IMG/VR virus record: IMGVR_UViG_3300037467_000723
Length of the DNA: 64,000 nt
Source of the DNA: a virus
Reading direction: 5' to 3' (one strand)
Part shown: positions 1 to 64,000 of the stretch, piece after piece
How the letters are laid out: each line of letters begins with the position of its first letter
Numbering within the stretch: the stretch's first letter is position 1
Notes under the pieces: model-generated
What the model saw: the letters and a program-made list of their open reading frames with translations, nothing else
Databases searched by the model: none
What the model was told of the DNA's origin: nothing
Program-made: the position numbers and the translations under genes

Positions 1-143
1 AATATCGTGTTCTAACTCCTAGCTGTTGGGTATCGCCAAAGTTATTCGAAATCAACGGCAAGCAATGTTATGAAATCAGCATCAGCTTTCATTCTAACTT
101 AGCATACGACATGTATGTACCAATCGCATAGGAGGAAATAGTC

Positions 144-518
144 ATGCAGTCATTCAAAGGACGTCAAGTCAATCAAGAAAAGCCGGTACGAGCTTACTTC
201 AATCTACACACAAAGCTCTGGAGCATCATGCAAGACGGTTTAGTAGTCGGTCACGCTAAAAGCCTTTTTCTAACAGGCATCAAGTTTAAAGTCAGCGAGT
301 CAGGTCGTCAGCGAGTCATCAAAGAAGGTCGCAAAAACGTTCACGCCTTCATTGAAGGATTTTACGCCGGGGAATCGTATGAGCTCGAGGGAGCACGGTC
401 ACTGTATTACAACCCGTACAAAGTCAGCACATTCGTAGACGCTGAAACACGCAAGGAACCGGGAAAAGTTAGTGCTGTATTACTTACATCAAATAAACAA
501 GCTATGTACGTAGCATAG
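144..518 (+). CDS. hypothetical early protein (124 aa)
   Basis: ORF with AGGAGG ribosome-binding site at about 130; first gene of the + strand early operon. Confidence 0.5.
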   Translation: MQSFKGRQVNQEKPVRAYFNLHTKLWSIMQDGLVVGHAKSLFLTGIKFKVSESGRQRVIKEGRKNVHAFIEGFYAGESYELEGARSLYYNPYKVSTFVDAETRKEPGKVSAVLLTSNKQAMYVA

Positions 519-529
519 GAGGAATCACG

Positions 530-658
530 ATGAGAGAGTTTTTAGAAACAGCCGGTTTAACAGGAAAAGAGTTCACATGGTGCATGGTTGCGGCAGTCGC
601 TAGTCTACCGATTGGATACGGACTAATAATGTTAGCTTGGTTGATAAGACCATGACAC
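530..658 (+). CDS. small hydrophobic hypothetical protein (42 aa)
   Basis: ATG preceded by taggaggaatcacg; hydrophobic C-terminal half; not in the >=60 aa track. Confidence 0.3.
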
Positions 659-670
659 TTGATCAAATAG

Positions 671-720
671 CCACGCTGAAGAGCTGTAATGACAGCGAAA
701 CGGCTTTTAGCCGTCCGTGG
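671..720 (+). ncRNA. hammerhead ribozyme, type I (HH1)
   Basis: ccacg-CUGAAGAG-cugu/aaug/acag-CGAAAC-ggc/uuuua/gcc-GUC-cgugg: stem I ccacg/cgugg, conserved core, predicted cleavage after C715. Confidence 0.75.
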
Positions 721-754
721 ATTCAACCACTACAAATTTTAGGAGGTCATTACA

Positions 755-1381
755 ATGACAAACGTACAAACAGAACAATACGAAGGAAAATTCGAAAGCC
801 TTAACTTTAAGTTAGACCATCCGGAACTCAGCTTTGTTGGATACGAGTTCGAAGGAGCCGAGTTTGTAATCGAAGAGTCAGGTTGTGAACAGTCACTATT
901 CAGAGTTCACGTAGAAAAAGGAACTGGATACACCGAAGTTTATGCAGCATACTCCCAGGATTTCGACGTCATGGAAGATGTTACTCACTACTTCGACATT
1001 GAACAGCTACAAAAAGATATTGAAGCATGGGAAGCTACACACGAAGTCAGCAACCAAGGCGAAGCATTCGTTAGATACTGTGCGCTCTGCGATAAGGGTT
1101 GGGACTGTGACGATGCAATCATCAAGTGCTACGACGATGAAGATAATGACTGGTGTACTGAACCTGTTGAACAGTTCCTTCTCATAAGAATCGGTAAAAA
1201 CGAAACACGACAAGTCACACTAAGCGAGGCAAAAAACTTCTTCTTAGTTGACAAATGGGGAGACGTTGAGTTCACCAACTTTGAAAGCTCTGACAGTCTA
1301 CGAAAAGCCATCATCACTGCAAAAGATGAAAACGAGCTTAACTTAATAGTCCGAGACACTTTCGGATATATCCTAGTATAG
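755..1381 (+). CDS. hypothetical acidic protein (208 aa)
   Basis: ORF with ribosome-binding site aggaggtcattacaATG. Confidence 0.55.
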   Translation: MTNVQTEQYEGKFESLNFKLDHPELSFVGYEFEGAEFVIEESGCEQSLFRVHVEKGTGYTEVYAAYSQDFDVMEDVTHYFDIEQLQKDIEAWEATHEVSNQGEAFVRYCALCDKGWDCDDAIIKCYDDEDNDWCTEPVEQFLLIRIGKNETRQVTLSEAKNFFLVDKWGDVEFTNFESSDSLRKAIITAKDENELNLIVRDTFGYILV

Positions 1382-1430
1382 TCACACTGATGAGCCGTAA
1401 AGACGGCGAAACGCCTTGGGGCGTCTGTGA
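1382..1430 (+). ncRNA. hammerhead ribozyme, type I (HH2)
   Basis: ucaca-CUGAUGAG-ccgu/aaag/acgg-CGAAAC-gcc/uugg/ggc-GUC-uguga, starting directly after the upstream stop codon. Confidence 0.8.
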
Positions 1431-1460
1431 ATACAAAAAACTTACCAGGAGGTCATTCAC

Positions 1461-1631
1461 ATGAAAAAAGTCAAACAGTACAAAGGTTTTGTAATCGCAT
1501 TAAATCGCTCTGATTGTTCATACGTAGTCTTCACGAAGGATGAATGGGCTTACGGTGAAGGATGCCGTTACCCAGAGCACGACGGATGCGGAAGCATCGA
1601 AGAAGCCATGGATTTCATCAAATCTTACTAG
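1461..1631 (+). CDS. hypothetical small protein (56 aa, Cys-containing)
   Basis: ATG with ribosome-binding site ccaggaggtcattcac; translates MKKVKQYKGFVIALNRSDCSYVVF... Confidence 0.4.
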   Translation: MKKVKQYKGFVIALNRSDCSYVVFTKDEWAYGEGCRYPEHDGCGSIEEAMDFIKSY

Positions 1632-1642
1632 GAGGAACCACG

Positions 1643-1780
1643 ATGAGAACATTCACTTTCAAGTTAGGTACCGGCAAGCACATCCACATAACAGCGGATT
1701 CACTGCCAATAGCTGTGAACGATTTAAAAGCCACTTTCGATGAGTCCATCTTGTATGAATTAGTCGAAGTACACGCATAG
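1643..1780 (+). CDS. hypothetical small protein (45 aa)
   Basis: ATG with ribosome-binding site taggaggaaccacg; the track's longer form (start 1562) overlaps the upstream gene. Confidence 0.4.
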   Translation: MRTFTFKLGTGKHIHITADSLPIAVNDLKATFDESILYELVEVHA

Positions 1781-1829
1781 CCACTCTGACGAGTCCTAGC
1801 GAGGACGAAACGGGGAAACCCGTCAGTGG
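1781..1829 (+). ncRNA. hammerhead ribozyme, type I (HH3)
   Basis: ccacu-CUGACGAG-uccu/agcg/agga-CGAAAC-ggg/gaaa/ccc-GUC-agugg. Confidence 0.8.
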
Positions 1830-1860
1830 ATAAACCACAACTACTAGGAGGTTTTACATT

Positions 1861-2115
1861 ATGAAACCAACATACGAACAATTATTAGAATTAGTACAGG
1901 AGTTAAGTCTTGCGCTAGACGATGCAGTCGACTTCATGGGGACTTTCGAGTCTACCGGATGCGAGGTTGAAAGCTTCGGTTGCACATGCGGTTACGAGGA
2001 CGGCGAGGATGGCATCGAGGAGTGCCAGTGCATGCAAGACGACACACACATCCGAGTCGGAGAAAAACGTCAGGTGCTCGATAAAGTCGAAGCTATTTTA
2101 GGGAGGAACGAATAA
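1861..2115 (+). CDS. hypothetical Cys-rich protein (84 aa)
   Basis: ORF with ribosome-binding site aggaggttttacattATG; the C-terminal LGRNE codons encode the next gene's ribosome-binding site. Confidence 0.5.
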   Translation: MKPTYEQLLELVQELSLALDDAVDFMGTFESTGCEVESFGCTCGYEDGEDGIEECQCMQDDTHIRVGEKRQVLDKVEAILGRNE

Positions 2116-2414
2116 TGGAATTTTTCACAGTCACAGCTAATTTTGATATGAGTGCTCACAGCGATTTAAAAGTCAAGTCATTCAAACATTGGACGAACGC
2201 TTACCTGTTTGCCGATTCACAACGCATCGAGTTCCTAAATTGCATCAGCGGCGGCGAGTTAGATTGGGAGGACACTGAGTACGAAGTCAACCAAGAAAGA
2301 CAGAAATACTTTCACTACGGTGTATCCAAGTCAGGCGAGGACTTCGTCACCATCCGAATTACAAAGACCACCTTCGCCGACGATGAGGTCGGTTTGCTAG
2401 GGAGGAACGAATAA
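2115..2414 (+). CDS. hypothetical protein (99 aa)
   Basis: translationally coupled (tagggaggaacgaataATG); same LLGRNE C-terminus as the upstream gene. Confidence 0.5.
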   Translation: MEFFTVTANFDMSAHSDLKVKSFKHWTNAYLFADSQRIEFLNCISGGELDWEDTEYEVNQERQKYFHYGVSKSGEDFVTIRITKTTFADDEVGLLGRNE

Positions 2415-2478
2415 TGTACGAATACTGTCCGGTATGCGGCTCCAGGTGCGAATCTGGTCAGCCATGCGATGATGATAG

Positions 2479-2525
2479 CCACACTGACGAGCTGTAAACA
2501 GCGAAACGCCTTAGGGCGTCTGTGG
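2479..2525 (+). ncRNA. hammerhead ribozyme, type I (HH4)
   Basis: ccaca-CUGACGAG-cugu/aa/acag-CGAAAC-gcc/uuag/ggc-GUC-ugugg. Confidence 0.8.
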
Positions 2526-2560
2526 ATCCCCACTAACTAAATTACTCGGAGGTTTTACCT

Positions 2561-3034
2561 ATGGAAAACTTAAAAAATCAATTATCAGCAATCTACCGTG
2601 CAAAGGAGCAAGAGCTTCAAGCTATGAGCGATGACGGTAAAGACGGTTTAATCGATTTCGCCATCTTAGACCAAGAAATTGACGATGTTAATCGTGCTCT
2701 AGAAGTTATCAACTCTGATAAGGATATTGACGATAAGCTGAACGACTTAGATAGCGTCTTGAGTGAAACAACGTCAAACTCACTTTACAACGCCCTTCAT
2801 AGCTTCCTAGATAACGTCATCTGCGTGGAAACTTACGGTACCTACATCGAGGAAACCGATACTCAGCACATCAAAATTGTAGCAGTTACAAAACCGTTCC
2901 TGGGAGCATTTGCGGCAGACAATTACGAGTGGACAATGGAGCAGTTTTTAGGCGAGTTCACTTGGGACCACACGGAAGACATTGACGTCCTAGCACAGGA
3001 GCACGGGGCTCTAGTAGGAGTGTGTGAGCGATGA
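2561..3034 (+). CDS. hypothetical acidic protein (157 aa)
   Basis: ORF with ribosome-binding site ggaggttttacctATG. Confidence 0.5.
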   Translation: MENLKNQLSAIYRAKEQELQAMSDDGKDGLIDFAILDQEIDDVNRALEVINSDKDIDDKLNDLDSVLSETTSNSLYNALHSFLDNVICVETYGTYIEETDTQHIKIVAVTKPFLGAFAADNYEWTMEQFLGEFTWDHTEDIDVLAQEHGALVGVCER

Positions 3035-3249
3035 GAGGCGTTAAACGTATCAAGTTAGTTACCTATTACAAAGGCAAAGAAATCCACAAAAAGGATTCCA
3101 CGACATTCTCAGTCCCTATGGAATGGTTAAAGGAGCTTCTACGTGTAGTGTTCGAAACAACATTAGACGACTTCAAAGAGGATTACACCTGGGACGATTC
3201 AGAGTGGATTTACTACGAAGCAAAACGAGCAGGATTACTTGCCTACTAG
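3031..3249 (+). CDS. hypothetical protein (72 aa)
   Basis: ATGA start/stop overlap with the upstream gene. Confidence 0.45.
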   Translation: MRGVKRIKLVTYYKGKEIHKKDSTTFSVPMEWLKELLRVVFETTLDDFKEDYTWDDSEWIYYEAKRAGLLAY

Positions 3250-3311
3250 TTGCACTGAAGAGTCGTTAATCGACGAAACCTAGTACACATTGTGTGTACG
3301 ATGGTCTGCAA
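3250..3311 (+). ncRNA. hammerhead ribozyme, type I (HH5)
   Basis: uugca-CUGAAGAG-ucg/uuaa/cga-CGAAAC-[long stem III containing GUACACAUUGUGUGUAC]-GUC-ugcaa. Confidence 0.7.
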
Positions 3312-3341
3312 CACCATTAAAACTACTTGGAGGCATTACAT

Positions 3342-3506
3342 ATGAAAACAACTTTAGAAGTCACTCACACAATCGAAATCACCGTGATCAAGACACCATT
3401 TGAAATGATAGTTTTAGTTGAAGAATCAATCGAAATCGTTGAAAGAGTCGAGCTACAACTCGATGCGGCAACATCATTAATTTTATCTCAGGAGGCGTTA
3501 GTATAA
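3342..3506 (+). CDS. hypothetical small protein (54 aa)
   Basis: ATG with ribosome-binding site ggaggcattacat. Confidence 0.35.
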   Translation: MKTTLEVTHTIEITVIKTPFEMIVLVEESIEIVERVELQLDAATSLILSQEALV

Positions 3507-3796
3507 TGGGCTGGAAAATTATCAAAGACCACGGTTATGAAAAAAGCGTGAAACGTGCTGAAAAATACGGCACTTCGGTTTATGGCACTAGCTATGAAGG
3601 CAAGGAACGTGACTACCAGGGCGGTAAGATGCAAGTCCGTACTTGGGATGATGACGGCAACCTATATTACACAGCGGTATGTGACGATGAGAACAGCGCA
3701 GAAGCCTTCCACGATTGGAGCCAATATGATTCCGGTTCTGTTCGCTCACAAATTAGAGTCAAAGGCAACGCCAAATGGGAGGAATTTATATCATGA
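3506..3796 (+). CDS. hypothetical protein (96 aa)
   Basis: coupled start ATAATGG; ORF. Confidence 0.5.
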   Translation: MGWKIIKDHGYEKSVKRAEKYGTSVYGTSYEGKERDYQGGKMQVRTWDDDGNLYYTAVCDDENSAEAFHDWSQYDSGSVRSQIRVKGNAKWEEFIS

Positions 3797-3921
3797 GTAA
3801 TTCACCAGCAACTCCTACAGTTGATGAACAGTGGTTACAGCTGATAATCGAAGCGAAACGTCTAGGAATCAGCATCGAAGAAATAAAACAGTTTCTAAAG
3901 GAGGCTAAATCAAATGAATAA
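3793..3921 (+). CDS. SinI-like antirepressor peptide (42 aa)
   Basis: DEQWLQLIIEAKRLGISIEEIKQFL resembles the SinI/SinR dimerisation helix (DQEWVELMVEAKEANISPEEIRKYL in B. subtilis SinI). Confidence 0.4.
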   Translation: MSNSPATPTVDEQWLQLIIEAKRLGISIEEIKQFLKEAKSNE

Positions 3922-4039
3922 ATGTACGTTTTGCGGCTGTACTTCCGACTTCTTTGATACGAAGATAGTCGGAGGTTACACGATCTTGGAATGCTGCAAC
4001 AATTGTGAAGATGAGATTTTGGAGGATGATTCAGAATGA
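3914..4039 (+). CDS. small zinc-ribbon-like protein (41 aa)
   Basis: CxxC...CCNNC pattern; overlapping coupled start. Confidence 0.3.
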   Translation: MNKCTFCGCTSDFFDTKIVGGYTILECCNNCEDEILEDDSE

Positions 4040-4179
4040 TTACAAAACGTTACCTGTTCGATCTAAATAAGTGGGAGGTCGTCGTCCTGGCTGAGAAAGC
4101 CAAGGATGATCGCCTTCTAGCTCGGTTCGATACGGAAGCCGAAGCCAATGCGGCAATAATCGGATTCACACATGCATAG
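4036..4179 (+). CDS. hypothetical small protein (47 aa)
   Basis: ATGA-coupled to the upstream gene; ribosome-binding site ggaggatgattcag. Confidence 0.3.
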   Translation: MITKRYLFDLNKWEVVVLAEKAKDDRLLARFDTEAEANAAIIGFTHA

Positions 4180-4239
4180 TTACGCTGATGAGCCCTTAAT
4201 GGGCGAAACGCCTCTCCCCTATCGGTTAGGCGTCCGTGA
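4180..4239 (+). ncRNA. hammerhead ribozyme, type I (HH6)
   Basis: uuacg-CUGAUGAG-ccc/uuaa/ggg-CGAAAC-gcc...ggc-GUC-cguga. Confidence 0.75.
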
Positions 4240-4325
4240 CAATATCAATTAGGAGGTCACTATGGGTATTAAATTAGGTAGTTTCAATTACACGCCAACC
4301 CATACAATTAAAGGAGGAAAAACCG

Positions 4326-4718
4326 ATGCAAGTAGGAATGAAGCACAGCGCAATTACAGCAATAAATCGGGGCGACGAGCTCCTGGAGACCAAGAAACGC
4401 TTTGGTCGCGCATTAAAAAAGCTACGAAGCGAACGTAAAGCTCACTCACTAAGAAGCCTTGGTGAGGCGGTTGGCGTCAGCGCTAAGTATTTATCGGAAA
4501 TCGAAAACGGGATCCACCTTCCACAGGATGAACTGATCTATAAAATAGCTCGTGAGTTTCGGATCAGCGAGGTTAAATTGTTCAAGATAGCCAAGCGAGT
4601 TCCACACACTGTTCGACAAGCAATCGAGCGTGACGGGGATCTAAACGAATTAGTCGCTAAGTTGGTAAAAGCTGATGCGTCAACGTTAGAGGCAATCTCT
4701 CAGCTACTGTCGAAATAG
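4326..4718 (+). CDS. XRE-family helix-turn-helix transcriptional regulator (130 aa)
   Basis: LRSLGEAVGVSAKYLSEIENG helix-turn-helix; strong ribosome-binding site aaaggaggaaaaaaccgATG. Confidence 0.7.
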   Translation: MQVGMKHSAITAINRGDELLETKKRFGRALKKLRSERKAHSLRSLGEAVGVSAKYLSEIENGIHLPQDELIYKIAREFRISEVKLFKIAKRVPHTVRQAIERDGDLNELVAKLVKADASTLEAISQLLSK

Positions 4719-4721
4719 GCA

Positions 4722-4751
4722 TTGACTTTAGATGTCGACAAGTAATACAAT
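4722..4751 (+). promoter_or_regulatory. sigma-A-like early promoter with embedded operator half-site
   Basis: TTGACT-18-TACAAT; spacer contains GTCGACAAGTAA. Confidence 0.5.
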
Positions 4752-4786
4752 AAGTCTAGGTACTTCACATAAGGAGATGTTACGTT

Positions 4787-5446
4787 ATGATTAAAACATT
4801 AGTTGGCGTCTTAGCTATCGGTGGTTGGGCGCTGTATACCATGAGTCACCACGTTGAGGATCCGAAAATTACCGAGAAAGATAAGCAGCAAGCTGCAGCC
4901 GTTCATCATCTCAGCAAAGCGGATGAGGAAGTGTTAGCCGTCAGCAATATGTCCCACGATCAGTTCTGGGCATGGGTTTCAAAACAGAATCCTCATGAGG
5001 AGCTTCCTCCAGAAAAGGATACATTCGAGCACTACGACCAAGCAACCTTGGACGGGATCACGGCAATGATGAATAAGGATGGCGACTCTGACTCCCCTAC
5101 TTCTAGTTCGGCTCAGGATACGTTGAACAGCGGTGATGCTAATTACACCGGTTCAAGTGATGACTCCTCTGTAGGATCCGTTCAAGACGAGTCAGGAAGC
5201 AAGGTTACTGTCCCGGCCGGTTATCACTGGGTTAGCGGATACACGACCAAGCGCGGAGTACACGTCAAGGGCCATCTCTCCAGGAACAAAGGCACCAAGA
5301 AGAAGTCGTCAGCCAGCACTGATCTGTCGAAGCCTACCTTCACTCATCACCATGACGTAGAGCAACGATCCATCACCAGTAAGCAAGACTTCCCTAGTGC
5401 GACCATCAGCGGTAGCGATCCAACAATAATCATAGGTACACATTAA
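4787..5446 (+). CDS. membrane-anchored/secreted protein with Ser/Asp/Thr-rich low-complexity region (219 aa)
   Basis: N-terminal hydrophobic helix MIKTLVGVLAIGGWALYT; low-complexity C-terminal half. Confidence 0.55.
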   Translation: MIKTLVGVLAIGGWALYTMSHHVEDPKITEKDKQQAAAVHHLSKADEEVLAVSNMSHDQFWAWVSKQNPHEELPPEKDTFEHYDQATLDGITAMMNKDGDSDSPTSSSAQDTLNSGDANYTGSSDDSSVGSVQDESGSKVTVPAGYHWVSGYTTKRGVHVKGHLSRNKGTKKKSSASTDLSKPTFTHHHDVEQRSITSKQDFPSATISGSDPTIIIGTH

Positions 5447-5468
5447 GTGTACGTAGGAGGAACCGATA

Positions 5469-5606
5469 ATGTGTATTGAATACATTTGTGAAAATAAAGA
5501 TTGCGGCTACACGTTCCTGGACGTGAAAGTCCTCCCCTTCTGTATGTGTCCGAAATGCGAAAGTTCAACGGAACATCACGAATGGGAAGGTCTTCCGGAT
5601 GACTAG
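5469..5606 (+). CDS. small zinc-ribbon protein (45 aa)
   Basis: CxxC...CPKC; ribosome-binding site ggaggaaccgataATG. Confidence 0.35.
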   Translation: MCIEYICENKDCGYTFLDVKVLPFCMCPKCESSTEHHEWEGLPDD

Positions 5607-5616
5607 TCGACAAGTA

Positions 5617-5650
5617 ACGAGGGGTTAATTCCCCTCTTTTTTCTTTTTAT
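5617..5650 (+). terminator. rho-independent terminator
   Basis: gaggggttaattcccctc hairpin followed by a T-run. Confidence 0.7.
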
Positions 5651-5685
5651 TCGTAAAGTTTTCTAATACTTTTACGAACAATCCG

Positions 5686-5715
5686 TTGACTAAGTGTTTA
5701 CTTGTCGTCTATACT
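5686..5715 (+). promoter_or_regulatory. sigma-A-like promoter with operator TTACTTGTCGTC in the spacer
   Basis: TTGACT-18-TATACT. Confidence 0.55.
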
Positions 5716-5751
5716 GTAACTAATATACCAATTATTAGGGGTGGTTTAGGC

Positions 5752-6006
5752 GTGAATAGGCCAGAAGACATAATTAAGATGACTAAACTAGAAATAGAAT
5801 CTTCATCAGAAAGAGCAGCTAAACTATTTGATAAGTTTACAATAGAAACTAGGACTAAGATAACGATAAAGCAATCTTTTATACTAGGGTACCTACATGG
5901 ACGTGAGCAAGCGTTGGATGAAGTGGGAATATTCGATGATGAAGATGACGATAGTAAGATATATGAGATACTAAAAAGTGATAAATATAATAAAAATAAT
6001 AGATGA
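5752..6006 (+). CDS. hypothetical protein in an AT-rich moron-like segment (about 84 aa; alternative start 5779)
   Basis: GTG with ribosome-binding site aggggtgg; the track start 5686 would overlap its own promoter; low local GC; acidic C-terminal DDEDDD. Confidence 0.4.
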   Translation: MNRPEDIIKMTKLEIESSSERAAKLFDKFTIETRTKITIKQSFILGYLHGREQALDEVGIFDDEDDDSKIYEILKSDKYNKNNR

Positions 6007-6035
6007 GTGTCAACGTACATACTTATAGACAAAAG

Positions 6036-6066
6036 GATCAGACGGAAATGTCTGGTCTTTTTTTGT
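6036..6066 (+). terminator. rho-independent terminator
   Basis: gatcagac-ggaaat-gtctggtc hairpin plus T9. Confidence 0.65.
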
Positions 6067-6068
6067 GT

Positions 6069-6097
6069 TTGCATGTACACATCATGTACCGTATAAT
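6069..6097 (+). promoter_or_regulatory. sigma-A-like promoter
   Basis: TTGCAT-17-TATAAT; spacer contains ATGTACACATCATGTAC. Confidence 0.5.
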
Positions 6098-6107
6098 GGA
6101 CATATAG

Positions 6108-6386
6108 ATGGGAGGAATCACAATGACTGAAGAAATACCAAAAATTAATCGTGAAGGCAAGTACACGGACACTTTCGTCCGGAAAACGGTATATATCGAG
6201 GAGAAGCTCCTGGAGATCATCCAGGAATTAGCGTCCAATCGTAAAGGTGAGCAGACGCGGATCATAGACGCAGCTCTACGGAGTTACTTGTCGAATCCGG
6301 ATAACATCGCTAAGCACTCATCTGTAGAAGATTGGTGGAAGAAACCGTTCTGGAAAGGAATCACCATCCACCCTACCGACGAATAG
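6108..6386 (+). CDS. putative ribbon-helix-helix (CopG/Arc-like) DNA-binding protein (92 aa)
   Basis: RIIDAALRSYL-type segment; weak inference. Confidence 0.4.
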   Translation: MGGITMTEEIPKINREGKYTDTFVRKTVYIEEKLLEIIQELASNRKGEQTRIIDAALRSYLSNPDNIAKHSSVEDWWKKPFWKGITIHPTDE

Positions 6387-6742
6387 TCGTTGTCAATTTA
6401 TCTCGAATGGTGGTACAATTTAGACAAAAGAAAAAACGCTGTTTCATCTTGGGGACGAGGACAGCGCTTCTCTAGAGCTTTAAAAATCACAGACAAAGAC
6501 AAAAAAACAAAAACAAAAAAATATCGCACCGAACGAAGCAAAAACAGGTTGGCAGCCGGTTTTAGTTCGTGACCATCAATTGGCAGTTGATAGTCGAGGT
6601 ACAAACAGAGTAAGTCGCAACAAAGGGACTAGTCTGTAGTTATAGTATTCGTTATTTACGTTTATTATAACACGCTTCTACCTCCCCTATCAACCCCACT
6701 CGACTCTTGTTCTGGTGCAATTTACTTAAAGGAGCAAGTCAC

Positions 6743-7681
6743 ATGCAAATCACAGACAAAGACACTTCATTATTAGGCTTATTATTCAACGAAGCACCGT
6801 TACTGATCCGTAAGGAGTTAGCTACCAGGCTCGGTCTTAACGAGGCAATCGTACTTCAACAGGTTCACTTCCATATCCAAGGCAAATATAAAACCGTAAA
6901 AGAAAAAGATCGTGCAGATGATCGTTCATGGATTGAGGGTACGTTCTGGACATATAACAGTTACCCAGAGTGGCAAGAGTCCGACTTCCCTTTCTGGTCA
7001 GCTAGTACAATTGAACGTACTTTCAAGAAACTGGAAAAACAAGGTATTCTACGGTCAGGAAGTTTCAACAAGATGAAAACGGATCGTACTAAGTGGTACA
7101 CAATCAATTACGAAAAGTTATCCACAGTATTAACAGGTGAGGAAACAGCTGAAAACGTTGATGTAGAGCAATCCATCAAAATGATGGGAAGCGCCGTTGA
7201 GCAATCCGTCAAATTGACAGAATGCGTGGTTGAGCAATCCGTCAAAATGACAGATTCCAATCCGTCAGATTGCCGTGAACCAATCCGTCAAATTGACAGC
7301 ATCTTACCTAAGAAGTCCTTAGAGGTCTTTACAAAGAACTTAGAAGAAGAAGATTATAATAAGCGCATGCAAAATTATCGTTTGGTTCGAATTGAATCTA
7401 TGAAACTATCAATTGAATCCGTGACCAACTTCCCTTCTTCTGTTTGTGAAGATGTCGCTACTATTCTATTTGATGAGAAAGAAATAAAGACTGTGTCATT
7501 GAGAGCAGTTAAAAGTGCGTTTGGTAAGTATAAGAAAAACAAAAAGAACGTGGGTAACTTAGTACCATGGTTTATTACTACGTATGTGAATGCAGAAATT
7601 GAAGTTTCAGTGGATGATTCAGAAACTGAGCAACCTGTAGCAACTGGATCAGTCCCCTTCTATAACTGGTTAGAACAATAA
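6743..7681 (+). CDS. replication initiator / replisome organiser with internal origin iterons
   Basis: start MQITDKD with ribosome-binding site aaaggagcaagtcacATG; N-terminal winged-helix-like region; five CAATCCGTCAAAWTGACAG iterons inside the coding sequence (VEQSVK repeats at protein level). Confidence 0.55.
   Translation: MQITDKDTSLLGLLFNEAPLLIRKELATRLGLNEAIVLQQVHFHIQGKYKTVKEKDRADDRSWIEGTFWTYNSYPEWQESDFPFWSASTIERTFKKLEKQGILRSGSFNKMKTDRTKWYTINYEKLSTVLTGEETAENVDVEQSIKMMGSAVEQSVKLTECVVEQSVKMTDSNPSDCREPIRQIDSILPKKSLEVFTKNLEEEDYNKRMQNYRLVRIESMKLSIESVTNFPSSVCEDVATILFDEKEIKTVSLRAVKSAFGKYKKNKKNVGNLVPWFITTYVNAEIEVSVDDSETEQPVATGSVPFYNWLEQ
7163..7299 (+). repeat. iteron array (candidate origin of replication)
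   Basis: about 5 direct repeats of (GTTGAG)CAATCCGTCAAA(A/T)TGACAG with about 23-33 bp period, followed by AT-rich DNA. Confidence 0.6.
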
Positions 7682-7707
7682 AATATGTACTTGTCGACAG
7701 TTTTCCG

Positions 7708-7737
7708 TTGACGTGTTTACTTGTCGTCGAGTATAAT
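7708..7737 (+). promoter_or_regulatory. sigma-A-like promoter with operator in the spacer
   Basis: TTGACG-18-TATAAT; spacer TGTTTACTTGTCGTCGAG; a second half-site at 7684-7699. Confidence 0.55.
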
Positions 7738-7775
7738 GAAGACATTAGCAAATACATATAACGGAGGTTATCGAC

Positions 7776-8576
7776 ATGGAAACTAAAAAGGTTATCGGTT
7801 ATGTACGTGTATCAACGGAGGAACAAAAGAAGCATGGTGGCGGCCTGGAAGTACAGATCGCTGCCATTGAAAACTATTGTGCAGCCATGGGTTGGGAGTT
7901 ACTATACATCGTAAAGGAACCGGCTGAGTCCGGATCATCTATCGAGAAGCGTAAGAAGTTCATGAACATCTTAAACAGCCTTAAGGATCCTAATCGTGGC
8001 TTCGATGGTGTTATCTCTACTAAGCTAGATCGTTTTGCACGTAATCTGAAAGAGTTATTGATTATTCACGATGATATGTTCGAACCGAATAACTGTGCTC
8101 TAATCAGCATCAAAGACCAATTCGATACAAGCACGGCTCAAGGTCGTTTGTTCTTCCAGATCATCGGAGGCTTTGCCGAGTTCGAACGTTCTGTAATCAC
8201 TGAGCGTACTATGGACGGCATCACTCAAAAGGCCGAGCGTGGCCAGCATGCCTCTGGTCGAATCGCATTAGGTTACAAGTCAGTGATGGTTGACGGTAAG
8301 AAAACGTTAGAGGTAGATGATTCCGAAAAAGAAATCGTTGAGTTGATCTTCCGTCTCAAAGACCAGAACCACCTGTCATTCGGTAAGATCGCGGACTATC
8401 TGAACGACAACGGTTATAAGCCAAAGCGCTGGACTCCAGAAAAGCCGGTGCAGTTCCACAATAGTTCCGTCCAAGTCATCTATAAGAATCCAAAGTACAA
8501 AGGCATCTATACGTTTAATCGACGTGGCGAAGACCAAATCGTAGTTGAAAACGAAGCATTACGTATCTTATCCTAG
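7776..8576 (+). CDS. serine recombinase (resolvase/invertase-type N-terminus plus partial recombinase domain, 266 aa)
   Basis: GYVRVSTEEQ catalytic-serine motif; C-terminal VIYKNPKYKGIYTF recombinase-domain-like; no zinc-ribbon/coiled-coil extension. Confidence 0.8.
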   Translation: METKKVIGYVRVSTEEQKKHGGGLEVQIAAIENYCAAMGWELLYIVKEPAESGSSIEKRKKFMNILNSLKDPNRGFDGVISTKLDRFARNLKELLIIHDDMFEPNNCALISIKDQFDTSTAQGRLFFQIIGGFAEFERSVITERTMDGITQKAERGQHASGRIALGYKSVMVDGKKTLEVDDSEKEIVELIFRLKDQNHLSFGKIADYLNDNGYKPKRWTPEKPVQFHNSSVQVIYKNPKYKGIYTFNRRGEDQIVVENEALRILS

Positions 8577-8587
8577 GAGGAGTTTTA

Positions 8588-8953
8588 ATGAAAAAGTATG
8601 AAAATAGTCTGGATGGGTTTAAACAGTACTGTAAGAATAATCCGTTAATGTTTGCTGTTAAGCCTGTGCATTATGTTAAGAATGAAGAACCAACACTTTA
8701 TGGAGATGACTACTATATCGCTTTGTCTATAAACCCTAGAAGTAAAGAAAAATCGAAAAAACCAGTAGGCACTTTAGGCAGAATGGAAGGAAAAGTAGAT
8801 GTTATATTAAGAGTTTACGATAAGAAAAATAATACATTTAAGAAATTTGACGGAATTGAAGCCGGAATCTTTCATGCTTACTTTTCTGAAGAAATACACA
8901 AATTTGCAGTTGTCAATTTTCTCTTTATCGAAGATTTGTTTGAAATCAAATAA
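8588..8953 (+). CDS. hypothetical protein, AT-rich (121 aa)
   Basis: ORF with ribosome-binding site aggaggagttttaATG. Confidence 0.5.
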   Translation: MKKYENSLDGFKQYCKNNPLMFAVKPVHYVKNEEPTLYGDDYYIALSINPRSKEKSKKPVGTLGRMEGKVDVILRVYDKKNNTFKKFDGIEAGIFHAYFSEEIHKFAVVNFLFIEDLFEIK

Positions 8954-8957
8954 CGAT

Positions 8958-8997
8958 GATCCGTGTCCCCTACTCCGGGATGCGGATTTTTTTTTAT
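8958..8997 (+). terminator. rho-independent terminator
   Basis: 11-bp stem atccgtgtccc/gggatgcggat plus T9. Confidence 0.7.
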
Positions 8998-9002
8998 TTC
9001 TG

Positions 9003-9032
9003 CGTTACAAATCCCCAATTGGGCCGGACTGT
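9003..9032 (+). promoter_or_regulatory. phage-specific promoter-like motif, copy 1 (CGTTACAAA-N9-GGGCCGGACTGT)
   Basis: exact bipartite motif 34 nt upstream of the 9066 start, after a terminator. Confidence 0.6.
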
Positions 9033-9065
9033 CTATCAGAAACAAATATGTAAGGAGCGATAGTC

Positions 9066-9761
9066 ATGGTCGAATTAGAACAATCCACTGCAATTGAAGC
9101 AATTAACTCTGTAGGCAAAGAAGCTTGGTTCCTGTACTCAGGCCTCCGGTTTATGGCGATTGATTCCGTAGTGAACATCACACATGCGGAAATGGCCGAG
9201 CTACTGGGAGTGTCGTTGAAATTCGTACAGCGGCACATCAAGACTCTCCAGGACTTCAGAGTTGGTGATGAAACATTAGTCCGTGCAGTTCGCACAGCCG
9301 AAGGTTATTCCTATGAGGTTACTGCGATCAAAGTAAAGCGCGGCACCACTCCTTTATTGAAACCCAAAAAGAAACAAACCAAGGTCTCCCCTACTAACGA
9401 GTTGTTCGATTACTGGTTGCAGAAGTATCACGATGCTTATGGTGCTCCGTACCAAGTCACTAACTTCGGTAAGGAAAAAGGCCATGTCCGTACCCTAGCG
9501 TCACGTTACGGTGCTGACGTCGAGATGATTAAAGCAATCATGGATGTTGTCATTCGCCTATATCCGACCAAATGGAAGACTGCACAGTTCGCACGTCCTA
9601 CCTTGGGTGCGTTAGTGTCGTGGTTGGCAGCTCAAGCAGAACCGATGGCACGAGCTAACCTGGAAGCGGCCAACGATGCAGATGTTGTGATCACGAGTGA
9701 AGACGGCGAGGATGTATTCGCGGCTTACGATAAGCATTGGAACATTGGAGGGATTGAGTAA
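9066..9761 (+). CDS. putative helix-turn-helix replication/DNA-binding protein (231 aa)
   Basis: N-terminal helix-turn-helix AEMAELLGVSLKFVQRHIKTL; position immediately upstream of the helicase-loader/helicase genes. Confidence 0.45.
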   Translation: MVELEQSTAIEAINSVGKEAWFLYSGLRFMAIDSVVNITHAEMAELLGVSLKFVQRHIKTLQDFRVGDETLVRAVRTAEGYSYEVTAIKVKRGTTPLLKPKKKQTKVSPTNELFDYWLQKYHDAYGAPYQVTNFGKEKGHVRTLASRYGADVEMIKAIMDVVIRLYPTKWKTAQFARPTLGALVSWLAAQAEPMARANLEAANDADVVITSEDGEDVFAAYDKHWNIGGIE

Positions 9762-10084
9762 TGAAGGCACCAGTATTAGTACCGAAAAATGTAGCAGAGG
9801 CATTAGAACACATGCTGAAAATACACGATACGAAATCAGCAACATTAAAAGCCATTCAGCAAAATGGTGATATTGGCAAAAATAGCACGTTGATTTACCA
9901 ACACTTCAATCGTGATATGGAACAGGTATTTGATGCACTGGCTTACGGTTATATTGTCGAGATGACTCCTGAGGAAAAGCTCCGTGAGTACTATAGCTCC
10001 CCTAGTACGAAGCTCTACGAACAGGCGGTTATGCGTACCACACTGACCATTATGGGTCTCAAAGTCGAAGGAGTGAATGCGTAA
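9761..10084 (+). CDS. hypothetical protein (107 aa)
   Basis: ORF, ATGA-coupled. Confidence 0.5.
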   Translation: MKAPVLVPKNVAEALEHMLKIHDTKSATLKAIQQNGDIGKNSTLIYQHFNRDMEQVFDALAYGYIVEMTPEEKLREYYSSPSTKLYEQAVMRTTLTIMGLKVEGVNA

Positions 10085-10278
10085 TGAACGAAACTACTAA
10101 ACGTCTAAAGCAAATCAAAGCCAACTGTAAACGTGGTCGCATGTCCTTTGAAGATATGGATTGGTTGATTGGTGAGTTGGAATTGTTAGATGCAATGACC
10201 ACATTACAGAGTCATGTAATTGAAAGTGCCAATAAACGCATCAAGGAGTTGGAGTCTGATGGACGAAAAGATCGCTAA
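10084..10278 (+). CDS. hypothetical coiled-coil protein (64 aa)
   Basis: ORF, coupled. Confidence 0.4.
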   Translation: MNETTKRLKQIKANCKRGRMSFEDMDWLIGELELLDAMTTLQSHVIESANKRIKELESDGRKDR

Positions 10279-10960
10279 GGTCTGCCCAGCACGGCACACT
10301 TGCAAGCAGCATAACATCCTTTGCGGCAGTGGCTGTCCCCTGTTCGTTGAGTTACGGTATCAAACCGAACTCTCCGGGATCCCGAGGCGGCACCGTAAGT
10401 TCACGATAGAGTCCTTACCGGAAGATACAATTCGACTTGCGGCACTAAAGACATATAACGAAAACATCATTCAACGTGTTAAAGCCGGTCAAGGGCTGTA
10501 TCTACACGGCAACACGGGATCCGGTAAGACCACTGCCCTTGCGGCCCTGGCTATGAGCTACATCGTTGAGGCCTCCAAAACAGCGTTACGAACCGGTCAA
10601 CGTTCAGTTCAGATGGTTCTGTTCCTAAACGTCCCTGAGTTACTGGCTGGGTTGAAACGTGGGTTTGACGATCCAGCCGAGCAGATCATTTGGGCGTCAA
10701 AGTTATCCCTAGCACGTAGGGTTCCCCTATTAATTCTCGATGACATCGGTGCAGAAAAGCCGACAGAGTGGGCCCGGGAACGCCTAACAGAGATTATCGG
10801 AGCTAGGTATGATAACGAACGCACTACCCTAATTAGCAGTAATTTAACCTTACCGGAGCTCAAAGAGCACATCGACCCTATAGGGCGCATCACGAGTCGG
10901 ATCAGCGGCATGACGATCCCGATGGAGTACAAAGGTAAGGATCGGAGGAAGCCTATATGA
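10258..10960 (+). CDS. DnaC/IstB-like AAA+ helicase loader
   Basis: Walker A HGNTGSGKTT; Walker B LLILDDIGAEK; N-terminal Cys cluster; start chosen at MDEKIAKV with ribosome-binding site aaggagttggagtctg. Confidence 0.7.
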
Positions 10961-12231
10961 TTGAGTTACTACTATTAAATGCCTTGATTGCCACTCGTGA
11001 TTATCACGCCTTACAACGACATGCTTTGAACTCGCCTTACCATTTCCAGGAGCAACGTGCGGCGTACGATTTCATTATCGACCATCTAGAAAAATACAGT
11101 GAGCTCCCCTCTCTGGAAAGTGTCGTTGCTGCATGCGATGACTTCGAGGCCATGGAAGTTACGGAGTCCATCGATACACTGTGTATGAAGCTGGCAGAGC
11201 GTAACCTAAAGATAGAACAAAAGGACACTTTGAAAAAGTTGGCGGCACTGTTCGGTGAGAAAGATGGTTACGAGATCCAGGACGAATTTAAGAAGCATAT
11301 GGAGCGCCTCGAGAAGAAAGCATCAGCACGAACCAAGAACGGATCCAACTGGGCTGTCAATGGGGATGACCGTGAGGCCGAGTACAAGCGTCGACAGTCG
11401 CAAGATTTCAGTGTCAAGATCCCCTTCTTCTTTGACGAGTTTACGCAAGCAACCGGTGGTGCCGAGCGCGGCGATGTGTGCGCGATCATGGCGTCAACAT
11501 CAATGGGAAAATCGTGGCTAGGTTTGAAACAAGGATTAGTCGCGCATAAGGCTGGCTTTAAGGTGCTCGTTGAGTCCGGTGAGATGTCTAAGCCAGAGAA
11601 CGAATTCCGATTAGATACGCTCGATGCTGGCTTCTCTAATAAAGGGCTATGGACAGGTGAACTTGATGACGAGCACGACTACTTACAGTATCTGAAACAG
11701 TTCAGTAAGGGCAACGGTAAGGCCGACCTAATTATTAAGACGGCACAGGATTGGCCGAAAGGATTAACGCTCGAGCAGATCCAGTACGATGCTGAACAGA
11801 GCAAGGCTGACGTCATTGTCATTGACCAATTCTCGTTACTACGATTCAAGTCGGGATCCAAGGAAGATAAAACCACCTTCTCTCGTCAGCTAAAACAATT
11901 GGCAGCCAAATTAGGCGTAGTGATCGTGCTGCTGTACCAGACAAACGGTGCTTACCTTAAGAAAATTAAAGAAGACGATGAAGGCATTACCGAGCTCGTA
12001 CTGCCGACCTTAGACGACTATTCAGAATCCATCGCAGTGATCCAGGACTCCTCCTTCGTATTCGGTTGGGCCAGTGTCACCTGGAAAGATGAAAAGACAG
12101 GACGACGTCGCGGTAAGGGCATCGCCGGTATCCTTAAGGCGCGGTACGGAGGTGCTGGCACGGAATGTGATGTTGAGTTCTGCCCTAACGATGGCATCAT
12201 AAGGCCACGTCAAGCAACGGATATCTTCTAG
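10957..12231 (+). CDS. DnaB-like replicative helicase (424 aa)
   Basis: RecA-fold Walker A ASTSMGKSWLGL; DnaB-like N-terminal domain; operon context. Confidence 0.7.
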   Translation: MIELLLLNALIATRDYHALQRHALNSPYHFQEQRAAYDFIIDHLEKYSELPSLESVVAACDDFEAMEVTESIDTLCMKLAERNLKIEQKDTLKKLAALFGEKDGYEIQDEFKKHMERLEKKASARTKNGSNWAVNGDDREAEYKRRQSQDFSVKIPFFFDEFTQATGGAERGDVCAIMASTSMGKSWLGLKQGLVAHKAGFKVLVESGEMSKPENEFRLDTLDAGFSNKGLWTGELDDEHDYLQYLKQFSKGNGKADLIIKTAQDWPKGLTLEQIQYDAEQSKADVIVIDQFSLLRFKSGSKEDKTTFSRQLKQLAAKLGVVIVLLYQTNGAYLKKIKEDDEGITELVLPTLDDYSESIAVIQDSSFVFGWASVTWKDEKTGRRRGKGIAGILKARYGGAGTECDVEFCPNDGIIRPRQATDIF

Positions 12232-12271
12232 ACGGCCTTGACACAAAAGACGACGCACAGGGAGTGATTAA

Positions 12272-12571
12272 ATGCAGAATTGGCACGTTCTCAAAAAGGA
12301 TGAATACGGCAATAAGTACGATATAAGGATTCTCTTTAGAGACAACAAATTATTGATTGACGATGTAGGTTATATTCCAAAAGGTAAAAGAAAACCACAG
12401 TTTTTAGGCGCGAAATTAACTGATGATTATGGTTGGAGAGTGTTAGCGTGGGAAGGTAGGCGAGAAGCGGTAAAGAAAGAAATATTGAAAGTAGTACCTA
12501 AACACCTGCTTTTAGAAGCGCTGACCGAAACATGGACACAGTTACAACCAACTGAAATCGAATTTAACTAG
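12272..12571 (+). CDS. hypothetical protein (99 aa)
   Basis: ORF with ribosome-binding site. Confidence 0.5.
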   Translation: MQNWHVLKKDEYGNKYDIRILFRDNKLLIDDVGYIPKGKRKPQFLGAKLTDDYGWRVLAWEGRREAVKKEILKVVPKHLLLEALTETWTQLQPTEIEFN

Positions 12572-12606
12572 TGTCGTCTTACGACTAAATTATGCAGGAG
12601 GATTCT

Positions 12607-12762
12607 ATGGAACAGTTAGTGTTTATCGTAATTATCGGAGTTATTCTTATGGTCGTTGGTATATTTGTACTTGGGTTTTTGGTAGCGAAATTCGGAATTA
12701 TGGTGCTCGTATTCGCACTGGCCTTCATCGGCTTAGTGGTGGTACTAGCGACTCTACTATAA
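12607..12762 (+). CDS. small membrane protein (51 aa)
   Basis: ribosome-binding site gcaggaggattctATG; almost entirely hydrophobic (two transmembrane helices). Confidence 0.35.
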   Translation: MEQLVFIVIIGVILMVVGIFVLGFLVAKFGIMVLVFALAFIGLVVVLATLL

Positions 12763-12829
12763 GAGTTAAACGAGGCGATCCGATAAGGGTCGTCTTTGAC
12801 CCAAAGTGTGTCGGAAAGGAGGAAGTAAA

Positions 12830-13018
12830 TTGAGATTCAGATTAGGTGACATTGTTCGGTTTAAGCCTGAAAAAGAAATATTAGGACTACACGAAGTTAC
12901 AGGAATTGGTGAAGGTAGTGAAGTCACACTAACCTTTGATGAATGTAATTCCGAATTTTATGCGGATGAAAATGATTTAATATTAGTTTGTCCTGAGTAC
13001 GAAAGAAGAGATGTCTAG
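12830..13018 (+). CDS. hypothetical protein (62 aa, TTG start)
   Basis: ribosome-binding site aaggaggaagtaaaTTG. Confidence 0.4.
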   Translation: MRFRLGDIVRFKPEKEILGLHEVTGIGEGSEVTLTFDECNSEFYADENDLILVCPEYERRDV

Positions 13019-13040
13019 TTCACACTACGATGATAAGGCG

Positions 13041-13068
13041 TCCCTTCGTCAAGGGTCGTCTTTTTTCG
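13041..13068 (+). terminator. rho-independent terminator
   Basis: cccttcgtcaaggg hairpin plus T6. Confidence 0.5.
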
Positions 13069-13074
13069 TGTCTC

Positions 13075-13205
13075 CCCTCCCCTATTCGATATCGAAAAAT
13101 GTTTAAAAAATGTTTAGAGAATGTATGGACATTCATTTGGGCGTTATGCTATATTGGTAACACAGGAAACATTTTCTATACAGTGTTTAAACATTCATTT
13201 GATAA
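13075..13205 (+). repeat. parC-like centromere candidate (repeated ATGTTTAAA / ACATTCATTTG motifs flanking the parM promoter)
   Basis: aaaatgtttaaaaaatgtttaga ... acattcatttg ... aaacattttc ... gtgtttaaacattcatttg; extended -10 TGcTATATT at 13157-13165. Confidence 0.45.
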
Positions 13206-13220
13206 TTGGAGGAGAAACTA

Positions 13221-14252
13221 ATGACAAACGTAAGCAAAAGAGCAGCTGTAACAGTGGGTAAGGAGAAGAAAGCAACATCATTATACGCAATCGACCTGGG
13301 GAACGGCTTCACTAAAAGGGTATTCGATGGCAGTGACGTCATCGTCGAGCCAAGCGTATTTTCCGAGGTTCCACGAATCAACAATTCAGATCGTAACTAT
13401 TTTACTCTTGATAATAAGCTTCAATATTTTGTCGGGCAAGATGTATTCGACCTAAATTTAGATCCGGAAGTTGCAGTCAACGACAGGGAACGGTACTTCA
13501 CGGATGAGTACAAACAGATGCTGCTGGGATTCATCGCAAAGGACTTTGGTACATTCGATATAATCGAGATTCCGGTTCTAGTGCTGGGCGTACCGAACAC
13601 AGATCACGAAGCAATCGGACCACAGCTTGAGGATTTCTATAGAGGAAAGTCCATCATCAAGATCGATGGGCATCACCAGTTAACTATCGATATCAAGCTT
13701 TGCATCGTACTTCCACAGCCACTCGGGACTTATGCTTATGCCGTTGCTAACGGAATCGTTGAAGAGTGGGGAGACAACGTACTAGTGTGTGATGCTGGTA
13801 CGGGATCCTTCGATGTGGCGTCAATCACAGGTGACCTAATCAAACGTGACGAAGGTTTAACTCTCGGAGCCCTGGATGCGTATATGGAAATTCGTAAGTA
13901 TCTGATTAGACAGCACGGCAATTTATCGGCAATCACTGTAGAGAACATGCCTAACATCTTAGCTAACGGTGTTCGAAAAGACGGTGCTGCCACGGTTATT
14001 AACGATGATCCGAGGGTTATCGAAATCCTAGACAAGAACTTCAATGAGATGTACAAATTCGTCAAGCAAGCTAAGTTCGATTTCGACGCCCATACTACTG
14101 TACTATGGACGGGAGGAACATCTCTATTGCACCAGGAACGCATCGAGGCTAAGAAGAAGAATACATTCGTTGTCCTGGCTGAAGCACAAACGGCCAACGT
14201 TCTAGGCTTCTATGCTATCGCCAAGGATATTGCTGAAGAGGAGAATTTATGA
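13221..14252 (+). CDS. actin-like ATPase of the ParM/Alp family (344 aa)
   Basis: phosphate-1 motif AIDLGNGFTKRV; DAGTGSFD (phosphate-2/adenosine-like); ribosome-binding site ggaggagaaactaATG. Confidence 0.65.
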   Translation: MTNVSKRAAVTVGKEKKATSLYAIDLGNGFTKRVFDGSDVIVEPSVFSEVPRINNSDRNYFTLDNKLQYFVGQDVFDLNLDPEVAVNDRERYFTDEYKQMLLGFIAKDFGTFDIIEIPVLVLGVPNTDHEAIGPQLEDFYRGKSIIKIDGHHQLTIDIKLCIVLPQPLGTYAYAVANGIVEEWGDNVLVCDAGTGSFDVASITGDLIKRDEGLTLGALDAYMEIRKYLIRQHGNLSAITVENMPNILANGVRKDGAATVINDDPRVIEILDKNFNEMYKFVKQAKFDFDAHTTVLWTGGTSLLHQERIEAKKKNTFVVLAEAQTANVLGFYAIAKDIAEEENL

Positions 14253-14596
14253 TGGAGCAAAAGAAGTTTCAGATGTACGTGAATCCGGAAACGGATCCCA
14301 AGCTATACAGCTTCATCGAGTCTATCGAGAAGGGTGCTCCGTCCAAGAAGGGTTATGTAGTTGACCAGATCAAAGAGATCTTACGTGCTTGGTCAGGACT
14401 AGTCGATATCTACGGAGAGAGGGACGTCCTTACCCTCGCTCTCCACCTTGCGGCCGGCAACCCACCAAAACCACCGGAAACGGTACCACTGGTAGTGGGG
14501 GAGAGGGAAGATGTTAAGTCCGAAAGAGGGACGTCTTTGCCGAAAGGAATCGGAGGAAAGTTTGCACAGAATCGGTTTAATCGTGATATAAAATAA
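14249..14596 (+). CDS. putative ParR-like adaptor (115 aa)
   Basis: small ATGA-coupled gene downstream of the ParM-like gene; no sequence-level proof. Confidence 0.35.
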   Translation: MMEQKKFQMYVNPETDPKLYSFIESIEKGAPSKKGYVVDQIKEILRAWSGLVDIYGERDVLTLALHLAAGNPPKPPETVPLVVGEREDVKSERGTSLPKGIGGKFAQNRFNRDIK

Positions 14597-14634
14597 AAAA
14601 GCGACTCCATTGTGGGGTCGCCTTTCTTTTTATC
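14596..14634. terminator. bidirectional terminator
   Basis: aaaaaa-gcgac-tccattgtgggg-tcgc-ctttcttttt between convergent genes. Confidence 0.6.
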
Positions 14635-15145
14635 TGTGATATACTCCATAACCACCGTGGCCATCTGGCAGTATGACATTTGAGTCCAACAATATATTAA
14701 ATACCAGGATACCGACTACAAGAAGCAAGATAATCGAACCTGTAATTCGGATTCGTCGACTGTCGATGAACTTAAGTCTTTTTATCGGTAAAAACTTTAT
14801 TAGCATTGCGTATATCCACATCACAAACCCTGTAATAAACGACAATCTACCGGCTTCATACTGTGGTACGGTAACAAATAGTTTAGTGCGTTCATTCTTC
14901 TTAAGTTTGGTTACATGAATCTCCTCTGCGTCTGGATCCGGTACCATGCGTGTATCCTTTAGTACATAAACCATGATCGCCATACCGATAATAATACCTA
15001 GAAGAACGGCCGAGACGTCAGTAGCTGTGTTCTTGATGATAACTGCCGTGTGATAATCGAAATTTCTCAGCAACCAGTTTAATACATCAACAATTGGCCC
15101 ATCATTGTTTACTTTATAATGACCTTCAAAATGCTTGGGGTTCAT
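14630..15145 (-). CDS. multi-pass membrane protein (171 aa); candidate superinfection-exclusion/RexB-like function
   Basis: 3-4 predicted transmembrane helices; co-oriented downstream of the CI-like repressor. Confidence 0.5.
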   Translation of the reverse strand: MNPKHFEGHYKVNNDGPIVDVLNWLLRNFDYHTAVIIKNTATDVSAVLLGIIIGMAIMVYVLKDTRMVPDPDAEEIHVTKLKKNERTKLFVTVPQYEAGRLSFITGFVMWIYAMLIKFLPIKRLKFIDSRRIRITGSIILLLVVGILVFNILLDSNVILPDGHGGYGVYHR

Positions 15146-15168
15146 ATGTCAACTCCTAAGATGGAAGA

Positions 15169-15606
15169 TTAGTCTGGAAAGTTTTTGTATAGCTTGTACA
15201 TCTGGTCAAATAGCTTTTGTTTCTTTTCATCTGTAAGCTTTTTATCACGTTTGATTTCTACTAATAGATCCTGGAGACTATTTGCTTCATCAAGTTGCTC
15301 TCGCGCCAACAAGGGAACCCGACCAAGCAGTTCAAACAAGCAGGTTTCGTCTATTTCATAGTAATCCGATATCTGACGTATGAAATGGTCACTCATTGAT
15401 TTTACACCCTGTTCGATATTTGACAAGTAGGCAGCAGAAACTCCCAATTTTTTACCTAAGTCAGCTAATGATAAGTCGTTGTCCGTCCTAAGTTGCTTCA
15501 AATAGGCCCCGGCTCTTAACTGCCCCATTAGCTTCTCTTGTTGGTTGTGCATGTCAGCGTCAATTTTTTCTATATCAATACTTTTTTTCCCCTGTGACAG
15601 TTTCAC
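15169..15606 (-). CDS. CI-like XRE-family repressor (145 aa)
   Basis: helix-turn-helix LSLADLGKKLGVSAAYLSNIEQG; divergent from the replication genes; palindromic operators in the upstream intergenic region. Confidence 0.65.
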   Translation of the reverse strand: MKLSQGKKSIDIEKIDADMHNQQEKLMGQLRAGAYLKQLRTDNDLSLADLGKKLGVSAAYLSNIEQGVKSMSDHFIRQISDYYEIDETCLFELLGRVPLLAREQLDEANSLQDLLVEIKRDKKLTDEKKQKLFDQMYKLYKNFPD

Positions 15607-15640
15607 CAGCTCCTCTCTAAGAACTATGTACGAATTTTTA

Positions 15641-15800
15641 TTATAACATTATTATAACATAACTTCTTAACCTTGTGGTTAATGGCAAAAATTGCATCTA
15701 ATATTACTCGCGGTTGTTATTGCTATGTAACATTTGTAATTATATAATAATATAGTTCCAACACGTTAACCACTTGGTTAACATGGTTACGTTAGCGGAT
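15641..15800. promoter_or_regulatory. divergent promoter/operator region
   Basis: direct repeat ttattataaca x2; palindromes TTAACCttgtGGTTAA (15667-15682) and GTTAACCacttGGTTAAC (15765-15782); AT-rich with TTGCAT/TATAAT-like hexamers. Confidence 0.5.
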
Positions 15801-15873
15801 TAAAGTATAATTATCATTGATTTTGCGAACGGTTGTTCGTATAATTAAGAAAGAAAATATTTTTTGAAAATCG

Positions 15874-15903
15874 CGTTACAAACCTCGAAATGGGCCGGAC
15901 TGT
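15874..15903 (+). promoter_or_regulatory. phage-specific promoter-like motif, copy 2
   Basis: CGTTACAAA-cctcgaaat-GGGCCGGACTGT, 23 nt upstream of the primase GTG. Confidence 0.6.
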
Positions 15904-15925
15904 TATGGCGAAGGGGTGAAGTGAC

Positions 15926-16894
15926 GTGATCATACGTTCTATCCGTATCGAATTAGACATACATGATTATCTCGAATCGAAAGGCCTACATAAAGTCCGG
16001 CCGGTTGGTGATAACGTAATGGCTTGCTGCCCGTTTCATGACGAACGAGCGCCAAGCTTCGGTGTAAACAGCGAGACCGGGGTTTACAATTGCTTCGGCT
16101 GCGGTGCTCGTGGGACTATCGGCCATCTGGTGAAAGTACTAGACCGATTCGACACGGTATTCGACGCAGAAACATTTTTGATTCATACCTATGGTCGTTA
16201 TGCTGTTGATCTAGACGATGAATTAACATTAGAATTTGGGGACGAGGCGAGACGTCAGGACTATTTCATCAGCACGGACGTCCTTGATGCTTACAAGTTT
16301 AGACATCCGTACTTAGATGGACGGGGTATTGAAGAATCGTGGCAGCGTTTCTTTGGTATTGGCTACTCGAAACAGCATCGAGCAATTACGATTCCTTGGT
16401 ATGACGAGGATAGTAGATTAATAACTGTAAAGTTTCGTAGTGTACTAGATAAGAAGTTTTGGTACGATCCACCATTGCCTCCTGGTCTAAAGGCAGAAAC
16501 GTTATGGGGCTTCAACAAGATACTGCGGCACGGCTTCACTAAGGTGGCACTTACTGAGGCTGAGATTGATGGCATATCCGTTTGGCAAGGCGGTGCTCCA
16601 CGAAAGATCGGAGCAGCTGGCATAGGAGGCAATCAATTTAACCGAGCACAAGCAGATAAGTTAATACGTAATTTACCGACCTACTCAGAAATCATCACCT
16701 TCACGGATAACGATAAGGGTGGGGAACACGCAAAGGAACTAATATCCGATTACTTATCGGGGAGATTTCGTCTGTCAGAAGTCGATTGGTCGTTAATTGA
16801 TCGAGAGGTCAAGGACGCTAACGATCTTACTAAAGAAGAAATCGGTTTGTTGCTGGACAATAGAAAGCCGATGGGCGTTAAATTATTCTTCTAA
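15926..16894 (+). CDS. DnaG-type DNA primase (zinc-finger plus TOPRIM, 322 aa)
   Basis: CHC2 zinc finger CCPFHDERAPSF...CFGCGARG; TOPRIM-like EAEIDGISVWQGG...DNDKGG. Confidence 0.7.
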   Translation: MIIRSIRIELDIHDYLESKGLHKVRPVGDNVMACCPFHDERAPSFGVNSETGVYNCFGCGARGTIGHLVKVLDRFDTVFDAETFLIHTYGRYAVDLDDELTLEFGDEARRQDYFISTDVLDAYKFRHPYLDGRGIEESWQRFFGIGYSKQHRAITIPWYDEDSRLITVKFRSVLDKKFWYDPPLPPGLKAETLWGFNKILRHGFTKVALTEAEIDGISVWQGGAPRKIGAAGIGGNQFNRAQADKLIRNLPTYSEIITFTDNDKGGEHAKELISDYLSGRFRLSEVDWSLIDREVKDANDLTKEEIGLLLDNRKPMGVKLFF

Positions 16895-16921
16895 CACAAT
16901 AGACAAAGGGGTCAGCTCAAA

Positions 16922-17587
16922 ATGACAAAACCATACACTGAAATGACAGACGAACGTTTAGTAACACTTGCACAGCAAGGGGATGATGATGCGTTCTCAA
17001 CCATCTTCCTACGCTACCAAAAAGGATTACAGGTTCAAGCTGAAAGGGCAGCAATACGGTTCCCATCGTTTTACGAGGATGAGTTCTTCGGATACTTCCA
17101 GGAACGATTCATTCAGATAGTACAGAAATTTGACGTCAACAGTGGCGTGTACTTCGCTAAGTACTGCAGCTTTAAATTCCCGAAACTAGCGCATGACTAC
17201 GTACGTAGACGGTTATTCCCAAGGAACCCGGATGGTACGCAAAGGGAATCAGCTAGGGATCGTCATAAGGTAATTCCAAGCGACTTAAGGCAGACTAAAA
17301 TGCCGGACAATCGCTATACGTTTGATTACCAGCAACCTATTGAGGATACGGAATTGTACGAGTATCTCTGCTCGATCAGTGATATCAACGCAAAGGTTAT
17401 TGCTCTGCTGGTACAAGGTTACACTCATCATGAGATTGCTCTGAAGATGGGAAGAACCGGCAATGCTGCGGCTTTACGAAATTGGACAGGCCGTGTTGTT
17501 CGAAAAATGAAGGAAGACACACTTGCGTTCTATAGTGAGAGCGACAGCCTCGGTGAGGTCAGTACTTACGCAAGAATGCTAGGGTAA
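16922..17587 (+). CDS. phage-encoded sigma-70-family (ECF-like) sigma factor (221 aa)
   Basis: region 2-like LVTLAQQGDDDAFSTIFLRYQKGL; region 4 helix-turn-helix HHEIALKMGRTGNAAALRNWTGRVVRKM. Confidence 0.6.
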   Translation: MTKPYTEMTDERLVTLAQQGDDDAFSTIFLRYQKGLQVQAERAAIRFPSFYEDEFFGYFQERFIQIVQKFDVNSGVYFAKYCSFKFPKLAHDYVRRRLFPRNPDGTQRESARDRHKVIPSDLRQTKMPDNRYTFDYQQPIEDTELYEYLCSISDINAKVIALLVQGYTHHEIALKMGRTGNAAALRNWTGRVVRKMKEDTLAFYSESDSLGEVSTYARMLG

Positions 17588-17625
17588 CATACATCACCAC
17601 AATCACTACACCAAACCATACACAT

Positions 17626-17660
17626 TCAGTCTCGGCCAATCGGTCGGGATTTTTTTTTTG
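17626..17660 (+). terminator. terminator (T10 run)
   Basis: GC-rich segment plus tttttttttt. Confidence 0.4.
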
Positions 17661-17667
17661 CCTTTTT

Positions 17668-17697
17668 CGTTACAAAACCGTAATTGGGCCGGACTGT
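17668..17697 (+). promoter_or_regulatory. phage-specific promoter-like motif, copy 3
   Basis: CGTTACAAA-accgtaatt-GGGCCGGACTGT. Confidence 0.6.
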
Positions 17698-17745
17698 TCT
17701 ATTGACAGTGGCCATAGAGGCAAATAAAAAACTAGGAGTGATGTA

Positions 17746-18351
17746 ATGAAGAAGCTAGTAGCGCCGATGTTAGCAGCTGGACTGTTAATGGCGGCATCTC
17801 CGGCATTTGCGTACAACGTGAGTCCTGGGGATACACTTAGCCAAATCGCTGTAAATGAACATATCACGTTAATCGACCTAATTAAATTAAATCCACAAAT
17901 TAAAGATCCGAACATGATCTTTCCAGGCGATGTGATAAAGACAACAGAAACACCGGATGTAGCGAATCCAACAACTACGGTGAATACTACCTATTCTGCC
18001 CGTGATCTTGACGTAATGTCTCGGATCATCGAGGCAGAGGCTGGGGGTGAGCCGTACAAAGGGAAAGTAGCAGTCGCAGAAGTGATTATGAATCGTGTTG
18101 CTTCACCGAAATTCCCGGACTCAGTCGAGGCAGTCGTTTATGCGCCTCACCAGTTCTCTCCGGTAGCAAACGGCATGATTAATAAGCCAGCTTCCGACGA
18201 TTCAATCCGTGCTGCCAAAGAAGTACTAAGCACATACCATGGTGATTCAAACGGAGCCATCTATTTCTTCAACCCAGGAGCAACATCCGACCACTGGATC
18301 CGTACTCGACAAGTTGTAGAAAGAATCGGAAATCATATTTTTTCAAAATAA
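17746..18351 (+). CDS. secreted LysM-domain cell-wall hydrolase (SleB/CwlJ Hydrolase_2-like, 201 aa)
   Basis: signal peptide MKKLVAPMLAAGLLMAASPAFA; LysM YNVSPGDTLSQIA...IFPGDVIK; C-terminal SRIIEAEAGGEPYKGKVAVAEVIMNRV. Confidence 0.6.
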   Translation: MKKLVAPMLAAGLLMAASPAFAYNVSPGDTLSQIAVNEHITLIDLIKLNPQIKDPNMIFPGDVIKTTETPDVANPTTTVNTTYSARDLDVMSRIIEAEAGGEPYKGKVAVAEVIMNRVASPKFPDSVEAVVYAPHQFSPVANGMINKPASDDSIRAAKEVLSTYHGDSNGAIYFFNPGATSDHWIRTRQVVERIGNHIFSK

Positions 18352-18354
18352 TGC

Positions 18355-18384
18355 GTTACAAACGCCTCTATGGGCCGGACTGTT
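18355..18384 (+). promoter_or_regulatory. phage-specific promoter-like motif, copy 4
   Basis: CGTTACAAA-cgcctctat-GGGCCGGACTGT. Confidence 0.6.
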
Positions 18385-18433
18385 ATAGTGTAGGGCGTCA
18401 AGCCCATCAAACGAAAATAATGGAGGTAAACGA

Positions 18434-19078
18434 ATGAGCGAAGAATTAAACGATCTACTATTAGCCGAGGGAGACGATGCGCGTAAAGAGGCCGAAAAGA
18501 AAAACTCTCGTAAAAAAGTAAACTATGTAAAGTTGAAAGATGGTGGCCAATTACGAGGATTTCTGTTAACGACTGATTTCAAAATGTATTTCCGTCACGG
18601 TGACTTCGAGAAGGGAATCAAATCCCACACTTGTAAGGATCCAAAAACCGGTAAGAACTGCTTGAGCTGCCAGCACGGAGTGAAGCGTACTAAGAGTACC
18701 TTGGTACCATTCTTCAACGTTGATACTCAACAAGTCGAAGTGTTCGATGCTAGTAACAAGGCGATGAAAGTGATCTATGCTTACACGGATCAATACGAAG
18801 AGGACAGCACAGTAACTGCTATTGCGTTAATTCGCTCCGGCGATGACACTGGTACCACTTACAGCCTAATGCCGATTCGCGTTAAGAAAGCAGAAGAAGC
18901 TTTGTTCACTGTTCCAGAAGGCGTTGTAATCGATGCTGAGTTCTATATGGGAGCACTTAATCCACCAGATGACGACTATGTTCGTAAGCTAATCGGATTA
19001 GAAGCTGCTGCAGACGAAAAAATCGAATCTATCCCGGATGGTCAAACAGACATCAAGGAAGACGATCTGCCGTTCTAA
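18434..19078 (+). CDS. putative single-stranded-DNA-binding protein (T4 gp32-like architecture, 214 aa)
   Basis: zinc-site-like H...C...C..C..H pattern; acidic C-terminal tail ending DDLPF (SSB-type tip). Confidence 0.4.
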   Translation: MSEELNDLLLAEGDDARKEAEKKNSRKKVNYVKLKDGGQLRGFLLTTDFKMYFRHGDFEKGIKSHTCKDPKTGKNCLSCQHGVKRTKSTLVPFFNVDTQQVEVFDASNKAMKVIYAYTDQYEEDSTVTAIALIRSGDDTGTTYSLMPIRVKKAEEALFTVPEGVVIDAEFYMGALNPPDDDYVRKLIGLEAAADEKIESIPDGQTDIKEDDLPF

Positions 19079-19218
19079 AAGGTAAATACGAATGGGAACC
19101 GAAGCCGATGATGGGGCGATGGCAGAGAGTTGACAGGCGGGTTAGGCTCTCACAATTTCGGTTCGCACTAAACCGTAAAAGTGCATTAAACGTTTTTGAC
19201 GATTAGGGGGATTATAAA

Positions 19219-19608
19219 ATGGATTTCGAACAATTTCAAGAAGAATCAGTAGCCGGTGAATTAGCAGCTTGTTACGTAACTTACTCCGTTACTTATGCAG
19301 TATTTGAAGGCGAGGAAATCGGTAAAGTTACTGTTACTGGTGAGCGTGATGAACTAGTAGACTTTGAATCTGCATTATCCGACGAAGCTACTGATCCAAT
19401 CGCTGATGAGCTAGAAGAGTTTCTTTCAGAGCAACACGATATTGACATCGAAGTTACTGAGTTCGAAGTAAAACACATCCTGGTTCGTACTGATAACGAA
19501 GATCTTACTAGTACTTATATCGCATTCACTCCAGATGGACGTACTCTTTCTTACCAGATTTCTGCCGAAGAAAACTTCGAAACATTTCTACAATCCTTAT
19601 TGAAGTAA
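19219..19608 (+). CDS. highly acidic hypothetical protein (129 aa)
   Basis: composition rich in D/E; between the SSB and polymerase genes. Confidence 0.5.
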   Translation: MDFEQFQEESVAGELAACYVTYSVTYAVFEGEEIGKVTVTGERDELVDFESALSDEATDPIADELEEFLSEQHDIDIEVTEFEVKHILVRTDNEDLTSTYIAFTPDGRTLSYQISAEENFETFLQSLLK

Positions 19609-19609
19609 T

Positions 19610-22024
19610 ATGAGCGATATTTTAGCGGATGTACTAGACGTTCTAGAAACGGCAGAGAAGAAAGAACGTAAGGCGACTAAACGTGCGACCAAGGCGGCAA
19701 AGGAAAAGAAAAAGCCTGAGACGCTCCAGGAAGCTTTTGACCGAATATTTACGACTAAACTGAAAGAAGACGAGAGGGCGATTGTTTTCGAAGTGAAACA
19801 GTTGCTAGAGACGAGCAGAGTTGAGCGTAGTGATAGTACTAAGAAACTATCGAAAAAAGAAGTCTTTGAGTTATGGGAACGGCACCGGTTAGCTAAACGT
19901 GAGGAGTTGAAACAGCACGTTATAGACACCAAACCAGCTAACTTCTGGGTCGTACAAGACATCATCACCCTCGGTAAGATCCGAGAGATGCTGCAGACCG
20001 AGCCTGAGACGGCATGGGACACTGAAACGACAGGACTAGACTTATTTAACGATAAGGTTGTCGGATACTCAGCGTACCTACCAAACCATGACATAGCCTT
20101 CTACGTTGCATTCGGCCACACTACGGGCCAGGCGCAAGTACCGGAGGATATTGCACTCAGCATGGCACGGTGGTACTTAAGTAATCCGAAAAACAAAACC
20201 ATTTGGCATAACTATGCTTACGATGGTCACCTGTTCCTAAACAGTAAAATTGTCGTTGCCAATCCGTTCTGGGACACATGTATCGTATCCAAGATCCTAA
20301 ACGAAAAGGAACCGAACCACAAGTTGAAGTCGTTGTACGATTTCTATGTACTTGGTAAAGAGGATAAATCTCCTCAGTTCGCTGATCTATTCGATGGAGC
20401 GACCATTTACGATAAGGATGTGGTATTGTCCGGGATCTATGCTGCTGGTGATGCCTATAAGACTTACAAACTATATAAATTCCAGAAGCCTCATATCGAC
20501 ACTAGGGATAACCTAAAGACGGTATGGTATAAAATCGAGCAGCCATTGATGGTTGTAGATTTGGCGATGGAGCGCACCGGATTCCGTATCGATTGGGAAA
20601 GAGTCGAACGGTTACGAGTGGAGCTGAAGCCACGCCTGGAAGAAGCCGAGAAGAACATCATTGCAGCCTTTAACATCGATGCGGCATTTCTTGAAGAGAT
20701 GTCTAGTGTTCTAGGGCGTACTGAAACGGAATTCAACGTAAACAGTCCCCAGCACTTAGCGTATTTAATATACGATCATCTAGGCGTAGATGAGAAAATC
20801 GGATTGAAATTCGGCAAAGCAGTTAGAACGACTGCTTCCGATGTAATCGATGCTCTGTGTGAGGATCACGAGTCGTTAGCGCCAATGTTGGAATATCGCA
20901 AACTAAGCAAGATCGTCTCTACTTATCTAGAGAAGATGCCGAAAGCGTTAGAACCAGCAACCGGACGTCTGCACTCGAAGTTCAACAACATGGCATCAGA
21001 AACGGGGAAGATGGCTGGTACCGAAACCGGCCGTTACTCCTCGAGTACTTACGTCAAAGGTAAGCACTCAAAAACGGGAGATGACGATAAGGGGACCAAT
21101 CTTCAAAATATTCCTAGTAAAGGATTCGGAGCAGAAGTTCGCTTGTGCTTCATACCAGATGAGGAATGGATACTGTTATCTGCCGATTTGTCCCAAATTG
21201 AGCCAAGGGTTATTGCGGCCATCTTAGCACAGTCCTATGACGACAGCTCGATGCTGCAGTTCTACCTGGATCAAAAAGATTTATATACGGAAATGGCAAT
21301 GTTCGCATTCGGATTCCCACGAGAGAATTGCGTTGATAAAGCGTACTCACCGGATGGTTCATTCCAACCAAGAAAGCTAATGAAGCAAGGCGTACTTTCG
21401 TATCTTTACGGATCCAGCGCCAAATCGTTCGCACGATCTATGAAGGTATCAGAGGAGATTGCGGCCAACTTCTTCGAGAAGATGATCCAAGCGTTCCCAG
21501 GCCTTGAGAGATTCCGTGCAGACGTAATCAATAAGTTGCTTAAACGTGGAAGTGTAGCCTATGCGGAAACTCTCTTTGGCCGTAAGCGTAGGTTCCCCGA
21601 TTACCGTAAGAATCATGCAGAGCTACAACGGTTGAACAAGATGAAGCCGTGGGAAATGAAAGCTGACCAAAAGGCTAGACGTAACAAGCTTTGGGGCCTA
21701 GTTGCTGGAGCTGAACGTGCTGCATTAAACATGATCGTTCAAGGATCAGCTGCTGACGTGCTCAAGCAAAACATGGTTAAGATGTATGACTTCGTAAAGG
21801 AAAACGGCTATAAGCTACACGCATCGATCCATGACGAATTAATCCCGTCAGTACCACTAAAGGCGCTGACACCGGAGCTGATCGAGAAGATCCGTTCTAT
21901 CATGTGTGATACCGTCGACCTCGGTGTTCCACTGAAAACAGACATTGCAATTATGCCGAGATGGTCAGAAGAGTACGGCCCATCAGAATGGGATTTCGAG
22001 AACCACTGTCCAATAGCGGCGTAA
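19610..22024 (+). CDS. family-A DNA polymerase with 3'-5' exonuclease domain (804 aa)
   Basis: Exo I AWDTETTGLD; motif A DLSQIEPRVIAAI; motif B RKLMKQGVLSYLYGSS; motif C IHDELI. Confidence 0.85.
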   Translation: MSDILADVLDVLETAEKKERKATKRATKAAKEKKKPETLQEAFDRIFTTKLKEDERAIVFEVKQLLETSRVERSDSTKKLSKKEVFELWERHRLAKREELKQHVIDTKPANFWVVQDIITLGKIREMLQTEPETAWDTETTGLDLFNDKVVGYSAYLPNHDIAFYVAFGHTTGQAQVPEDIALSMARWYLSNPKNKTIWHNYAYDGHLFLNSKIVVANPFWDTCIVSKILNEKEPNHKLKSLYDFYVLGKEDKSPQFADLFDGATIYDKDVVLSGIYAAGDAYKTYKLYKFQKPHIDTRDNLKTVWYKIEQPLMVVDLAMERTGFRIDWERVERLRVELKPRLEEAEKNIIAAFNIDAAFLEEMSSVLGRTETEFNVNSPQHLAYLIYDHLGVDEKIGLKFGKAVRTTASDVIDALCEDHESLAPMLEYRKLSKIVSTYLEKMPKALEPATGRLHSKFNNMASETGKMAGTETGRYSSSTYVKGKHSKTGDDDKGTNLQNIPSKGFGAEVRLCFIPDEEWILLSADLSQIEPRVIAAILAQSYDDSSMLQFYLDQKDLYTEMAMFAFGFPRENCVDKAYSPDGSFQPRKLMKQGVLSYLYGSSAKSFARSMKVSEEIAANFFEKMIQAFPGLERFRADVINKLLKRGSVAYAETLFGRKRRFPDYRKNHAELQRLNKMKPWEMKADQKARRNKLWGLVAGAERAALNMIVQGSAADVLKQNMVKMYDFVKENGYKLHASIHDELIPSVPLKALTPELIEKIRSIMCDTVDLGVPLKTDIAIMPRWSEEYGPSEWDFENHCPIAA

Positions 22025-22106
22025 CTACCAGGGCGTTCGTGCTGGTTTAGGAGTCAGCATGAGCGTCTTTTAACGTACACATTATGTATCTATAGGGGGA
22101 GTAACA

Positions 22107-22361
22107 ATGAAAAAGTCAGCATTAACAGTACACGAGAAAGCCGTAACCAGGATCCAAAGCCAAGCCGACAAGGCGTTGGGAACATTCAGAAAAACAGAGT
22201 TAGACATCATAGAAGCTAATGCGGAACTACACAGTGTAGTAACGGCTATCGATATTGAAATGGATAAATTGGCTGCTCTACGTATCAAGACGCAGAAACA
22301 GATCTCTGTGAATGATGCCGTATTGAAAAATATTTCAGCACTATTAGGAAAGGGGAATTGA
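22107..22361 (+). CDS. hypothetical coiled-coil protein (84 aa)
   Basis: ORF with ribosome-binding site gggggagtaacaATG. Confidence 0.45.
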   Translation: MKKSALTVHEKAVTRIQSQADKALGTFRKTELDIIEANAELHSVVTAIDIEMDKLAALRIKTQKQISVNDAVLKNISALLGKGN

Positions 22362-22362
22362 T

Positions 22363-22578
22363 TTGAAGAGAGATAACTCAGTCGAGGATTTCTTTGCAGT
22401 ATTGCAAGGTAAGAAAGACACGCAACAACAGGAGTTAGCGACTGCCGTTTCTACATTAGTAGGTTTATCACGTCAAGTATATCTACAAGCGATTAAAGAA
22501 GGCTTTACCGAAAAGGTAGCGGCACAAATGGCAATTGAGTTAGTGGTTGAAGTATTTAAAGGGGGCATCTCGCAATGA
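22363..22578 (+). CDS. hypothetical protein (71 aa, TTG start)
   Basis: ORF coupled to the upstream gene. Confidence 0.4.
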   Translation: MKRDNSVEDFFAVLQGKKDTQQQELATAVSTLVGLSRQVYLQAIKEGFTEKVAAQMAIELVVEVFKGGISQ

Positions 22579-23417
22579 GCGTAGATGTCTTTTTTGATGC
22601 AAAAGATGCTGCTAAGTACGCTGACGTCCCACCAAATAACACGGATCAGACGTTAGCACAAGAGTTTACGGAACAGGTCGAGGATTTCTACAGCTTACCA
22701 CGGAAAAAACGTCATCGCGAAGAGGTTGTTTTCAGCCCTAGTGGCGTTAATTCCTGTGCAAGGGAGCTGTATTACATCAACACGAATGCCGAGACTGATG
22801 TGACTCCGTTGGTTCCTTGGCGTGAACGGATGTCCAGGAATGGTACCGGAGCTCACGATGTAACCCAAGCAGACTATCTAAATATGGAAGAGAAATTACG
22901 TGCTGCTGGTAAGCCGGTTAAGTTTCGTTTCTTAGAAGCTGAGATTAACGGTGAGAAGTCCTATAAGGTTGGTGACGTAGTAGTCAAACTTCGAGGCCGG
23001 TCTGACGGTAAGATGGCGCTATTAGACTCGGAAGGTAACGAGGTTGCTATCATTGGTTACGAGAAAAAGACCAAGGACAAGCGGAAGAATCTGAACAAGA
23101 TCGTGAAAGCTGGTCAACCTCAACCTGAGCATCGGGCCCAAGCAACATCTTATTTCCTTATCTTCGGCATTAAAAATTGGATGTTCGAATACGAAGCTCT
23201 CCAGAAGCCGGAGTGGAAGGAAATTATCCCAGAAAAACCAGACCAAGCACATTTCTACGTTGAGGTATCAGAGGAAGAGGCACGGGCGTTGCTGATCCGT
23301 CTAGCTAAGATTGTACGTGCAATCGAGAAGGGCGAACTACCGGCACCTGAGTTAGAGAAGTGTGGGTTCTGTGTATTCAAAGGTCAATGCGCCAAGGACG
23401 GCGGCTACAAGGAATGA
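22575..23417 (+). CDS. Cas4/RecB-like PD-(D/E)XK exonuclease with Fe-S Cys cluster (280 aa)
   Basis: one N-terminal Cys (NSCAREL) plus three C-terminal Cys (CGFCVFKGQC); D...E.K core LLDSEGNEVAIIGYEKK. Confidence 0.5.
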   Translation: MSVDVFFDAKDAAKYADVPPNNTDQTLAQEFTEQVEDFYSLPRKKRHREEVVFSPSGVNSCARELYYINTNAETDVTPLVPWRERMSRNGTGAHDVTQADYLNMEEKLRAAGKPVKFRFLEAEINGEKSYKVGDVVVKLRGRSDGKMALLDSEGNEVAIIGYEKKTKDKRKNLNKIVKAGQPQPEHRAQATSYFLIFGIKNWMFEYEALQKPEWKEIIPEKPDQAHFYVEVSEEEARALLIRLAKIVRAIEKGELPAPELEKCGFCVFKGQCAKDGGYKE

Positions 23418-23466
23418 CGGTAACTTCGGTTGCCGTCTTTTTCGTTCCTGAGAGGAGGTGAACAGA

Positions 23467-23835
23467 TTGACAGAAGTTCGCCAATTCACTGTCCCAGGAC
23501 GACCACAAGCGAAGCAACGACCAAGGCTATATCGAGGTACAGCTTACACGCCCGAGGCAACTAAGAACTATGAACTGAAAATGCGTAATGCATACGTGGA
23601 CGCGTATGAAGATTGTGAGCCTTTTACCGGTGATTTGTACGTTGAAGTAAAGGTTTATTTCAACAAGAAAAATCACGGTGATCTCGATAACTACGTCAAA
23701 TGCGTTGATGGTTTAAATAAGGTCGCATGGCACGACGACAAGCAAATCAAGGAAATTCATGCCTATCTAATAATCGATAAGACAGAACCAGAACGGATGG
23801 AAATTTCAATTTCTCCGTTACAAAAGCCATTATAG
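23467..23835 (+). CDS. RusA-family Holliday-junction resolvase (about 122 aa, TTG start)
   Basis: TVPGRPQAKQRPR...GDLDNYVKCVDGLNKVAWHDDKQI conserved RusA acidic motifs. Confidence 0.6.
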   Translation: MTEVRQFTVPGRPQAKQRPRLYRGTAYTPEATKNYELKMRNAYVDAYEDCEPFTGDLYVEVKVYFNKKNHGDLDNYVKCVDGLNKVAWHDDKQIKEIHAYLIIDKTEPERMEISISPLQKPL

Positions 23836-23845
23836 GCCGGACTGT
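23816..23845 (+). promoter_or_regulatory. phage-specific promoter-like motif, copy 5 (variant aGGCCGGACTGT)
   Basis: CGTTACAAA-agccattat-AGGCCGGACTGT overlapping the RusA 3' end. Confidence 0.55.
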
Positions 23846-23863
23846 ATAGAAGGAGGTACTTTA

Positions 23864-24268
23864 ATGAACTCAGCGCAAGTCGGTAGCATCTCCGAAGCGG
23901 CCGTTGAGTGGGATCTTCTAGGGCGAGGTTTCAATGTCCTTAAGCCTTCCGTCACTACACGGTATGACCGTATGGTGGAGATGGCAAATAAAGAGGTAGT
24001 CCGTGTGCAAGTCAAAACAGCTAGGACCGATGTTAGAGACGGGAACTTACGGGTGTCTTACGATACCCCGTATGACCCGTCCGAGGTCGATATTATCGCA
24101 GTTTTTGATCCTAATACTCGAGACATCTATTATATCCCAATCAACGACATACCAGCTGGAGCTAAAGGTTTTACGTTACGTGTTACAAGGCGAGTGTATA
24201 ACCGGAGGAAATCAGCCGGACTAGATGCGTCACAATACAAAAAATACCCACCTAAGGAGGACAACTAA
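23864..24268 (+). CDS. putative PD-(D/E)XK-type nuclease (134 aa)
   Basis: D-x10-E-V-V-R-V-Q-V-K pattern (YDRMVEMANKEVVRVQVK); located just before nrdE, as free-standing endonucleases often are. Confidence 0.4.
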   Translation: MNSAQVGSISEAAVEWDLLGRGFNVLKPSVTTRYDRMVEMANKEVVRVQVKTARTDVRDGNLRVSYDTPYDPSEVDIIAVFDPNTRDIYYIPINDIPAGAKGFTLRVTRRVYNRRKSAGLDASQYKKYPPKEDN

Positions 24269-24273
24269 TCACA

Positions 24274-26568
24274 ATGACTGTTATTACGAAAGAAGATGGT
24301 AGGCGTCAATTACCATTTGACCAACCACGTCTAGAGAGATTTATAGATTCCGTCACAGAGCGTTACCCACACCTGGATGCACAGGAATTTAAGACATATA
24401 TCACCAATTTTGTTGCTAGTAAAAAGGAATTCAAGGCACAGCAAATCACTGACCGTTTAATCGGTTATGCGCTCGATCATACGGGCAAAGACGTTGGAGA
24501 GCATCCGGATTGGACATTCGTTGCTGCTGAAATCTATATGCGCCAATTATACAAAACAGCTGCCACAAACCGTGTCTACAATCCAAACGATAAGTACGGC
24601 GATTTCTTTGCGTTAATCCGTACACTAACTGGCAAAGGTATCTATACGAAAGATCTGTTGAAGAATTATTCAAACGAAGAGATCGATGAGCTCGAGGCTA
24701 CTATCGTTCCAGAACGTGACTATCTGTTCAACTACCTTGGATTGTTCCAACTAGCAGACCGTTACCTAGCGAAGGATCACGACAAGAATCTGTACGAGCT
24801 TCCTCAGGAACGATTCATGCTCATCGCTATGACGTTGATGATGAATGAGCCGAAAGATAGGCGGCTGACTCTCGTTAAGGAAGCGTACTGGGCCCTATCA
24901 AACTTGTATATGACCGTTGCAACACCGACTCTATCGAATGCCGGTAAAACATTCGGCCAGTTATCCAGCTGTTTCATTGAAACCGTGGACGACAGCCTAG
25001 ATGGTATTTATATGGCAGACCACGATATCGCACGTCTTAGTAAAGATGGCGGCGGTATCGGGATGTATCTCGGATATGTCCGTACCAAGAAGTCTTACAT
25101 CAAGAACTTCAAAGGCATCTCAAACGGCATTGTACCGTGGGCTAAGAAGTATAACCAAACTGGCGTATCAGTCGACCAACTCGGCACCCGTGCTGGGTCC
25201 ATCGCATTGTACTATCCATTATTCGGAAAAGATACATTCGATTTCCTAGACTTGAAGCTGAACAATGGTGACGATAGATTCCGTGCTCACGATGTTTTCT
25301 TAGGCGCTTGTATCCCGGATCTATTCATGGAGCAAGTTGATAAGCGTGGAGATTGGGCAATGTTCGATCCTAAGGAAGTCTTTGACGCCAAGGGTTGGTA
25401 CTTAGATGATTTCTTCGATGAAGAGCGTGGCAACGGTACATTCCGTAAGAAGTACTATGAGCTGCTGAACGACCCTAACATTAGCAAAACGATTGTACCA
25501 GCAATCGATATTATGAAGCGTATTTTGATTAGCCAATTAGAAACGGGCGTACCATACATGTTCTATCGTGATGAAGTTAACCGTGCTAATCCGAATAAGA
25601 AATATCGTCCGGATGGAACGGCAATCTGTACTATTCTGTGCAGTAACTTATGTACCGAGATCATGCAAAACATGTCTCAGACAGTAATCGTATCCGAAGT
25701 CATAGAAGACGGCGAGATCGTTGTTCGTAAGAAGCCAGGAGACTTCGTTGTATGTAACCTGTCGTCTATTACTCTATCAAGAGCTGTACAGGCTAACGTG
25801 CTGGAGCGGTTGATTCCGATTCAAGTTCGTATGCTAGACAATGTTATCGACATCAACGAGAACAAAATGACAGTGCTGCAAGCTGTGGCATCTAATCGTA
25901 AATACCGTGCTATTGGCTCGGGCACGTCTGGGTGGCATCACCTGTTGGCCCTTAAAGGAATTCGTTGGGAATCCGACACTGCCGTTGAATATGCGGATGA
26001 GCTTTATGAGCGTATCAACTATTTAACTATTAAAGCTTCTGCCGACTTAGCTCGTGAGAAGGGCAGCTATCCGGCCTTTGAAGGTTCAGAATGGCAAAGC
26101 GGTAAGTACTTTGAGCGCCGTGGCTATACGTCACCAGAATGGTTGGCCCTGGCTGAATATGTTTCCGGCGGTCTACGTAATGGTTGGTTACTTGCGACAG
26201 CCCCAACTATGTCAACTGCTGGAATATCTGGTACCAGCGCTGGTATCGATCCTGTGTTCAAACTGGAGTATGCCGAGGAGAAGAAGAACTTTAAGATTCC
26301 TGTTACGGCTCCAGACTTGAGTCCGAAAACAATCTGGTTCTATAACCCGACTGCATACGCTTTGGATCAGCACTGGAGTATTAAACAAACGGCTGCACGT
26401 CAACGCCACATCGACCAAGGTCAATCTTTCAATCTATATGTATCAAACGAAATTAAAGCCGGTGAACTATTAGCGTTGCACATCGATGCGTGGAAGTCCG
26501 GTTTGAAATCGACTTACTACGTACGCTCTAAGGCAATCGAAGTAGAGGACTGTGAATTCTGTCAGTAA
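24274..26568 (+). CDS. nrdE: ribonucleotide reductase large subunit (class Ib NrdE-like)
   Basis: 764 aa; C-terminal ...STYYVRS and ...CEFC redox tail; nrdF downstream. Confidence 0.8.
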   Translation: MTVITKEDGRRQLPFDQPRLERFIDSVTERYPHLDAQEFKTYITNFVASKKEFKAQQITDRLIGYALDHTGKDVGEHPDWTFVAAEIYMRQLYKTAATNRVYNPNDKYGDFFALIRTLTGKGIYTKDLLKNYSNEEIDELEATIVPERDYLFNYLGLFQLADRYLAKDHDKNLYELPQERFMLIAMTLMMNEPKDRRLTLVKEAYWALSNLYMTVATPTLSNAGKTFGQLSSCFIETVDDSLDGIYMADHDIARLSKDGGGIGMYLGYVRTKKSYIKNFKGISNGIVPWAKKYNQTGVSVDQLGTRAGSIALYYPLFGKDTFDFLDLKLNNGDDRFRAHDVFLGACIPDLFMEQVDKRGDWAMFDPKEVFDAKGWYLDDFFDEERGNGTFRKKYYELLNDPNISKTIVPAIDIMKRILISQLETGVPYMFYRDEVNRANPNKKYRPDGTAICTILCSNLCTEIMQNMSQTVIVSEVIEDGEIVVRKKPGDFVVCNLSSITLSRAVQANVLERLIPIQVRMLDNVIDINENKMTVLQAVASNRKYRAIGSGTSGWHHLLALKGIRWESDTAVEYADELYERINYLTIKASADLAREKGSYPAFEGSEWQSGKYFERRGYTSPEWLALAEYVSGGLRNGWLLATAPTMSTAGISGTSAGIDPVFKLEYAEEKKNFKIPVTAPDLSPKTIWFYNPTAYALDQHWSIKQTAARQRHIDQGQSFNLYVSNEIKAGELLALHIDAWKSGLKSTYYVRSKAIEVEDCEFCQ

Positions 26569-26631
26569 CAACGGGGGGGGGCCTTCGGGCCTCCTTTGAC
26601 TATAAATTGTGGCGTAAAGGAGATTGTGAAA

Positions 26632-26745
26632 ATGGAATCAGAACAACATCTACTTGACTTAACGACACTGGAATTAATCAGGATTATTCAAGATTTGAAA
26701 GATGAAAACGAACGATTAGAAACGGAACTTATGATGTTACGTTAA
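26632..26745 (+). CDS. small hypothetical protein (37 aa)
   Basis: ribosome-binding site gtaaaggagattgtgaaaATG. Confidence 0.3.
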   Translation: MESEQHLLDLTTLELIRIIQDLKDENERLETELMMLR

Positions 26746-26790
26746 GTCATCTTACGAAACAAATTATGTACCAACGAAAGGAGAACGAAA

Positions 26791-26928
26791 ATGAAAGAAA
26801 AAGTATTAGAGATTTTAAGTGAACTAGAGGACGATGTTCAGTCTATGCGTGAAGAAGGGGAGACAGATTTAAGAACCGTTCTGAACTATATAAGAAACGC
26901 TTATTACGCAGTCAAGAAACTGGACTAA
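26791..26928 (+). CDS. small hypothetical protein (45 aa)
   Basis: conserved ribosome-binding site cgaaaggagaacgaaaATG shared with nrdF and the thioredoxin-like gene. Confidence 0.35.
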   Translation: MKEKVLEILSELEDDVQSMREEGETDLRTVLNYIRNAYYAVKKLD

Positions 26929-26943
26929 CGAAAGGAGAACATC

Positions 26944-27978
26944 ATGGAATTACAAAAGCGTAAGCTGTACGATACTACAGCACCAAACCGAAGCACCGGA
27001 ATTATTAACGGAGAATCATCAAACGTACTAAATTGGGATGATGTCGCATTCCCGTGGGCATACGGCCTATACAAGAATATGCTGGCGAACTTCTGGATTC
27101 CTAACGAGATTAATATGAACGACGATAAGAAACAGTTCCCAGAAATGAAACCAAAAGAACAATTCGCGTTCAAACGCATCATCGGACTACTAGCTTTCCT
27201 AGATAGTATTCAGACGGATTACTGCGGTAAAATCGCTGACTATCTCACAGACTCATCACTATCAGCTTTAATGATGGTAACTGGGTTCCAAGAAGTAGTG
27301 CACAACCAATCGTACAGCTACATCTTGTCGTCGCTATGCACGAAGGCTGAACAAGAAGAGATATTCGAATACTGGAAGCACGATCCTATATTGAAGAAAC
27401 GGAATGAATTCGTTGCTGAGACTTACGAGGAGTTCGTAAATAACCCGACCCCATACACAATGTTCCGTTCCATCGTTAAAGATATCGTTCTAGAGGGATT
27501 GTACTTCTATGCCGGCTTTGCGTTCTTCTATAACCTGGCTCGGGACCAGCGCATGCTATCGACATCTAGAATGATTAACTACATCAATAAGGACGAGCAG
27601 CTGCACGTTAGATTATTCACGGAAATCTTAAAAGCGTTGTTCGCTCAGTATCCGGAGTTAGACGTTCCTGAGAATCATCAGTACATCATCGATACATTCC
27701 GTGAAGCTGCCGAGCTCGAGATCGAGTGGGGTTATTACGTTATCTCAGATACTTTCGACAACATCGATATGGGCGACCTAGAAGCATACATCAAGTTCAT
27801 CGCTAATAAGCGTGTGGGCCAATGTGGCATCCAGGAGAAACCATTCGAAGGTTATAAAACGAATCCACTGAAATGGATTAAGATCTTCGAGGATACGAAT
27901 GAATCGAAGCAAGACTTCTTTGAAGGTAAATCACGTCAATATTCTAAGCCGATTGATAACGGCTTCGACGAACTATGA
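26944..27978 (+). CDS. nrdF: ribonucleotide reductase small subunit (NrdF-like)
   Basis: 344 aa; di-iron ligand pattern (E...EVVH...E...EQLH); adjacent to nrdE. Confidence 0.8.
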   Translation: MELQKRKLYDTTAPNRSTGIINGESSNVLNWDDVAFPWAYGLYKNMLANFWIPNEINMNDDKKQFPEMKPKEQFAFKRIIGLLAFLDSIQTDYCGKIADYLTDSSLSALMMVTGFQEVVHNQSYSYILSSLCTKAEQEEIFEYWKHDPILKKRNEFVAETYEEFVNNPTPYTMFRSIVKDIVLEGLYFYAGFAFFYNLARDQRMLSTSRMINYINKDEQLHVRLFTEILKALFAQYPELDVPENHQYIIDTFREAAELEIEWGYYVISDTFDNIDMGDLEAYIKFIANKRVGQCGIQEKPFEGYKTNPLKWIKIFEDTNESKQDFFEGKSRQYSKPIDNGFDEL

Positions 27979-28016
27979 CGCTATTGATGAAAAGTATTCA
28001 CTAAGGAGGTTTAACA

Positions 28017-28211
28017 ATGGTCATTACAAAGGATTATTTAGATATGCGAATTTGTGATGTTGAAAAGCTGACAACTAACACACAAACATATAGGGAATTC
28101 ATTAGCGAAAGCGAAGAAGAATTTGGTTTAATTCCAAAAGATTTAGATGGTATGAGTGACAAACACCTTGTTGAGTACCTAGATTTCTTGGATTATTTGT
28201 GGACTAAGTAA
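28017..28211 (+). CDS. hypothetical protein (64 aa)
   Basis: ORF with ribosome-binding site. Confidence 0.45.
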   Translation: MVITKDYLDMRICDVEKLTTNTQTYREFISESEEEFGLIPKDLDGMSDKHLVEYLDFLDYLWTK

Positions 28212-28258
28212 TGTTGCACCCTACGAGAAAATAATGTAACAACGAAAGGAAGGATAAA

Positions 28259-28534
28259 ATGGAAATCGTAATTAAAGACTTTTACTCAGACAATTGCGGC
28301 GCATGTAAATCGTTGGTGCCGGTACTGGATCAAATCAAGGAGGAATACGTCGACACCGTCAAGATCGAAAAGATTAACGTCATGGAGGATCCACAGCAAG
28401 CTGCTGACTTCAACGTAATGGGTGTACCATCCGTGTTCATCTTAGTGGACGGAAAAGAGGTTCACTTCGGCAAAGGGTTCCATCCGTATGAGCTGTTGAA
28501 AGGTAAACTAGACGAGCTCCTGGAGGGGAACTAA
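28259..28534 (+). CDS. thioredoxin/glutaredoxin-fold redoxin (NrdH-like candidate, 91 aa)
   Basis: CGAC dithiol motif near the N-terminus; thioredoxin-like length and position next to the ribonucleotide reductase genes. Confidence 0.5.
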   Translation: MEIVIKDFYSDNCGACKSLVPVLDQIKEEYVDTVKIEKINVMEDPQQAADFNVMGVPSVFILVDGKEVHFGKGFHPYELLKGKLDELLEGN

Positions 28535-28815
28535 TGAAAGTATTATTAGATAACATGGGTTTTGACACAGCTGTAAGAGCGTTGAAACACGGGCATCCTG
28601 TTGCTAGAGCTGGCTGGAACGGCAAGGGGATGTACTTATATTACGTACCAGCTGCTAGTTACCCGGCCACAACCGACATAGCCCGTAGAGAAATCGGTGA
28701 GATGGTTCCTTACGGTGCTTATATCGCAATGAAAACGGCTCAAGGGAACGTGGTTCCGTGGCTTGCGTCTCAGACTGATATCTTAGCGGAAGATTACATC
28801 ATCTATGAACGATGA
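28534..28815 (+). CDS. DUF2829-like protein (candidate Tad2-type anti-Thoeris sponge, 93 aa)
   Basis: N-terminal GFDTAVRALKHGHPVARAGWNGKGMYL closely resembles the DUF2829 signature (...EALKAMKEGKKVRRKGWNGKG...). Confidence 0.45.
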   Translation: MKVLLDNMGFDTAVRALKHGHPVARAGWNGKGMYLYYVPAASYPATTDIARREIGEMVPYGAYIAMKTAQGNVVPWLASQTDILAEDYIIYER

Positions 28816-29119
28816 CGATATCAAATCGTTAATTCGTCGCCGTAGACGTCAGATCCTGGTTCACAGCTGCTTATATTACCGGCTAAACGAATCAATCGTT
28901 CCGGACCATGTCTATGACGGCTGGGCACTGCAATTAGCGGTTCTACATGAAAACTTCCCCGAAGAGGCGTCCGAGGTCGAGTATCACGAATACTTCCAGG
29001 GCTTTACGGGTGAGACCGTCTCTGGCTTTGATCTGCCGGTGCATCTACCGGAGATTATCGCTATCGCACACAGCCTATTAAAATATCATAAGCAACTAAA
29101 AGCGTCTACCAAACGGTAG
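28805..29119 (+). CDS. hypothetical protein (104 aa)
   Basis: ORF overlapping the upstream gene by 11 nt. Confidence 0.45.
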   Translation: MNDDDIKSLIRRRRRQILVHSCLYYRLNESIVPDHVYDGWALQLAVLHENFPEEASEVEYHEYFQGFTGETVSGFDLPVHLPEIIAIAHSLLKYHKQLKASTKR

Positions 29120-29142
29120 GCGCATTTTTTTTTGTTTATTCG

Positions 29143-29172
29143 CGTTACAAACGTCGATATGGGCCGGACTGT
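29143..29172 (+). promoter_or_regulatory. phage-specific promoter-like motif, copy 6
   Basis: T9 run then CGTTACAAA-cgtcgatat-GGGCCGGACTGT. Confidence 0.6.
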
Positions 29173-29205
29173 ATATATGAAGTTACTTAATAGGAGGAAA
29201 ACGAA

Positions 29206-29496
29206 ATGACGAAAAAACGTAGAACAGTTAAAGATTTGGCTGCAGACCCAGTGGTAGAGGCTCCACAACAACAGGAGCAATTATTCACTATCAAACTAGA
29301 AGTAATCGGAGCAGAGGAAGTCGTTGTTAACGGATTAAACAATCATTCAGTTCAACAAATCCGTCAATGGTTCTCTGGATTAGGACACGGTGTATTCGAA
29401 CTAGTGGTTGGAACGGGCTTATTGGTATTTGATCGTGCGAAGATTGCTTACTTAGTAATCGGCCCACAACAAGTCGAAGCACCTAAAGGAGAATAA
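29206..29496 (+). CDS. hypothetical protein (96 aa)
   Basis: ORF with ribosome-binding site taggaggaaaacgaaATG. Confidence 0.5.
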   Translation: MTKKRRTVKDLAADPVVEAPQQQEQLFTIKLEVIGAEEVVVNGLNNHSVQQIRQWFSGLGHGVFELVVGTGLLVFDRAKIAYLVIGPQQVEAPKGE

Positions 29497-29497
29497 C

Positions 29498-29854
29498 ATG
29501 GGCGAAGTTGCTTTTATTCACGCTGGTAAAGCTGACCGTGGTGGTCTTAAGGTAGCGATAAAGATTCAAAGCAAGGAACGTTTCATGGAGTGGGTAGACG
29601 AGTGGAACGAAAGAAACGCTGGCAGACATATTGGGTTTTACGGTTATCCGAAGATCAGATATGCATACATCGATGGCAGCTATAGTGAGTTGTTCAAGTT
29701 TATGTCTATCAACGAATTCGAAGCGATCTTTAACGAAGAGGATCGTAAGCGTCTCGGTAGATTGCTAGAGTATCGCAAAGGCGACTATCCGATTTTTCTA
29801 AAAGAAATTTACGTAAAACACGGAATATTACAGGGGGGGGAATTAGATGAATAA
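29498..29854 (+). CDS. hypothetical protein (118 aa)
   Basis: ORF coupled to the upstream gene. Confidence 0.5.
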   Translation: MGEVAFIHAGKADRGGLKVAIKIQSKERFMEWVDEWNERNAGRHIGFYGYPKIRYAYIDGSYSELFKFMSINEFEAIFNEEDRKRLGRLLEYRKGDYPIFLKEIYVKHGILQGGELDE

Positions 29855-30245
29855 ACAGTTTGAAATGGTTAAGCAGTTCCAATTAGCGATGAACCAACCG
29901 GTTGCCAATAAGCCAACGGTAATGGACGAGGTTCGTCAGCAACAACGTTATGAATATATGGCTGAAGAATTAATGGAGTTTCTCGGTAGCTCCGAATTAG
30001 TAGACCAGGCGGACGCAATGATCGACCTTATCTACTTAGCTATCGGAACCATGGTCGAGCTGGGCGTACTACCAGAGCCACTGTTCCAGATCGTACAGGA
30101 CGCCAACATGTCTAAGCTGTGGGAAGACGGCAAGCCACGATTGAATCCGGACACAAACAAGGTGATGAAGCCTCCCACGTTCGTGCGCCCGGAGCCATTA
30201 TTGGAAGCTGAGATAGAACGTCAAATTGCGGAGGCTAATCGATGA
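29847..30245 (+). CDS. putative MazG-like nucleotide pyrophosphohydrolase (132 aa)
   Basis: all-alpha EE..E motif (YEYMAEELMEFLGS...DAMIDLIYLAIG); weak inference. Confidence 0.4.
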   Translation: MNKQFEMVKQFQLAMNQPVANKPTVMDEVRQQQRYEYMAEELMEFLGSSELVDQADAMIDLIYLAIGTMVELGVLPEPLFQIVQDANMSKLWEDGKPRLNPDTNKVMKPPTFVRPEPLLEAEIERQIAEANR

Positions 30246-30409
30246 TCGTTTTATCTTGGATCGTATTAGTTATGTGTTTCCTATTGGGACTGTTGGAGTT
30301 CCTAAACATGTTAGCGAATCAGAACGGAGTAAGACGTTTCTTATCGTTTATGTTCGTAGCATTCTACATTATCACAGCTATAACAGCATTTGCGGATATT
30401 TTCGCATGA
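30242..30409 (+). CDS. small membrane protein (55 aa)
   Basis: two hydrophobic helices; ATGA-coupled. Confidence 0.3.
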   Translation: MIVLSWIVLVMCFLLGLLEFLNMLANQNGVRRFLSFMFVAFYIITAITAFADIFA

Positions 30410-30651
30410 TTTACACGATTGAAAGTATCGTAGATAGACGCACAGGTGAACCGACCGAACGTGATGCCCGACGAAAAGGGCATCGCATTGAGGTCATCTG
30501 GTTATCTCCGGGAGAGCCGATGCTGCTGAAATACGTCGATGAAGGATCGATATTAACGACTTCTGGCGTGTGGGAGCACCATCACCTACCAGATAGCTTA
30601 GTAGTTAAAACACGGAATTCAATTTATACATTCAAATCGGAGGGAAAGTAA
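30406..30651 (+). CDS. hypothetical protein (81 aa)
   Basis: in-frame internal ATG of track ORF 30226..30651; coupled. Confidence 0.4.
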   Translation: MIYTIESIVDRRTGEPTERDARRKGHRIEVIWLSPGEPMLLKYVDEGSILTTSGVWEHHHLPDSLVVKTRNSIYTFKSEGK

Positions 30652-30882
30652 ATGAACGAATTAACAGTGAGAGAAAAGTTAGCGTTATTCTCAGCTCTAC
30701 AGTTTTTCTTGGGAGAGAATTTCGGAAGAAACATCCTTGAACCAGAGGAGTACACCAAGTTACGTGATTTATTCGTTGATTATATGGGCGAGATTGATGG
30801 CGATGATGACGCTGAATTCGGAAACATCATGCTTGAGTTAGCTAATACGCTTAAAGCTGATCTATTGGAGGCTGCAGAATAA
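30652..30882 (+). CDS. hypothetical acidic protein (76 aa)
   Basis: ORF. Confidence 0.45.
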   Translation: MNELTVREKLALFSALQFFLGENFGRNILEPEEYTKLRDLFVDYMGEIDGDDDAEFGNIMLELANTLKADLLEAAE

Positions 30883-31157
30883 TGATTATCGTCGGCGCTA
30901 AAAACAAAGGTAAGAAACTAGTAAATGCAATTATCCGTGAATTAAACGCAAAGGGCACCGTTGAAGTAGCAGCAGTATCCGATAGAGGCGTTCACCAGAT
31001 CAATTTCGCTGGACAGAAGGTTGCTAACCAGATTAGAGAAAAGATCTCGGCTACACCGGCAGAAGGCGAAGTAACCATTGATGGCGTACATCGCGTGGCT
31101 CTAGTCGTAACTATCAAGAAAGCCGTAGAAGGTACGTATAGCGAGGTGACCGAATAA
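30882..31157 (+). CDS. hypothetical protein (91 aa)
   Basis: ORF. Confidence 0.45.
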   Translation: MIIVGAKNKGKKLVNAIIRELNAKGTVEVAAVSDRGVHQINFAGQKVANQIREKISATPAEGEVTIDGVHRVALVVTIKKAVEGTYSEVTE

Positions 31158-31325
31158 TGACACCATCATTGTTACAACTACTCGGTGATAAGCGTCCATA
31201 TTACGCTGCTTTACGTAATCCACGTAACAAAAAGTCTGGAAAGCGTATCTACGTAAATCAGATTATGCGTGCTATAGCAAAAGATACAAGGAAGGCTAAG
31301 AAGGTGATTAGCGTTGGAAACTAAA
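31158..31325 (+). CDS. small basic protein (55 aa)
   Basis: TAATG-coupled; Lys/Arg-rich. Confidence 0.3.
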
Positions 31326-32057
31326 TTAAACGTTAAACGTATAGCCGTTCCTAAGTTAGACCCAGCGTTTCTTGGGGAGCTGCTTGACGCCGAGGATTTC
31401 GGTAGTCTCAGCTTCTCAGAAGCGCAAGTTATCGCATTAACTGCGATTCGTACATGCTATAGCCATCTGAAGCCGTCAGAGATCGCTATGAGCGAAGGTG
31501 TGAAGTACTTCGGTACTCCGTCACAGGATGATCCATCACAATCAGACGCAACACGCCTTTTCTTACAGATTGTACGCTCGGGCCATACCTCAACTTTAGA
31601 GCATCTGCAATTTACATTCAGCGTTGAGGGGCTGTCTAGAGCGGCACTCGCACAGCTGACGAGGCATCGTCACCAATCATTCAGCGTTCAATCGCAGAGG
31701 TATGTAAAATTTGGTTCTGACGATAGGTCAGGAGGATTCGATTATATCATACCAGAAAAGGTCGCTAATAATCCAGAGGCGTTAGAGTACTTTGAACGAT
31801 TTATGGATATTACGCAAGCTTACTACGATACATTACGTGCAGTTGGTATTCCAGCGGAAGACGCACGATCAGTCTTACCTCAGGCGTCAGCTTGTAACTT
31901 AACGTTATCAGCGAATCTACGATCTTTACTAGATTTCTATAGTAAGCGTAAAAAAGGTAGAGGCGCTCAAGGCGAGATAGCCAACCTAGCGGAAACATTA
32001 CGTGCTCTGGTCGTAGAGGTCGAGCCATGGACAGACAAATTTTTCGAGGAAGCTTAA
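31314..32057 (+). CDS. thyX: flavin-dependent thymidylate synthase ThyX (247 aa, TTG start)
   Basis: ThyX signature RHRhqSfsvqSQRY (RHRX7S). Confidence 0.75.
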   Translation: METKLNVKRIAVPKLDPAFLGELLDAEDFGSLSFSEAQVIALTAIRTCYSHLKPSEIAMSEGVKYFGTPSQDDPSQSDATRLFLQIVRSGHTSTLEHLQFTFSVEGLSRAALAQLTRHRHQSFSVQSQRYVKFGSDDRSGGFDYIIPEKVANNPEALEYFERFMDITQAYYDTLRAVGIPAEDARSVLPQASACNLTLSANLRSLLDFYSKRKKGRGAQGEIANLAETLRALVVEVEPWTDKFFEEA

Positions 32058-32097
32058 TAGACTAATAACTTAATTATCGAATAGGGGACGATTAATA

Positions 32098-33024
32098 ATG
32101 ACAAATTTAACAGCAAACACAGTGGAATTTAAAGTTGGAGATAAAGCACGTCAATTAGAATTATCTAAGTATGGTAACGGAAAAGTCGATGGAATCGTTG
32201 TGATCGAACAAACAAATTTCGTTTGTTCGGATGGTACACATCCTATCGCTGCTAGACCGGTAGAAGGTGGAACCGGGATGTTATTCCGTCCAAGCGATCT
32301 AGAGAAGTATGAGGCTCCAGAAGATCGTATCGAACAGCTGGAACGTCTGTTATCGATGACTCAGGACGAGTTACTGGATCTTAGCTTACGTGTTAGAGCG
32401 TTGGAAGATAAGTTTGAGCCGGCCCAATCTGTTGAACTGTTCCCGGAACCAGCGGAAGAACCAGCTCGTGTAGCAACGGATCAAGACATTCGTGACATGG
32501 CTATCGAGCAAGCCAAACAGGACGTAGAACGATTAATGAAAACTCCTATCACTATGGGCGTTAGAAACTTCAAAGGCCAACGTGAGTCGTTCTATCCGAA
32601 GAGTCACGGCAGCACTGATAAAGTTGAATTCGTTGTGAACCGTGAAAAGCGTACTGTTGTCGCTCTAATTAAGTATATGAACGAAAATCGCGCCTGGGCG
32701 AGAGGTGTCGCTAAGTGTGACCCAACTGACGTCTTCAACGAGCATATCGGTAAAGCAATCGCATTACGCCGTGCTTTCGGACTAGAGATTCCGTCTGAGT
32801 ACATCCATGCTCCAGAACCAACTGAGATCCGTGTAGGTGACGTGATTGAACGTACTGGTAACGGGATTTTTGATAATCCATTCCGTACTGTAACAGAAAT
32901 CAAAAAACGTGAGAATGGTGACCTCTTCTATAAGACGAAGGAAGGCCAAGGCCATTTCGCTGGTGTTACTGACCACGAGAATGTTCGTAGAATAGTCGAT
33001 GATTCACGAGAGGCGATCCTGTAA
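32098..33024 (+). CDS. hypothetical protein (308 aa)
   Basis: ORF with ribosome-binding site ggggacgattaataATG; central coiled coil. Confidence 0.5.
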   Translation: MTNLTANTVEFKVGDKARQLELSKYGNGKVDGIVVIEQTNFVCSDGTHPIAARPVEGGTGMLFRPSDLEKYEAPEDRIEQLERLLSMTQDELLDLSLRVRALEDKFEPAQSVELFPEPAEEPARVATDQDIRDMAIEQAKQDVERLMKTPITMGVRNFKGQRESFYPKSHGSTDKVEFVVNREKRTVVALIKYMNENRAWARGVAKCDPTDVFNEHIGKAIALRRAFGLEIPSEYIHAPEPTEIRVGDVIERTGNGIFDNPFRTVTEIKKRENGDLFYKTKEGQGHFAGVTDHENVRRIVDDSREAIL

Positions 33025-33629
33025 TGGAAGTCTTAGTAAAAGGTGAGTCGGTTCAACTAACCAACGAGCAAGTCGTAGAGATGAAGATGGATGCGTTGAT
33101 TAAAAGTGAAAGATTCATGGAGTTGATTGTCAACGACCATTTACGCTCAGTCGCTCGTCGATTCTTTTTAGAGGCCCCGGATTACTTCTTTGTAATCCCG
33201 GCTTCATCGTCAGGAAAATACCACTGGGCGACAGAGCTTGGTGGACTAGTAGATCACGTTCTCATGGGCATGCACTGTGCACACGAATTGGCCCGTACAT
33301 TCGGACTAAGTCGGCGTGAAACGGATCTTGCTATCGTAGCCATGGCTGGTCACGACTGTTTAAAGTACGGGATTGATTATGGTTACGAATACCACGACAT
33401 GCATCCGTTCTTACCACGTAGTTATTACAAAAGACGTTTAGATGATTTATTAACGAATCCAGCCGAGTTGGACATCATATTTAACGCAATCGAACGTCAT
33501 ATGGGTAATATCGCTAACGGTGATTGGACGTCTGTTGGTCGAATCAAACCGGATACTTACCTGGAACAAGTCGTTCACTTAGCGGACTTCATGGCAAGCC
33601 GTAAGGACATTCGTTTAACAACATTATAA
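33024..33629 (+). CDS. HD-domain phosphohydrolase (201 aa)
   Basis: KYHWATELGGLVDHVLMGMHCA...AMAGHDCLKYG (H...HD metal-binding pattern). Confidence 0.55.
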   Translation: MEVLVKGESVQLTNEQVVEMKMDALIKSERFMELIVNDHLRSVARRFFLEAPDYFFVIPASSSGKYHWATELGGLVDHVLMGMHCAHELARTFGLSRRETDLAIVAMAGHDCLKYGIDYGYEYHDMHPFLPRSYYKRRLDDLLTNPAELDIIFNAIERHMGNIANGDWTSVGRIKPDTYLEQVVHLADFMASRKDIRLTTL

Positions 33630-33638
33630 CGATAAATG

Positions 33639-33670
33639 CGCTCACCTAAATGGTGGGCGTATTTTTTTTT
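33639..33670 (+). terminator. rho-independent terminator
   Basis: cgctcacc-taaa-ggtgggcg plus T9. Confidence 0.65.
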
Positions 33671-33679
33671 GTTTTCTCG

Positions 33680-33709
33680 CGTTACAAATGGCGTTATGGG
33701 CCGGACTGT
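33680..33709 (+). promoter_or_regulatory. phage-specific promoter-like motif, copy 7
   Basis: CGTTACAAA-tggcgttat-GGGCCGGACTGT. Confidence 0.6.
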
Positions 33710-33745
33710 ATGTATGAAGAAACGTTAACAGAAAGGAGTTATTGG

Positions 33746-34255
33746 ATGGCAAACTACTTCGTTTTCGGATTAGCCGGTACGGGGAAGGACACGTTCGCTC
33801 ATTTGATGACGCATAACCACGATATAACAGCCGTGGCTTTAGCAGACCCAATTCGCAGTGAGTACGTCCGACACCTGATGAGAACGGATTATAAAACGAA
33901 TAGGCCACAGATGATTAAGATTGGCGAGGGTTACAAAGATATCTACGGGCAAGACATATGGTGCGCTTTAGCTGAAAGAGCATTCGTATGGAGCGATGGA
34001 CGTCTGATTATGGATGGTCGCTATGTGCATGAGTACGAATACTTCGTAAACCAACGTGGATACACGCCAATTAGATTAGTGGCCGATGACGATGTACGGT
34101 TTGAACGATTAAAACGACGAGACGGAAACATACAACGAGAGGCGCTAGAATTCGAGAAACAGCACTTCATCCCTGACGACTTTGACGCAATTAACGTAGA
34201 CACCAACGGTTCTGTAAAAGACCTAGAAAAAATCGTGAGGGAGCAATTCAAATGA
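33746..34255 (+). CDS. P-loop (deoxy)nucleoside monophosphate kinase-like protein (169 aa)
   Basis: Walker A GLAGTGKDT at the N-terminus; start at MANYF with ribosome-binding site aaaggagttattggATG. Confidence 0.5.
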   Translation: MANYFVFGLAGTGKDTFAHLMTHNHDITAVALADPIRSEYVRHLMRTDYKTNRPQMIKIGEGYKDIYGQDIWCALAERAFVWSDGRLIMDGRYVHEYEYFVNQRGYTPIRLVADDDVRFERLKRRDGNIQREALEFEKQHFIPDDFDAINVDTNGSVKDLEKIVREQFK

Positions 34256-34405
34256 CACCTATTCCAATTAAACATCGTGAAACAGAAGAATATGCATTAA
34301 ATCAGCCGGATATGATTCGTGTCTCCATTTCAGATGGTGCCATCCTAGTAGATCGTCGAAACGAGTTTTTCGGGATCCACGCACCTAAGAAAGGGGATCG
34401 TCACA

Positions 34406-34846
34406 ATGGCTAACGGTAGAGTGCGTATTACTAGAATACTAAATGGGATGAAAACCCGTTGTAATAACCCTAAAAGAAAAGATTATCCGGCATACGGAGG
34501 TCGAGGTATTAAAGTCTGTGAAGAATGGTCAAACAGCGTTGATGCGTTTGTTGAGTGGTCTTTAGGTAATGGCTATTCCGATGAATTAACAATAGATCGT
34601 ATCAACAACGATAAGGATTATTCTCCAGAGAATTGTAGATGGGTTACTAAGAAAGTACAGCAACGCAATCAATCTAAAAATGTTTTCGTAACGATTAATA
34701 ATGAAAAGAAGACGTGCTCAGAGTGGGCCGAAATAGCTGGTATATCTAGGTCGACATTTCACGATAGATTAAAAGCCGGTTGGTCAGGATTAGCATTATT
34801 AAAAGCGCCAAAAGGTAAGGAGGCTGTCTATCATGGGGTCAGTTAG
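34406..34846 (+). CDS. HNH homing-type endonuclease (HNH_3/AP2-like, 146 aa)
   Basis: GYSDELTIDRINNDKDYSPENCRWVTKKVQQRNQ. Confidence 0.65.
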   Translation: MANGRVRITRILNGMKTRCNNPKRKDYPAYGGRGIKVCEEWSNSVDAFVEWSLGNGYSDELTIDRINNDKDYSPENCRWVTKKVQQRNQSKNVFVTINNEKKTCSEWAEIAGISRSTFHDRLKAGWSGLALLKAPKGKEAVYHGVS

Positions 34847-35210
34847 AGTTGATCTACATCGCAAAGAACGTGCATACGAGGAACAGTTCCCGATGCATAC
34901 ACCAGAAGGCGTTGAAGTCTTCTTAGAAAATTTAATTTACATCCAGAGTCGCAGATTAAAAGGCGACCTTGACGCCAGCTTATTGCTGCTAGATTTCGAG
35001 AGTACTAAGAACCAAGCGCCATTAACGAAGAGGGAACGTGAAGTCCTGTATTGGCGTTACGAGCGAGAGTTCACCGAAAAAGAAACGGCTAAGATGCTGC
35101 AGATCAGTATGAAAGCTGTTGAGGAGTACTCACGCCGGTTAGTCCGTAAGATCGCGGACACAGTCGCAGTCCAGGAGGGTTATAAGAATGCAGCACCTCA
35201 TACAGACTGA
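34833..35210 (+). CDS. sigma-70 region-4-like helix-turn-helix protein (candidate late transcription regulator, 125 aa)
   Basis: LTKREREVLYWRYEREFTEKETAKMLQISMKAVEEYSRRLVRKI resembles sigma region 4.2. Confidence 0.45.
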   Translation: MGSVRVDLHRKERAYEEQFPMHTPEGVEVFLENLIYIQSRRLKGDLDASLLLLDFESTKNQAPLTKREREVLYWRYEREFTEKETAKMLQISMKAVEEYSRRLVRKIADTVAVQEGYKNAAPHTD

Positions 35211-35550
35211 GCCAGCAGTAAGTGTTCAACCGTTCAGTAACGATTTGGCCCTTGCTAAAGAGCAGCTGAAGTCGGTTGTTAAACAGTTAATTAAAGCCGA
35301 CAACAAGCCGGATTTAGACACTAGAGTATTCGTCGCTGACTTAGTTATCGAAGAGTACGTTCACGCAACCAACCAGCGTCCGGATTCGTTTCAGCTGTAT
35401 GGACTCGGTGGATACATCCTGGCCGATTATCTGGGCGATCAATACAAACATCTTCGTAAGAACGAAGAGAATACGTTCCAAACGGATAATCGAGTGAAAA
35501 AGAATCATGCCCGTCAACGGACGGTCTTCTTGGGGGATACAAATGTTTAA
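35188..35550 (+). CDS. hypothetical protein (120 aa)
   Basis: ORF. Confidence 0.45.
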   Translation: MQHLIQTEPAVSVQPFSNDLALAKEQLKSVVKQLIKADNKPDLDTRVFVADLVIEEYVHATNQRPDSFQLYGLGGYILADYLGDQYKHLRKNEENTFQTDNRVKKNHARQRTVFLGDTNV

Positions 35551-35686
35551 GATACTTTTACTGGGTGCCGTGCTAACGATTATCGGTATGGCCCTAATGT
35601 TTGTCCTGTTTGGAGGACTATTTAAAACGATTGGAAAAATCGTAACCAAAATGATTACTAACGTGAAAAAGAATATGGAGGAATAG
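35543..35686 (+). CDS. small membrane protein (47 aa)
   Basis: hydrophobic helix; ATGtttaa overlap with the upstream stop. Confidence 0.3.
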   Translation: MFKILLLGAVLTIIGMALMFVLFGGLFKTIGKIVTKMITNVKKNMEE

Positions 35687-35690
35687 AACA

Positions 35691-36560
35691 ATGAGAACAG
35701 ATAACCAAGGTAAAAAAGGCGTAGGAATTATCGGAGCAGTAGTAGTAGGAATCGGATTAATCGGTGGGGCAATCTTTTCATGGGGTGGTTCGTCTCACAT
35801 TCCGGTAGGTTCCGTAGGTATCGTAAAGCACATGAACGGTCAGGTAACTGAAATATCACAAGGCTGGCACTGGACAGGTTGGACTACCGGTGTTCAAGAA
35901 TATCCGACGTATAAGCAATCTCTAGTGCTTAGCGACAAATCTAGCGAAGGCGGCGAAGGAAATTCGTCTTGGAAAGTTGGCACGATGGATCAACAGGAGC
36001 TACCGGTTAACACGTCTCTAACATGGTCTATCTCAACTAAGGATGCTAAAGCGTTGTATCAAGCAGTTGGCGGTAAGGACATCGATTATATCCGTGACTC
36101 TATCGTTTCTCCAACAATGAAAAATATCGTTAACCAAATAACACATCAATACGGCTGGAACGAAATTAAAGGTTCTAAGCAAGCGGAAGTAGCGCTTAAG
36201 ATCAATGCAGCGTTAAAGGCCGAGCTATTGAAGTCAGGTATCGATGTAGGAACATTCGGATTCACACACGTTGGCTCTCCAGGAGGAATGGCTGCTGCTC
36301 AATCTGCACTAGCGACTGCTGAATTAGGAAAGCAAAAAGCTTTAGCTACGCAACAAACAGCTAAGATTACGAATGAGACAATGATTTCAAACGCAAAGGC
36401 GAAAGCAGAAGCTAAGAAAATCGAATCTCAAGCGACTAAGGCGCAAGCTGCAGCATTAAACGAATTGGTCATCCAAGAGAAGATGATCGAAAAGTGGAAC
36501 GGTCAGTTACCTCAAGTATCCGGTTCTAATACGATCATGCAACTTCCAGGACTGAAGTAA
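35691..36560 (+). CDS. membrane-anchored SPFH/band-7-like protein (289 aa)
   Basis: N-terminal transmembrane helix GVGIIGAVVVGIGLIGGAIF, then an SPFH-like beta-rich region and an Ala/Lys/Gln coiled-coil tail. Confidence 0.45.
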   Translation: MRTDNQGKKGVGIIGAVVVGIGLIGGAIFSWGGSSHIPVGSVGIVKHMNGQVTEISQGWHWTGWTTGVQEYPTYKQSLVLSDKSSEGGEGNSSWKVGTMDQQELPVNTSLTWSISTKDAKALYQAVGGKDIDYIRDSIVSPTMKNIVNQITHQYGWNEIKGSKQAEVALKINAALKAELLKSGIDVGTFGFTHVGSPGGMAAAQSALATAELGKQKALATQQTAKITNETMISNAKAKAEAKKIESQATKAQAAALNELVIQEKMIEKWNGQLPQVSGSNTIMQLPGLK

Positions 36561-36814
36561 TGAAGTTAATCGGCGTACTAACACATAGACGCGATAGATC
36601 TCAAGGGCTGCTGGCACATACGGCAGTCGTTGAGGTCGAAGATTACAATCCAAAGACCGACAAAGAAGCGTTGGTCGAAGCGGTCAGTATTAGAGTTAAC
36701 TACCATCCGTTAGGGTACGGGATCTACGGGCTTACAACTGTTGCTCCTTATAAAGGTGACGGAAAGGAAAACCGGTATTACGTATGCTGGCGAACAGGTA
36801 CGCACTGTGACTAG
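36560..36814 (+). CDS. hypothetical protein (84 aa)
   Basis: ORF. Confidence 0.45.
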   Translation: MKLIGVLTHRRDRSQGLLAHTAVVEVEDYNPKTDKEALVEAVSIRVNYHPLGYGIYGLTTVAPYKGDGKENRYYVCWRTGTHCD

Positions 36815-36953
36815 AGACGAGAAGATTAAGTTTATTACTCAAGCGATTTGGGACATTGAAGGTGCCTCGGTACTTCCGGGGTACTTCGATAAATATACGG
36901 ATGATGAATTAGATAAAGAGGTCGATTGGTACGACCATCTGCTGGATAAATAG
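36741..36953 (+). CDS. hypothetical protein (TTG start uncertain)
   Basis: ORF overlapping the upstream gene by 74 nt; start unclear. Confidence 0.25.
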   Translation: MLLIKVTERKTGITYAGEQVRTVTRDEKIKFITQAIWDIEGASVLPGYFDKYTDDELDKEVDWYDHLLDK

Positions 36954-36966
36954 GGAGGAAACGAAA

Positions 36967-37158
36967 ATGTATTTTGTATGCCATACAACGAAAGAACCGT
37001 TTTTCACGAAAGGTTATGCGTACGTAATTGTTGATGAATTCGAGAACGAGTACCAGATCGAAGATGATGAGGGCACCCCACACTTTCTAACGAAGGAGCC
37101 GGATTATGCTGGCAATTCTTATGCGACCTTCATGGATAAGCACGGAGAGGACGACTAG
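36967..37158 (+). CDS. hypothetical protein (63 aa)
   Basis: ribosome-binding site gggaggaaacgaaaATG. Confidence 0.45.
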   Translation: MYFVCHTTKEPFFTKGYAYVIVDEFENEYQIEDDEGTPHFLTKEPDYAGNSYATFMDKHGEDD

Positions 37159-37160
37159 TA

Positions 37161-37451
37161 GTGAGCGCAATAGCAGCAGAAATACGTGATTCGTTATCTG
37201 AGATGAACGAAGAGGCGTTGGTCTGGGACGGATTCGACGAAGCATTAATCGGCTATGGTCAGCGATGTGGCCTAGAGTCCGTTGCCATTTACGATTATGA
37301 AAAGATGATCGAGATCCTAATGGAAGATATGACCGTCGATGAGGCGCATGAGTACCTGGAGTATAACGTGCTTGGTGCTTTTATCGGTGAGTATACGCCA
37401 ATCATCGTGAATGTGATGAGACGTGACATGAGTAAGGAGGTGTCATTTTAA
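37161..37451 (+). CDS. hypothetical acidic protein (96 aa, GTG start)
   Basis: ORF. Confidence 0.4.
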   Translation: MSAIAAEIRDSLSEMNEEALVWDGFDEALIGYGQRCGLESVAIYDYEKMIEILMEDMTVDEAHEYLEYNVLGAFIGEYTPIIVNVMRRDMSKEVSF

Positions 37452-37452
37452 T

Positions 37453-37668
37453 ATGCCTTATTATGATTATAGATGCGATAATGGCCATGAGATGCCGATG
37501 CAGCTACGTAAATACGAAGAGCGCGTGATCCAGTGCAGTGAATGCGACTTAGAGTCACACCGTTTATATAACTTCAGATTCGTTGCCCACGGCTTGCCGA
37601 ATGGATTCAATACAACGCCGAGAACTAAATCAGACGTTCCAAACGGAACACCGAAGAAAAGACGCTAG
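37453..37668 (+). CDS. zinc-ribbon protein (71 aa)
   Basis: CDNGH...CSEC. Confidence 0.45.
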   Translation: MPYYDYRCDNGHEMPMQLRKYEERVIQCSECDLESHRLYNFRFVAHGLPNGFNTTPRTKSDVPNGTPKKRR

Positions 37669-37689
37669 GAGAGATCCTGGCGTCCTTTT

Positions 37690-37857
37690 TTATTTGTATC
37701 GATAAAACGAATATAAGTCTTTCCACGGTAAAGTTGCGATGTTGGATCTCACTTCTGGTAAACACCGGTCACAATAATGATCGACGTAATCCTTGCCTTT
37801 CTCACGCATAATCGTCATATCTAATACAGGGAACCATTTAGCACAATAAGTGCACAT
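37690..37857 (-). CDS. small Cys-containing protein (about 55 aa)
   Basis: MCTYCAKWF...HYCDRC; not in the track (<60 aa); no strong ribosome-binding site checked. Confidence 0.2.
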   Translation of the reverse strand: MCTYCAKWFPVLDMTIMREKGKDYVDHYCDRCLPEVRSNIATLPWKDLYSFYRYK

Positions 37858-37865
37858 TTCTTTTT

Positions 37866-38231
37866 CTATCGCTCGACACCTAGCTTGTAACGTATCTTAA
37901 TGCCTTGGAGCGCTGCTGGTGCCCAATCGTCTCCTAGTGATTGGAAGACTTGGTGTGTAGTAATATCATCGTAAGAACTGTTGAACAGCTGGATTGCCAA
38001 CCTCGCCATTGCCTTTTCCCCACTTGACCAAACACCGATTTTCTCTTGAAGCATACCGATTTGGATGCCTTCCTCGTCGAAATAGTCCATTGCGTATTCC
38101 TTTTGAATAGCAGCCATTAGATAAGCGAATGCTCCGTACTCTGGATCAAGACCACCTGTACCTCTGAAGCCGAGATGGTCGTAAAACTTACGGAATAATT
38201 GCTCGTGGTAATCGTTAATGAAATACATTAT
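37866..38231 (-). CDS. hypothetical protein (121 aa; internal ATG start chosen)
   Basis: start MYFINDYH avoids overlap with the upstream gene. Confidence 0.4.
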   Translation of the reverse strand: MMYFINDYHEQLFRKFYDHLGFRGTGGLDPEYGAFAYLMAAIQKEYAMDYFDEEGIQIGMLQEKIGVWSSGEKAMARLAIQLFNSSYDDITTHQVFQSLGDDWAPAALQGIKIRYKLGVER

Positions 38232-38422
38232 GCCACCATCCTTTTGAATACGGCTTGAACGCCAGCTACCGTACTTCCACCGGCTCCTAGTCCGACCATA
38301 TGAACTAGCTCCCAACCTTGAGCGCCAAGCTCGTTGAACGTTTTCTCCAGGTCGATTCCTTTTTGCATGAACAATCCTTTTGCTGGTTCGGTTTTAATTG
38401 ACTTGTACTCCCACTTCGGCAT
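38228..38422 (-). CDS. hypothetical protein (64 aa)
   Basis: start MPKWEY with ribosome-binding site aggagga. Confidence 0.4.
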   Translation of the reverse strand: MPKWEYKSIKTEPAKGLFMQKGIDLEKTFNELGAQGWELVHMVGLGAGGSTVAGVQAVFKRMVA

Positions 38423-38436
38423 TCGTTCTCCTCCTA

Positions 38437-38688
38437 TCATTTAAAAGCATCTAATACGCTAGTGTACCACCAATGAACTTTCGTCAAATCAACGTCCACC
38501 GAACCTGTGTCGTTTAACAGTATATCCAGGGACGTCCTCGCATCTGGAGAATCCGTCTTATATTTAACGGGCACTAATATTGTGTCACCGTTGTCAATAA
38601 ACTTGAAATCCCAGACATGTAATTCGTCTTCCATGCCTAGATAGGTAATCTCAACGGTTAATTCCTGATCCAGAGCGATTGTCTCCAT
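38437..38688 (-). CDS. hypothetical protein (83 aa)
   Basis: ORF. Confidence 0.45.
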   Translation of the reverse strand: METIALDQELTVEITYLGMEDELHVWDFKFIDNGDTILVPVKYKTDSPDARTSLDILLNDTGSVDVDLTKVHWWYTSVLDAFK

Positions 38689-38999
38689 TACTCAGTTTCC
38701 TCGGTTTTCTTCGCGCCTTTACGTCTAAGCTTGGTGTAGTACTCAACGTGCAGCTTACGTTCAGCTGCTTTGACGTGATCATCCTTTGTCATCTGTTCCT
38801 CAGGTACAAACTCGAACAAGTCACTCAGTGTGCAGTTGAATGCGGTACAGATCGAATCGAGCGTATCCATGTTCACATTAACGACTTCATTACGATATAA
38901 CCTGGTTAAGCTAGACCTGGATATTTTAGTCGCATGATGCGCGATAGGTATCGTGATGCCGTTAGCGTCAAAATACTGTTGAACCTTATTGCGTATCAT
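38688..38999 (-). CDS. XRE-family helix-turn-helix regulator (104 aa)
   Basis: helix-turn-helix ATKISRSSLTRLYRNE; ribosome-binding site ggaggtgacactATG. Confidence 0.5.
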   Translation of the reverse strand: MIRNKVQQYFDANGITIPIAHHATKISRSSLTRLYRNEVVNVNMDTLDSICTAFNCTLSDLFEFVPEEQMTKDDHVKAAERKLHVEYYTKLRRKGAKKTEETE

Positions 39000-39079
39000 A
39001 GTGTCACCTCCATCTGCCGACTGTGGTGTCGACATCTCAATAACTAGATTGTACACTATGGACGATTACTTGTAAACAA

Positions 39080-39310
39080 TTACATATCCCAGAAATCAGA
39101 CATTTTTGCGTCCGGATCCATTTTTCTTACGGCCCTCAGTATCTTTTTCATTACGTCCTGGCGTGGAATATAGTCACTATCGTTACATGCTTTAGATACC
39201 GTATTTTTATTTACCTTCGACTCTTGAATGAGATCCTGTTGATCCAGGCCGTTCCTATCCAACCACTTACCTAATTTGCTACGAGGCTTACCGAATCCCC
39301 ACATTTTCAT
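39080..39310 (-). CDS. small helix-turn-helix DNA-binding protein (Cro/XRE-like, 76 aa)
   Basis: LDQQDLIQESKVNKNTVSKACN helix-turn-helix-like. Confidence 0.45.
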   Translation of the reverse strand: MKMWGFGKPRSKLGKWLDRNGLDQQDLIQESKVNKNTVSKACNDSDYIPRQDVMKKILRAVRKMDPDAKMSDFWDM

Positions 39311-39685
39311 CTCTCCTTAATAGAATATGTACCACCAGCCTTGCCCAAAAATCCTAAATATATAAGCACTTTTACGAAAGTTTTAGGAATATGGGACGAG
39401 CCTTGGCTCATACCTTTTATCAGAGACGTCGAGAAAGGGTGAATTTATTGTATAGACCAACTGTCCGATATGATGATGTATTCAAGAATTACGTAGATGA
39501 AATGTTCCATGCAACTAAGTTAGACCGGAACCAAATCATACGAGCTGCACTTTTTGCGGCGGCCCACTCCGAACAGTTCCTGGAGATCTTAGAACCGTAT
39601 ATGAAGAAAGAAGCACCGGCTCCAAAATGGTCGTTATCAGACAATAGTTACTGGTTGGCACAGAAGGCGAAAGGGGAGGACGTTA

Positions 39686-39970
39686 ATGATGATGGATCAA
39701 CGGAAGTTAAGAAGGGTGATGGCGATAATGGAGATGATGGACGAGGACGAGTCGAGTCCATGGGAGAACCGGCTGAGAGACGAACAGGGACGATTCCTTC
39801 CGGATCAATACGAGTCACCGGAGGAGCCTTGGTCTACAAGGTCAATTAGGTTAGTTCGTCAAAGAGGGAAGTATCATTCGTATGACGTCAAGGATGCTGA
39901 TTCATTCCTCAGACTGCTGGGGGCGCTTACTACCGTATGTATAATGGTCATAATGTATTTTATCTCATAA
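39686..39970 (+). CDS. hypothetical protein (94 aa)
   Basis: ribosome-binding site aaggggaggacgttaATG; overlaps the alternative-frame ORF 39391..39849. Confidence 0.35.
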   Translation: MMMDQRKLRRVMAIMEMMDEDESSPWENRLRDEQGRFLPDQYESPEEPWSTRSIRLVRQRGKYHSYDVKDADSFLRLLGALTTVCIMVIMYFIS

Positions 39971-40008
39971 AAAAAAGTCGCCCCAGCGTAAGCCAGGGCG
40001 TTCTTTCG
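39971..40008. terminator. bidirectional terminator
   Basis: A8-cgccc-cagcgtaagcca-gggcg-ttctttcg between convergent genes. Confidence 0.55.
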
Positions 40009-40236
40009 TTATGCAGACTTTTTCTCGTCAGCGTAAAATTTACCTTCTTTAGGGTTAGATACTACGCCAAGCACAGTAAGAACTCCAAGTAATGCGGTAA
40101 CAGCAGTTGATACCTTCACGTCAATTCCAGCCGGTAAGTGGAACCCAAATAACGGTGCCAACGCTTGAGCGCATAAAACCAAAGCTGATGCTAATGACAT
40201 CCAAAAACCGTAATTGTGTAATCTTGCTTTCATCAT
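40009..40236 (-). CDS. holin-like membrane protein (75 aa)
   Basis: two transmembrane helices; adjacent to the lysis genes. Confidence 0.55.
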   Translation of the reverse strand: MMKARLHNYGFWMSLASALVLCAQALAPLFGFHLPAGIDVKVSTAVTALLGVLTVLGVVSNPKEGKFYADEKKSA

Positions 40237-40724
40237 TTATCATTCTCCTTTAACTTTTTTACGGCTGCTTCGAATTTATCGAGTGCTGCCGGTGTTAGAT
40301 ATTTCTGCAGCTCCCATGTTGGGTAGTCCGTTGTATGGATTCCTGTCCCGATCCCACGATGATGTTTGCTACACAAGACCATCATGCCGTCGATATCCTC
40401 GGGAGTCGTGATGTTCGGATGATCGGCCTTCACTTTTTCCCAATCGACTTCAGTCATAGCTGAGTACTCGACCACGTTGTGGTGAACCTCTAGGTCGCCT
40501 TCACAGCGTCCGTTTCCGATCCAGCACCCAACACCCTCGGCATGAAGTTTCTTCTTTACAGCACGGAATTCTGCGGACTCAGAACGTTCCTCGTGGGCCT
40601 CATAATGGGTGACAGTCTTCAGCGTCTGGAACTGGTCATGAGCTGGAACGACCTTGGCGTAATTCCCGGGCCCATATTGCTTTAAATGTTTCCTTAACTG
40701 TTCCATCGACATATTTACCTCCAT
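40233..40724 (-). CDS. HNH endonuclease (163 aa)
   Basis: CWIGNGRCEGDLEVHHNVV...LCSKHHRGIGTGIH HNH/zinc motif. Confidence 0.6.
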   Translation of the reverse strand: MEVNMSMEQLRKHLKQYGPGNYAKVVPAHDQFQTLKTVTHYEAHEERSESAEFRAVKKKLHAEGVGCWIGNGRCEGDLEVHHNVVEYSAMTEVDWEKVKADHPNITTPEDIDGMMVLCSKHHRGIGTGIHTTDYPTWELQKYLTPAALDKFEAAVKKLKENDK

Positions 40725-40787
40725 AAAAAGACGGACGCCACGAAATGTAGCGCCCTGTAATATGTGTACATAATGTACACTTTAATG

Positions 40788-41573
40788 CTATCCAAGTAAC
40801 TTCCTCCAAGTGTAAAGGCCACAGATACCGTCAGCTGCTAAGCCTAGTTTCTTTTGGAATCCCTTTAGAGCTGCCTCAGTGTGTGGTCCGAATGAGCCAT
40901 CTGGCGTACCTAACTCGAAACCTTTCTTTTCAAGCAACGTTTGCATAAGCTTAACTTCAGCACCTGTATCTCCCTTGCGTAAAACAGAGTGGGTTACCGG
41001 TTTAGCGACAGGAGCCGGATGTAGGCGTTTGTGAACCTCAGCTTTGAAGCGAACTAATTCAGATGGTTTCTTAATCCATGGAAGAGGGCAGTCTTTCCAA
41101 CCAACGACAGCTTTATGAGTCGTGATATCTCCCTCGTCTAATCCGTATAGCTTACATAGGTAAGCAGCTAGATCAGCAGCGTTCTGGAACGTTTTCTCAG
41201 TGATATTACCGTGCTCGTCTAAACACATTTCGATACCGACTGTGCAGTTATTCGGATATGAACCGAATTTCTTTAACGCTTCTGGCGTATAAGTTTTAGA
41301 TCCAACGTGGTACGCCATTTCAACGACACCTGGCTTATAAGGAAGGGCAGCAACGATAGCTACATCATCAACCTCGAATGTGGCCGAAGCAAAACGGGAT
41401 CTCTCATCGTTAGGATCTTGTTTGCGTAGATTAGCGAAGTATTTCGCAATTGCTACAGCAGACGCTCCAGGATCGGCAGTATAGTGCATTACAATTCCTT
41501 TCACTTTTTCGATCTTCGTTCCTTTACGTGAAAATCGGTTTACTGGAATAAACATTTCTGTAATTGGTAACAT
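40788..41573 (-). CDS. endolysin: N-acetylmuramoyl-L-alanine amidase plus PG_binding_1 domain (261 aa)
   Basis: amidase_2-like N-terminus (HYTADPG...E); C-terminal LRKGDTGAEVKLMQTLLEKKGF...DGSFGPHTEAALKGFQ. Confidence 0.8.
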   Translation of the reverse strand: MLPITEMFIPVNRFSRKGTKIEKVKGIVMHYTADPGASAVAIAKYFANLRKQDPNDERSRFASATFEVDDVAIVAALPYKPGVVEMAYHVGSKTYTPEALKKFGSYPNNCTVGIEMCLDEHGNITEKTFQNAADLAAYLCKLYGLDEGDITTHKAVVGWKDCPLPWIKKPSELVRFKAEVHKRLHPAPVAKPVTHSVLRKGDTGAEVKLMQTLLEKKGFELGTPDGSFGPHTEAALKGFQKKLGLAADGICGLYTWRKLLG

Positions 41574-41594
41574 TTCAATACCTCCGTTTAATTG

Positions 41595-41885
41595 TTATTT
41601 GAAAAATCCTGGTAATACAGCAGCACCGAGAGTGATAATCGCAGTAACTAGACCACCGACAATCTTGCCGTTACGGTCTTTCATCGCCGTCATCTCTTCG
41701 TCTTGGTTAGCTATTTTCTCTTCCAGACGCTTGACGGTTGCTTCGAGCTCAGTTCTCGGGACGTACTTTTTATCAATGTTGTCTAATAGGGTGTCTAATT
41801 TTGATTCCATACGACCCATCCCTTTTTCGATGTTTTCGACTGCCTTCTCGACTACTGCAATACGCTCGTTGTTTTCGTGCTCCAT
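41595..41885 (-). CDS. XhlA-like hemolysin/lysis-accessory membrane protein (96 aa)
   Basis: coiled-coil N-terminus plus C-terminal transmembrane helix IVGGLVTAIITLGAAVLPGFF; position as in PBSX-like lysis cassettes. Confidence 0.55.
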   Translation of the reverse strand: MEHENNERIAVVEKAVENIEKGMGRMESKLDTLLDNIDKKYVPRTELEATVKRLEEKIANQDEEMTAMKDRNGKIVGGLVTAIITLGAAVLPGFFK

Positions 41886-41935
41886 CGTTTCACCTCCCTT
41901 CGAGTCAATATAAAAGACGGCCTAGTTATAGACCG

Positions 41936-42166
41936 TCAATCACTAAAGGGTTCGCCCTCATCGTATTCAATTGACTTGACGCAATGGTCTTTCTGGAACA
42001 GGTTTAAAAACTTACAGACGAGATTGCAAAAAGGGCAGTTGTCGTGTTTGGCAACATGCTTACCCAATCTGCTTGAAATCGTTTCGTCCGGATACCCGTT
42101 AAACAGAGCAACATTGAAGAATTGGTCGATGGCAATTAGTAGATTCCAAAAATATCTTTTTACCAT
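41936..42166 (-). CDS. hypothetical small Cys-containing protein (76 aa)
   Basis: ORF between the tail fiber and lysis genes. Confidence 0.4.
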   Translation of the reverse strand: MVKRYFWNLLIAIDQFFNVALFNGYPDETISSRLGKHVAKHDNCPFCNLVCKFLNLFQKDHCVKSIEYDEGEPFSD

Positions 42167-42693
42167 ATGACTGTACTCAACTCGTCTAGGGATTGTGCTG
42201 CGTTAACTTTCGGCCCCAGGTCGTCACGAAGTTTAGAGACGTTACCTGAGATGTGGTACAGATGCGCCACGTAGACCGACTCGAATTTCATTGCATCTAG
42301 AGTTAGACGCACCACATTACCGTCGCTATCGTAAGCAGTCCATTTCTCCTCAGTTATACGACCTTTTTCGAAAGCACGATCCAATTTCTCGAAGTTTTTC
42401 TGTGCTTCATTGTCGCATGAGAATTGATATTCAACGCCAGCAACCGTTGCAGTGAAACGACCTAGGATGGCTTCATCACATGCTACTTTTAGCTTTCTCA
42501 TCTTACTGTTCCGAGCAAGACGTAAATGCGTTTCTTCGTTATAAGTTAGTGCACCATTTTCGTAATGATGAACGAACGGGTTACTGAAAAACGAGTGATC
42601 GTCCGGAACGGAGACCAGAATTGAATTCTGATCCTCCGAACTAGACCACCCGATCACTCGTTTTGTTTCGTCTATCTGAATGAAAATATCCAT
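42160..42693 (-). CDS. hypothetical tail-fiber-associated protein (177 aa)
   Basis: ORF immediately downstream of the tail fiber gene. Confidence 0.45.
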   Translation of the reverse strand: MDIFIQIDETKRVIGWSSSEDQNSILVSVPDDHSFFSNPFVHHYENGALTYNEETHLRLARNSKMRKLKVACDEAILGRFTATVAGVEYQFSCDNEAQKNFEKLDRAFEKGRITEEKWTAYDSDGNVVRLTLDAMKFESVYVAHLYHISGNVSKLRDDLGPKVNAAQSLDELSTVIW

Positions 42694-42706
42694 CGTATTC
42701 TCCTTT

Positions 42707-45583
42707 CTAGTACTCTAGGACATAGCGTAAAACAACGTCATTCGCAGTTGTGGTAGCCGAGCTGTTAGCTGCGTTTCCTGTGATAGTAGTGTTAGTAGGC
42801 GTGAAAGCTTTCGTGATAATAGTGTCCGTCGATGCACTTACATAGGCTCCAATTGCTTCATTATGCATATACCCAAGTGCAGGACTGTTCTTCGGTATAT
42901 AAGTGTAATCAAAGTCAAAGTTGTTAGCCGTAGAGGTTGAAGCATCGTAGTCCGACCACACAAGGATCCAACCGTTTGCACATTGACTTAACGATTTACT
43001 AGGCGTAATAGTCTGAGTATCCGTTAAATAGTAACCACCCGACCATAAAGTTCCTCTAGCTCCAGTTATGACAGGCTCACTGTTTAGGAACACTTGTCCA
43101 TCTAGTACACGTAACGTATCGTAATCATTCGTGAAATCGGTTGACCCAGATGTCTTACCTGACTTAAGCCATTGCATCCCCTCGGTATCTGAAGTAGCTT
43201 CATCATTCATTACGATGTTATTGGCACCGATGATATCGGAGTTATTCAGATTCAATCCATATGACTGCATAGCAGCCGTCCAAAACAAACTAGTACCCGT
43301 AGCAATTCCTCCGGCATAGTTAACGGTGAATTTTGTACTACCGGCAACGTTTAACCCAATAGCGTTTCCTGTGAAAGGGGATGGCGTAAAATAGTTATAA
43401 GTAGCACCCGTAGTGAATGCAACAGTTACTTTTGCACGGATCCAATACAGTACAGCCGTTGAAGCACCGGCCGGAATATTTGCTGTAGTACTCGAAGGCA
43501 TGAATGGTGTACTGTTTGAAACGGCTGCTTTTGCCGTCCAATCGGCTGGAGCAATGAACGTGAATGTCGCATCAGAGCTGAAGTTGTTTCCGGTTGGTGT
43601 AACACCGTTTAAAGTAGTCCAAGCCGTTCCATTCCAATACTCCCATGCGATGACCCCATTAACACCAGCTGTTATGATATCGACTATCTGTCGAGTGACT
43701 TTTGCAGTGTTACCGATGTACAAGTAATGACCAATTGCAGACGGTAATACCTGTGATTGACCAGGTAAACTGACGTTGGCCGAAGGCGTTTGATCTGCAA
43801 ATGCGGATCCATTCCAGTACCAGACTGCCGAGTTATAGTCGGTATTTAATGGCATATAAAGCATGGTGAACCAATTGGCTGAGCCTTTTTGTTCTAGTCT
43901 AATACCATCGGCATTGGCGTCTTGGAAAACGTGCATTAACGTTGCCGGCATGTTTGTATTAACACCAACACGTTGATTCGTTGTGTCAACGTTGAATACC
44001 GGATTCGCGGAGGAGTCCTGTACTTGGAACGTTGTTGTTCCGTTTGTGGACGCTTTGATTAAACCACCAACGAAAGTCGGACTGTCTGTCGTTTGAACGC
44101 CTTGGTTCATATGATAACCATCGACCATATCAGCGTTCAGATTCGCAACAGCTGTTGTTGATGTTACGGTAAACGGTGCTGTACCGGTAGCCACTGTGGA
44201 AGTTAACCGGTTGAATGACGGGCTATCCGTTGTCTGAAGAGCCTGGTTAAAGTTATATCCATCGACCAGATCAGCATTTAGGTTTGTTACTTTTGTAGTT
44301 GAAGCAACGATTAAAGGCGCTGTCCCCGTTGCCACAGCAGATACGATTTGTCCATCCGTTGATATCCCGTCATAGAACGTAATTCCGTATGAGGTATATC
44401 CAGCTGGAATGGAGCCGGCCGTATTTGGTGAAATCAACGACCAACCTAGAGCGCTAATCATCTGAACATTAAGCGTGATGGCGTCAGCACCAGCGTTATA
44501 AACTTCAAGGTACGCATAGTTACCAGAGTAAGTCGTGTGGTAAACAATACGAGCTTGGGTGATTCCGTGTCCAGCAACATAGTTTGAGAACATTACCTGG
44601 TTAATCGTTGCAGATGAAGTGTTTCCGTACATGATACCAGCGTTAAATGTAGCCTGACCGTGAACACCAGACAGAGTCCAATCTAATTCAAACCGTGCTG
44701 CGTTACGAGCGATGCTCGATGCGGACTGAGCAATACGGTACCAACCAGCTGTAGCCGGTAATGTTGCCGATTGTGACGTCTGCTGAGTAAAGCCAGCTGA
44801 ATCGATTCCATCCAACAAGTCAGCGTTCAAATTCGTTACTTTCGTCGTTGATGCTACAGTGAATGGTGCTGTGCCCGTTGCCACGTTTGAGACGAATACA
44901 CCGCTGTTGGAAATCGATGCTTTTGAGACCCCAGCAACTTGGAAGTCAGCAATGACCCCTGTGCCTAACTGGTTAATGTATAAGTTCGGGTTCGGAGAGT
45001 TTCGTTCAATATAGTTAGGACTTACATTACCCTGACCGTTGTTCGAGATAAACCCTTTGACCGTTAAGTCTCCGGTTATTAACGATCCGAACCGTGTTCC
45101 AGTTGTGTTGGATCCTGGAGGGGCTGCTCCACGGCTTGCATCAGCCGTGCTATCTGTATAAATAGTTGTTCCATCTTTGACTGTTGCGATTAAGCCATAC
45201 GTTGCTCCACCCACGGCAGTACGATAGATCCTCGTTGCTACCACGGAAGCAGCTGCTGGGACCGGTAGTGTTACCTTAACTGTCGTGTTTGCACTGGCGG
45301 TTGTGATCGCTAGGGAAGGGGAGACCGTTGTTTCTCCCGTTAATACTAATGTGCCGTCAGATTTGTAATATCCGGTCACGTACGTAAACTGATAGTTATA
45401 TGCTCCGACACCAAGCGTTGATCCAGCTTGACCAACCAAAGAGAAGCCAGTTGTTGTCGGTGCAACCACCGTAGGAGCGAATGTAATCGTTCCAATATCG
45501 TGGGTGCCTTTAAATACATCTACTAGCTGGTTTAAATCCGATGCTTGCGGTAGGCCTCCGACTGTTATGTTATATAAAGCCAT
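42707..45583 (-). CDS. tail fiber / receptor-binding protein (958 aa) with three internal about 27-aa repeats
   Basis: Gly/Thr/Ser/Asn-rich; repeats VATGTAPFTVASTTKVTNLNADLLDG x3; ribosome-binding site aaggaggttaataaATG. Confidence 0.7.
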   Translation of the reverse strand: MALYNITVGGLPQASDLNQLVDVFKGTHDIGTITFAPTVVAPTTTGFSLVGQAGSTLGVGAYNYQFTYVTGYYKSDGTLVLTGETTVSPSLAITTASANTTVKVTLPVPAAASVVATRIYRTAVGGATYGLIATVKDGTTIYTDSTADASRGAAPPGSNTTGTRFGSLITGDLTVKGFISNNGQGNVSPNYIERNSPNPNLYINQLGTGVIADFQVAGVSKASISNSGVFVSNVATGTAPFTVASTTKVTNLNADLLDGIDSAGFTQQTSQSATLPATAGWYRIAQSASSIARNAARFELDWTLSGVHGQATFNAGIMYGNTSSATINQVMFSNYVAGHGITQARIVYHTTYSGNYAYLEVYNAGADAITLNVQMISALGWSLISPNTAGSIPAGYTSYGITFYDGISTDGQIVSAVATGTAPLIVASTTKVTNLNADLVDGYNFNQALQTTDSPSFNRLTSTVATGTAPFTVTSTTAVANLNADMVDGYHMNQGVQTTDSPTFVGGLIKASTNGTTTFQVQDSSANPVFNVDTTNQRVGVNTNMPATLMHVFQDANADGIRLEQKGSANWFTMLYMPLNTDYNSAVWYWNGSAFADQTPSANVSLPGQSQVLPSAIGHYLYIGNTAKVTRQIVDIITAGVNGVIAWEYWNGTAWTTLNGVTPTGNNFSSDATFTFIAPADWTAKAAVSNSTPFMPSSTTANIPAGASTAVLYWIRAKVTVAFTTGATYNYFTPSPFTGNAIGLNVAGSTKFTVNYAGGIATGTSLFWTAAMQSYGLNLNNSDIIGANNIVMNDEATSDTEGMQWLKSGKTSGSTDFTNDYDTLRVLDGQVFLNSEPVITGARGTLWSGGYYLTDTQTITPSKSLSQCANGWILVWSDYDASTSTANNFDFDYTYIPKNSPALGYMHNEAIGAYVSASTDTIITKAFTPTNTTITGNAANSSATTTANDVVLRYVLEY

Positions 45584-45618
45584 TTATTAACCTCCTTAAA
45601 ACGTACACATAATGTGTA

Positions 45619-46110
45619 CTAATTTCCTTTCATTAAAACTTGCCATTGAATCGACAGAGTCGTAGTGTTATCGTGTGATACACCATTTAATGCTACATGA
45701 CTCCATAAATTACCGGCAGAATCGAATAAACCGGCCTCAGTTAGATCAATCGAGCCAGTAGGGTTATTTACGGGATCCACCGTACCCAAGGCGTCAGTTT
45801 GTTGGTAAGTTATCGAGTACTGAACGTAATAGGTTAAGAATGTAGTAGCGTAATCTACACCAAATCTCGTGTTAGCTAATTCGGCCCAAAGTGCTACATC
45901 GGAAGGGGAGGTACCGTTAACGTTGGTTCCCGTACCAACAGCGATTGAGCTAGGAACCGGTACTTGAACGCCTGTCCACATTTGAGCGACTTGGCCCCGT
46001 GCAAAGTTCGTGATCTGGTTTTTAAACACCTGGTCAAAAACGACCTCGCCCGTTTCTTTATCGTGCTTCATTACACGAACGTAACCAACGGCTTCTAAAC
46101 TATCGTTCAT
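45619..46110 (-). CDS. tail/baseplate protein (163 aa)
   Basis: ORF in the tail module. Confidence 0.45.
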   Translation of the reverse strand: MNDSLEAVGYVRVMKHDKETGEVVFDQVFKNQITNFARGQVAQMWTGVQVPVPSSIAVGTGTNVNGTSPSDVALWAELANTRFGVDYATTFLTYYVQYSITYQQTDALGTVDPVNNPTGSIDLTEAGLFDSAGNLWSHVALNGVSHDNTTTLSIQWQVLMKGN

Positions 46111-46380
46111 TTATGTCCACCTCCCGTTAGATCCCCATAACCAGCCACAGGAAGGAGCATTCCAAACCTCGCCTTGGACGTCAGTAGCTACATATGTAGT
46201 ACCGTCCCCCCAAACTTTTGCGGCTGGTGTACTTTGAATGAGGCGAGTGGACTCGACATTCTCCATAGTATCGAAAGGATTCGTATACATTTGGATGAGC
46301 GTGTTACTCGGATCATCATCACTTTCTAGCTGGCCTTTTCTAAGGTCGTTTATTAGCTGAATAAAAGTATCTATTTTCAT
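46111..46380 (-). CDS. hypothetical tail protein (89 aa)
   Basis: ORF. Confidence 0.45.
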   Translation of the reverse strand: MKIDTFIQLINDLRKGQLESDDDPSNTLIQMYTNPFDTMENVESTRLIQSTPAAKVWGDGTTYVATDVQGEVWNAPSCGWLWGSNGRWT

Positions 46381-46391
46381 TTTGTGTCCTC

Positions 46392-47855
46392 CTAAACGAG
46401 ATAAGGTGAGTCAGCGAATTCTATGTTATAGAAAACTATCAGACTACCAGAATCGTTCTTTACAACCGACTTAGAGACACGCTGCACGAACATCACATCG
46501 TTAAGCCCTCCAAAGCGTTTAGTACTTTTTAAGGTAAAGTTCTGACCGGCAACCCAACCACTTTTAGTTGTGGCGTTGAAGTACGCTTCGAATGTTCCGG
46601 AAATTTGCGGAAATCTATACTTTGATAGAATCAATTGGCCCTTTGCCTGTACTGCTGACAACGTAGAATTGGTCAAAGACTTATCTGAATAAACCTCTTC
46701 GTAAACGCCGTCAGTATTGCCTTCAACCTTGGCCGTTACCCCTTGAGCTTCCGGATCCTGACCGAGCCATACCATGTCTTTCAAATAGTGAAAACGTACG
46801 ACAACGACCTTACCAGAAGGTACTGCCCCGTTACCGGAAAAGTTTGGAATTCGAATTAAATGCTGGGTATAGTGGATGTAAGCAGTATTACTATCTCCAC
46901 CACGGTCAGGTGCTCCGTCGATGATGTCACGCTTCAAAGTCAATTTCGTTCCAGCAGTATTGTTATTACCATTTTTGAATGATGTATCTGCGTTATACTG
47001 AGCCATCGAATCGTAAACAACGACTGTTACGTCCCCAGCCACGGAAGAAACACGATATCCCATAGACCATTGGAGCGTTTGCCCATCGCCGGTAAACGGA
47101 AGGTAATACAGTTCGGCTGAACGTGTTTTAAATCCCTTAATGAAGATCTTGTTTACTTGCTGCTCGGAGTTCTCGACAATCTCCAGGTTACCGTAGTTGG
47201 TTATGTCAGTTTCGACATCTAACAGGTTATTCGGTAGGGGAGAGTTAAATGCCTCGAGCGTATACATATGGACGTCCTTATAGTAATCCACGTACCAACC
47301 CATCTGCACCTGATCTGCCACTGACTTAATCGCATCTGACGGTTTTTGATAGTCGGAATATACTGGCGCAATCGTTGTCCCCGAATTTTTTACGTTATAA
47401 GTAGTAAACCCAGGACAGAACGCACTGACCATGGCTTTTACGGTTGTTTCCGGAGCTTGCTGTTGATACCATCCTTGAATAAGATGTCGGTCTAGCCATT
47501 GGACATAAGACTTACAGTGAACCGTGTATATACGTGCTTGGCCCTCCACGGTCTCGTGAACTTCAACGACCACTCCACCAAATTCACGGTAAGGTTTATT
47601 TGAACCATCCGGAGCCGTGATAATAGCGTTTGGATTTTGCCAGACAATTTCGTTACCACACTTTGGTCGAACGAAAGAGACGTTTGTGGACGTCTTGGTG
47701 TCGAGTACGGTGTCGCCAGAATTAATGTACATAGTAAAATCCATAACATCCGAAGTCATAATTACGTTGTTGTCAACGTGAATTGATTCGTACTCAACCA
47801 ATGGAGTAACGTCTAATGTATTTAATAGTATCTGGACTGAGTTTGTTGCTGCCAT
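46392..47855 (-). CDS. baseplate/distal tail protein (487 aa)
   Basis: position downstream of the tape measure gene; preceded by promoter-like motif copy 8. Confidence 0.55.
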   Translation of the reverse strand: MAATNSVQILLNTLDVTPLVEYESIHVDNNVIMTSDVMDFTMYINSGDTVLDTKTSTNVSFVRPKCGNEIVWQNPNAIITAPDGSNKPYREFGGVVVEVHETVEGQARIYTVHCKSYVQWLDRHLIQGWYQQQAPETTVKAMVSAFCPGFTTYNVKNSGTTIAPVYSDYQKPSDAIKSVADQVQMGWYVDYYKDVHMYTLEAFNSPLPNNLLDVETDITNYGNLEIVENSEQQVNKIFIKGFKTRSAELYYLPFTGDGQTLQWSMGYRVSSVAGDVTVVVYDSMAQYNADTSFKNGNNNTAGTKLTLKRDIIDGAPDRGGDSNTAYIHYTQHLIRIPNFSGNGAVPSGKVVVVRFHYLKDMVWLGQDPEAQGVTAKVEGNTDGVYEEVYSDKSLTNSTLSAVQAKGQLILSKYRFPQISGTFEAYFNATTKSGWVAGQNFTLKSTKRFGGLNDVMFVQRVSKSVVKNDSGSLIVFYNIEFADSPYLV

Positions 47856-47876
47856 CTGTAACCTCCTCTCATATAT

Positions 47877-47906
47877 ACAGTCCGGCCCAAATCAGCGTTT
47901 GTAACG
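47877..47906 (-). promoter_or_regulatory. phage-specific promoter-like motif, copy 8 (minus strand)
   Basis: reverse complement reads CGTTACAAA-cgctgattt-GGGCCGGACTGT-atatatgagaggaggttacagATG. Confidence 0.6.
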
Positions 47907-47944
47907 GATAAACAGAAAAAAAAGGGAGCACAAGGCCCCCAGTT

Positions 47945-50900
47945 TTAACGCAATACCATAGACATTTGCGTACGGAACTGCTTTGCGATATTCTCAGCCA
48001 ATTCTTTGTCGGACTTAGCAGAACGGCCTTCTATGTTGATGTTCACGACCACTTGACGATTGTTCTTGTGGTTATTCATAACTGCCGTAGCTTTTGGTGA
48101 TGTGGCACCGGCAGCGTTATAAACGTGCTCCTGAGTACCAGAGAACGTTTGTTGAATACCAAGAGCAACGCCCATAGTCGCTTGTTGGATCTTGTGCTTG
48201 TTATCATGGATACCTTTTGCTAACATTTTCATCATGTTCGGCATCCACTGGTCAGATTCACCTTTAGCAGCTGGCCCTTCCTTAGTTGGAGAATGGAATC
48301 CGAGTATGTCTTTGATCTTAGCGGCAGCACCGGATACTGCACCGGCAATCTTGCCAATACCAGACTTAATACCGGACACGAACATGTTCATCGCGTTTGT
48401 ACCCCATTTCAACATCTTAGAAGGTAAGCCACCAAGGATACCGTCAATCATTCCACCGATACCACTTAGGACGCCTCTAGCTGTGCTGATACCAGTTTTA
48501 AACGCATTCTTCAATGCAGTCATAGCAGCACCGGAATGCCCGGAGATCAGCGACTTGATTGCAGAGAACACGCTAGAAACCACGGACTTGAATCCGTTGA
48601 TGGCTGTCTTAGCAATGTTAATCTCGGATTGGAACGTTTTCTTCAAGAACGATAGAGCTGCTTTAATCGGCCCCTCAATGTTAGACTTGATGGTGTTAAA
48701 AACAGACTTGACCGATGAACCCCATTTGCTAAGTAGACTCTTAACGAAATTTACGCCGGTATTGAACGCATTTTTCATGTTAGTCATCGCCTGAGTTGCG
48801 TGAGTCTGAATAAATGATTTGACAGTAGTGAACACTGTCTTAACCCCAGAGAACCATTTATCCATTAAAGACTTCACCGTATTGAAACCGGTTTTGAACG
48901 CATCCATTAGGAACTTCATCGCCTTCCCTGGTTCACCAGAGAACAGAGATTTGATCGCCATTAAGATGTCTTTGACCTCAGTCCACAATCCTTTAAGCAA
49001 CGTCTTGGCAACATTCAGACCGACTTGGAACGCCTTCTTCAAGAAATTCATTGCGGCACCAGAGTGTTCGCTAATAAACTTAGCAATGCCTTTGAACATC
49101 GCCTGGATAAATTTCGATAGAGGACGAACGAGACTTTCGATAACCTTGATAGCGCCGTTAAAGATTTTCTCGACGTACTTCCACGCTTTATCAGCAATCT
49201 GACCCATGTGAGTGAACGCCCAGCTCAGTATCTTAGAGAAACTCTTACCGAATATGTTCGTGTGAGCAAGGAACCTACCGAACCATCCGAACGCCTTACC
49301 AACAAATCCACCCATCAGATCAAGCGCTAATAGGAATGCGTTTTTAACGATTTGCCACAGATCCTGGAATACTTTCTTCCACTGACCGTTTATGATGTGG
49401 ACGAATAATTGGATTATGCCGGAGAAAAGACCCCATGCATGTTTGATGATCCCAATTATAAAATCCCATGCAAATTTCACGACGAATTTAAAAGCCACCC
49501 ATAGTGCGTTCCAGACAGCTGAATGCTTCGTGAAGAACGCCACGATGTTGTGCATCGCCTTGTTGATGTCTGGAGCCATCTTCTTAAACCAGCCTGTAAC
49601 CGTAGTGATACCGGTAGAAACGGCTTTAACAACGGTCTTTAATCCATCAACAAATGCATGTAGAATGCTGTTAACAGTTTTATTAATCGGTCCCATAACA
49701 TCCTTGTTCCACCCGGTGAAACCTTTTGTGATCGTGTGAAGGGCGTCCATCACGTCCTTTTTAGCCTGGTTGAACGTGTGGCCAAAGATCGGTTTGAACC
49801 AGTTAAGGAACTTAGAAGTTATTTCACGGATACCACCGATGTCGTGATCCCACGCATACTTCAATGCGGCAATTACAGCAATGACAGCTAAGACAGGAGG
49901 GGACATCAATCGTAGTACACCGAGTAACCGAGAGATCCCGGCAACAGCGGCACCAGCGGAAGTTATAAACATGCCAAATAGGCCCAGCATAGTTAATACT
50001 GTTCCACCGACTACCAATAAAACTGACGCAATAGCACCGAAGATTACGATTGCTTGCTTAACCGGATGACTTAGATGTTCCCACGCGTTCATCAACTTCT
50101 CAGCAAGAACGATGATCACGGCTAGAACAGGTCGTAACATTAAACCGATTTCCTTTTGAAGCGTCTCGAAGTGTGCTTTCAGCTTTTGGATTTGCATCGC
50201 TAAACCTTGAGACTTAGTATTCATGATGTCGGTCATAATGTTGTTATTGCCCATTTCTCGAGTCAGCGTTTGGAACTTATCATTGCTGGTGTTAACGATT
50301 GCCGTCATACCAGATAATGCGTACTGACCAAAGATGGTTTTAATCGCGAACTGCTGCATCTGAGGCGTTAATCCACCAAGCTTATCGTGAAGGATCTTCT
50401 GAACATCCGTAAATGATTTCATCTTACCGTGAGCGTCATAGAAGACATTCCCACCGTCTTTTGTAATCATACCGAGTTGCCTCATCATAGCACCGGCTTC
50501 TTTAGAGGCTGGAGTTAAGTTCGTCAACATACGACGAAGCGTTGTTCCGGCTTGGCTTCCACGGATACCGTGTTGGCCCAGAACGGCGATTGCTGCTGAA
50601 ACGTCTTGGATACTTACTCCAACGGCTGAAGCCTGGGGCCCAACGTATTTCATAGTTTGCAAGAAATCACCCATACTGATACGAGCGTGGTGCAACGCTA
50701 CAGTCATAGAGTTACCGATTTCCTGTGAAGCTTCTTGAGACGTTTTACCGGCTTTCTTAAACTCTTCGCCCATCTCATTGTAAATATCTGAAACTACGTT
50801 TGCGGTTTCTTCAAGGTCTTGCTGGTTGGCTGCAGCAACGTTCTTTACTACCTGGATACCACCGGACATGATATCTTGATAGGTTAGTCCTTGTTTCGCC

Positions 50901-51685
50901 ATCGTGTTCATCGCTTCAGCTATTTGATTTGCACTGAAAAACCCGTCTGAGCCCATCTGAAGCGCGGCATTACCCATAGCTTCGATTTGAGCTTTTGATA
51001 GTTTGGTTTTTTCTAAGTTGGCATTTAAAGAGGATGTTGCGTTCTTAATACTCTGGTCGAACTCGGCACCGGCTTCAACGGCAGATTCGAAGAATCCTAG
51101 CATGTGTTCACCGGTTTGTTGCAATTGCATACCGGCATCCATCATATCCCCGAAATGAAAGGCGTGAGTAGCAGTAGTGATCCGTTCTGCCATCGTAGAG
51201 GCATGTGTTGCAATACTGGAAAAATCACGGTTCATTGTCTCAGCTGTAGCATTAGCTTGAGTCGCCATTTCTCGTAGTTGCCCATCGACCCGTTCGCCAA
51301 CGTTTATGTTTGTAAGTTCCCTTGAAGACTCGTAGATACTTCTGAACGACTCCCCGATGCTGGTTGAATCCTCTCGGATAGTCTCAGCGGCATTATTGGA
51401 TTGAGACGCCATATCTTTAAGTTCCGTTTGAACCCTCTCACCAAAGTTTGCGTTACTTAATTCTCTCGTAGACTCGTAGATATTCTTGAACGACTCCTGG
51501 ATCTTTGTAGCGTCCTCTTGCACTGTTCTTGTAACGCCGTCCATCTTTAAGCCTTCCATAATGGACCTTTGAACTCGTTCCATATCTGCTGCTACGTTTC
51601 TCGCAAACTCCTCGAAAATCTTACTAGCTTCGTCCTTCGCCGAGATTAATAGACCGAGCTTTGCTTGTTGTTGCGTTTGTGCCAA
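47945..51685 (-). CDS. tail tape measure protein (1246 aa)
   Basis: length; central transmembrane-helix cluster; long alpha-helical repeats; position after the chaperone genes. Confidence 0.85.
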   Translation of the reverse strand: MAQTQQQAKLGLLISAKDEASKIFEEFARNVAADMERVQRSIMEGLKMDGVTRTVQEDATKIQESFKNIYESTRELSNANFGERVQTELKDMASQSNNAAETIREDSTSIGESFRSIYESSRELTNINVGERVDGQLREMATQANATAETMNRDFSSIATHASTMAERITTATHAFHFGDMMDAGMQLQQTGEHMLGFFESAVEAGAEFDQSIKNATSSLNANLEKTKLSKAQIEAMGNAALQMGSDGFFSANQIAEAMNTMAKQGLTYQDIMSGGIQVVKNVAAANQQDLEETANVVSDIYNEMGEEFKKAGKTSQEASQEIGNSMTVALHHARISMGDFLQTMKYVGPQASAVGVSIQDVSAAIAVLGQHGIRGSQAGTTLRRMLTNLTPASKEAGAMMRQLGMITKDGGNVFYDAHGKMKSFTDVQKILHDKLGGLTPQMQQFAIKTIFGQYALSGMTAIVNTSNDKFQTLTREMGNNNIMTDIMNTKSQGLAMQIQKLKAHFETLQKEIGLMLRPVLAVIIVLAEKLMNAWEHLSHPVKQAIVIFGAIASVLLVVGGTVLTMLGLFGMFITSAGAAVAGISRLLGVLRLMSPPVLAVIAVIAALKYAWDHDIGGIREITSKFLNWFKPIFGHTFNQAKKDVMDALHTITKGFTGWNKDVMGPINKTVNSILHAFVDGLKTVVKAVSTGITTVTGWFKKMAPDINKAMHNIVAFFTKHSAVWNALWVAFKFVVKFAWDFIIGIIKHAWGLFSGIIQLFVHIINGQWKKVFQDLWQIVKNAFLLALDLMGGFVGKAFGWFGRFLAHTNIFGKSFSKILSWAFTHMGQIADKAWKYVEKIFNGAIKVIESLVRPLSKFIQAMFKGIAKFISEHSGAAMNFLKKAFQVGLNVAKTLLKGLWTEVKDILMAIKSLFSGEPGKAMKFLMDAFKTGFNTVKSLMDKWFSGVKTVFTTVKSFIQTHATQAMTNMKNAFNTGVNFVKSLLSKWGSSVKSVFNTIKSNIEGPIKAALSFLKKTFQSEINIAKTAINGFKSVVSSVFSAIKSLISGHSGAAMTALKNAFKTGISTARGVLSGIGGMIDGILGGLPSKMLKWGTNAMNMFVSGIKSGIGKIAGAVSGAAAKIKDILGFHSPTKEGPAAKGESDQWMPNMMKMLAKGIHDNKHKIQQATMGVALGIQQTFSGTQEHVYNAAGATSPKATAVMNNHKNNRQVVVNINIEGRSAKSDKELAENIAKQFRTQMSMVLR

Positions 51686-51699
51686 CTAATTTCACCACC

Positions 51700-51900
51700 T
51701 TATGATTCTTGCTGTGATTTCTGATACTGTGCCTCACGACTTAAGAACAGAAATGCTTGCTCGATACGCCATGCCGGTTGGGACTCTAGATCAGTGAATG
51801 TCCACCCCATTTCCTTGCACAGCAAAAATTCGTTATACTCGAGTGGAGCTTCATCCGAGTAGCCCCGGAGAAGTTTGTCCACCCGATCCTTTAGTTTTTT
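51700..51900 (-). CDS. tail assembly chaperone frameshift extension (GT-like, via -1 frameshift)
   Basis: mRNA ...ACC UCA AAA AAC UAA: slippery heptamer A_AAA_AAC (plus 51894-51900); the -1 frame continues ...KKLKDRVDKLLRGYSDE into ORF 51700..51882. Confidence 0.55.
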   Translation of the reverse strand, partial: KKLKDRVDKLLRGYSDEAPLEYNEFLLCKEMGWTFTDLESQPAWRIEQAFLFLSREAQYQKSQQES

Positions 51901-52199
51901 GAGGTTGCCTCAGTACGTGCTTCTGCGAATGCTCCGGCTACTTTCTCGATAACCATCGCTGGTAATAGGTCAATGCTTTCAGCAGTTAACGGGAATGCGA
52001 TTGGTTGATTATTTTCGTCGAGTACGTATCCACCTTTTACTAAAGTCATAGTCAAGATCTCTGCTACTCCTAATTGGGACTCCATTGAATCATCCTTCAT
52101 AGCAGATGTAATTTTCTTTTGCTGCCCCCAAGAGAGCACCTTTGGGTTTTTGATTTCTACAAATTGTCCTTCGCCAAGTTCGTGTAATTCGATTTTCAT
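51891..52199 (-). CDS. tail assembly chaperone (G-like, 102 aa)
   Basis: position between the major tail and tape measure genes; ends at a slippery site. Confidence 0.6.
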   Translation of the reverse strand: MKIELHELGEGQFVEIKNPKVLSWGQQKKITSAMKDDSMESQLGVAEILTMTLVKGGYVLDENNQPIAFPLTAESIDLLPAMVIEKVAGAFAEARTEATSKN

Positions 52200-52239
52200 T
52201 AATAATTCCTCCAGTAGTTTAATAGTTTAGTTTCCGTGT

Positions 52240-52275
52240 AAAAAAAGAAGGAGCACGTCACGGAACGTACTCCCA
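52240..52275 (-). terminator. rho-independent terminator after the major tail gene
   Basis: minus-strand hairpin ggagtacg-ttccgtga-cgtgctcc plus T7. Confidence 0.65.
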
Positions 52276-52280
52276 CTAGA

Positions 52281-53210
52281 TTAGTAACTTGCTACAGCAT
52301 TAACCAAAGTGATTTGGCAAAGGCCAGCGTCAGTCGCGTTATACAAAGCTTTAAAGTCCATATCAACACGAACGAATTCGTTTGAACGGTCAATAGTAGC
52401 CTTGGTGATGTCTGTTTTACTCAATAAGATAGTTAAAGAGTTGTTGGCATCGATGGTGAACTGGATCTGAATTGATTGCTGTGTACCGTTAGAGTACAGT
52501 AACCATTCAGCTTCGGAGTCAACGTCGAACGTTAATTTGCCGTGGATCTCGATACGACCAGTTACGTACTTAGTAGGATCTTGGCTGTTGTTACCAGCAT
52601 AGATTAACTGATTAGCACGTTTGATAGAAAGGTCTCCACCAAGCATATTCACGTTTGATACACCACCAAGAGTAAGTGATGCCATCCAACCTTGGAACGG
52701 CTTAATCACGTTCTGAGTCGGAGTAGACTTAGTAGTCAACGCAGAAATCTTAGATTGATACTTTGCGGAAACTTTCATCATTCCGTCATCATCGAACTTA
52801 AGATCCACTTCATCAATGATCGCACCAGGATAGCGGCGTTCTTGAGCACCAGCAACTACGTTGTAGTCTGATAGGGTATAAGAATCACAGTTTGAATCCA
52901 GCACCTGGAACTTGTGAGTGTACGGGTTAGCAGCGCCAGTAACCGTATCTTTACCGAGGATACCTTTTAGGAAATATCCAAGTGTGTCCGGATAAGCTAG
53001 AGTGTCAATGTCGATCTTAGAATGACGAGTTGTATTGTAAACAGCGAAATCCTTAGATAGTACGCCACGGCGGCCTTCATCGACAGCCTTTTTAATCTCA
53101 TCTTCGTTTTTAATAGAATCATAAGGAATGTACATAGTAGGCGCTACAGCCGTACCGAAAGTTGTTTCCTTAGCGATTCCCAGGTAACCTAATGCACTTA
53201 ATTTAGCCAT
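52281..53210 (-). CDS. major tail (tube) protein (309 aa)
   Basis: position upstream of the G/GT chaperones; strong ribosome-binding site; followed by a terminator. Confidence 0.6.
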   Translation of the reverse strand: MAKLSALGYLGIAKETTFGTAVAPTMYIPYDSIKNEDEIKKAVDEGRRGVLSKDFAVYNTTRHSKIDIDTLAYPDTLGYFLKGILGKDTVTGAANPYTHKFQVLDSNCDSYTLSDYNVVAGAQERRYPGAIIDEVDLKFDDDGMMKVSAKYQSKISALTTKSTPTQNVIKPFQGWMASLTLGGVSNVNMLGGDLSIKRANQLIYAGNNSQDPTKYVTGRIEIHGKLTFDVDSEAEWLLYSNGTQQSIQIQFTIDANNSLTILLSKTDITKATIDRSNEFVRVDMDFKALYNATDAGLCQITLVNAVASY

Positions 53211-53230
53211 TAGTTAAATCATCTCCTCGT

Positions 53231-53386
53231 TTACTTACTAGATTTTTTTTCTACAACTTCTTCGAAATTAGCGTTGAAGAAATCATCCGGCACCTCGATC
53301 ACATCACCGTTTTTAACAACAACCGGAGCTTCCGGAAGCATAACGATCATGTCATCTTGTTGGCCGACATATTTAACTTTTTTCAT
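53231..53386 (-). CDS. small hypothetical protein (51 aa)
   Basis: ribosome-binding site AGGAGGttctatATG; MKKVKYVGQQDDMIVMLPEAP...; not in the track. Confidence 0.4.
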   Translation of the reverse strand: MKKVKYVGQQDDMIVMLPEAPVVVKNGDVIEVPDDFFNANFEEVVEKKSSK

Positions 53387-53396
53387 ATAGAACCTC

Positions 53397-53837
53397 CTAT
53401 CCGGTTACTTGCATAGAAACGTCGAACTGTTTTATTGCCAGATGAACGACGTTTTGCCCACCAACGATTTGAGGTGGGGTAGTAATCGTATTGATGTGGT
53501 CTACCGTTGCACTGAGAACTGCTCCACCCATGGTCGGATCCTTTCGTAGCTCAGCATCGATTGCGTCCAGTAAGTCATCAAAACCTAACTGGCCGGAACC
53601 ATCTGGTGACAAGTCAATAGTCGAAATTTCTAATTGTGCCGTAAACTCGATAATCTTCTTACCGTAAGGAGCACCTTGAGTCAGGCGTTCTTCCTTCGAT
53701 TTAGGTAATGAAATTACAACACTAGGGAAGTCCGTTTGTTGCATTAGCTTCGGCCGGTAGGTGAACACCTTTTTCACACCAGTAGCATCAGCTATAGTCG
53801 TTTTAATGGCGCTTTTAACATCTTGCCTAGTACTCAC
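53397..53837 (-). CDS. tail completion / tail terminator-like protein (146 aa)
   Basis: position in the head-tail joining module. Confidence 0.45.
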   Translation of the reverse strand: MSTRQDVKSAIKTTIADATGVKKVFTYRPKLMQQTDFPSVVISLPKSKEERLTQGAPYGKKIIEFTAQLEISTIDLSPDGSGQLGFDDLLDAIDAELRKDPTMGGAVLSATVDHINTITTPPQIVGGQNVVHLAIKQFDVSMQVTG

Positions 53838-54349
53838 GTAATCACCACCTCACGTAAAAAGTCAGCGAAATGATTCATCGCGATATCTATTGCAGCACCA
53901 TCGGAAGCCATGTGCTCAACGGTTTTCTCCGACCAGTGAGTAGGGACTCCTGGAGTGAAAGAACCCATGCCGTGAATGACCGGTGTAAAAATCGGAGACC
54001 CGAACCGTTTATCTACAGGGAATGCCGACATACCATACGACTTTGCCCACATTTCCTGACCAGCCGGAAAGTTACCGACATCCATGTAATAAGCGGATAA
54101 TAAACCATCGAAATCAATATCGAACCCATCGCCGTGGACATTGATATTGTGCTTGATGCTTTCCTTCGTGTCGCCGTTACCCCTTGGATTGGTACGGACG
54201 TTAAGCATCGGTTTAAAGTACTCTTCGGCGTATTTTGCAAGATCCTCGGAAGTGTGAATCATAAAACTGTTCCAATCGTCTCGGAAGCTCAAGAACCGAT
54301 TCGACTGATCCCAGGACTTTTGATCCCATTTACCAGTTACTTCGATCAT
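53834..54349 (-). CDS. head-tail joining protein (171 aa)
   Basis: position. Confidence 0.45.
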   Translation of the reverse strand: MIEVTGKWDQKSWDQSNRFLSFRDDWNSFMIHTSEDLAKYAEEYFKPMLNVRTNPRGNGDTKESIKHNINVHGDGFDIDFDGLLSAYYMDVGNFPAGQEMWAKSYGMSAFPVDKRFGSPIFTPVIHGMGSFTPGVPTHWSEKTVEHMASDGAAIDIAMNHFADFLREVVIT

Positions 54350-55221
54350 CAGCTCACCACCACTCGACGATAAGGAGCGAGTAGCTGCTTAGCGATACCG
54401 AGCTCATCCGTTTTATTTGGGGTAGCGTTCACATTCATCACGGACGTTTCTTGCATCGTGATAGCCAAGGCACCACGGTCTTTAATTAATGCACAAGCTA
54501 ACATAATAGTCGCTTGCTTGACGGCTTCCGGGATTGCCGAAACACCAGTACCAACTACGTGAGCAAATAGTAGGGGATTCTTCAGCGTTAAAACATTACC
54601 GTTAATCGCTGTTACGACAACCGATTCTTGTAAAGCGCCATCATAGATTGATAGTCTTTGGTTTACCACAATACCCGTTGAATCCACGACAGTAACCGTA
54701 GTTGCTCCAGCAGAAGCAGCAAGAGCCAATGTTGTGTTTGTCCATCCGTTTAAATAGGTATACTTAACCGTTATCGGGATTTCTGTTTGGCGATTATATA
54801 ATGGCTCACCATATCCATAGAGGGTTGCAGCATCTTGACCGAGAGCGGTATTGTAGAACAAATCATAGATCGTGAACCAATTGTCACGAACTTCAATACT
54901 GTTCAAGTCGACTTGTTCATACGGTTCACGAGGGTGAGAACGATATTGTACGCTCTGTAGCGCAATAATAGGGACTTGGTCGACGTGGACGTTAACTCGC
55001 CCATCACGCCCCATTCGCACTTCCTTGAGCTCCGTATTCACTGTTGCCTCAAGCGATTCTTGCTGGACAATAGTGTCAACCCATGCCGAAGCACGTCTAA
55101 GGATGTTCAGCAGCGCACCATCTTGGGCCTGTTGATTTCCGTAAGCTGTCTGGTCTAGTGTGGAAGTATCGATTCCCGTAGGTGCTTGTTTGAACTCATT
55201 AGCTGTAACATAGAGTGACAT
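54349..55221 (-). CDS. structural protein (290 aa)
   Basis: position. Confidence 0.45.
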   Translation of the reverse strand: MSLYVTANEFKQAPTGIDTSTLDQTAYGNQQAQDGALLNILRRASAWVDTIVQQESLEATVNTELKEVRMGRDGRVNVHVDQVPIIALQSVQYRSHPREPYEQVDLNSIEVRDNWFTIYDLFYNTALGQDAATLYGYGEPLYNRQTEIPITVKYTYLNGWTNTTLALAASAGATTVTVVDSTGIVVNQRLSIYDGALQESVVVTAINGNVLTLKNPLLFAHVVGTGVSAIPEAVKQATIMLACALIKDRGALAITMQETSVMNVNATPNKTDELGIAKQLLAPYRRVVVS

Positions 55222-55686
55222 CTAGTCGATTACCTCCTTTCGGTACTTGTTAATAACATCGAGTACAGAGACAGGTAAGATACAATTCCACTCTGTAATC
55301 ACGCCTTGTTTTAATAGACTTTCAATCTCTTGAATTGCATCGAGCATGTCGTCTGGGACACTTTGATGACCGGATATATACGTTACCTCAACTTCTGAAT
55401 ACGCAGTCCCGAATAGGGTAGGAGGGAGGTTAATATAAAGGTAGCCGTCTTTCTCGTGGATTACCGTTTGAGCCAGATCAATGTCTTCCCATTCGGTTCC
55501 TCCGAAGAAGTTTTCGAACACCCAGGCAGCTGCCTTTGCACGTATTGAAAGGATTTCTATCACCTTATCATCACGAATCACAGCGCCTTTATCGCCGTAA
55601 TGTAATACCTCGGTGTAGGTGTTTAGTTGAATCTTGTAGCCGACATAGCGTTCAAATAACAATTCGGCACGTTCTAATAACGTCAT
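55222..55686 (-). CDS. head-tail adaptor/connector-like protein (154 aa)
   Basis: position after the capsid gene. Confidence 0.45.
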   Translation of the reverse strand: MTLLERAELLFERYVGYKIQLNTYTEVLHYGDKGAVIRDDKVIEILSIRAKAAAWVFENFFGGTEWEDIDLAQTVIHEKDGYLYINLPPTLFGTAYSEVEVTYISGHQSVPDDMLDAIQEIESLLKQGVITEWNCILPVSVLDVINKYRKEVID

Positions 55687-55868
55687 TATTTAATCAGCTT
55701 CGCTTCCTTAAGTTCCTGTACGAATGCGGCCGGAACAAGTGCTTTACCATCTACGAAATGAGCACGAAATCCATCGCCAACATATACAGCATCTTTAGCA
55801 TCTGCGAAATGTTCAACCTCAACGAATTCCGGTTCTAATGAAGCTTCTTTTGCTTTTGCTTTTGCCAT
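55686..55868 (-). CDS. small structural protein (60 aa)
   Basis: ORF. Confidence 0.4.
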   Translation of the reverse strand: MAKAKAKEASLEPEFVEVEHFADAKDAVYVGDGFRAHFVDGKALVPAAFVQELKEAKLIK

Positions 55869-55902
55869 TTTGCTAATCCTCCTTTAAAACGTCATAATGT
55901 AA

Positions 55903-55930
55903 ATGAAAAAGGAGCGTCCGAAGACGCCCC
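55903..55930 (-). terminator. rho-independent terminator after the capsid gene
   Basis: minus-strand gggggcgtc-ttcg-gacgctcc plus T5. Confidence 0.6.
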
Positions 55931-55942
55931 CGATTACATTAA

Positions 55943-56947
55943 TTACGCACGTTGAATAACACCGATAGTATGAGCGTTACCAGCAAGCTTAGCTACAGGA
56001 GCACCGAAGTGGACACCAACGTAAGATTCGTTAAGGTTAGAAGTCTTACCAAGTTGGAACACACGAACGTCTTTAGAGCCAACGTAGTGGAATTCAACAA
56101 GGTCTTCAGTAACGATAGCGAATGGATAGTTGTGTAATCCAGCACCAGCAGCAGCGATACCAGGGATAGTCTGATCCATTGTTAAGAATGGTTCTGGGAT
56201 AATTGGAAGTAAGCCAGCAGCAGTTTGGATACCCATTACGCTTAGACCAGCTTTAACTTCAGCCATGTCAGTACCGATGTAACGGATTGCGTTGTTGCTG
56301 TTCTTCACCTCTTGCTCAAGGTAATCAAGCGCGATTGGGTTCATGTAGATCGCAGTTGGACGGATAGCGAACAACGGATCGTTAACCATGTTAGCAACTT
56401 GAGTACGGATGCCATCAAGGATAGAAGCAGAAGATCCGATTGTTTGAGTCTTAGTGATTTGGTTTACTAAACCTACGAACTGAATGCCACCATTACCAAC
56501 TTGGTTACCGGAAACAGTATCAGTACCAGCCCATAAACCTTTGTCACGTAAGCGAAGTACACCATTAACCATGTCCTTCAAATCTTTCGCCTTTAATTGA
56601 GCGAATACGTTTCCTTGCTGACCAACTGTTTCTAGGTCGAATAAGCTGTAGTTGATTTGGTTAGTGATCGCCTTAACAACTAGAGACTTTTCAACACGAG
56701 TTGGTGATGTTGCTGTTGGAGCGATAGTACGAGGGTCAGTGTATTGACCATCAGCAATCGCAGTTTGATCGAACCAGCGAGAGATAGAACCGGTAGCTGG
56801 GACATACTCAATACGTTGTCCTAAAACACCAGCACGACGAACAAGGTCGTTGATTTCGCTTTGGAATTCTGGAACGATGATAGCACCGTTGCCCATATAG
56901 TCAGCAGCGGCATTTAAGTTAGTGAATTGTGCAATTTGATTTGCCAT
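55943..56947 (-). CDS. major capsid protein (334 aa)
   Basis: position after the scaffold gene; size; strong ribosome-binding site; flanking terminator. Confidence 0.7.
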   Translation of the reverse strand: MANQIAQFTNLNAAADYMGNGAIIVPEFQSEINDLVRRAGVLGQRIEYVPATGSISRWFDQTAIADGQYTDPRTIAPTATSPTRVEKSLVVKAITNQINYSLFDLETVGQQGNVFAQLKAKDLKDMVNGVLRLRDKGLWAGTDTVSGNQVGNGGIQFVGLVNQITKTQTIGSSASILDGIRTQVANMVNDPLFAIRPTAIYMNPIALDYLEQEVKNSNNAIRYIGTDMAEVKAGLSVMGIQTAAGLLPIIPEPFLTMDQTIPGIAAAGAGLHNYPFAIVTEDLVEFHYVGSKDVRVFQLGKTSNLNESYVGVHFGAPVAKLAGNAHTIGVIQRA

Positions 56948-56985
56948 TAATTAATTTCCTCCTGTGTGTACATAATGTGTACTAA

Positions 56986-58107
56986 TTAGTTTTGTTTTGC
57001 TAAAGCCTCGATTTTTAATGCAAGGCGCTCTTCAATAGTTAAATCTTTGTTGTTCTCGATGGAAGCCATTAACTTCGTTTTGTCATCAGCTGCGTCAACT
57101 TCATACTTTGCTAGAGCTGACGTAGGGTAGAGGATTGATTTACGAGCAGACGCTTGTAAACTTGTTTCTTCCTTAAGTGACTTCAATTCAGCTTTAACGG
57201 CCTCAAGTTCAGCTTGTAAACTAGATGCGTTTAATGTTGCTTCTTCAGCAACTGGTTCAGCTACCGGCTCTGCAACTGGTTCTGCTGGAGCAGCTTCTGG
57301 TTCCGGAACAACCTCTTGGTCTGGAGTAGGGTCGGCTTCTGGCTCGACTACAACTTCCGGCTCAGCTTGTGCTGGTTCAGCCTCAACTACTGGCTCAGCG
57401 GCTGGTTCAACAACCTCAGGCTCAGCAACAGGTTCAGCTTCGGGAGCAACCTCGGCTTGTGGTTGTAATTCATCTTTCAGCGCTTTGATTTCGCCACCGA
57501 CGAATTCCTTTAATTGGGCTAACAATTCTTCTAAATTCAATTCTGTTTCCTCCTTTGTTTTATCTGCTGAAGCGGCGAGGGAGGTGTCAGCGTATGAAGC
57601 TGAATGACGGTATAAAATTGAAGCGCCTGTGAAGTATCCTAGACTAGTAACTACAGCGGCTGGAACACCATCGATTTCTCCTTTAACGAGTTGCGTTTGC
57701 GCCGTCTCGTACGAGAATCCTAGAGTCGATTGACTTGCTTTGATTGACATCGCAGCGTCCTCAAAATCTAGTGCGTACACGTATCCTTCGATCATAACCG
57801 GCACAGCGCCGTCACTTTGCGTTTCTCCGAGATAGGCCTCGGTAATTACGCCTACTTTTGCCTTAGGATCGTGTCCAGTTGGGTTTCCTTCCACATAGTT
57901 AACAGCCATTCCTTTAAGAGATGCTACTGCCGGTGCTCCGACTTCAATAGGGATATAAACCCGTAAACCGTTTGCTCCGTGAGGAGGCTCTGTTGATAGA
58001 CGGTTCAGATAAGTCATTACACCTGAGAAAGGCATTCTATTGGGATGTTCTAGTGCGCTAATACTCAATTTTCCGTTAGCAGATGCTTTTAAAGCGATCT
58101 TTTTCAA
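56986..58107 (-). CDS. scaffolding protein with Pro/Glu/Ala/Val-rich repeat region (373 aa)
   Basis: repeated (A/V)EPE(V/A)V segments; coiled-coil C-terminus; position between the portal and capsid genes. Confidence 0.5.
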   Translation of the reverse strand: MKKIALKASANGKLSISALEHPNRMPFSGVMTYLNRLSTEPPHGANGLRVYIPIEVGAPAVASLKGMAVNYVEGNPTGHDPKAKVGVITEAYLGETQSDGAVPVMIEGYVYALDFEDAAMSIKASQSTLGFSYETAQTQLVKGEIDGVPAAVVTSLGYFTGASILYRHSASYADTSLAASADKTKEETELNLEELLAQLKEFVGGEIKALKDELQPQAEVAPEAEPVAEPEVVEPAAEPVVEAEPAQAEPEVVVEPEADPTPDQEVVPEPEAAPAEPVAEPVAEPVAEEATLNASSLQAELEAVKAELKSLKEETSLQASARKSILYPTSALAKYEVDAADDKTKLMASIENNKDLTIEERLALKIEALAKQN

Positions 58108-58126
58108 ATACTCACCCCCTTTCGAG

Positions 58127-59557
58127 CTATGCGTTCAATCCAGCGTCATGGGCTTTGGTCTCGGATTTTTTCTCCTTGATCTTCTTAGCGCCATCAACAC
58201 CGTTATTCTTTTCTTCATTTCCTGTCTTACCTTTATCGCCATTTACTTGACCCTTCGCTGCTTCCGGATCATTCGGATCTTCACCGTCTGTCGGAGCTGG
58301 TGGGGGACTTCCGTATTTAGCTCGATAAGCACTGACTGTACAGTCGCCCATCGATTTGCCGGTTTCTGGATCCTTTTCTAGATCCGGTAAACCAATCTCA
58401 CGGCGCATTTCGTTAATGGTCATTACATCTAATTGGCCGTATAATTGATGCACAGCACCAATCGATTTTTTATCGTCCATTGATGTGATAAACATAAACT
58501 GGAATTCAGCAACGCCATCTAGATCGAATAGACCTAGTAATTGCGTCATGTAATGCTCAATTGAGTGCGCCATCGGACGTACAGCACCTTCGTCAGACAT
58601 GGAATCCATTGTCTCACCGGCACCACGGCCCATTGCCATCGTCGCACCGAATTTCATCGCATCGAGGCCGAATGCATTTGCAATGACCGTAATCAAGAAT
58701 GATTGCCATTGTAGGTACAATGATTGGTCGTTTGCAGCACCTAGCTCGACAGATTTAACATCGTCTGTGCCACCAATGATTGGCGTGTTACTTCGTCCTT
58801 CGACGCTATCTTGCCAGTAAGCACGAAATTCCTTCAGTTGAGGATCTGTGATTTCCTGACCCAAGAATAATAGTTTCTTAGGTGTAGCATTCGAAGCGGT
58901 TTTCCCAGCATACGACTGAGCATCTAATAGGTACTGAATCTGTTGATATGCTGCTTCCACTGGTCCGAGACCGAACGGTGTATTCGTCCGTGGTGTATAC
59001 TTCATCATCATCAGTTCTTGAGGAGTGAAGTCAACATGGCGACCTTGTAAGTCTTCTTGAGCATATCGTCTTTGGTTAGGTGAACCGTTCCAATCCAGGT
59101 AAATCTGAATGGAAGCAGAGTCCACAGGGTAGAGCAAGTAGGGATTATCGGCATTGCCGTCCCATTTTTTAATCTCGAACGTCCCGGATCCGACAACTAA
59201 CATATCCTCGATCAGCTGGCCCAGGAACGTCATAAAGTTATCGTCGACATTTGGTCGCCTAAACACGTTCTTTGCTAACTCCACTTGCTTTTTATTAGCA
59301 GCGGTGAATTTCTTTCCAGGTAGGGGAGTGATGTCCCAATCGAGTTTTGATACCTGGTTACGGATATAATCGATTGCGTGACGAACAACTGCCGTCTCAC
59401 TGAAGGCCCGTAGCCTTTGTGGGTTAACTTTCATGTTCGGTGTAGACTGATTTGTACCAGAGTAACCATAGAAGAAAGGATTATCCTCGGCTTTACCGAC
59501 AGGTGCTTTCCCCGTAAATGCGTTAAACGCAGCTTGTATCCTATCTCGAAATCCCAA
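58127..59557 (-). CDS. portal protein (476 aa, TTG start)
   Basis: size and position downstream of the large terminase; acidic C-terminus. Confidence 0.7.
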   Translation of the reverse strand: MGFRDRIQAAFNAFTGKAPVGKAEDNPFFYGYSGTNQSTPNMKVNPQRLRAFSETAVVRHAIDYIRNQVSKLDWDITPLPGKKFTAANKKQVELAKNVFRRPNVDDNFMTFLGQLIEDMLVVGSGTFEIKKWDGNADNPYLLYPVDSASIQIYLDWNGSPNQRRYAQEDLQGRHVDFTPQELMMMKYTPRTNTPFGLGPVEAAYQQIQYLLDAQSYAGKTASNATPKKLLFLGQEITDPQLKEFRAYWQDSVEGRSNTPIIGGTDDVKSVELGAANDQSLYLQWQSFLITVIANAFGLDAMKFGATMAMGRGAGETMDSMSDEGAVRPMAHSIEHYMTQLLGLFDLDGVAEFQFMFITSMDDKKSIGAVHQLYGQLDVMTINEMRREIGLPDLEKDPETGKSMGDCTVSAYRAKYGSPPPAPTDGEDPNDPEAAKGQVNGDKGKTGNEEKNNGVDGAKKIKEKKSETKAHDAGLNA

Positions 59558-59600
59558 CGGCTAACCTCCTTTCTACTAAAGTGTGTGTACATTATGTGTA

Positions 59601-61244
59601 CTAAATATTTGCGAACTTAAGGCCAGATGATCGTTTCCTTGCGAGATCCACAGCCATATTAAGACCGTCGAGTAAGTCATCCGTTGAACTTTTTGGGAAG
59701 CGCTCCAGCTCCTCAATGAGGTCTTTCTGGGTTGCTAAGAAGCGGACTTGACCGTTACTCACGAGTGGCTCGAGAGCAGAGATACGAACTTCTTTTTTAA
59801 CCGTAGATTTGAACTCTCTGACCGGCAAATAAACGCCTTGCTCAGCGGATCGTTTGGTGACTTCATCTTTAAACATTTGCTGGAATGCAATCGTTTCGAT
59901 GTTAAAATTGAGATATTCGTAGATACTCGCTTTATTAAAGATGTCCTGGATGGTTTGATCCGGTGTTCGACGTTTCCTGTCGGTGTCTAAAACATAAAGG
60001 ATGCCGGTCTTTCGATGACGTCCTAAAGTCAAGATGACTGATGGATCTGCACGTTTTGTCTTTCCAAGACTCGGGTCGCATGCTCCGAAAATATCTAATT
60101 CGTCTAGTGACACGTCCTCAGGTGTGTAGTACCAAATCTTCTTGAAAATACGTGAATTTTCATCAATTGGTAGATTTTGATATTCTGATCCAAAGGCCAA
60201 TCTATTAGTCGCTCTGATAATCATCAAGCTTAATAGATCCATACGTTCGGGCCACAATACCTTTGAACCCTCGTTCATTTCAGCGTAGTTTTCCTTATAG
60301 TAATCTAGCGCCTTCTGACGTGCGATCCTCGATGCTTCCATCGGATTTTCGCCTTCATCACGAGAGTGATAGATACGCTCGAATTCGTTCCAGAGATCCA
60401 TACGGTCAGGGAATGTTTCAATAGCTTGATATCTAAAAGACTCAAAGTCACCGTGCTGGTTGATAAGAGTGTTCAAAACACTACCGAAGTGGATTACCGT
60501 ACCAACAACGAAAAACTTCATTTTCTTCGGATCACCAAGCGGAGCCACGGTTCTAAGAAGCCAGTTATACATCTTATCGATTCGTTCCGGTGTTGAAGTA
60601 CTTTCGTCGGACTCGATATCGTCACAAATAACATTCGGACGCTCGGACCCGTATCGCAAACCCCTCAATCCTTCGCCACCACCGGCTGCTTGAATTTTCA
60701 CTTGATTACTAGTGATGATTTCTAAGCTGTTCCAGGTCGGCCCCTTTAATTTACCGAAGTCGGCAATAAGTAGGGGATTGTCTTCCATCTCACTTTTGAT
60801 AACGTCCAAGAAACGTCTTGCGTTATCTTGCTTATCGGCAATCAGCAGCCAATAGCGCTTCTCAACGTCTTCGGCATAACAGATACACCAAAGCGGAAAG
60901 ATATTTGTTATAATAGTAGATTTTGCATGCGAACGTGGAGCTGCTATAGCAAACTTTCGTTCTAATGGATCCAACGTTGATTCACGTAGAAATGCTGCCA
61001 AATCGTAATGAAACGGTGGGCTCGGTGTGTCTGCCTTCAATAGATCGTGTGGAGGAGCACCCGTGAAATACGTTTTTGCAAACACCATAATGTCCTGGAA
61101 ACCGGCCTCGATACGTTGCAGTTTTGCAATCTCTTGCAGCAGCTCATAGTACCGAGACAGATTCGTAGGATCGATGTTTTGCTTCATTAACTCAGCTTGT
61201 CGTTTTAATAAGGAGATACGCTCAATGCGCTCTGCCGACTTCAT
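59601..61244 (-). CDS. terL: terminase large subunit (547 aa)
   Basis: N-terminal ATPase then C-terminal nuclease with acidic residues; overlaps terS by 4 nt. Confidence 0.8.
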   Translation of the reverse strand: MKSAERIERISLLKRQAELMKQNIDPTNLSRYYELLQEIAKLQRIEAGFQDIMVFAKTYFTGAPPHDLLKADTPSPPFHYDLAAFLRESTLDPLERKFAIAAPRSHAKSTIITNIFPLWCICYAEDVEKRYWLLIADKQDNARRFLDVIKSEMEDNPLLIADFGKLKGPTWNSLEIITSNQVKIQAAGGGEGLRGLRYGSERPNVICDDIESDESTSTPERIDKMYNWLLRTVAPLGDPKKMKFFVVGTVIHFGSVLNTLINQHGDFESFRYQAIETFPDRMDLWNEFERIYHSRDEGENPMEASRIARQKALDYYKENYAEMNEGSKVLWPERMDLLSLMIIRATNRLAFGSEYQNLPIDENSRIFKKIWYYTPEDVSLDELDIFGACDPSLGKTKRADPSVILTLGRHRKTGILYVLDTDRKRRTPDQTIQDIFNKASIYEYLNFNIETIAFQQMFKDEVTKRSAEQGVYLPVREFKSTVKKEVRISALEPLVSNGQVRFLATQKDLIEELERFPKSSTDDLLDGLNMAVDLARKRSSGLKFANI

Positions 61245-61657
61245 TCAGATAAACCGGCTTTCTTCTCCATCTCAGCTACTTCAGCCATAAGCTCTTCATT
61301 CGACTTATCGCCAACGCCACTTACCGTGACATCCACGTCACTAGAAATTTCTTTCTTATCGACAAGCTTACCAGAACGCTTATATGCTAGTTCCATAGCT
61401 TTTACGGATCCTTGCTTAACGCTCTTCATAACAGCTTTATCGACTTCAGAGATGAACGTTTTCATAATCCTATCGGACAATGATTCTAGTAATTCTGCAT
61501 AATCTTCCTTTTCTCGCCAGCGATACAACGTGCGCTCTGAAATACCGACCTGTTCGGCAATCTGCGCGTTTGTCAGCTTAGCTTCGGGATCAGTAATTAA
61601 CCTTGCAGCGGCGAGTTGTTCGGACGAGAATTTCGAGTAATCTACATTCTTTGCCAT
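61241..61657 (-). CDS. terS: terminase small subunit (138 aa)
   Basis: N-terminal helix-turn-helix TNAQIAEQVGISERTLYRWRE; position. Confidence 0.6.
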   Translation of the reverse strand: MAKNVDYSKFSSEQLAAARLITDPEAKLTNAQIAEQVGISERTLYRWREKEDYAELLESLSDRIMKTFISEVDKAVMKSVKQGSVKAMELAYKRSGKLVDKKEISSDVDVTVSGVGDKSNEELMAEVAEMEKKAGLSE

Positions 61658-61719
61658 GGTTGTTGTCTCCTTTCTAGTAATAAGTTCTGAGAATTCTCGG
61701 AATCCGGCTCAGATTAAGT

Positions 61720-61760
61720 AGAAATAAAAAATACCGTGGCGCTCGGAAGCAATCCACGGC
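61720..61760 (-). terminator. rho-independent terminator between the tRNA cluster and terS
   Basis: minus-strand ccgtgg-attgcttccgagcg-ccacgg plus tattttttattt. Confidence 0.55.
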
Positions 61761-61787
61761 TGATCGTTTTCTATAGGGGAGGGAGCT

Positions 61788-61862
61788 GACGGCTGGAATC
61801 GAACCAGCAACGGAATCCACCATATTGGATGCGTTTTACCATTAAACTACGTACAGCATGTA
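61788..61862 (-). tRNA. tRNA-like gene A
   Basis: reverse-complement T-arm GCTGG-TTCGATT-CCAGC and D-arm GTTT-AATGGTA-AAAC; acceptor has a bulge and the anticodon loop looks like 6 nt by hand. Confidence 0.4.
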
Positions 61863-61924
61863 TGCGCCCTTGGATGGTTCCCCCTAATTGTGAGGAACGG
61901 GCAGCATACTAAAAACCGTCTGCA

Positions 61925-62000
61925 CGATTCGAACGTGCGACCTTTCTCTCGAGATACTCGATTGCTCTACCAGACTGAGCTAAGACGGCAAGCTGTACTT
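61925..62000 (-). tRNA. tRNA-like gene B
   Basis: reverse complement GCCGTCT-TA-GCTCAGTCTGGTAGAGC ... GCACG-TTCGAAT-CGTGC-AGACGGT; canonical acceptor, D and T arms; anticodon arm could not be folded canonically by hand. Confidence 0.45.
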
Positions 62001-62081
62001 AACCACACTAACTGACAGCACCCTTCGTCAAGGAGTTTTCCCTATTCTTGCCTATACCTATTGGCTACTCGGTGGCTTCAC

Positions 62082-62160
62082 CACAAAGGTTGGATTCGAA
62101 CCAACGTATGAGAATAGGATTCCGTTACCCAACTACAGGTTCGTAGAAGTTGTTTTAAAA
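62082..62160 (-). tRNA. tRNA-like element C (T-arm only clearly resolved)
   Basis: reverse-complement GTTGG-TTCGAAT-CCAAC T-arm; remainder non-canonical. Confidence 0.25.
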
Positions 62161-62179
62161 CGGAGAATGTGGAAATAAC

Positions 62180-62255
62180 GGAGAGAAGGGATTTGAACCC
62201 TCGAACTAGACACCTGCACGATGTCCGCTTTAACCAAACCAGCTAATCTCCCATA
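62180..62255 (-). tRNA. tRNA-like gene D
   Basis: reverse complement ...GACAU-CGUGCAG-GUGUC anticodon arm; GAGGG-TTCAAAT-CCCTT T-arm; acceptor stem only 5/7 paired. Confidence 0.4.
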
Positions 62256-62599
62256 TTAGTTTGCGGCTACTCTGCGCCACCGCACGGGCTACTAAAAAGT
62301 CCGACTAGCTTGGCTGGGCGATCGTAATGCTCCAGCTTGGGTCGGTTCCAGGTTGAGTCTTCACGACTCGTTTCATAGTTTCTTCTTGACTGTGATGCGA
62401 TTAGGTCACAATCGGCTTGAACATCAATGAATCGCTTCACCCTATAAATAGAAGAAGAATAGTTGACGCAACCTACAGCTTGTGGCCGTAATTACCGTCT
62501 GGGCAAGGCATTTACACGACGAGGTCGACACCTTGGATGAACTCTACCCACGATCATAGATATACCGCTATGCCGGTAAAATAAAAACGCCCCACATCG

Positions 62600-62880
62600 G
62601 CCCCTTCGAATCGGGTCGATATAGAACGTTTAATTAACGTGTTTCTAATATGTGAGAGTACTAGACGTATATAACGTATATTACGTATGTCTCTAATAAT
62701 GTTATACCAACAAGACATTAATGACTTCGTAATAGAATTGCCACAGGCAATTCAATTAAATAAGTGATTTTCTTATTTAATTTATAACGTATCTTTAAAG
62801 ACGTTTTAACGTTTAACGTTATTACGTTTACCCCCTCATATATATAAACAATGACGGGCCTGTTTTCCTTACAAGAAATC
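62600..62880. repeat. AT-rich terminal region with AACGT(A/T) repeats and a palindrome (gaattgcc-aca-ggcaattc at about 62731-62749)
   Basis: acgtatataacgtatattacgtatg; ttaacgtttaacgttattacgtttaccc; candidate packaging/regulatory region. Confidence 0.4.
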
Positions 62881-63079
62881 GAAAGTTTTTTTCGACAAAA
62901 TGTTGCACGAGGGCAAACCCCTTACGTACCAAGGGTTACAGAAGTTGTCTGAAAATATAAACTTTTTAACGCTTGTAAGGAAACTTTCCGCGCCTGAACG
63001 TCCAACCCGTCATTTCGATGCTGCAACAGGTCACTCGTGTCCAGTGGTCATTCGTGTCCAGGACGTTTATGTCTACTTG

Positions 63080-63454
63080 CTAACTGAGCTCACGGATCTT
63101 CTGGGCCAGGTAATCGATAGCGACCATTACGTCAATTTCACGCTTCAACGCATCCTCGATCACATGCAGCACACCACCGGCTTGTTTCGAGTTTTTAACC
63201 GGGATCCCGATATAACGTTTGCCGCCAATTCCGAATTCAACCGCTGGTCTATGTAGATGATTGACTTCGACGTCCTGGATGTCTACTGCAGCATAAATGT
63301 CTGATCCACCATCGGTGTCTTTGGTAGCGACCAACGCCAATCTACCGTGCTCTCCCATTTTCAGCGGCACAACCACGGCCCCGGGATCGCCCACCTTCGT
63401 ATGCATTTCCACTTTCTCCCACGCAACGTCCATCGGTAACTTGATTGTTATCAT
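63080..63454 (-). CDS. hypothetical protein (124 aa)
   Basis: start MITIKL with ribosome-binding site gggagatgg; preferred over the antisense + ORF 62900..63256. Confidence 0.4.
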   Translation of the reverse strand: MITIKLPMDVAWEKVEMHTKVGDPGAVVVPLKMGEHGRLALVATKDTDGGSDIYAAVDIQDVEVNHLHRPAVEFGIGGKRYIGIPVKNSKQAGGVLHVIEDALKREIDVMVAIDYLAQKIRELS

Positions 63455-64000
63455 GTAAACCATCTCCCATTCGTCTATTTACGTATATCATACCACATAT
63501 TATCGACATGTAAACACCATCGAGTTTTGAAATTTATAAAAAATTTTTAAAATCGTTTTTGCGTTTTGACGTTTACCCTTTTTGCGGCAACGGGGGGGCC
63601 TCGTTTAACCAGTTGGTTGACGACATTGATCAGTCATCAGCAGCCATCACCGTCCATCGGACGTCCATCTTCGTCATCGGCCGCTTCGTCCGCAGATTCG
63701 AGTTTTGATAATGACGTTTATTTTACACCAGGCATGGTCTTTTTTCGGCTCGTCGGCTTGGCGTGATGGGGTACCCCGGGTAGGTATAGTTGTAAATAAA
63801 TGTTAATATTAAACAATAATCGTTCGATAACTGTTTATTATACGTGAAAATCCTTATTTATCAACGTTTTCGGTGCCTGGTAACGAATATTCGTTCTATT
63901 TTGTTCCGGATCGTTTGTTTTTCTTTTTTCCGGATCTCTCTTTTTTCGTTTGGTCGGGCCCGGGGTTTTTTGTTCTATATGTCCATGGCCGCTATACACC

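What the first reader, a model, noticed from the sequence alone, without database searches (positions are those of the whole stretch)
13075..14596. Actin-like ParM/Alp segregation cassette in a phage genome
The 344-aa protein has the actin-fold phosphate-1 signature (IDLGNGFTKR) and a second DxGxGxxD-like motif. It sits behind a repeat-rich centromere-like region and ahead of a small basic/acidic protein, as in parMRC-type partitioning loci. Phage-borne actin homologues, such as Alp7A-like systems on plasmids or PhuZ tubulin in jumbo phages, either position DNA or segregate episomal prophages.
Basis: partly seen in the sequence, partly recalled or inferred. Interest (0 to 1): 0.6.

Follow-up and report, generated by a model that had tools for sequence, protein, structure and literature searches.

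The report
Phage actin-like (ParM) DNA partition cassette
A roughly 66.5-kb tailed phage of a Bacillus-like host carries a self-contained three-part ParM-type DNA partition cassette, most likely to be inherited as a plasmid-like prophage; the layout is already known from Bacillus plasmid-prophages, so this is a clean but ordinary new example.

Summary
Window 13221-14252 (+) encodes a 343-aa actin-like ATPase of the ParM/Alp family. It passes the Pfam ALP_N cut-off, keeps all five actin-fold nucleotide motifs, and its model matches pSK41 ParM, Alp7A and R1 ParM ahead of MreB and DnaK.

Upstream lie seven copies of an AATGT(T/A)T motif in 11-bp phase. Three direct copies plus one inverted copy overlap the -35 box, and three inverted copies follow the -10 box. 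In related phages the repeat cores are 80-94% conserved while the spacers fall to 41-56%.

A 115-aa gene overlaps the parM stop codon. It has a folded N-terminal domain, a disordered linker and a basic tail. It is homologous to the partner of ParM in the plasmid-prophage IEBH, but has no Pfam or PDB match. Terminator-like hairpins flank the unit.

The host genome is a siphovirus-like phage with a circular map of about 66.5 kb. It has its own replication genes, a repressor and only a truncated serine recombinase.

Best reading: a ParMRC-type (type II) partition system that maintains an extrachromosomal prophage. It is a new member of a known kind. Polymerisation, DNA binding and the plasmid state are all untested.

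The parts
13042..13066 (+). Terminator-like hairpin (CCCTTCGTCAAGGG plus a T-run) that closes the upstream small-ORF unit and insulates the cassette
   Evidence: Terminator scan; sequence. A similar GGGTCGTCTTT hairpin recurs at 12785.
13096..13139 (.). Upstream half of parC. Three direct 11-bp-phased iterons (cores at 13098, 13109 and 13120; AAAATGTTTA, AAAATGTTTA, AGAATGTATG) plus one inverted copy (13127-13133). The inverted copy forms the palindrome GAATGTATGGACATTC across the -35 box.
   Evidence: The cores are conserved in L001, L003, L012 and L013.
13126..13155 (+). Sigma-A/sigma-70-like promoter: TGGACA, 18-nt spacer, TG-extended TATATT
   Evidence: Promoter scan, 10 of 12 matches with TG. 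The -35 T(G/A)GACA and an A/T-rich -10 recur in relatives. This is a consensus match only; no transcript data.
13167..13199 (.). Downstream half of parC. Three 11-bp-phased iterons in inverted orientation (cores at 13169, 13180 and 13191), lying in the predicted 5' leader.
13221..14252 (+). parM-like gene: 343-aa actin-like ATPase (ParM/Alp family), with Shine-Dalgarno GGAGGAG at 13208-13214
14249..14596 (+). parR-like adaptor gene, 115 aa. The start overlaps the parM stop (ATGA). It has a conserved N-terminal domain (residues 5-70), a Pro/charged disordered linker and a basic C-terminal tail.
14601..14630 (+). Intrinsic-terminator-like hairpin (9-bp stem, 6 GC pairs, T-run) between the cassette and the convergent repressor operon

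Best explanation
This is a type II (ParMRC-like) DNA partition cassette carried by a temperate, non-integrating phage. The proposed mechanism has four steps.

1. Dimers of the 115-aa adaptor bind cooperatively to the seven 11-bp-phased AATGT(T/A)T iterons on either side of the cassette's own promoter. This builds a partition complex and also represses the promoter (autoregulation).

2. The adaptor's flexible basic C-terminal tail captures the growing end of ATP-bound filaments of the 343-aa actin-like ParM.

3. Filaments bound at both ends by sister copies of the circular phage genome are stabilised and elongate by insertion. They push the copies to opposite cell halves, so both daughter cells inherit the plasmid-like prophage.

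4. Flanking terminators and the private promoter allow expression in the lysogen, independently of the lytic early transcripts.

What is shown here: family membership of the motor; the iteron, promoter and gene anatomy; conservation of the unit in related phages; homology of the adaptor to the partner protein in the plasmid-prophage IEBH; a circular genome map with no canonical integrase.

What is inferred: DNA binding, filament formation, the adaptor-motor contact, autoregulation and the plasmid state.
For: Motor. Pfam ALP_N is above its gathering score. PHROG 691 'partition protein' scores 7e-53. PDB sequence hits are C. botulinum ParM and Alp12. The AF2 model has pLDDT 83. Its best Foldseek matches are pSK41 ParM (8.8e-16), Ta0583, Alp7A, CorM, Cbc-ParM, Alp12, pCBH ParM and R1 ParM, all ahead of MreB and DnaK. 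The five actin-fold motifs are invariant across 18 homologues: D25-G27-G29-K32; P165-Q166-P167-G169-T170; D191xGxGxxD198; T297-G298-G299; Q323/N326/G329.

Centromere. There are seven phased iterons around a promoter-like site. The region ranks in the top 0.3% of windows for repeat density. Iteron cores are 94%, 88% and 80% identical to the window in L003, L013 and L012, against 56%, 41% and 56% for the promoter spacer. A second clade (L004, L011, L005) keeps the layout with different repeats (GAAT-T/C-A type). Its adaptor has a different N-terminal segment, RKIQLYVT-DAD instead of KKFQMYVNPETD.

Adaptor. Its position and translational overlap fit a coupled partner gene. The N-terminal domain is conserved and the tail is disordered and basic. 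hhalign links it to IEBH gp75 (97%, E 2.4e-11) and phiT1 gp37 (94%). The literature lists the partner of the IEBH ParM-like protein as an RHH adaptor, and IEBH among phages with experimentally proven plasmid prophages (PMC8026635).

Lifestyle. An XRE-type repressor is transcribed convergently next to the cassette. The phage has its own DnaD-like initiator with internal iterons, plus DnaC, DnaB and primase. Another assembly joins the window's two ends through about 2.5 kb that holds no integrase. The only recombinase is a 266-aa serine recombinase lacking the zinc-ribbon and coiled-coil part of large serine integrases. Every contig length recorded for relatives is 68.5 kb or less, so none is longer than a phage genome; flanks were not inspected.

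Precedent. The closest ParM relatives in curated collections sit on Bacillus-group plasmid-prophages and plasmids. B83 has the same tripartite layout and was recovered in the plasmid DNA fraction of its lysogen (PMC6669507).
Against: No experiment bears on this phage.

The promoter is only a consensus match, and promoter-like hits are not enriched in the region.

The phage encodes a lytic-style replication and nucleotide-metabolism set (PolA, RNR, thymidylate synthase, dNMP kinase). It could therefore be virulent or only pseudolysogenic.

No isolate genome carrying it as a plasmid was found. A circular map is equally expected from headful packaging. The truncated serine recombinase might still integrate the genome.

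The covariation between iterons and adaptor rests on two clades, which amounts to essentially one evolutionary event.
Confidence: 0.72

Rival explanations
1. An AlpAC-like lytic-cycle system. The actin-like filaments and the adaptor move or position replicating phage DNA, for example to a membrane-proximal replication site, and so raise replication efficiency after infection or induction rather than segregating a prophage at cell division. This is not mutually exclusive with partition.
For: In the Corynebacterium prophage CGP3, the actin-like AlpC and the adaptor AlpA, which binds sites upstream of its own operon, are early induced genes needed for efficient phage DNA replication (PMC4446434; PMC5539076). 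Here the cassette lies inside the replication module, between DnaB and primase, on the same strand as the early genes. The phage has a large lytic-style replisome and nucleotide-metabolism set. ParM-family genes also occur in large Bacillus myoviruses such as YungSlug.
Against: The unit has its own promoter and is bracketed by terminators. That suits constitutive, autoregulated expression more than read-through from early lytic promoters. The closest characterised relatives of both motor and adaptor are in plasmid-prophages. No integrase is present for an integrated state like that of CGP3.
Confidence: 0.2
2. An actin-fold ATPase that does not form filaments (a sugar-kinase- or Hsp70-like enzyme or chaperone), or a decayed and non-functional remnant. 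On this view the upstream repeats are merely an operator for an ordinary small repressor.
For: The actin fold is shared with kinases and Hsp70, and DnaK structures appear lower in the fold-search list. The adaptor has no recognisable family.
Against: The best sequence and structure matches are all ParM/Alp filament formers. No kinase or Hsp70 Pfam family is hit. Both ORFs are intact. The pair is conserved at 65-86% identity across ten related metagenomic proteins, with all nucleotide-binding motifs invariant. The pair stays syntenic in every locus examined. No defence-system model matches.
Confidence: 0.05

Closest known systems
ParM-like / RHH-adaptor / iteron cassettes of Bacillus cereus-group plasmid-prophages (IEBH, vB_BtS_B83, TP21/phiS58/Waukesha92, BMBtp3) and Rossellomorea phage phiT1
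   Same: The order is the same: iteron region, then ParM-like gene, then a small adaptor gene that overlaps it, close to replication genes. The motor is 33-36% identical over more than 90% of its length. The adaptor is homologous to IEBH gp75 and phiT1 gp37 by profile comparison. phiT1 also has an adjacent ~271-aa 'DNA recombinase' and many repeats upstream of parM. B83 has a 165-bp iteron region and an adaptor with no ParR homology, and was recovered as plasmid DNA from its lysogen.
   Different: There is no nucleotide similarity to any deposited phage. The phage is larger, about 66.5 kb, and encodes its own PolA, RNR and thymidylate synthase. The iteron sequence and arrangement are its own. 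It has a truncated serine recombinase rather than the Xer-type recombinases of most B. cereus-group examples.
parMRC of E. coli plasmid R1 (type II partition prototype)
   Same: The gene order is parC-parM-parR. The actin-like motor has the same fold (R1 ParM structures 1mwk and 4a61 at E about 1e-12). From my own knowledge of R1, not tested here: parC consists of 11-bp iterons in two blocks flanking the par promoter, ParR autoregulates, and the C-terminal tail of ParR binds ParM. The 11-bp phasing, two flanking blocks, small adaptor and flexible tail seen here mirror that.
   Different: Sequence identity to R1 ParM is only about 17-19% in the structural alignment. There are seven iterons rather than ten. 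The downstream block is inverted relative to the upstream block, whereas in R1 all are direct (from memory). The adaptor shows no detectable sequence similarity to any solved ParR.
pSK41 ParM/ParR (Staphylococcus) and Alp7A/Alp7R (Bacillus subtilis pLS20)
   Same: These are the best structural matches for the motor: 3js6 ranks first and 5ec0 fifth. They come from Gram-positive hosts, and the adaptor is encoded downstream of the motor.
   Different: Identity is about 15-17%. The repeat units and adaptor sequences are unrelated. Those systems are on plasmids, not on phage genomes.
AlpC/AlpA/alpS of Corynebacterium glutamicum prophage CGP3
   Same: It is a phage-encoded actin-like protein with a co-transcribed adaptor that binds repeats in its own promoter region.
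   Different: CGP3 is an integrated prophage, and the system acts on excised replicating DNA. No sequence relationship was detected here, since AlpC did not appear in any search output.

Membership tests
ParM/Alp actin-like proteins (Pfam ALP_N PF17989; actin/Hsp70/sugar-kinase superfamily) | Significant match to the family profile above the curated threshold | tested here: met
   ALP_N scores 45.8 bits against a cut-off of 26.3, covering profile positions 1-148 of 148. PHROG 691 gives 7e-53. NCBIfam PRK13917 ParM gives 3.7e-22 over the full length, but lies far below its equivalog cut-off, so the protein is not an orthologue of that specific ParM.
ParM/Alp actin-like proteins (Pfam ALP_N PF17989; actin/Hsp70/sugar-kinase superfamily) | Five actin-fold nucleotide-binding motifs (phosphate 1, connect 1, phosphate 2, adenosine, connect 2) | tested here: met
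   These positions are invariant in 18 homologues: D25/G27/G29/K32; P165-Q166-P167-G169-T170; D191-G193-G195-D198; T297-G298-G299; Q323/A325/N326/G329. Assigning the columns to the named motifs is my own reading, aided by the alignment to C. botulinum ParM.
ParM/Alp actin-like proteins (Pfam ALP_N PF17989; actin/Hsp70/sugar-kinase superfamily) | Two-domain actin fold closest to ParM/Alp structures | tested here: met
   The AF2 model has pLDDT 83.2 and pTM 0.81. The top 17 Foldseek PDB hits are ParM, Alp, CorM or Ta0583 structures; MreB starts at rank 18 and DnaK at rank 27.
ParM/Alp actin-like proteins (Pfam ALP_N PF17989; actin/Hsp70/sugar-kinase superfamily) | Nucleotide-dependent polymerisation into dynamic filaments | not testable with these tools
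   Needs purified protein (sedimentation, light scattering, EM) or live-cell imaging.
Type II (ParMRC) partition locus | Cis-acting centromere of multiple iterons next to or overlapping the operon promoter, upstream of the motor gene | tested here: met
   Seven 11-bp-phased iterons flank a -35/-10 match at 13096-13199. The region is in the top 0.3% of windows for repeat density. Iteron cores are selectively conserved in relatives. Actual binding is not tested.
Type II (ParMRC) partition locus | Small adaptor gene immediately downstream of the motor in the same operon | tested here: met
   The 115-aa ORF starts at 14249 and overlaps the parM stop. The pairing is conserved in all 11 related loci that reach the ParM gene and in IEBH and phiT1.
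Type II (ParMRC) partition locus | Adaptor binds DNA through an N-terminal ribbon-helix-helix dimer | tested here: inconclusive
Type II (ParMRC) partition locus | Adaptor C-terminus binds the motor filament end | not testable with these tools
   Only suggestive evidence: a disordered linker and a conserved basic tail with G100 invariant.
Type II (ParMRC) partition locus | Resides on a low-copy extrachromosomal replicon whose stability depends on it | not testable with these tools
   Indirect evidence only. The map is circular and no canonical integrase is found in the whole ~66.5-kb genome. The phage has its own initiator with ori-like iterons. No isolate genome with this element was found.
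Solved ParR adaptors in the PDB and any Pfam-A family | Detectable sequence similarity to a known ParR family | tested here: not met
   Pfam gives no hit at E <= 1 for any of 28 family members other than scattered chance matches. The PDB profile search returns only designed helical proteins at E >= 0.17. The adaptor therefore works like a ParR by position and architecture, but is not a member of the known ParR sequence families.

The most novel reading that the evidence does not exclude
The cassette may differ from classical ParMRC in more than sequence. Its adaptor belongs to a small orphan family, with 24 clusters at 50% identity among 1.8 billion representatives. The adaptor would bind a two-fold-symmetric centromere whose iteron blocks point in opposite directions around the promoter, giving a partition complex with a geometry unlike the R1 or pSK41 superhelix. 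In a phage with a full lytic replisome and no integrase, the system might serve both plasmid-state segregation and positioning of lytic replication.
Probability: 0.15. Interest if true: 0.5.

Novelty: new member of a known kind. Interest (0 to 1): 0.3.

Why it matters
The cassette marks this uncultured ~66.5-kb phage lineage as a probable plasmid-prophage (phage-plasmid) of a Bacillus-like host. The lineage was seen in several metagenomes and has no nucleotide match to any deposited phage. That extends the known range of actin-based prophage inheritance beyond the B. cereus-group phages.

The locus is compact and well delimited: about 1.6 kb holding the centromere, promoter, motor and adaptor. 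Two natural specificity variants exist in related phages. Together these make a convenient system for studying how an adaptor recognises its centromere, and a possible stabilisation module for Bacillus vectors.

It does not change the current understanding of type II partition.

Tried and rejected
1. Nucleotide search of 12000-16000 against deposited phages found no match. Identification therefore had to rest on proteins.

2. No such Pfam family is hit, and ParM/Alp structures outrank DnaK.

4. Defence-system membership is rejected. PADLOC gives no hit for either protein.

5. Two scans of isolate genomes for the element, with the single protein and with the alignment, found nothing. IMG/VR returned only four distant relatives at 35-38% identity.

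6. In some relatives ParM carries a conserved C-terminal '...DG.EEVSDVR' extension, which might suggest frameshifting. I rejected this. The extension is the out-of-frame reading of the conserved adaptor N-terminus (KKFQMYVN) in loci where the parM stop lies 32-38 nt inside parR.

7. A second centromere elsewhere in the window is not supported. No other cluster of the iteron was found.
Full report
**1. What is in the sequence**

Between 13019 and 14630 the + strand carries a compact unit.

- A terminator-like hairpin at 13042-13066 closes the preceding small ORF.
- A 155-bp A/T-rich spacer follows, at 33.5% G+C against 44.2% for the window.
- GGAGGAG lies at 13208-13214, and an ATG at 13221 opens a 343-aa ORF that ends at 14252.
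- A second ORF of 115 aa starts at 14249, so its ATG overlaps the first gene's TGA, and ends at 14596.
- A strong terminator-like hairpin sits at 14601-14630.

Immediately beyond, on the opposite strand, lie a 171-aa ORF with no family match and an XRE/HTH repressor-like gene (15169-15606). Primase follows on the + strand. DnaB, DnaC and a DnaD-like initiator lie upstream.

The protein is 343 aa, not 344.

**2. The motor protein**

- Pfam ALP_N ('actin like proteins N terminal domain') is matched end to end at 45.8 bits against a gathering score of 26.3. The C-terminal half weakly matches the Pfam model PF21523, described as 'Plasmid segregation protein ParM, C-terminal'.
- PHROG 691 'partition protein' scores 7e-53.
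- NCBIfam PRK13917 'plasmid segregation protein ParM' aligns over the full length at 3.7e-22. It is far below the equivalog cut-off, so this is a family member and not an orthologue.
- By sequence, the nearest solved structures are Clostridium botulinum ParM and Alp12.
- An AlphaFold2 model built on 18 homologues has mean pLDDT 83 and pTM 0.81. Its best Foldseek matches are pSK41 ParM, the archaeal actin Ta0583, Alp7A, CorM, C. botulinum ParMs, Alp12 and R1 ParM. MreB and DnaK come only afterwards.
- Across the 18 homologues, which fall to 35% identity, the positions I assign to the five actin-fold nucleotide motifs are invariant. The likely catalytic residue in connect 1 is glutamine (PQPxGTY), as in actin.

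**3. The centromere-like region**

The repeats are real.

- The repeat finder reports a 27-nt inverted repeat at 85% complementarity (13098-13124 against 13169-13195) and an 11-bp-spaced direct family.
- Written out, the core AATGT(T/A)T occurs on the + strand at 13098, 13109 and 13120. It occurs on the - strand at 13127-13133, 13169, 13180 (variant ACAGTGT) and 13191.
- That gives three direct copies in exact 11-bp phase and a fourth inverted copy. The inverted copy makes the palindrome GAATGTATGGACATTC across a -35-like TGGACA.
- An 18-nt spacer and a TG-extended TATATT follow. Three further copies then lie in exact 11-bp phase, in the opposite orientation, within the predicted leader.
- The exact 10-mer AAAATGTTTA occurs only twice in 64 kb, both times here.
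- I scanned every 140-bp window for its best 7-mer family, allowing one mismatch on either strand. This region reaches 7 copies, and only 9 of 3193 windows reach 7 or more.

The promoter itself is only a consensus match, and such matches are not enriched in the region.

**4. Comparative evidence**

The protein database holds only 17 relatives of the motor. All are metagenomic: ten at 65-86% identity and seven at 35-40%. The adaptor has 11 relatives.

I fetched 13 related loci.

- Five are the same phage, 100% identical over 13000-14640. They come from three JGI and two Logan samples.
- The others are related phages. Where the contig is long enough, they show the same synteny: DnaC, DnaB, variable small ORFs, spacer, ParM, adaptor, then the ~160-170-aa ORF and repressor on the minus strand, then primase.
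- In L001, L003, L013 and L012 the spacer keeps the same iteron architecture; L013 has four direct copies.
- Measured against the window, the 7-nt iteron cores are 100%, 94%, 88% and 80% identical. The promoter spacer is 96%, 56%, 41% and 56% identical, and other intergenic positions fall to 31-71% in the three diverged relatives. This is a phylogenetic footprint on the repeats. The caveat is that the alignment is anchored on them.
- In L004, L011 and L005 the layout is kept: a palindrome over the -35 and further copies after the -10. The repeats are different, of the ATGAAT(T/C)A or ACGAAT type. The adaptor's N-terminal segment also differs, RKIQLYVT-DAD or KKVQLYIS-DAD instead of KKFQMYVNPETD.

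This is what is expected if that N-terminal segment reads the iteron. It rests on two clades, however, so it counts as a single event.

**5. The adaptor**

The 115-aa protein has three parts.

- A conserved N-terminal domain of about 70 residues. G35 is invariant, and Q8, E27 and Y36 are nearly so, across 28 sequences.
- A Pro-rich, charged, poorly conserved linker.
- A basic tail (pI 11.1) with a conserved glycine.

The monomer model is confident only for residues 10-70. It shows an extended N-terminus followed by helices 17-29, 36-55 and 57-68.

This fits a ribbon-helix-helix protein with a flexible motor-binding tail, but I could not demonstrate it.

- No Pfam, NCBIfam or PDB profile match was found, even with a 28-sequence profile.
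- An exhaustive HMMER search of 1.8 billion representatives found only 24 clusters.

The useful link is profile-profile homology to the gene directly downstream of ParM in Bacillus phage IEBH (gp75; probability 97%, E 2.4e-11) and in Rossellomorea phage phiT1 (gp37; 94%). [quoted passage not shown] **6. The genome around it**

The window is a siphovirus-like phage.

- Structural and lysis genes: large and small terminase, portal, head, tape measure, tail fibre and endolysin.
- Replication and nucleotide genes: family A DNA polymerase, both ribonucleotide reductase subunits, thymidylate synthase, dNMP kinase, DnaD-like initiator, DnaC, DnaB and primase.

A Logan contig joins window 58671-63971 to window 1-8518 through about 2.5 kb. 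That stretch encodes only a 62-aa ORF, a GP88-family protein and a 117-aa ORF. The map is therefore circular, at about 66.5 kb, and the whole gene set can be inspected.

There is no tyrosine integrase and no full-length large serine integrase. The only recombinase has 266 aa. It carries the Resolvase and Recombinase domains but stops before the zinc-ribbon and coiled-coil region. It matches only the N-terminal halves of CcrB or XisF and of phage serine integrases. Relatives keep the same short form, 264-266 aa, and phiT1 has an adjacent recombinase of about 271 aa. A multimer-resolution role would fit a plasmid lifestyle, but that is conjecture.

Every contig length recorded for this clade is 68.5 kb or less. 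None is therefore longer than a phage genome, although I did not inspect contig flanks.

A circular map is equally expected from headful packaging, so the plasmid state is inferred and not shown.

**7. Mechanism proposed**

By analogy with R1 parMRC and pSK41, which I cite from established knowledge and did not test here, and with the Bacillus plasmid-prophage systems:

- Adaptor dimers coat the two iteron blocks. This represses the embedded promoter and forms the partition complex.
- The adaptor tails hold the ends of ATP-ParM filaments.
- Filaments captured at both ends elongate and push sister genomes apart.
- The private promoter and the terminators on both sides allow expression in a lysogen independently of lytic transcription.

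The main rival is an AlpAC-like role in positioning replicating phage DNA during lytic growth (PMC4446434). The cassette's place inside the replication module and the lytic-style gene set favour that rival. The insulation of the unit, the lack of an integrase and the affinities of both proteins with plasmid-prophage systems favour partition. The two roles could coexist.

I put partition at about 0.7, a mainly lytic role at about 0.2, and a non-filament or decayed protein at about 0.05.

**8. Comparison with what is known, and novelty**

ParM-like motor, RHH adaptor and upstream iterons are already a described hallmark of Bacillus cereus-group plasmid-prophages. B83 has a 165-bp iteron region and an adaptor without ParR homology, and was recovered in the plasmid DNA fraction of its lysogen. 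[quoted passage not shown]

The nearest curated relatives of this motor are in exactly those elements, and on Bacillus, Anoxybacillus and Halobacillus plasmids, at 33-38% identity.

This is therefore a new member of a known kind. The phage lineage is new, with no nucleotide match. The motor is divergent, the adaptor family is unannotated, and the centromere has its own sequence and a symmetric two-block layout.

Interest is modest, at 0.3.

Noticed in passing
window 7160-7302 (inside the DnaD-like initiator gene 6707-7681): Five copies of a 15-nt palindromic unit, CAATCCGTCAAATTG, spaced 33, 33, 23 and 23 bp apart. This is the densest repeat cluster in the whole window (9 copies of a 7-mer family). 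It is probably the phage origin of replication embedded in its initiator gene, as in lambda O. That would make this an autonomous replicon.
   Followed up: partly
window 7776-8576: A 266-aa serine recombinase with only the Resolvase and Recombinase domains. It ends before the zinc-ribbon and coiled-coil region of large serine integrases. The short form is conserved in relatives (264-266 aa), and phiT1 has an adjacent recombinase of about 271 aa. It is the only recombinase in the ~66.5-kb genome. It could be a multimer resolvase, or an unusual minimal integrase.
   Followed up: partly
window ends; L020 1-5302 and 7858-16375: Another assembly joins window 58671-63971 to window 1-8518 through about 2.5 kb that is absent from the window. 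That stretch holds a 62-aa ORF, a 265-aa GP88-family protein and a 117-aa ORF. The genome map is therefore circular, at about 66.5 kb.
   Followed up: yes
window 12570-13095: Similar hairpins ending in GGGTCGTCTTT follow successive small ORFs (12570, 12785, 13051). A C/T-rich box, GTGTCTCCCCTCCCCTATTCGAT (13067-13090), is conserved just upstream of parC even in relatives with the other iteron class (L004, L011). The small ORFs between DnaB and parC differ between relatives, and two independent Logan contigs (L008, L009) both begin at window 13001. This looks like a mosaic or recombination boundary.
   Followed up: no
window 15607-15925: The divergent control region between the XRE repressor gene and primase holds two 16-bp palindromes 99 bp apart: TTAACCTTGTGGTTAA (15667) and TTAACCACTTGGTTAA (15766). 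It also has several promoter-like sites. These are likely operators of the lysis-lysogeny switch, directly next to the partition cassette.
   Followed up: no
window 62600-63900: An intergenic region beyond the small terminase gene carries six copies of CGTTTTAACGTTT-like units and other repeats. It could be a packaging (pac) site or a regulatory region.
   Followed up: no
window ~3793-3921 (L020 11650-11778): A 42-aa ORF with a Pfam SinI (anti-repressor of SinR) hit. An early-region LysM + Hydrolase_2 (SleB-like) cell-wall hydrolase lies at 17746-18351. Both point to a spore-forming Bacillus-like host.
   Followed up: no
window 14212-14364, and ParM C-termini of P0003, P0007, P0009, P0010: Some relatives' ParM proteins carry a conserved '...DG.EEVSDVR(ES)' tail, which also appears in an alternative frame in the window. 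It is the out-of-frame reading of the conserved adaptor N-terminus, seen where parM overlaps parR by 32-38 nt instead of 4 nt. It is not an extra domain.
   Followed up: yes
window 13221-13280 (ParM residues 1-20): A basic N-terminal extension, predicted disordered (MTNVSKRAAVTVGKEKKATS, pLDDT about 32), precedes the first strand. Extensions of similar character occur in the ten closer relatives and are absent from the 35-40% relatives. Its function is unknown.
   Followed up: no

What the first reader, a model, noticed from the sequence alone, without database searches (positions are those of the whole stretch)
28534..28815. DUF2829-like protein: candidate Tad2-type anti-Thoeris sponge
The N-terminus GFDTAVRALKHGHPVARAGWNGKGMYL matches the hallmark of DUF2829 proteins. 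Members of this family from Bacillus phages have been reported to sequester the Thoeris signalling nucleotide. It sits among early genes, where anti-defence genes usually lie.
Basis: partly seen in the sequence, partly recalled or inferred. Interest (0 to 1): 0.55.

Follow-up and report, generated by a model that had tools for sequence, protein, structure and literature searches.

The report
Tad2-family anti-Thoeris sponge gene

Summary
The ORF at 28534..28815 (+) is real, and the quoted peptide is residues 9-35 of its product. It matches Pfam PF11195 "Tad2-like" end to end (E 1.7e-23, 83 bits against a cutoff of 25). It also matches five solved Tad2 proteins by sequence. Its AlphaFold model (pLDDT 92.7) hits only Tad2 structures (best: ModTad2, TM 0.83/0.88). 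dN/dS against four orthologues is 0.13-0.17. All direct gcADPR contacts of SPO1 Tad2 are identical here. At 14 pocket positions it matches three verified type I Thoeris inhibitors at 12-13/14, but ModTad2 (inactive on type I, binds His-ADPR) at only 7/14. The best reading is a tetrameric sponge for 3'cADPR/2'cADPR that counters type I-like Thoeris. Its overall fold is ModTad2-like, so a second pocket and a second ligand are possible. Tad2 specificity is known to be diverse and hard to predict, so the ligand is inferred, not shown. The gene is the second-to-last in a ribonucleotide-reductase operon of a new Bacillales-type siphophage. It overlaps by 11 nt a stand-alone NAD+-binding ligase Ia domain gene, but this pairing is confined to the one phage lineage. 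Verdict: new member of a known kind, low interest.

The parts
28534..28815 (+). Tad2-family (PF11195, formerly DUF2829) coding sequence: 93 aa, 10.4 kDa, pI 6.7
   Evidence: ORF. Pfam E 1.7e-23. PDB sequence hits to ModTad2, HgmTad2, SptTad2 and SPO1 Tad2. AF2 model pLDDT 92.7. Foldseek top 24 hits are all Tad2. dN/dS 0.13-0.17. MW and pI.
28522..28528 (+). Shine-Dalgarno sequence GGAGGGG, 5 nt upstream of the ATG. The start codon shares one base with the thioredoxin TAA stop (TAATG).
   Evidence: Read directly from the sequence.
28612..28629 (+). Codons for G27-W28-N29-G30-K31-G32, the beta1-beta2 loop. In SPO1 Tad2 (W25, N26) and HgmTad2 (W21, N22, G23) this loop covers the ligand and binds its diphosphate.
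   Evidence: Alignment. Residue roles. W28, N29 and G30 are invariant in 97 homologues.
28759..28779 (+). Codons for W76-L-A-S-Q-T-D82. This is the second half of the canonical gcADPR pocket, equivalent to SPO1 W73, S76, T78, D79 and HgmTad2 W87, L88, S90, T92, D93.
   Evidence: The motif is identical to HgmTad2 and SptTad2 and to the verified type I inhibitors from M. bastinii and R. callidus.
28639..28719 (+). Codons for residues 36-62, the insertion between the core strands: a beta-hairpin, a short helix at 48-53 and a strand at 57-60. It is ModTad2-like in length and sequence (YYVP..Y...TD......GE.V.Y). T47 replaces the pocket-occluding F44 of SPO1 Tad2.
   Evidence: Secondary structure of the model. 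Gap-free alignment to ModTad2. Best structural match is ModTad2, rmsd 1.7 A.
28259..28534 (+). Upstream cistron: thioredoxin (91 aa), translationally coupled to the Tad2 gene. Context only.
   Evidence: Pfam PF00085 E 4e-16. Absent at this position in the relatives L001-L004.
28805..29119 (+). Downstream cistron overlapping the Tad2 gene by 11 nt: a stand-alone NAD+-binding Ia domain of NAD-dependent DNA ligase (104 aa). It is a neighbour with a possible but unproven functional link.
   Evidence: Pfam PF22745 E 1.4e-26. The same overlap occurs in L001-L004. Weak alignment to LigA N-termini keeps the YY...D..YD signature. Solo Nlig-Ia proteins in phages are described in PMC9503650.
29102..29133 (+). 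Intrinsic terminator-like hairpin (9-bp stem, 6 GC pairs) followed by a T9 run. It ends the operon just after the Nlig-Ia gene.
   Evidence: A second terminator-like site at 23416-23437 precedes the RusA gene, so the two bracket a RusA-PDDEXK-NrdA-NrdB-orf64-Trx-Tad2-NligIa unit.

Best explanation
The gene encodes a Tad2-family 'sponge'. By analogy with the solved family members, four copies of the 93-residue protein assemble into a tetramer. Two symmetric pockets form between protomers of different V-shaped dimers. The G27-WNG-KG32 loops and the W76-LASQTD82 segment of two chains close around a TIR-made ADP-ribose signal. The most likely signal is 1''-3' gcADPR (3'cADPR), and probably also 1''-2' gcADPR. 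The protein holds the signal without degrading it, so the Thoeris effector (the ThsA NADase in type I) is never switched on and the phage completes its cycle. The gene is co-transcribed and translationally coupled with the phage's ribonucleotide-reductase/thioredoxin genes, so the sponge should be made while the phage replicates its DNA. Shown here: family membership, fold, conservation of the ligand-contact residues, purifying selection and operon structure. Inferred: tetramer formation, ligand identity, sequestration and anti-Thoeris effect.
For: There is a full-length PF11195 match at 83.4 bits against a 25-bit cutoff. phmmer hits solved Tad2 proteins: ModTad2 7.6e-24, HgmTad2 6.7e-17, SptTad2 3.8e-13, SPO1 gp34.65 1.5e-12. 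The AF2 model has pLDDT 92.7 and pTM 0.77. Its 24 best PDB matches are all Tad2 (ModTad2 TM 0.83/0.88, rmsd 1.7 A), and the next hit has E > 1. The SPO1 contacts W25, N26, T65, W73, T78, D79 and S76 correspond to W28, N29, T68, W76, T81, D82 and S79 here, all identical. SPO1 I63 corresponds to M66, as in HgmTad2 M76. These positions are invariant or nearly so in 97 homologues. At 14 pocket positions the protein matches verified type I Thoeris inhibitors from Nitrosospira (13/14), M. bastinii (12/14) and R. callidus (12/14). It matches ModTad2, which is inactive on type I, at 7/14. dN/dS is 0.13-0.17, with residues 27-88 almost invariant among orthologues. The likely host order is Bacillales: the closest cellular RNRs are all Bacillales at 55-62%, the closest phage RNRs are from Paenibacillus and Bacillus phages, and there is a SleB-type hydrolase. 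[quoted passage not shown]
Against: No binding or infection data exist for this protein. Specificity in the family is diverse and not reliably predictable from sequence or phylogeny, and 19 of 84 tested sponges across the three families blocked none of seven systems. The closest solved relative in both sequence and structure is ModTad2, which binds His-ADPR, 2'cADPR and cUMP/cCMP but not 3'cADPR. The pocket-match score is not a strict predictor, because the active E. coli UM149 homologue also scores only 7/14. The water-coordinating SPO1 residues D67 and H71 are Q70 and V74 here. The oligomeric state was not modelled. The host and its defence repertoire are unknown.
Confidence: 0.68

Rival explanations
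1. It is a Tad2-family sponge with a different or additional ligand. The canonical pocket could take His-ADPR (type II Thoeris) or N7-cADPR (type IV). Alternatively, a second pocket inside each V-shaped dimer could take cUMP/cCMP (Pycsar) or another small cyclic nucleotide, as in ModTad2. Either way it would be a two-pronged or non-type-I inhibitor.
For: ModTad2 is the nearest solved protein in sequence (46-47% identity, gap-free) and structure (rmsd 1.7 A, against 4.5-6 A for SPO1 Tad2). The insertion between the core strands has the ModTad2 length and the YYVP..Y...TD...GE.V.Y pattern. T47 replaces SPO1 F44, whose stacking occludes the second pocket. ModTad2 uses that pocket for cUMP. Tad2_71 inhibits types I, II and IV Thoeris.
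Against: The residues that distinguish the ModTad2 canonical pocket (T73, V76, S77, A70) are L77, Q80, T81 and V74 here, which is the type I-like state. The HgmTad2 cyclic-dinucleotide contacts are not conserved: R31 is V38, N85 is a deletion, L36 is Y43, and the insertion is about 24 residues rather than 41. The residues lining the ModTad2 cUMP site are not given in any accessible text, so that pocket could not be scored.
Confidence: 0.22
2. It acts as an AcrIIA7-like anti-CRISPR. The tetramer would bind tracrRNA in a basic groove and prevent Cas9 loading.
For: AcrIIA7 proteins belong to the same family (E 6.7e-17 and 2.7e-15). A version lacking the N-terminal head domain still binds RNA. K18 and K31 correspond to the essential K58 and K71.
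Against: The third essential lysine, K66, is A26 here. The protein is near neutral (pI 6.7). K18 and K31 are conserved family-wide, so they do not argue specifically for RNA binding. The long HgmTad2/AcrIIA7-type insertion is absent. An earlier study could not reproduce the anti-Cas9 activity, so the function is disputed.
Confidence: 0.03
3. It is not a counter-defence protein. Instead it would be a small nucleotide-binding accessory of the phage's nucleotide-metabolism operon, for example sensing or buffering an NAD+/ADPR-derived metabolite together with the adjacent solo Nlig-Ia domain.
For: The gene sits inside an RNR-thioredoxin operon, overlaps a stand-alone NAD+-binding domain gene, and that arrangement is kept in four related contigs.
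Against: Every characterised family member is an immune-signal sponge or an anti-CRISPR. The neighbours of Tad2 genes differ completely in three other lineages (thymidine kinase block, RtcB, GIY-YIG). Solo Nlig-Ia genes occur without Tad2 in three other phages.
Confidence: 0.05

Closest known systems
ModTad2 / MoTad2 (Myroides odoratus prophage; PDB 8V3E apo, 9EIB with His-ADPR)
   Same: It is the best sequence match (E 7.6e-24, 46-47% identity, no gaps over 87 residues) and the best structural match (TM 0.83/0.88, rmsd 1.7 A). The insertion has the same length and architecture. Both have Thr at the position of SPO1 F44.
   Different: The canonical-pocket segment is WLASQTD here against WTPSVSD in ModTad2, with V74 against A70. 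Only 7 of 14 pocket positions agree. ModTad2 does not inhibit type I Thoeris and does not bind 3'cADPR.
SPO1 Tad2 (gp34.65; PDB 8SME/8SMF/8SMG), the founding member
   Same: The sizes are similar (89 against 93 aa) and the alignment is gap-free. All direct 1''-3' gcADPR contacts (W25, N26, T65, W73, T78, D79) are identical. Both come from phages of Bacillales hosts.
   Different: Overall identity is only 35-36% and the structural superposition is poorer (rmsd 4.5-6 A). The SPO1 insertion differs in sequence, and its F44 closes the second pocket (T47 here). The water-coordinating D67 and H71 are Q70 and V74 here.
HgmTad2 / AcrIIA7 and SptTad2 (PDB 8KBI-8KBM, 8WJD)
   Same: The GWNGKGM loop and the WLASQTD segment are identical. 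M66 and V74 equal HgmTad2 M76 and V84, which are its gcADPR contacts.
   Different: The window protein lacks their 35-41-residue insertion and the cyclic-dinucleotide contacts R31 and N85. It also lacks one of the three lysines needed for tracrRNA binding.
Verified type I Thoeris inhibitors from prophages of Nitrosospira sp. Nsp1, Ruminococcus callidus and Maridesulfovibrio bastinii (Yirmiya et al., Supplementary Table 12)
   Same: Overall identity is 43-49%, and 12-13 of 14 canonical-pocket positions are identical. The Nitrosospira protein shares MKTAQG.VVPWL.SQTD.
   Different: Their insertions differ in length and sequence, and they come from unrelated hosts. Activity was tested for them but not for this protein.

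Membership tests
Tad2 / PF11195 (Thoeris anti-defense 2-like, formerly DUF2829) | Profile HMM match above the curated gathering score, covering the whole domain | tested here: met
   83.4 bits against a cutoff of 25, E 1.7e-23, profile positions 1-72 of 73. PHROGs 1048 and 872 match at about 1e-27.
Tad2 / PF11195 | Small single-domain protein (about 80-100 aa) with an N-terminal helix, an antiparallel beta-sheet and an insertion between the core strands, superposable on solved Tad2 structures | tested here: met
   The protein is 93 aa. The AF2 model has pLDDT 92.7, with helix 10-18 followed by strands and short helices. The Foldseek top 24 PDB hits are all Tad2, TM up to 0.88, with no other fold below E = 1.
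Tad2 / PF11195 | Canonical ligand-pocket residues: the WNG loop plus the W..S.TD segment (SPO1 W25, N26, W73, S76, T78, D79) | tested here: met
   W28, N29, G30, W76, S79, T81 and D82 are all identical, and all are invariant in 97 homologues.
Tad2 / PF11195 | Homotetramer (a dimer of V-shaped dimers) that creates pockets between protomers | not testable with these tools
   Only a monomer could be modelled. Tetramers are reported for SPO1, Hgm and Mod Tad2.
Tad2 / PF11195 | Binds and sequesters a TIR-derived ADPR signal (gcADPR) without degrading it | not testable with these tools
   This needs HPLC, ITC or SPR with purified protein. It is inferred here only from conserved contacts.
Tad2 / PF11195 | Abolishes Thoeris defence in vivo | not testable with these tools
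   This needs co-expression or knock-in infection assays, as.
Tad2 / PF11195 | Encoded by a phage or prophage | tested here: met
   The window carries portal, terminase, tape-measure, PolA, DnaB, primase and RNR genes. Orthologues lie on syntenic 58-62 kb metagenomic contigs that look like phage genomes.
ModTad2 clade (type II Thoeris / His-ADPR sponges) | ModTad2-type canonical pocket (W-T-P-S-V-S-D, A70) associated with loss of type I inhibition | tested here: not met
   The window has W-L-A-S-Q-T-D and V74, so 7/14 pocket positions agree. The overall fold and insertion are nevertheless ModTad2-like.
Long-insertion Tad2 (HgmTad2/SptTad2 cyclic-dinucleotide binders) | A 35-41-residue insertion with CDN contacts (HgmTad2 R31, L36, S47, F70, N85) | tested here: not met
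   The insertion is about 24 residues. R31 is V38, L36 is Y43, N85 is deleted and F70 is Y60.
AcrIIA7 (tracrRNA-binding anti-CRISPR) | Lysines K58, K66 and K71 (pdAcrIIA7 numbering), each required for RNA binding | tested here: not met
   They correspond to K18, A26 and K31, so the K66 equivalent is alanine.

The most novel reading that the evidence does not exclude
The protein could be a hybrid Tad2 that pairs a type I-like gcADPR pocket with an open, ModTad2-like second pocket for a different signal, such as a cyclic pyrimidine mononucleotide or an undiscovered molecule. In this phage lineage it could also work as a translationally coupled pair with the stand-alone NAD+-binding Nlig-Ia protein. 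That would make a two-gene counter-measure to NAD+-based immunity, in which one protein soaks up the alarm signal and the other senses or shields NAD+/NMN.
Probability: 0.1. Interest if true: 0.5.

Novelty: new member of a known kind. Interest (0 to 1): 0.22.

Why it matters
The result mainly matters for annotation. It flags a counter-defence gene in an otherwise uncharacterised phage lineage, whose terminase is at most 38% identical to that of any isolated phage. It also predicts that the Bacillales-type hosts of this lineage use TIR/Thoeris signalling. The protein combines a ModTad2-like scaffold with an SPO1/HgmTad2-like pocket. That makes it a modestly useful test case for which residues set 3'cADPR versus His-ADPR specificity, a question the field cannot yet answer from sequence. 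Nothing here challenges current understanding.

Tried and rejected
(1) Near-identity DNA search of 27000-31000 against 50,697 phage records gave no match, so the source phage is not a deposited isolate.
(2) PADLOC models gave no hit for the Tad2 gene or its neighbours, as expected for an anti-defence gene.
(3) I tested whether Tad2 and solo Nlig-Ia form a general two-gene cassette. The adjacency and 11-nt overlap hold in the window and in L001-L004 only. Three other Tad2 lineages have different neighbours. Three other Nlig-Ia phages (an IMG/VR contig, Bacillus phage vB_BpsS-36 and Clostridium phage FA67) have no Tad2 nearby. The 179 isolated phages with solo Nlig-Ia are mostly Arthrobacter, Clostridium, Escherichia and Erwinia phages, a different host spectrum from the Tad2 hits. 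I rejected it as a general rule and kept it as a lineage-specific observation.
(4) Host identification through prophage relatives of the portal found nothing in 185,579 genomes. RNR similarity gives only an order-level pointer to Bacillales.
(5) The published His-ADPR paper (Nature 2025) and the supplementary tables of Hadary et al. and Li et al. are not held. The residues lining the ModTad2 His-ADPR and cUMP pockets could therefore not be mapped one by one.
(6) The consensus promoter scan found fewer sites than shuffled controls (13 against 19.7), so no promoter is claimed.
(7) phmmer of the Nlig-Ia protein against PDB gave only weak hits (E 0.3-1.2) to LigA N-termini. Its assignment rests on the Pfam profile.

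Full report
OBSERVATION. The window carries an ATG-to-TGA ORF at 28534..28815 on the + strand that encodes 93 residues. A GGAGGGG Shine-Dalgarno sequence lies at 28522-28528, 5 nt upstream of the ATG. The ATG shares its A with the TAA stop of the preceding thioredoxin gene, giving TAATG. The last 11 nt of the ORF overlap the start of the next gene at 28805.

IS IT A REAL GENE? Yes. Four orthologues (81-84% amino-acid identity) lie on 30-62 kb metagenomic contigs with the same gene order. Nei-Gojobori comparison with them gives dN/dS of 0.13-0.17, with dS of 0.64-0.92. Nearly all amino-acid changes fall in the first 26 residues and the last few. Residues 27-88 are almost invariant. A protein search returns 3,119 homologues at E <= 1e-5, and all 120 listed carry PF11195. 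The closest is 88% identical, so this exact sequence is new.

FAMILY AND FOLD. Pfam gives one hit, PF11195 'Tad2-like' (the former DUF2829). It scores E 1.7e-23 and 83.4 bits against a 25-bit cutoff, covering profile positions 1-72 of 73. PHROGs 1048 and 872 match at about 1e-27 but are unannotated. A sequence search of the PDB finds only Tad2 proteins: ModTad2 (9EIB/8V3E, about 1e-23), HgmTad2/AcrIIA7 (8KBI, 6.7e-17; 9KZR, 2.7e-15), SptTad2 (8WJD, 3.8e-13) and SPO1 gp34.65 (8SME/8WJE, about 1.5e-12). I built an AlphaFold2 model on a 97-sequence alignment. It is confident (mean pLDDT 92.7, pTM 0.77) and shows an N-terminal helix (10-18), a beta-sheet core, and an insertion with a hairpin and a short helix. 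Foldseek against the PDB returns 24 hits below E = 0.001, and every one is a Tad2 structure. The best is ModTad2 bound to His-ADPR (TM 0.83/0.88, rmsd 1.7 A over 87 columns). SPO1 Tad2 superposes less well (rmsd 4.5-6 A), and the next fold has E > 1. Family membership is therefore established as far as computation allows.

WHAT THE FAMILY DOES (literature). SPO1 Tad2 is an 89-aa homotetramer. It sequesters 1''-3' gcADPR in two pockets formed between protomers of different V-shaped dimers. The contacts are W25, W73, N26, D79, T78, I63 and T65, with waters held by D67, H71 and S76. It thereby blocks type I Thoeris. HgmTad2 binds gcADPR in the same way (W21, N22, G23, M76, A78, V84, W87, L88, S90, T92, D93). 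In addition it binds cyclic dinucleotides in a second pocket built from a 41-residue insertion (R31, L36, S47, F70, N85). ModTad2 does not block type I Thoeris. It binds His-ADPR (type II) and 2'cADPR at the A-B interface, which by the papers' geometry is the canonical pocket. It also binds cUMP/cCMP at the A-C (V-dimer) interface. Tad2_71 blocks types I, II and IV. AcrIIA7 homologues are reported to bind tracrRNA through K58, K66 and K71. The authors of the large screen warn that specificity is hard to infer from the poorly supported trees, and that 19 of 84 tested sponges hit none of seven systems.

WHICH LIGAND HERE? The window protein aligns without gaps to SPO1 Tad2 and to ModTad2. All direct SPO1 gcADPR contacts are identical: W28, N29, T68, W76, T81 and D82, plus S79. 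SPO1 I63 is M66 here, as in HgmTad2. The WLASQTD segment is identical to HgmTad2 and SptTad2. These positions are invariant or nearly so across the 97 closest homologues. Supplementary Table 12 of Yirmiya et al. lists the homologues tested against type I Thoeris, with their sequences. Over 14 canonical-pocket positions the window protein matches the active proteins from Nitrosospira (13/14), M. bastinii (12/14), R. callidus (12/14) and SPO1 (9/14). It matches the inactive ModTad2 at only 7/14. The ModTad2-specific states T73, V76, S77 and A70 are L77, Q80, T81 and V74 here. This favours 3'cADPR/2'cADPR binding. There is a caveat: the active E. coli UM149 homologue also scores 7/14, so the score is indicative rather than diagnostic. 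The scaffold, by contrast, is ModTad2-like. The two share insertion length and the YYVP..Y...TD...GE.V.Y pattern. Thr47 stands where SPO1 has F44, the residue whose stacking closes the second pocket. A second ligand site is therefore possible but could not be scored, because the lining residues are given only in figures I could not access. The HgmTad2 dinucleotide pocket is not conserved: V38 for R31, a deletion at N85, and a short insertion. One of the three lysines essential for AcrIIA7 RNA binding is alanine here (A26), and the protein is near neutral with pI 6.7.

CONTEXT. The window is a phage genome. Its + strand arm holds an HTH regulator, a serine recombinase, a DnaB-type helicase, an actin-like protein, primase, a LysM/SleB-type hydrolase, PolA, PD-(D/E)XK nucleases, RusA, class I RNR large and small subunits, thioredoxin, Tad2, solo Nlig-Ia, MazG, ThyX and a dNMP kinase. 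Its - strand arm holds tail, portal and terminase genes. Terminator-like hairpins at 23416-23437 and at 29102-29123 (followed by T9) bracket a RusA-to-Nlig-Ia unit, in which Tad2 is the second-to-last cistron. The phage is new. There is no near DNA match in the phage collection, the terminase is at most 38% identical to isolates, and the portal has no relative in 185,579 bacterial genomes. The RNR large subunit is 60% identical to those of Paenibacillus larvae phages and 55-62% identical to Bacillales chromosomal RNRs only. Together with the SleB-type hydrolase, this points to a Bacillales host by inference.

THE NEIGHBOUR. The overlapping downstream gene (28805..29119) is a stand-alone Ia domain of NAD-dependent DNA ligase (PF22745, E 1.4e-26). 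Its weak alignment to Enterococcus LigA keeps the YY...D..YD signature. From my own knowledge of LigA (Sriskanda and Shuman), those positions bind the NMN moiety. Such solo domains were described in 81 phages and proposed to be NAD+ sensors, and that paper does not mention DUF2829 at all. No ligase catalytic module turned up among the roughly 40 window ORFs I scanned. Tad2 handles an NAD+-derived signal, so I tested whether the pairing is general. It is not. The pairing holds in the window and in L001-L004 only. It is absent from three other Tad2 lineages and from three other Nlig-Ia phages. I record it as a lineage-specific curiosity.

VERDICT. This is a new sequence of a well-characterised, very widespread anti-defence family. 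The most likely mechanism is tetrameric sequestration of gcADPR signals, which would blunt type I-like Thoeris (confidence about 0.68). There is a real possibility (about 0.2) of a different or additional ligand, given the ModTad2-like scaffold. Novelty is 'new member of a known kind' and interest is low (0.22).

Noticed in passing
window 28805-29119 (+); L001-L004 6272-6583: A stand-alone NAD+-binding Ia domain of NAD-dependent DNA ligase (PF22745, E 1.4e-26; YY...D..YD signature kept) overlaps the Tad2 stop by 11 nt and is followed directly by a strong terminator. No ligase catalytic module was found among the roughly 40 ORFs scanned. The Tad2 and Nlig-Ia overlap is conserved in four related contigs but absent from three other Tad2 lineages and three other Nlig-Ia phages.
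   Followed up: yes
window 28017-28534 (+) versus L001-L004 about 5989-6001: In the window a 64-aa ORF (PHROG 4072) and a thioredoxin gene lie between the RNR small subunit and Tad2. In the four related contigs Tad2 follows the RNR small subunit after only 11 nt. This looks like a small insertion or deletion polymorphism within the operon.
   Followed up: partly
L003 4411-4983; L002 1-397: An HNH endonuclease gene (PF13392) sits between the RNR large and small subunit genes in one related contig, and another lies upstream in a second contig. Neither is present in the window. This probably reflects homing-endonuclease mobility.
   Followed up: no
window 28534-28611 (residues 1-26 of the Tad2 protein): Among orthologues almost all amino-acid replacements fall in the N-terminal strand and helix (for example MKVLLDNMGFDTAVRALKHGHPVARA against MDILMSNVDFGMAITAMKIGHAVARV), while residues 27-88 are nearly invariant. 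In solved Tad2 tetramers this helix forms the interface between the dimers, so fast change there is unexpected.
   Followed up: partly
window 17746-18351 (+): A LysM plus SleB-type 'Cell Wall Hydrolase' (PF07486) protein is encoded in the replication arm, far from the structural and lysis genes. This family is typical of spore-forming Bacillales and supports the host guess.
   Followed up: no
window 7776-8576 (+): A serine recombinase (Resolvase plus Recombinase domains, 266 aa) lies in the early arm. However, the portal has no relatives in 185,579 bacterial genomes, so there is no evidence of integrated copies of this phage type.
   Followed up: partly
window 61914-61989 and 62179-62253 (-): Two tRNA genes, tRNA-Ile (anticodon TAT) and tRNA-Ala (TGC), lie next to the terminase end of the structural arm.
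   Followed up: no
window 13206-14252 (+): There is an actin-like (ALP_N/ParM-type) protein gene, which could indicate plasmid-like partitioning or intracellular positioning of phage DNA.
   Followed up: no
window 35691-36560 (+); L009 4663-5484: The window has an SPFH/Band_7 protein gene. An unrelated 149-kb contig also carries a Band_7 gene about 1.4 kb downstream of its Tad2 gene, after RtcB. This may be coincidence.
   Followed up: no
window 29206-29854 and 30226-31157 (+): Several small ORFs just downstream of the terminator and around the MazG gene (96, 118, 141, 76 and 91 aa) have no significant Pfam or PADLOC match (one 76-aa ORF has only a marginal PADLOC JetA hit, E 0.0055). The first two also have no PHROG match. 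They are candidates for further unknown accessory or anti-defence genes.
   Followed up: partly

Follow-up and report, generated by a model that had tools for sequence, protein, structure and literature searches.

The repressor of the Cluster A mycobacteriophage L5 has sites at promoters and in short intergenic spaces, and the orientation of these sites follows transcription (PMC9283540). We describe here a scattered 17-base near-palindrome of an uncharacterised, Bacillus-type phage, which most probably serves as the DNA site where a small, predicted phage repressor docks. It resembles the L5 operators and 'stoperators' in that one short motif has many genome-wide copies at early promoters and in gaps within operons, in that its orientation correlates with the direction of transcription, and in that related phages carry differing versions of it, as though it co-evolved with its reader (PMC9283540). 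The L5 sites are, however, asymmetric 13-bp sequences, present in more than 20 copies per genome and bound by a monomer with HTH and 'stoperator' domains, whereas the phage described here has ~11 copies per genome of a 17-bp near-palindrome of two hexamers and a small ribbon-helix-helix (RHH) protein as candidate reader; its host is a Firmicute, and a block to elongation is only proposed here.

RHH dimers of the omega protein of pSM19035 bind short repeats, direct or inverted, as dimers of dimers (PMC9499535). Like the operators of this family (omega of pSM19035, CopG of pMV158, Arc and Mnt of P22), the element consists of short repeats, each of which would take one symmetric dimer, with two dimers acting cooperatively, and one copy overlaps the promoter of the probable RHH gene itself. 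The omega heptads abut one another in a 7-bp phase and cluster at three promoters, whereas the copies here are solitary and their subsites lie 11 bp apart. The CopG gene sits just upstream of replication genes, and the gene proposed here likewise lies just upstream of a replication gene, the DnaD-like gene at 6707-7681. The operators of Arc, Mnt and CopG number one or two each, unlike the present set, which is dispersed through structural-gene junctions.

Two further systems are similar in part. The C1 repressor of the plasmid-prophage P1 acts on a large number of 17-bp operators at separate places in the genome, comparable to the dispersed 17-bp sites of this phage, which also encodes a ParM-like protein and has 70-kb circular plasmids as distant relatives. 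The P1 operators are asymmetric, located at promoters and read by a large non-RHH repressor, whereas most copies here are away from promoters. The start-associated sequence (SAS) of Cluster K mycobacteriophages is a conserved repeat that shortly precedes the start codons of a gene subset, as the element does for some genes, but the SAS contains the ribosome-binding site, whose distance to the start codon is fixed, while the gap from element to Shine-Dalgarno sequence here ranges from 0 to ~45 nt and many copies lie before terminators or in promoters.

Sequence and distribution of the element

Eight copies are found in the window, that is, the whole 64,000-nucleotide stretch that was analysed, and three more in the 2.5 kb of genome beyond it. 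In addition, 39 copies were collected from nine related genomes, and the conservation profile covers 35 copies. The consensus (G1 T2 A3 C4 A5 C6 A7 T8 N9 A10 T11 G12 T13 R14 Y15 A16 C17), also written GTACACAT-N-ATGTRYAC, consists of two GTRYAC hexamers, each in either orientation, at a centre-to-centre distance of 11 bp. The element is clearly no chance repeat: the 7-mer has 15 occurrences where 7.0 are expected (a count reached in 0/100 shuffles), the 18-mer with <=3 mismatches has 5 (0.04 expected), and GTRYACANNNTGTRYAC with <=1 mismatch has 6 (0.12 expected). Each of the eight window copies is either intergenic or shares 1-3 nt with a stop codon. The element occurs at gene junctions and in two promoters, and four settings can be distinguished: copies lie in the gap that separates a stop codon from the next ribosome-binding site, in the gap that separates a stop codon from an intrinsic terminator, in a hammerhead ribozyme loop, and on two sigma-A-type promoters. 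The copies in the window, written as sense-strand sequence, and their neighbouring features are the following:

3249..3312 (+), hammerhead HH5, type I, from a core scan and a minimum-free-energy three-way junction (z = -2.4)
3283..3299 (+), perfect copy GTACACA TTG TGTGTAC, inserted into the loop of HH5 stem III
5436..5452 (+), copy GTACACA TTA AGTGTAC, with the stop codon of gene 4787-5446 in its centre
6069..6097 (+), sigma-A-type promoter serving the putative repressor gene, immediately 3' of the terminator at 6031-6062
6075..6091 (+), copy GTACACA TCA TGTACCG, the whole 17-bp spacer from TTGCAT (6069-6074) to TATAAT (6092-6097)
6123..6386 (+), candidate binder gene for a small protein; ORF from 6108, likely start ATG 6123 after GGGAGG
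22075..22091 (+), degenerate copy GTACACA TTA TGTATCT, followed after 3 nt by the Shine-Dalgarno sequence of gene 22107
40725..40755 (-), intrinsic terminator predicted from its fold, 9-bp stem and U tract, directly downstream of the 40780 copy
40764..40780 (-), endolysin copy GTGTACA TTA TGTACAC, 7 nt past the endolysin stop and 8 nt before the terminator
45603..45619 (-), tail-fibre copy GTACACA TTA TGTGTAC, a perfect 7-3-7 palindrome between the stop of a 163-aa gene and the fibre Shine-Dalgarno sequence
56966..56982 (-), capsid copy GTACACA TTA TGTACAC, between the stop of a 373-aa ORF and the major capsid Shine-Dalgarno sequence
59585..59601 (-), portal copy GTACACA TAA TGTACAC, between the TerL stop (TAG overlapping G1) and the portal Shine-Dalgarno sequence

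The seven sites named in the sequence-only reading are all present, with coordinates within 1-2 nt; the copy at 5436 was overlooked there, as was the terminator beyond the endolysin copy, while the placement of that copy after the endolysin stop was correct. The arm order in its title, TGTGTAC NNN GTACACA, has no match, and the actual palindrome is GTACACA NNN TGTGTAC. Pairing of the 7-mers in both inverted and direct orientation is borne out, but the direct form is spaced 7-4-7 rather than 7-3-7.

Copies at late genes, early genes and terminators

The element indeed stands shortly 5' of the late Shine-Dalgarno sequences, as first read, the gap being ~2 nt for the capsid gene, 6 nt for the tail fibre and 13-14 nt for the portal. 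The portal-junction copy has an orthologue in 8/8 related genomes sampled and the capsid-junction copy in L003, L026, L011, L025, L012, L027, L002, and L037, with both junctions occupied in every relative sampled, while the element is absent from the tail-fibre junction of L028 and L031. The TAG of the 163-aa gene before the tail fibre overlaps G1 of the element. The 373-aa ORF, which has no family match, is presumed to encode the scaffold. The description of the downstream genes as those of the most abundant structural proteins holds only in part, because portal and fibre are low-copy proteins and the tail-tube and scaffold genes in the window have no copy upstream.

The copies before the portal, capsid, and tail-fibre genes could be taken for a late promoter or a late-activator site, the latter being one of the roles first suggested, and the phage encodes a small sigma-like protein (34833-35210; phrog_3512 and Sigma70_r4) that might act there. 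This role is essentially excluded. Copies are found equally in the early operon, before terminators, within a sigma-A promoter, and in the hammerhead loop; with only 0-14 nt from the end of the element to the Shine-Dalgarno sequence, no promoter could fit downstream of a bound activator; the AT-rich, -10-like centre becomes GCG, GAA or TCC in the L011/L028 phage; and there is no second conserved upstream box.

Among the early copies, that at 5436-5452 ends 2 nt ahead of the next Shine-Dalgarno sequence, and that at 6075-6091 is barely transcribed because it lies just behind a strong terminator. Just outside the window, where the early operon starts (L006 2216), a perfect copy is located 10 nt 3' of the -10 hexamer in TTGACA-N18-TACATT. 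The L027 2025 copy begins 1 nt past a TATAAT, with no good -35 there.

Eight collected copies sit 4-9 nt ahead of an intrinsic terminator, and the module of stop, element and terminator recurs after non-identical endolysins in L028, L030, and L031. Such recurrence would be expected of a repeat with no dedicated reader, copied and pasted by recombination into permissive gaps as a boundary or linker that marks points of module exchange. Also consistent with this are the insertion into a ribozyme stem loop, the copies on either side of the methyltransferase cassette, which stands in place of other genes in L028, L030, and L031, and the tail-tube junction, where 'ctaat[element]tagtggg' (L027, L012, L002) against 'ctaatc tagtggg' (window) delimits a precise 17-nt unit. 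We nevertheless consider a readerless repeat quite improbable: the arms are constant while the central base and flanks drift across genomes with capsid proteins only 70-87% identical, indicating purifying selection on the element sequence itself, the symmetric conservation and genome-specific variants imply a reader, and the occupied portal and capsid junctions are no mosaic boundaries.

Reading of the element as DNA or as RNA

The sequence-only reading preferred a dimeric protein to a fixed RNA hairpin, and the profile of the 35 copies supports this preference. It is symmetric about N9 (G1 34/C17 31, T2 35/A16 30, A5 35/T13 33, C6 35/G12 34, A7 34/T11 33, T8 31/A10 32), and variation is confined to positions 3-4 and 14-15 (AC, GT or AT), the RY of GT-RY-AC hexamers one turn apart. 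This symmetry, which includes T8/A10, a pair unable to form in a hairpin, favours the DNA reading. In the GTACACA..TGTACAC form, A16 and C17 are conserved though outside the most stable RNA stem. Where the right arm is imperfect the centre is T-N-A in 14/14 copies, while perfect palindromes have it in 4/8 only (the rest being GCG, GAA, TCC or TTG), a pattern expected if the parts of a site trade binding energy. The copies are also homogenised within genomes, with an identical 17-mer with TGA centre in 3/4 copies of the L026/L031 phage, perfect arms in 4/4 copies of the L011/L028 phage, and CGTACA TTA TGTACG in 3/3 copies of L002; these genome-specific flavours argue for co-evolution with a phage-encoded reader. 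Finally, tandem arrays of the 11-bp unit, with hexamers in mixed orientation, occur in the unrelated replicons L108 and L061, and such phased arrays are a DNA-binding architecture and count for the DNA reading.

Other observations point to RNA. Asymmetric copies, with a near-invariant left arm and a variable right arm, are oriented with transcription at 14 independent loci vs 1, which an RNA signal predicts and a symmetric DNA binder does not. A road-block right before a terminator has no obvious purpose. Three copies overall are tied to hammerheads, which are RNA devices with the same placement upstream of ribosome-binding sites: one lengthens stem III of HH5 (stem I GUUGCA/UGCAAC, CUGAAGA core, stem II, GAAA, and the extended stem III; no Rfam match at E<=5), and two lie 3 nt upstream of a hammerhead stem I. 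The element might act as a short hairpin of the sense strand, whose 5' arm (GUACACA) and loop are conserved and which an RNA-binding protein or endoribonuclease of phage or host would recognise. In polycistronic transcripts it would serve as punctuation: it would set or shield 5' ends shortly ahead of ribosome-binding sites, influence neighbouring terminators, or repress translation, and in the late operon it would match the role of the six or seven hammerheads between early cistrons. T7 RNase III sites and synthetic Csy4-hairpin and ribozyme insulators are likewise intercistronic hairpins upstream of ribosome-binding sites; the RNase III helices are much longer, at about 20 bp or above. The location of copies in transcribed intergenic spacers, often 0-3 nt off the Shine-Dalgarno sequence, agrees with such a signal, as do the eight copies ahead of intrinsic terminators. 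Every copy can fold on the sense strand, 95.4% of cells pair in the 5-bp register with G-U counted, R14 and Y15 are exactly the bases that retain pairing of U2 and G1 (Watson-Crick or wobble), and both arms changed jointly in the L002 lineage.

We regard the hairpin as the main alternative, though less likely than a DNA operator. There is no covariation beyond column composition, shuffles giving 96.1% in the 5-bp register against the observed 95.4% and 78.1% vs 79.9% observed in the 7-bp register, and folding is weak (-1 to -6 kcal/mol) and equal on sense and antisense (mean -4.1 kcal/mol each). The commonest form has two A-C mismatches in the 7-bp stem, yet A16 and C17 are kept, and the T8/A10 symmetry is left unexplained. 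The 6075 copy is a promoter spacer behind a terminator, and the L027 2025 copy would be truncated in the transcript if its adjoining TATAAT is a promoter. The annotated ORFs yielded no candidate for an RNase or an RNA-binding protein. The translational operator and endoribonuclease signal first suggested may still apply to some copies, but they account for neither the 6075 promoter copy nor those before terminators.

Candidate repressor and proposed operator

The gene at 6123-6386, behind the promoter whose spacer is the element, lends further support to the dimeric protein. Several weak signals make its product look like an RHH DNA binder. It carries the RHH signature RKTVYIEEKLLEIIQELASNRKGEQTRIIDAALRSYL, its core aligns in register with CopG, its sole Pfam match is RHH_1 at E=0.12 (below threshold), and AlphaFold2 gives a strand then two helices at low confidence (pLDDT 53-63). 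Homologues match RHH_3 (5.9e-4), RHH_1 and ParG, and two of them have the motif in tandem. The relatives' loci that were fetched, outside which the early regions lie, hold no homologue of the gene. The XRE repressor at 15169-15606 is separate and has distinct operators, TTAACCnnnnGGTTAA.

We propose, at a probability of about one half, that the element is the dispersed operator of the putative 6123-6386 repressor, which would regulate its own gene, shut an early promoter and act at junctions in a stoperator-like way. The anatomy of the sequence, the places where it occurs, its conservation and its homogenisation within genomes are observed; action on DNA rather than RNA, the identity of the binder and its road-block role are what we infer. 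The double-stranded operator would comprise the GT-RY-AC hexamers (positions 1-6 and 12-17), one helical turn apart across the spacer A-T-N-A-T, and two symmetric repressor dimers, one on each hexamer, would bind together as a dimer of dimers. Since a twofold-symmetric dimer reads GTACAC and its reverse complement GTGTAC alike, the hexamers may be direct or inverted repeats. The 6075 copy, as spacer of the sigma-A promoter from which the putative repressor gene itself is read, would provide autoregulation, and the copy that spans roughly +3 to +19 at the main early promoter would provide early shut-off or prophage silencing. The other copies occupy the few free bases between cistrons of early and late operons alike, where bound protein may hinder elongating RNA polymerase in the manner of the L5 'stoperators', or the copies may merely hold repressor.

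Anatomy of the 17-bp element

The element is a 17-bp near-palindrome of the type form GTACACA NNN TGTGTAC, and its copies are named here by their first position. All seven sites listed in the sequence-only reading are present (offset by 1-2 nt), and the window holds an eighth, unlisted copy at 5436-5452. Three further copies lie at 744, 1625, and 2216 of L006, a near-identical contig that fills the 2.5-kb gap between window positions 64000 and 1. The 18-mer with <=3 mismatches was observed 5 times against 0.04 expected, and GTRYACANNNTGTRYAC with <=1 mismatch 6 times against 0.12 expected. The pattern that headed the earlier description, TGTGTAC-NNN-GTACACA, has zero matches, the order of its arms being wrong; the accompanying statement that the 7-mers occur in direct or inverted orientation is borne out, GTACAC and GTGTAC being reverse complements and all four orientation combinations being seen. 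Rfam gave no match at the element; all it found were tRNAs and hammerheads below threshold.

Loci from eight related phages were fetched via capsid and HTH_26 homologues (capsids 70-87% identical to that of the window), and the anatomy was derived from 39 copies in nine genomes.

Base counts at the paired positions of the element (35 copies; L002 lineage excluded)
Positions 1 / 17: G 34/35; C 31/35
Positions 2 / 16: T 35/35; A 30/35
Positions 3 / 15: A 33/35; C 17 or T 17 of 35
Positions 4 / 14: C 33/35; A 23 or G 12 of 35
Positions 5 / 13: A 35/35; T 33/35
Positions 6 / 12: C 35/35; G 34/35
Positions 7 / 11: A 34/35; T 33/35
Positions 8 / 10: T 31/35; A 32/35
Position 9: any base

Conservation is symmetric about position 9 except at the dinucleotides 3-4 and 14-15, which are AC, GT, or AT only. 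Because the profile is symmetric and only these dinucleotides vary, the element is best described as two GT-RY-AC hexamers (positions 1-6 and 12-17), with centres 11 bp apart and an A-T-N-A-T linker. Where the two arms of a copy are asymmetric, the invariant one lies 5' on the sense strand at 14 independent loci, and 3' at a single locus (the tail-tube site of L027). The T-N-A centre is kept in 14/14 copies with an imperfect arm vs 4/8 copies with perfect arms. Two other explanations of the sequence were rejected: a -10-like centre (CATTAT/CATAAT), since relatives have GCG, GAA, or TCC there, and GTAC avoidance, restriction, or methylation, since GTAC is undepleted (observed/expected 1.07).

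Each phage tends to its own variant. The L026/L031 phage has one and the same TGA-centred 17-mer at three sites, the L011/L028 phage has perfect arms at 4/4 sites, and the copies of the L002 phage (3/3) read CGTACA TTA TGTACG. Copies within a genome are more alike than orthologous copies between genomes, and selection holds the arms in place between genomes with as much as 30% protein divergence. Judging from these genome-specific variants and the selection on the arms, the reader of the element is probably phage-encoded and co-evolving with its sites, as has been reported for stoperators and their repressors.

Elsewhere, matches to the 17-mer were single and due to chance, apart from two cases: two unrelated replicons carry 11-bp units in tandem, and an Elusimicrobia MAG carries a longer repeat. 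In Alkalibacterium sp. 20 contig62 (L108 4257-4330), a plasmid-like contig with toxin-antitoxin genes, seven tandem 11-bp units (GTACACATTAT GTGTACATAAT GTACACATAAT...) have mixed hexamer orientation, and in a Flavobacterium MAG (L061 4580-4640) two units of GTACACATTAT and two of GTATACATTAT adjoin a primase-like gene. These arrays are probably iterons, and they show that phased repeats in DNA can be built from the 11-bp unit. The Elusimicrobia MAG WRFH01 (L066, L103, L110, L120-L122) carries the exact 17-mer six times inside an unrelated repeat of >100 nt (..ggggagagggatagggtgagggggtgtGTACACATCATGTACAC..).

Genome organization and setting of the copies

The window represents ~64 kb out of a ~66.5-kb siphovirus genome with 44% G+C, arranged as follows.

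1-38 kb (+): early/replication genes, encoding an XRE-type HTH protein, a serine recombinase, a DnaD-like protein, DnaB, a ParM-like protein, primase, PolA, ribonucleotide reductase, ThyX, and a small sigma-like protein
38-64 kb (-): late genes, encoding TerS, TerL, portal, a 373-aa ORF, major capsid, tape measure, tail fibre, endolysin, and an HNH endonuclease

The DnaD-like protein (6707-7681) is not common to the relatives, and the 373-aa ORF at the scaffold position had no family match. Terminators of the late operon follow the capsid, tail-tube, and tape-measure genes, with another at 41.9 kb. The host is probably one of the Bacillaceae, judging from the strong AGGAGG ribosome-binding sites, the TTG/GTG starts, and the type of endolysin. 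No close relative was found among GenBank phages by megablast, with portal tblastn identity <=26%, and relatives are confined to metagenomes and one Bacillus cereus assembly. Portal, TerL, or capsid-alignment queries against metagenome and genome contigs brought up distant relatives at most, and IMG/VR scans with early proteins as query gave no match; the HTH_26 homologue of Neobacillus bataviensis has a chromosomal context, not a phage one. The same head-tail synteny is seen in distant relatives that are 70-kb circular plasmids, from Paenibacillus and Selenomonas (NZ_CP090979.1, NC_017069.1); together with the ParM-like gene, this suggests that the phage lives as a plasmid prophage. In pYPD9-1, the Paenibacillus plasmid, another palindrome (TTGACAACGTTTnGTGTTGTCAA) is dispersed through the early region only. 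Other features of the window are listed below.

7776-8576 and 8588-8953 (+): serine recombinase ORF of only 266 aa (Resolvase and Recombinase domains) and, directly after it, a 121-aa ORF; together perhaps one large serine recombinase that is split or interrupted
13206-14596 (+): ParM-like actin gene, with a 115-aa gene downstream
16922-17587 (+): 221-aa ORF with a faint sigma-factor match
34406-34846 (+), 40233-40724 (-): two HNH endonuclease genes, one directly before the small sigma-like gene, the other kept after the endolysin terminator in relatives
61789-62253 (-): region of TerS, with three tRNA genes upstream of that gene
62620-62980: cluster of direct and inverted repeats (ACGTTTTAACGTTTA x3, TATAGAACGTTTAATTAACGTG... 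x2) upstream of the tRNA genes and late operon, possibly an origin or a control region (late promoter or packaging)

The 11 copies in this genome are all intergenic or share a base or two with a stop codon, and none lies inside coding sequence. Sigma-A-type promoters account for two of them, the other nine occupy gaps between cistrons or a ribozyme loop, and TAG stops repeatedly share their G with element position 1. The settings across the nine genomes are as follows.

Stop, element, Shine-Dalgarno, start: portal junction in 9/9 genomes; capsid junction in 9/9 (degenerate in L027); tail fibre junction in the window only
Stop, element, Shine-Dalgarno at other sites: window 5436 and 22075; L006 1625; L031 16394; L027 1107
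Stop, element, intrinsic terminator after the endolysin gene, in four phages with differing endolysins: window 40780; L028 8459; L030 6445; L031 8461
Stop, element, terminator after a methyltransferase gene: L028 15050
Tail-tube stop/terminator junction: L027 14686; L012 11894; L002 14738
Promoter, window 6075-6091: the exact 17-bp spacer of TTGCAT/TATAAT, just downstream of a terminator with a 14-bp stem
Promoter, L006 2216: perfect copy at the promoter TTGACA-N18-TACATT that heads the early operon, 10 nt past its -10 hexamer
Promoter-like, L027 2025: begins 1 nt after TATAAT, with a good -35 absent

At the tail-tube junction of the window (52199-52281, -), L026, L011, and L025, exactly the 17-nt unit is missing ('ctaat c tagtggg' without the element vs 'ctaat ATGTACATTATGTGTAC tagtggg' with it), and because it is so precisely absent or present, the element is gained or lost as a unit.

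A role as late promoter or, as put forward in the sequence-only reading, late activator site does not survive this distribution: the copies are not late-gene-specific (some lie in the early operon), abut Shine-Dalgarno sequences or precede terminators, leave no room for a downstream promoter, and have a variable centre and no second box. The proposed link to the most abundant proteins is a loose one: no copy lies upstream of the tail-tube or scaffold-position gene. An N4-type hairpin promoter was also rejected, as the loop is without a conserved purine, there is no virion RNA polymerase gene, and copies stand before terminators.

The early operon (+) also contains six type I hammerhead cores, with CUGANGA at 676, 1387, 1786, 2484, 3255, and 4185, each built of CUGANGA, stem II, GAAA, a short stem III, and GUC. 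Six consecutive early intergenic regions hold one core each, 20-30 nt upstream of the next Shine-Dalgarno, an arrangement that suggests self-cleavage between every early cistron; further hammerheads lie at ~735-680 (-) of L006 and ~2010-1960 (-) of L027. The fifth (HH5, window 3249-3312, +) forms a type I three-way junction by core scan and minimum-free-energy fold, with CUGANGA/GAAA and all three stems; Rfam gave no match to it even at E<=5, and among its neighbours gave three sub-threshold matches and missed the others. The 3283 copy of the element is inserted into the loop of stem III of HH5, which keeps its three-way junction fold, and the L006 744 and L027 2025 copies are 3 nt upstream of hammerhead stem I.

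In the long early-operon leader, just outside the window, a 17-bp inverted repeat (TAGCGTTCTAG(T/A)CGTCA ... TGACG(A/T)CTAGAACGCTA) was seen at L006 1862-1846/1605-1589 and L027 2205-2189/2158-2142 (-), with a compensatory change between the two phages. In L027 it encloses nothing but a degenerate element copy, and in L006 a 62-aa ORF and an element copy.

Recognition as DNA or as RNA

We favour recognition of the element as double-stranded DNA, with a probability of about 0.5-0.6, and regard an RNA signal on the sense strand as possible but rather doubtful. The symmetry includes T8 and A10, which are unable to pair across a one-base loop, and this favours DNA. So does the conservation of A16 and C17 in the commonest form, GTACACA..TGTACAC, since the stable RNA fold of that form is a shifted 5-bp stem that leaves both bases out. 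The T-N-A centre, fixed where an arm is imperfect and drifting where both are perfect, likewise speaks for DNA, as binding energy traded within a protein site.

The RNA reading draws on the nearly invariant left arm and the variable right arm, an asymmetry that goes with transcription direction (14 loci vs 1), and on R14 and Y15, which are exactly the bases pairable with U2 and G1. Copies also abut ribosome-binding sites and terminators, and are physically associated with ribozymes in equivalent positions. In the 7-bp register 79.9% of cells pair vs 78.1% in shuffles, pair 3-15 failing in 17/39 copies and pair 4-14 in 23/39, and in the 5-bp register 95.4% pair vs 96.1% in shuffles. These pair counts give no covariation beyond column composition, and the two strands fold equally well (sense and antisense were alike in G-U pairs and folding energy, which gave no discrimination), and this leans slightly towards DNA. 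In the L002 lineage both arms have changed, as is equally expected for a palindromic DNA site. Nor does every copy fall within a sense transcript, as the 6075 copy lies between -35 and -10 behind a terminator, and the L027 2025 copy 1 nt past a TATAAT (without a good -35). The former, barely transcribed, has a classic operator position and for that reason also favours DNA. A MazF/EndoA site was rejected, UACAU being absent from most copies.

In one specific form of the RNA reading, which we consider unlikely, the element would punctuate RNA and match the hammerheads in function, with a protein as its reader. A sequence-specific RNA-binding protein or endoribonuclease could then cut or insulate the long late and early transcripts where cistrons meet and beside terminators, much as Csy4-hairpin and ribozyme insulators do in synthetic biology, of which the element would be a natural counterpart. 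The promoter-embedded copies could then be secondary. Should the RNA reading hold, ribozymes and a protein-read hairpin would together punctuate operons, which would be the more unusual outcome.

A candidate repressor and its relation to known systems

For recognition as DNA, a candidate reader is encoded behind the P6075 promoter (6069-6097), whose spacer is the element. The small ORF driven by it opens at 6108 (gp6108), with a likely start at ATG 6123 after GGGAGG, and 6123-6386 would encode a putative 87-aa protein whose core, RKTVYIEEKLLEIIQELASNRKGEQTRIIDAALRSYL, has a ribbon-helix-helix (RHH) pattern; proteins of this fold are obligate dimers and run beta strand, helix, G-x-S/T turn, helix. 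Its sole Pfam match was RHH_1 (residues 27-61, E=0.12). Only 11 homologues were found among 1.8 billion cluster representatives, and as a group they match RHH_3 (5.9e-4), RHH_1, and ParG; two carry the motif twice per chain, as expected of a unit that acts as a dimer. Against CopG, the family aligned in register over the whole fold (P=6e-4, probability 28%). AlphaFold2 gave strand-helix-helix at low confidence (pLDDT 53-63), Foldseek with this model gave nothing informative, and no match to the protein turned up in phage or plasmid collections. The CopG gene is located just upstream of a replication module, and the 6123-6386 gene is likewise directly upstream of one.

RHH dimers bind one short repeat each, and dimers of dimers assemble on direct or inverted repeats, as in the omega protein (PMC9499535). 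The element overlaps the putative RHH gene's own promoter at 6075-6091, in the TTGCAT/TATAAT spacer, and its hexamers, direct or inverted, are 11 bp or about one helical turn apart, both traits of RHH operators. Because RHH dimers accept direct or inverted repeats, the orientation freedom of the hexamers would be explained, and this would be a simple structural explanation of half-sites that work either way round.

Other readers fit less well. The XRE repressor (15169-15606) was rejected, having its own distinct TTAACCnnnnGGTTAA palindromes, and no element copy was found in the control region of the HTH_26 gene (38688-39056), whose product was considered as a binder. A ParR/centromere role was rejected because copies are solitary, not arrayed, and none adjoins the ParM-like gene; WalR, PhoP, TnrA, Crp, and DnaA boxes do not fit the element. 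In the divergent region upstream of the XRE gene (-), two 16-bp palindromes, TTAACCTTGTGGTTAA (15667-15682) and TTAACCACTTGGTTAA (15766-15781), are 99 bp apart; they are probably the operators of the XRE repressor, hence a second, separate regulatory system.

We propose that the putative RHH protein would occupy the 17-bp operator and autoregulate at P6075, and would shut the main early promoter via the copy at ~+3 to +19. At the intercistronic copies it might act as a road-block, hindering elongation into lytic genes, or the copies might serve as a reservoir. Most plausibly, a plasmid-type prophage would thus be kept quiet, or early transcription shut off.

The closest known system is the operator/stoperator network of phage L5 (PMC9283540), in which one motif likewise recurs many times, both at promoters and in the short gaps between genes of an operon, with site orientation correlated with transcription direction. 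The L5 site is a 13-bp asymmetric sequence bound by a monomeric two-domain repressor, whereas the element is a 17-bp near-palindrome with symmetric conservation, and the ORFs scanned included none recognisable as a repressor with a stoperator domain. Because layout and orientation rule are common to both, but site type and reader are not, we do not file the element as a member of the L5 family.

If the operator reading is true, an uncultured clade of ~67-kb Bacillaceae siphoviruses would be run by a single small RHH protein through about eleven sites, including the junctions before the portal, capsid, and tail-fibre genes. An 87-aa protein and its 17-bp site would also make a compact portable pair, for which natural specificity variants exist (GTACAC vs GTACGY), and genome-wide silencing of the stoperator type would extend beyond actinobacteriophages, with a different fold and site architecture.
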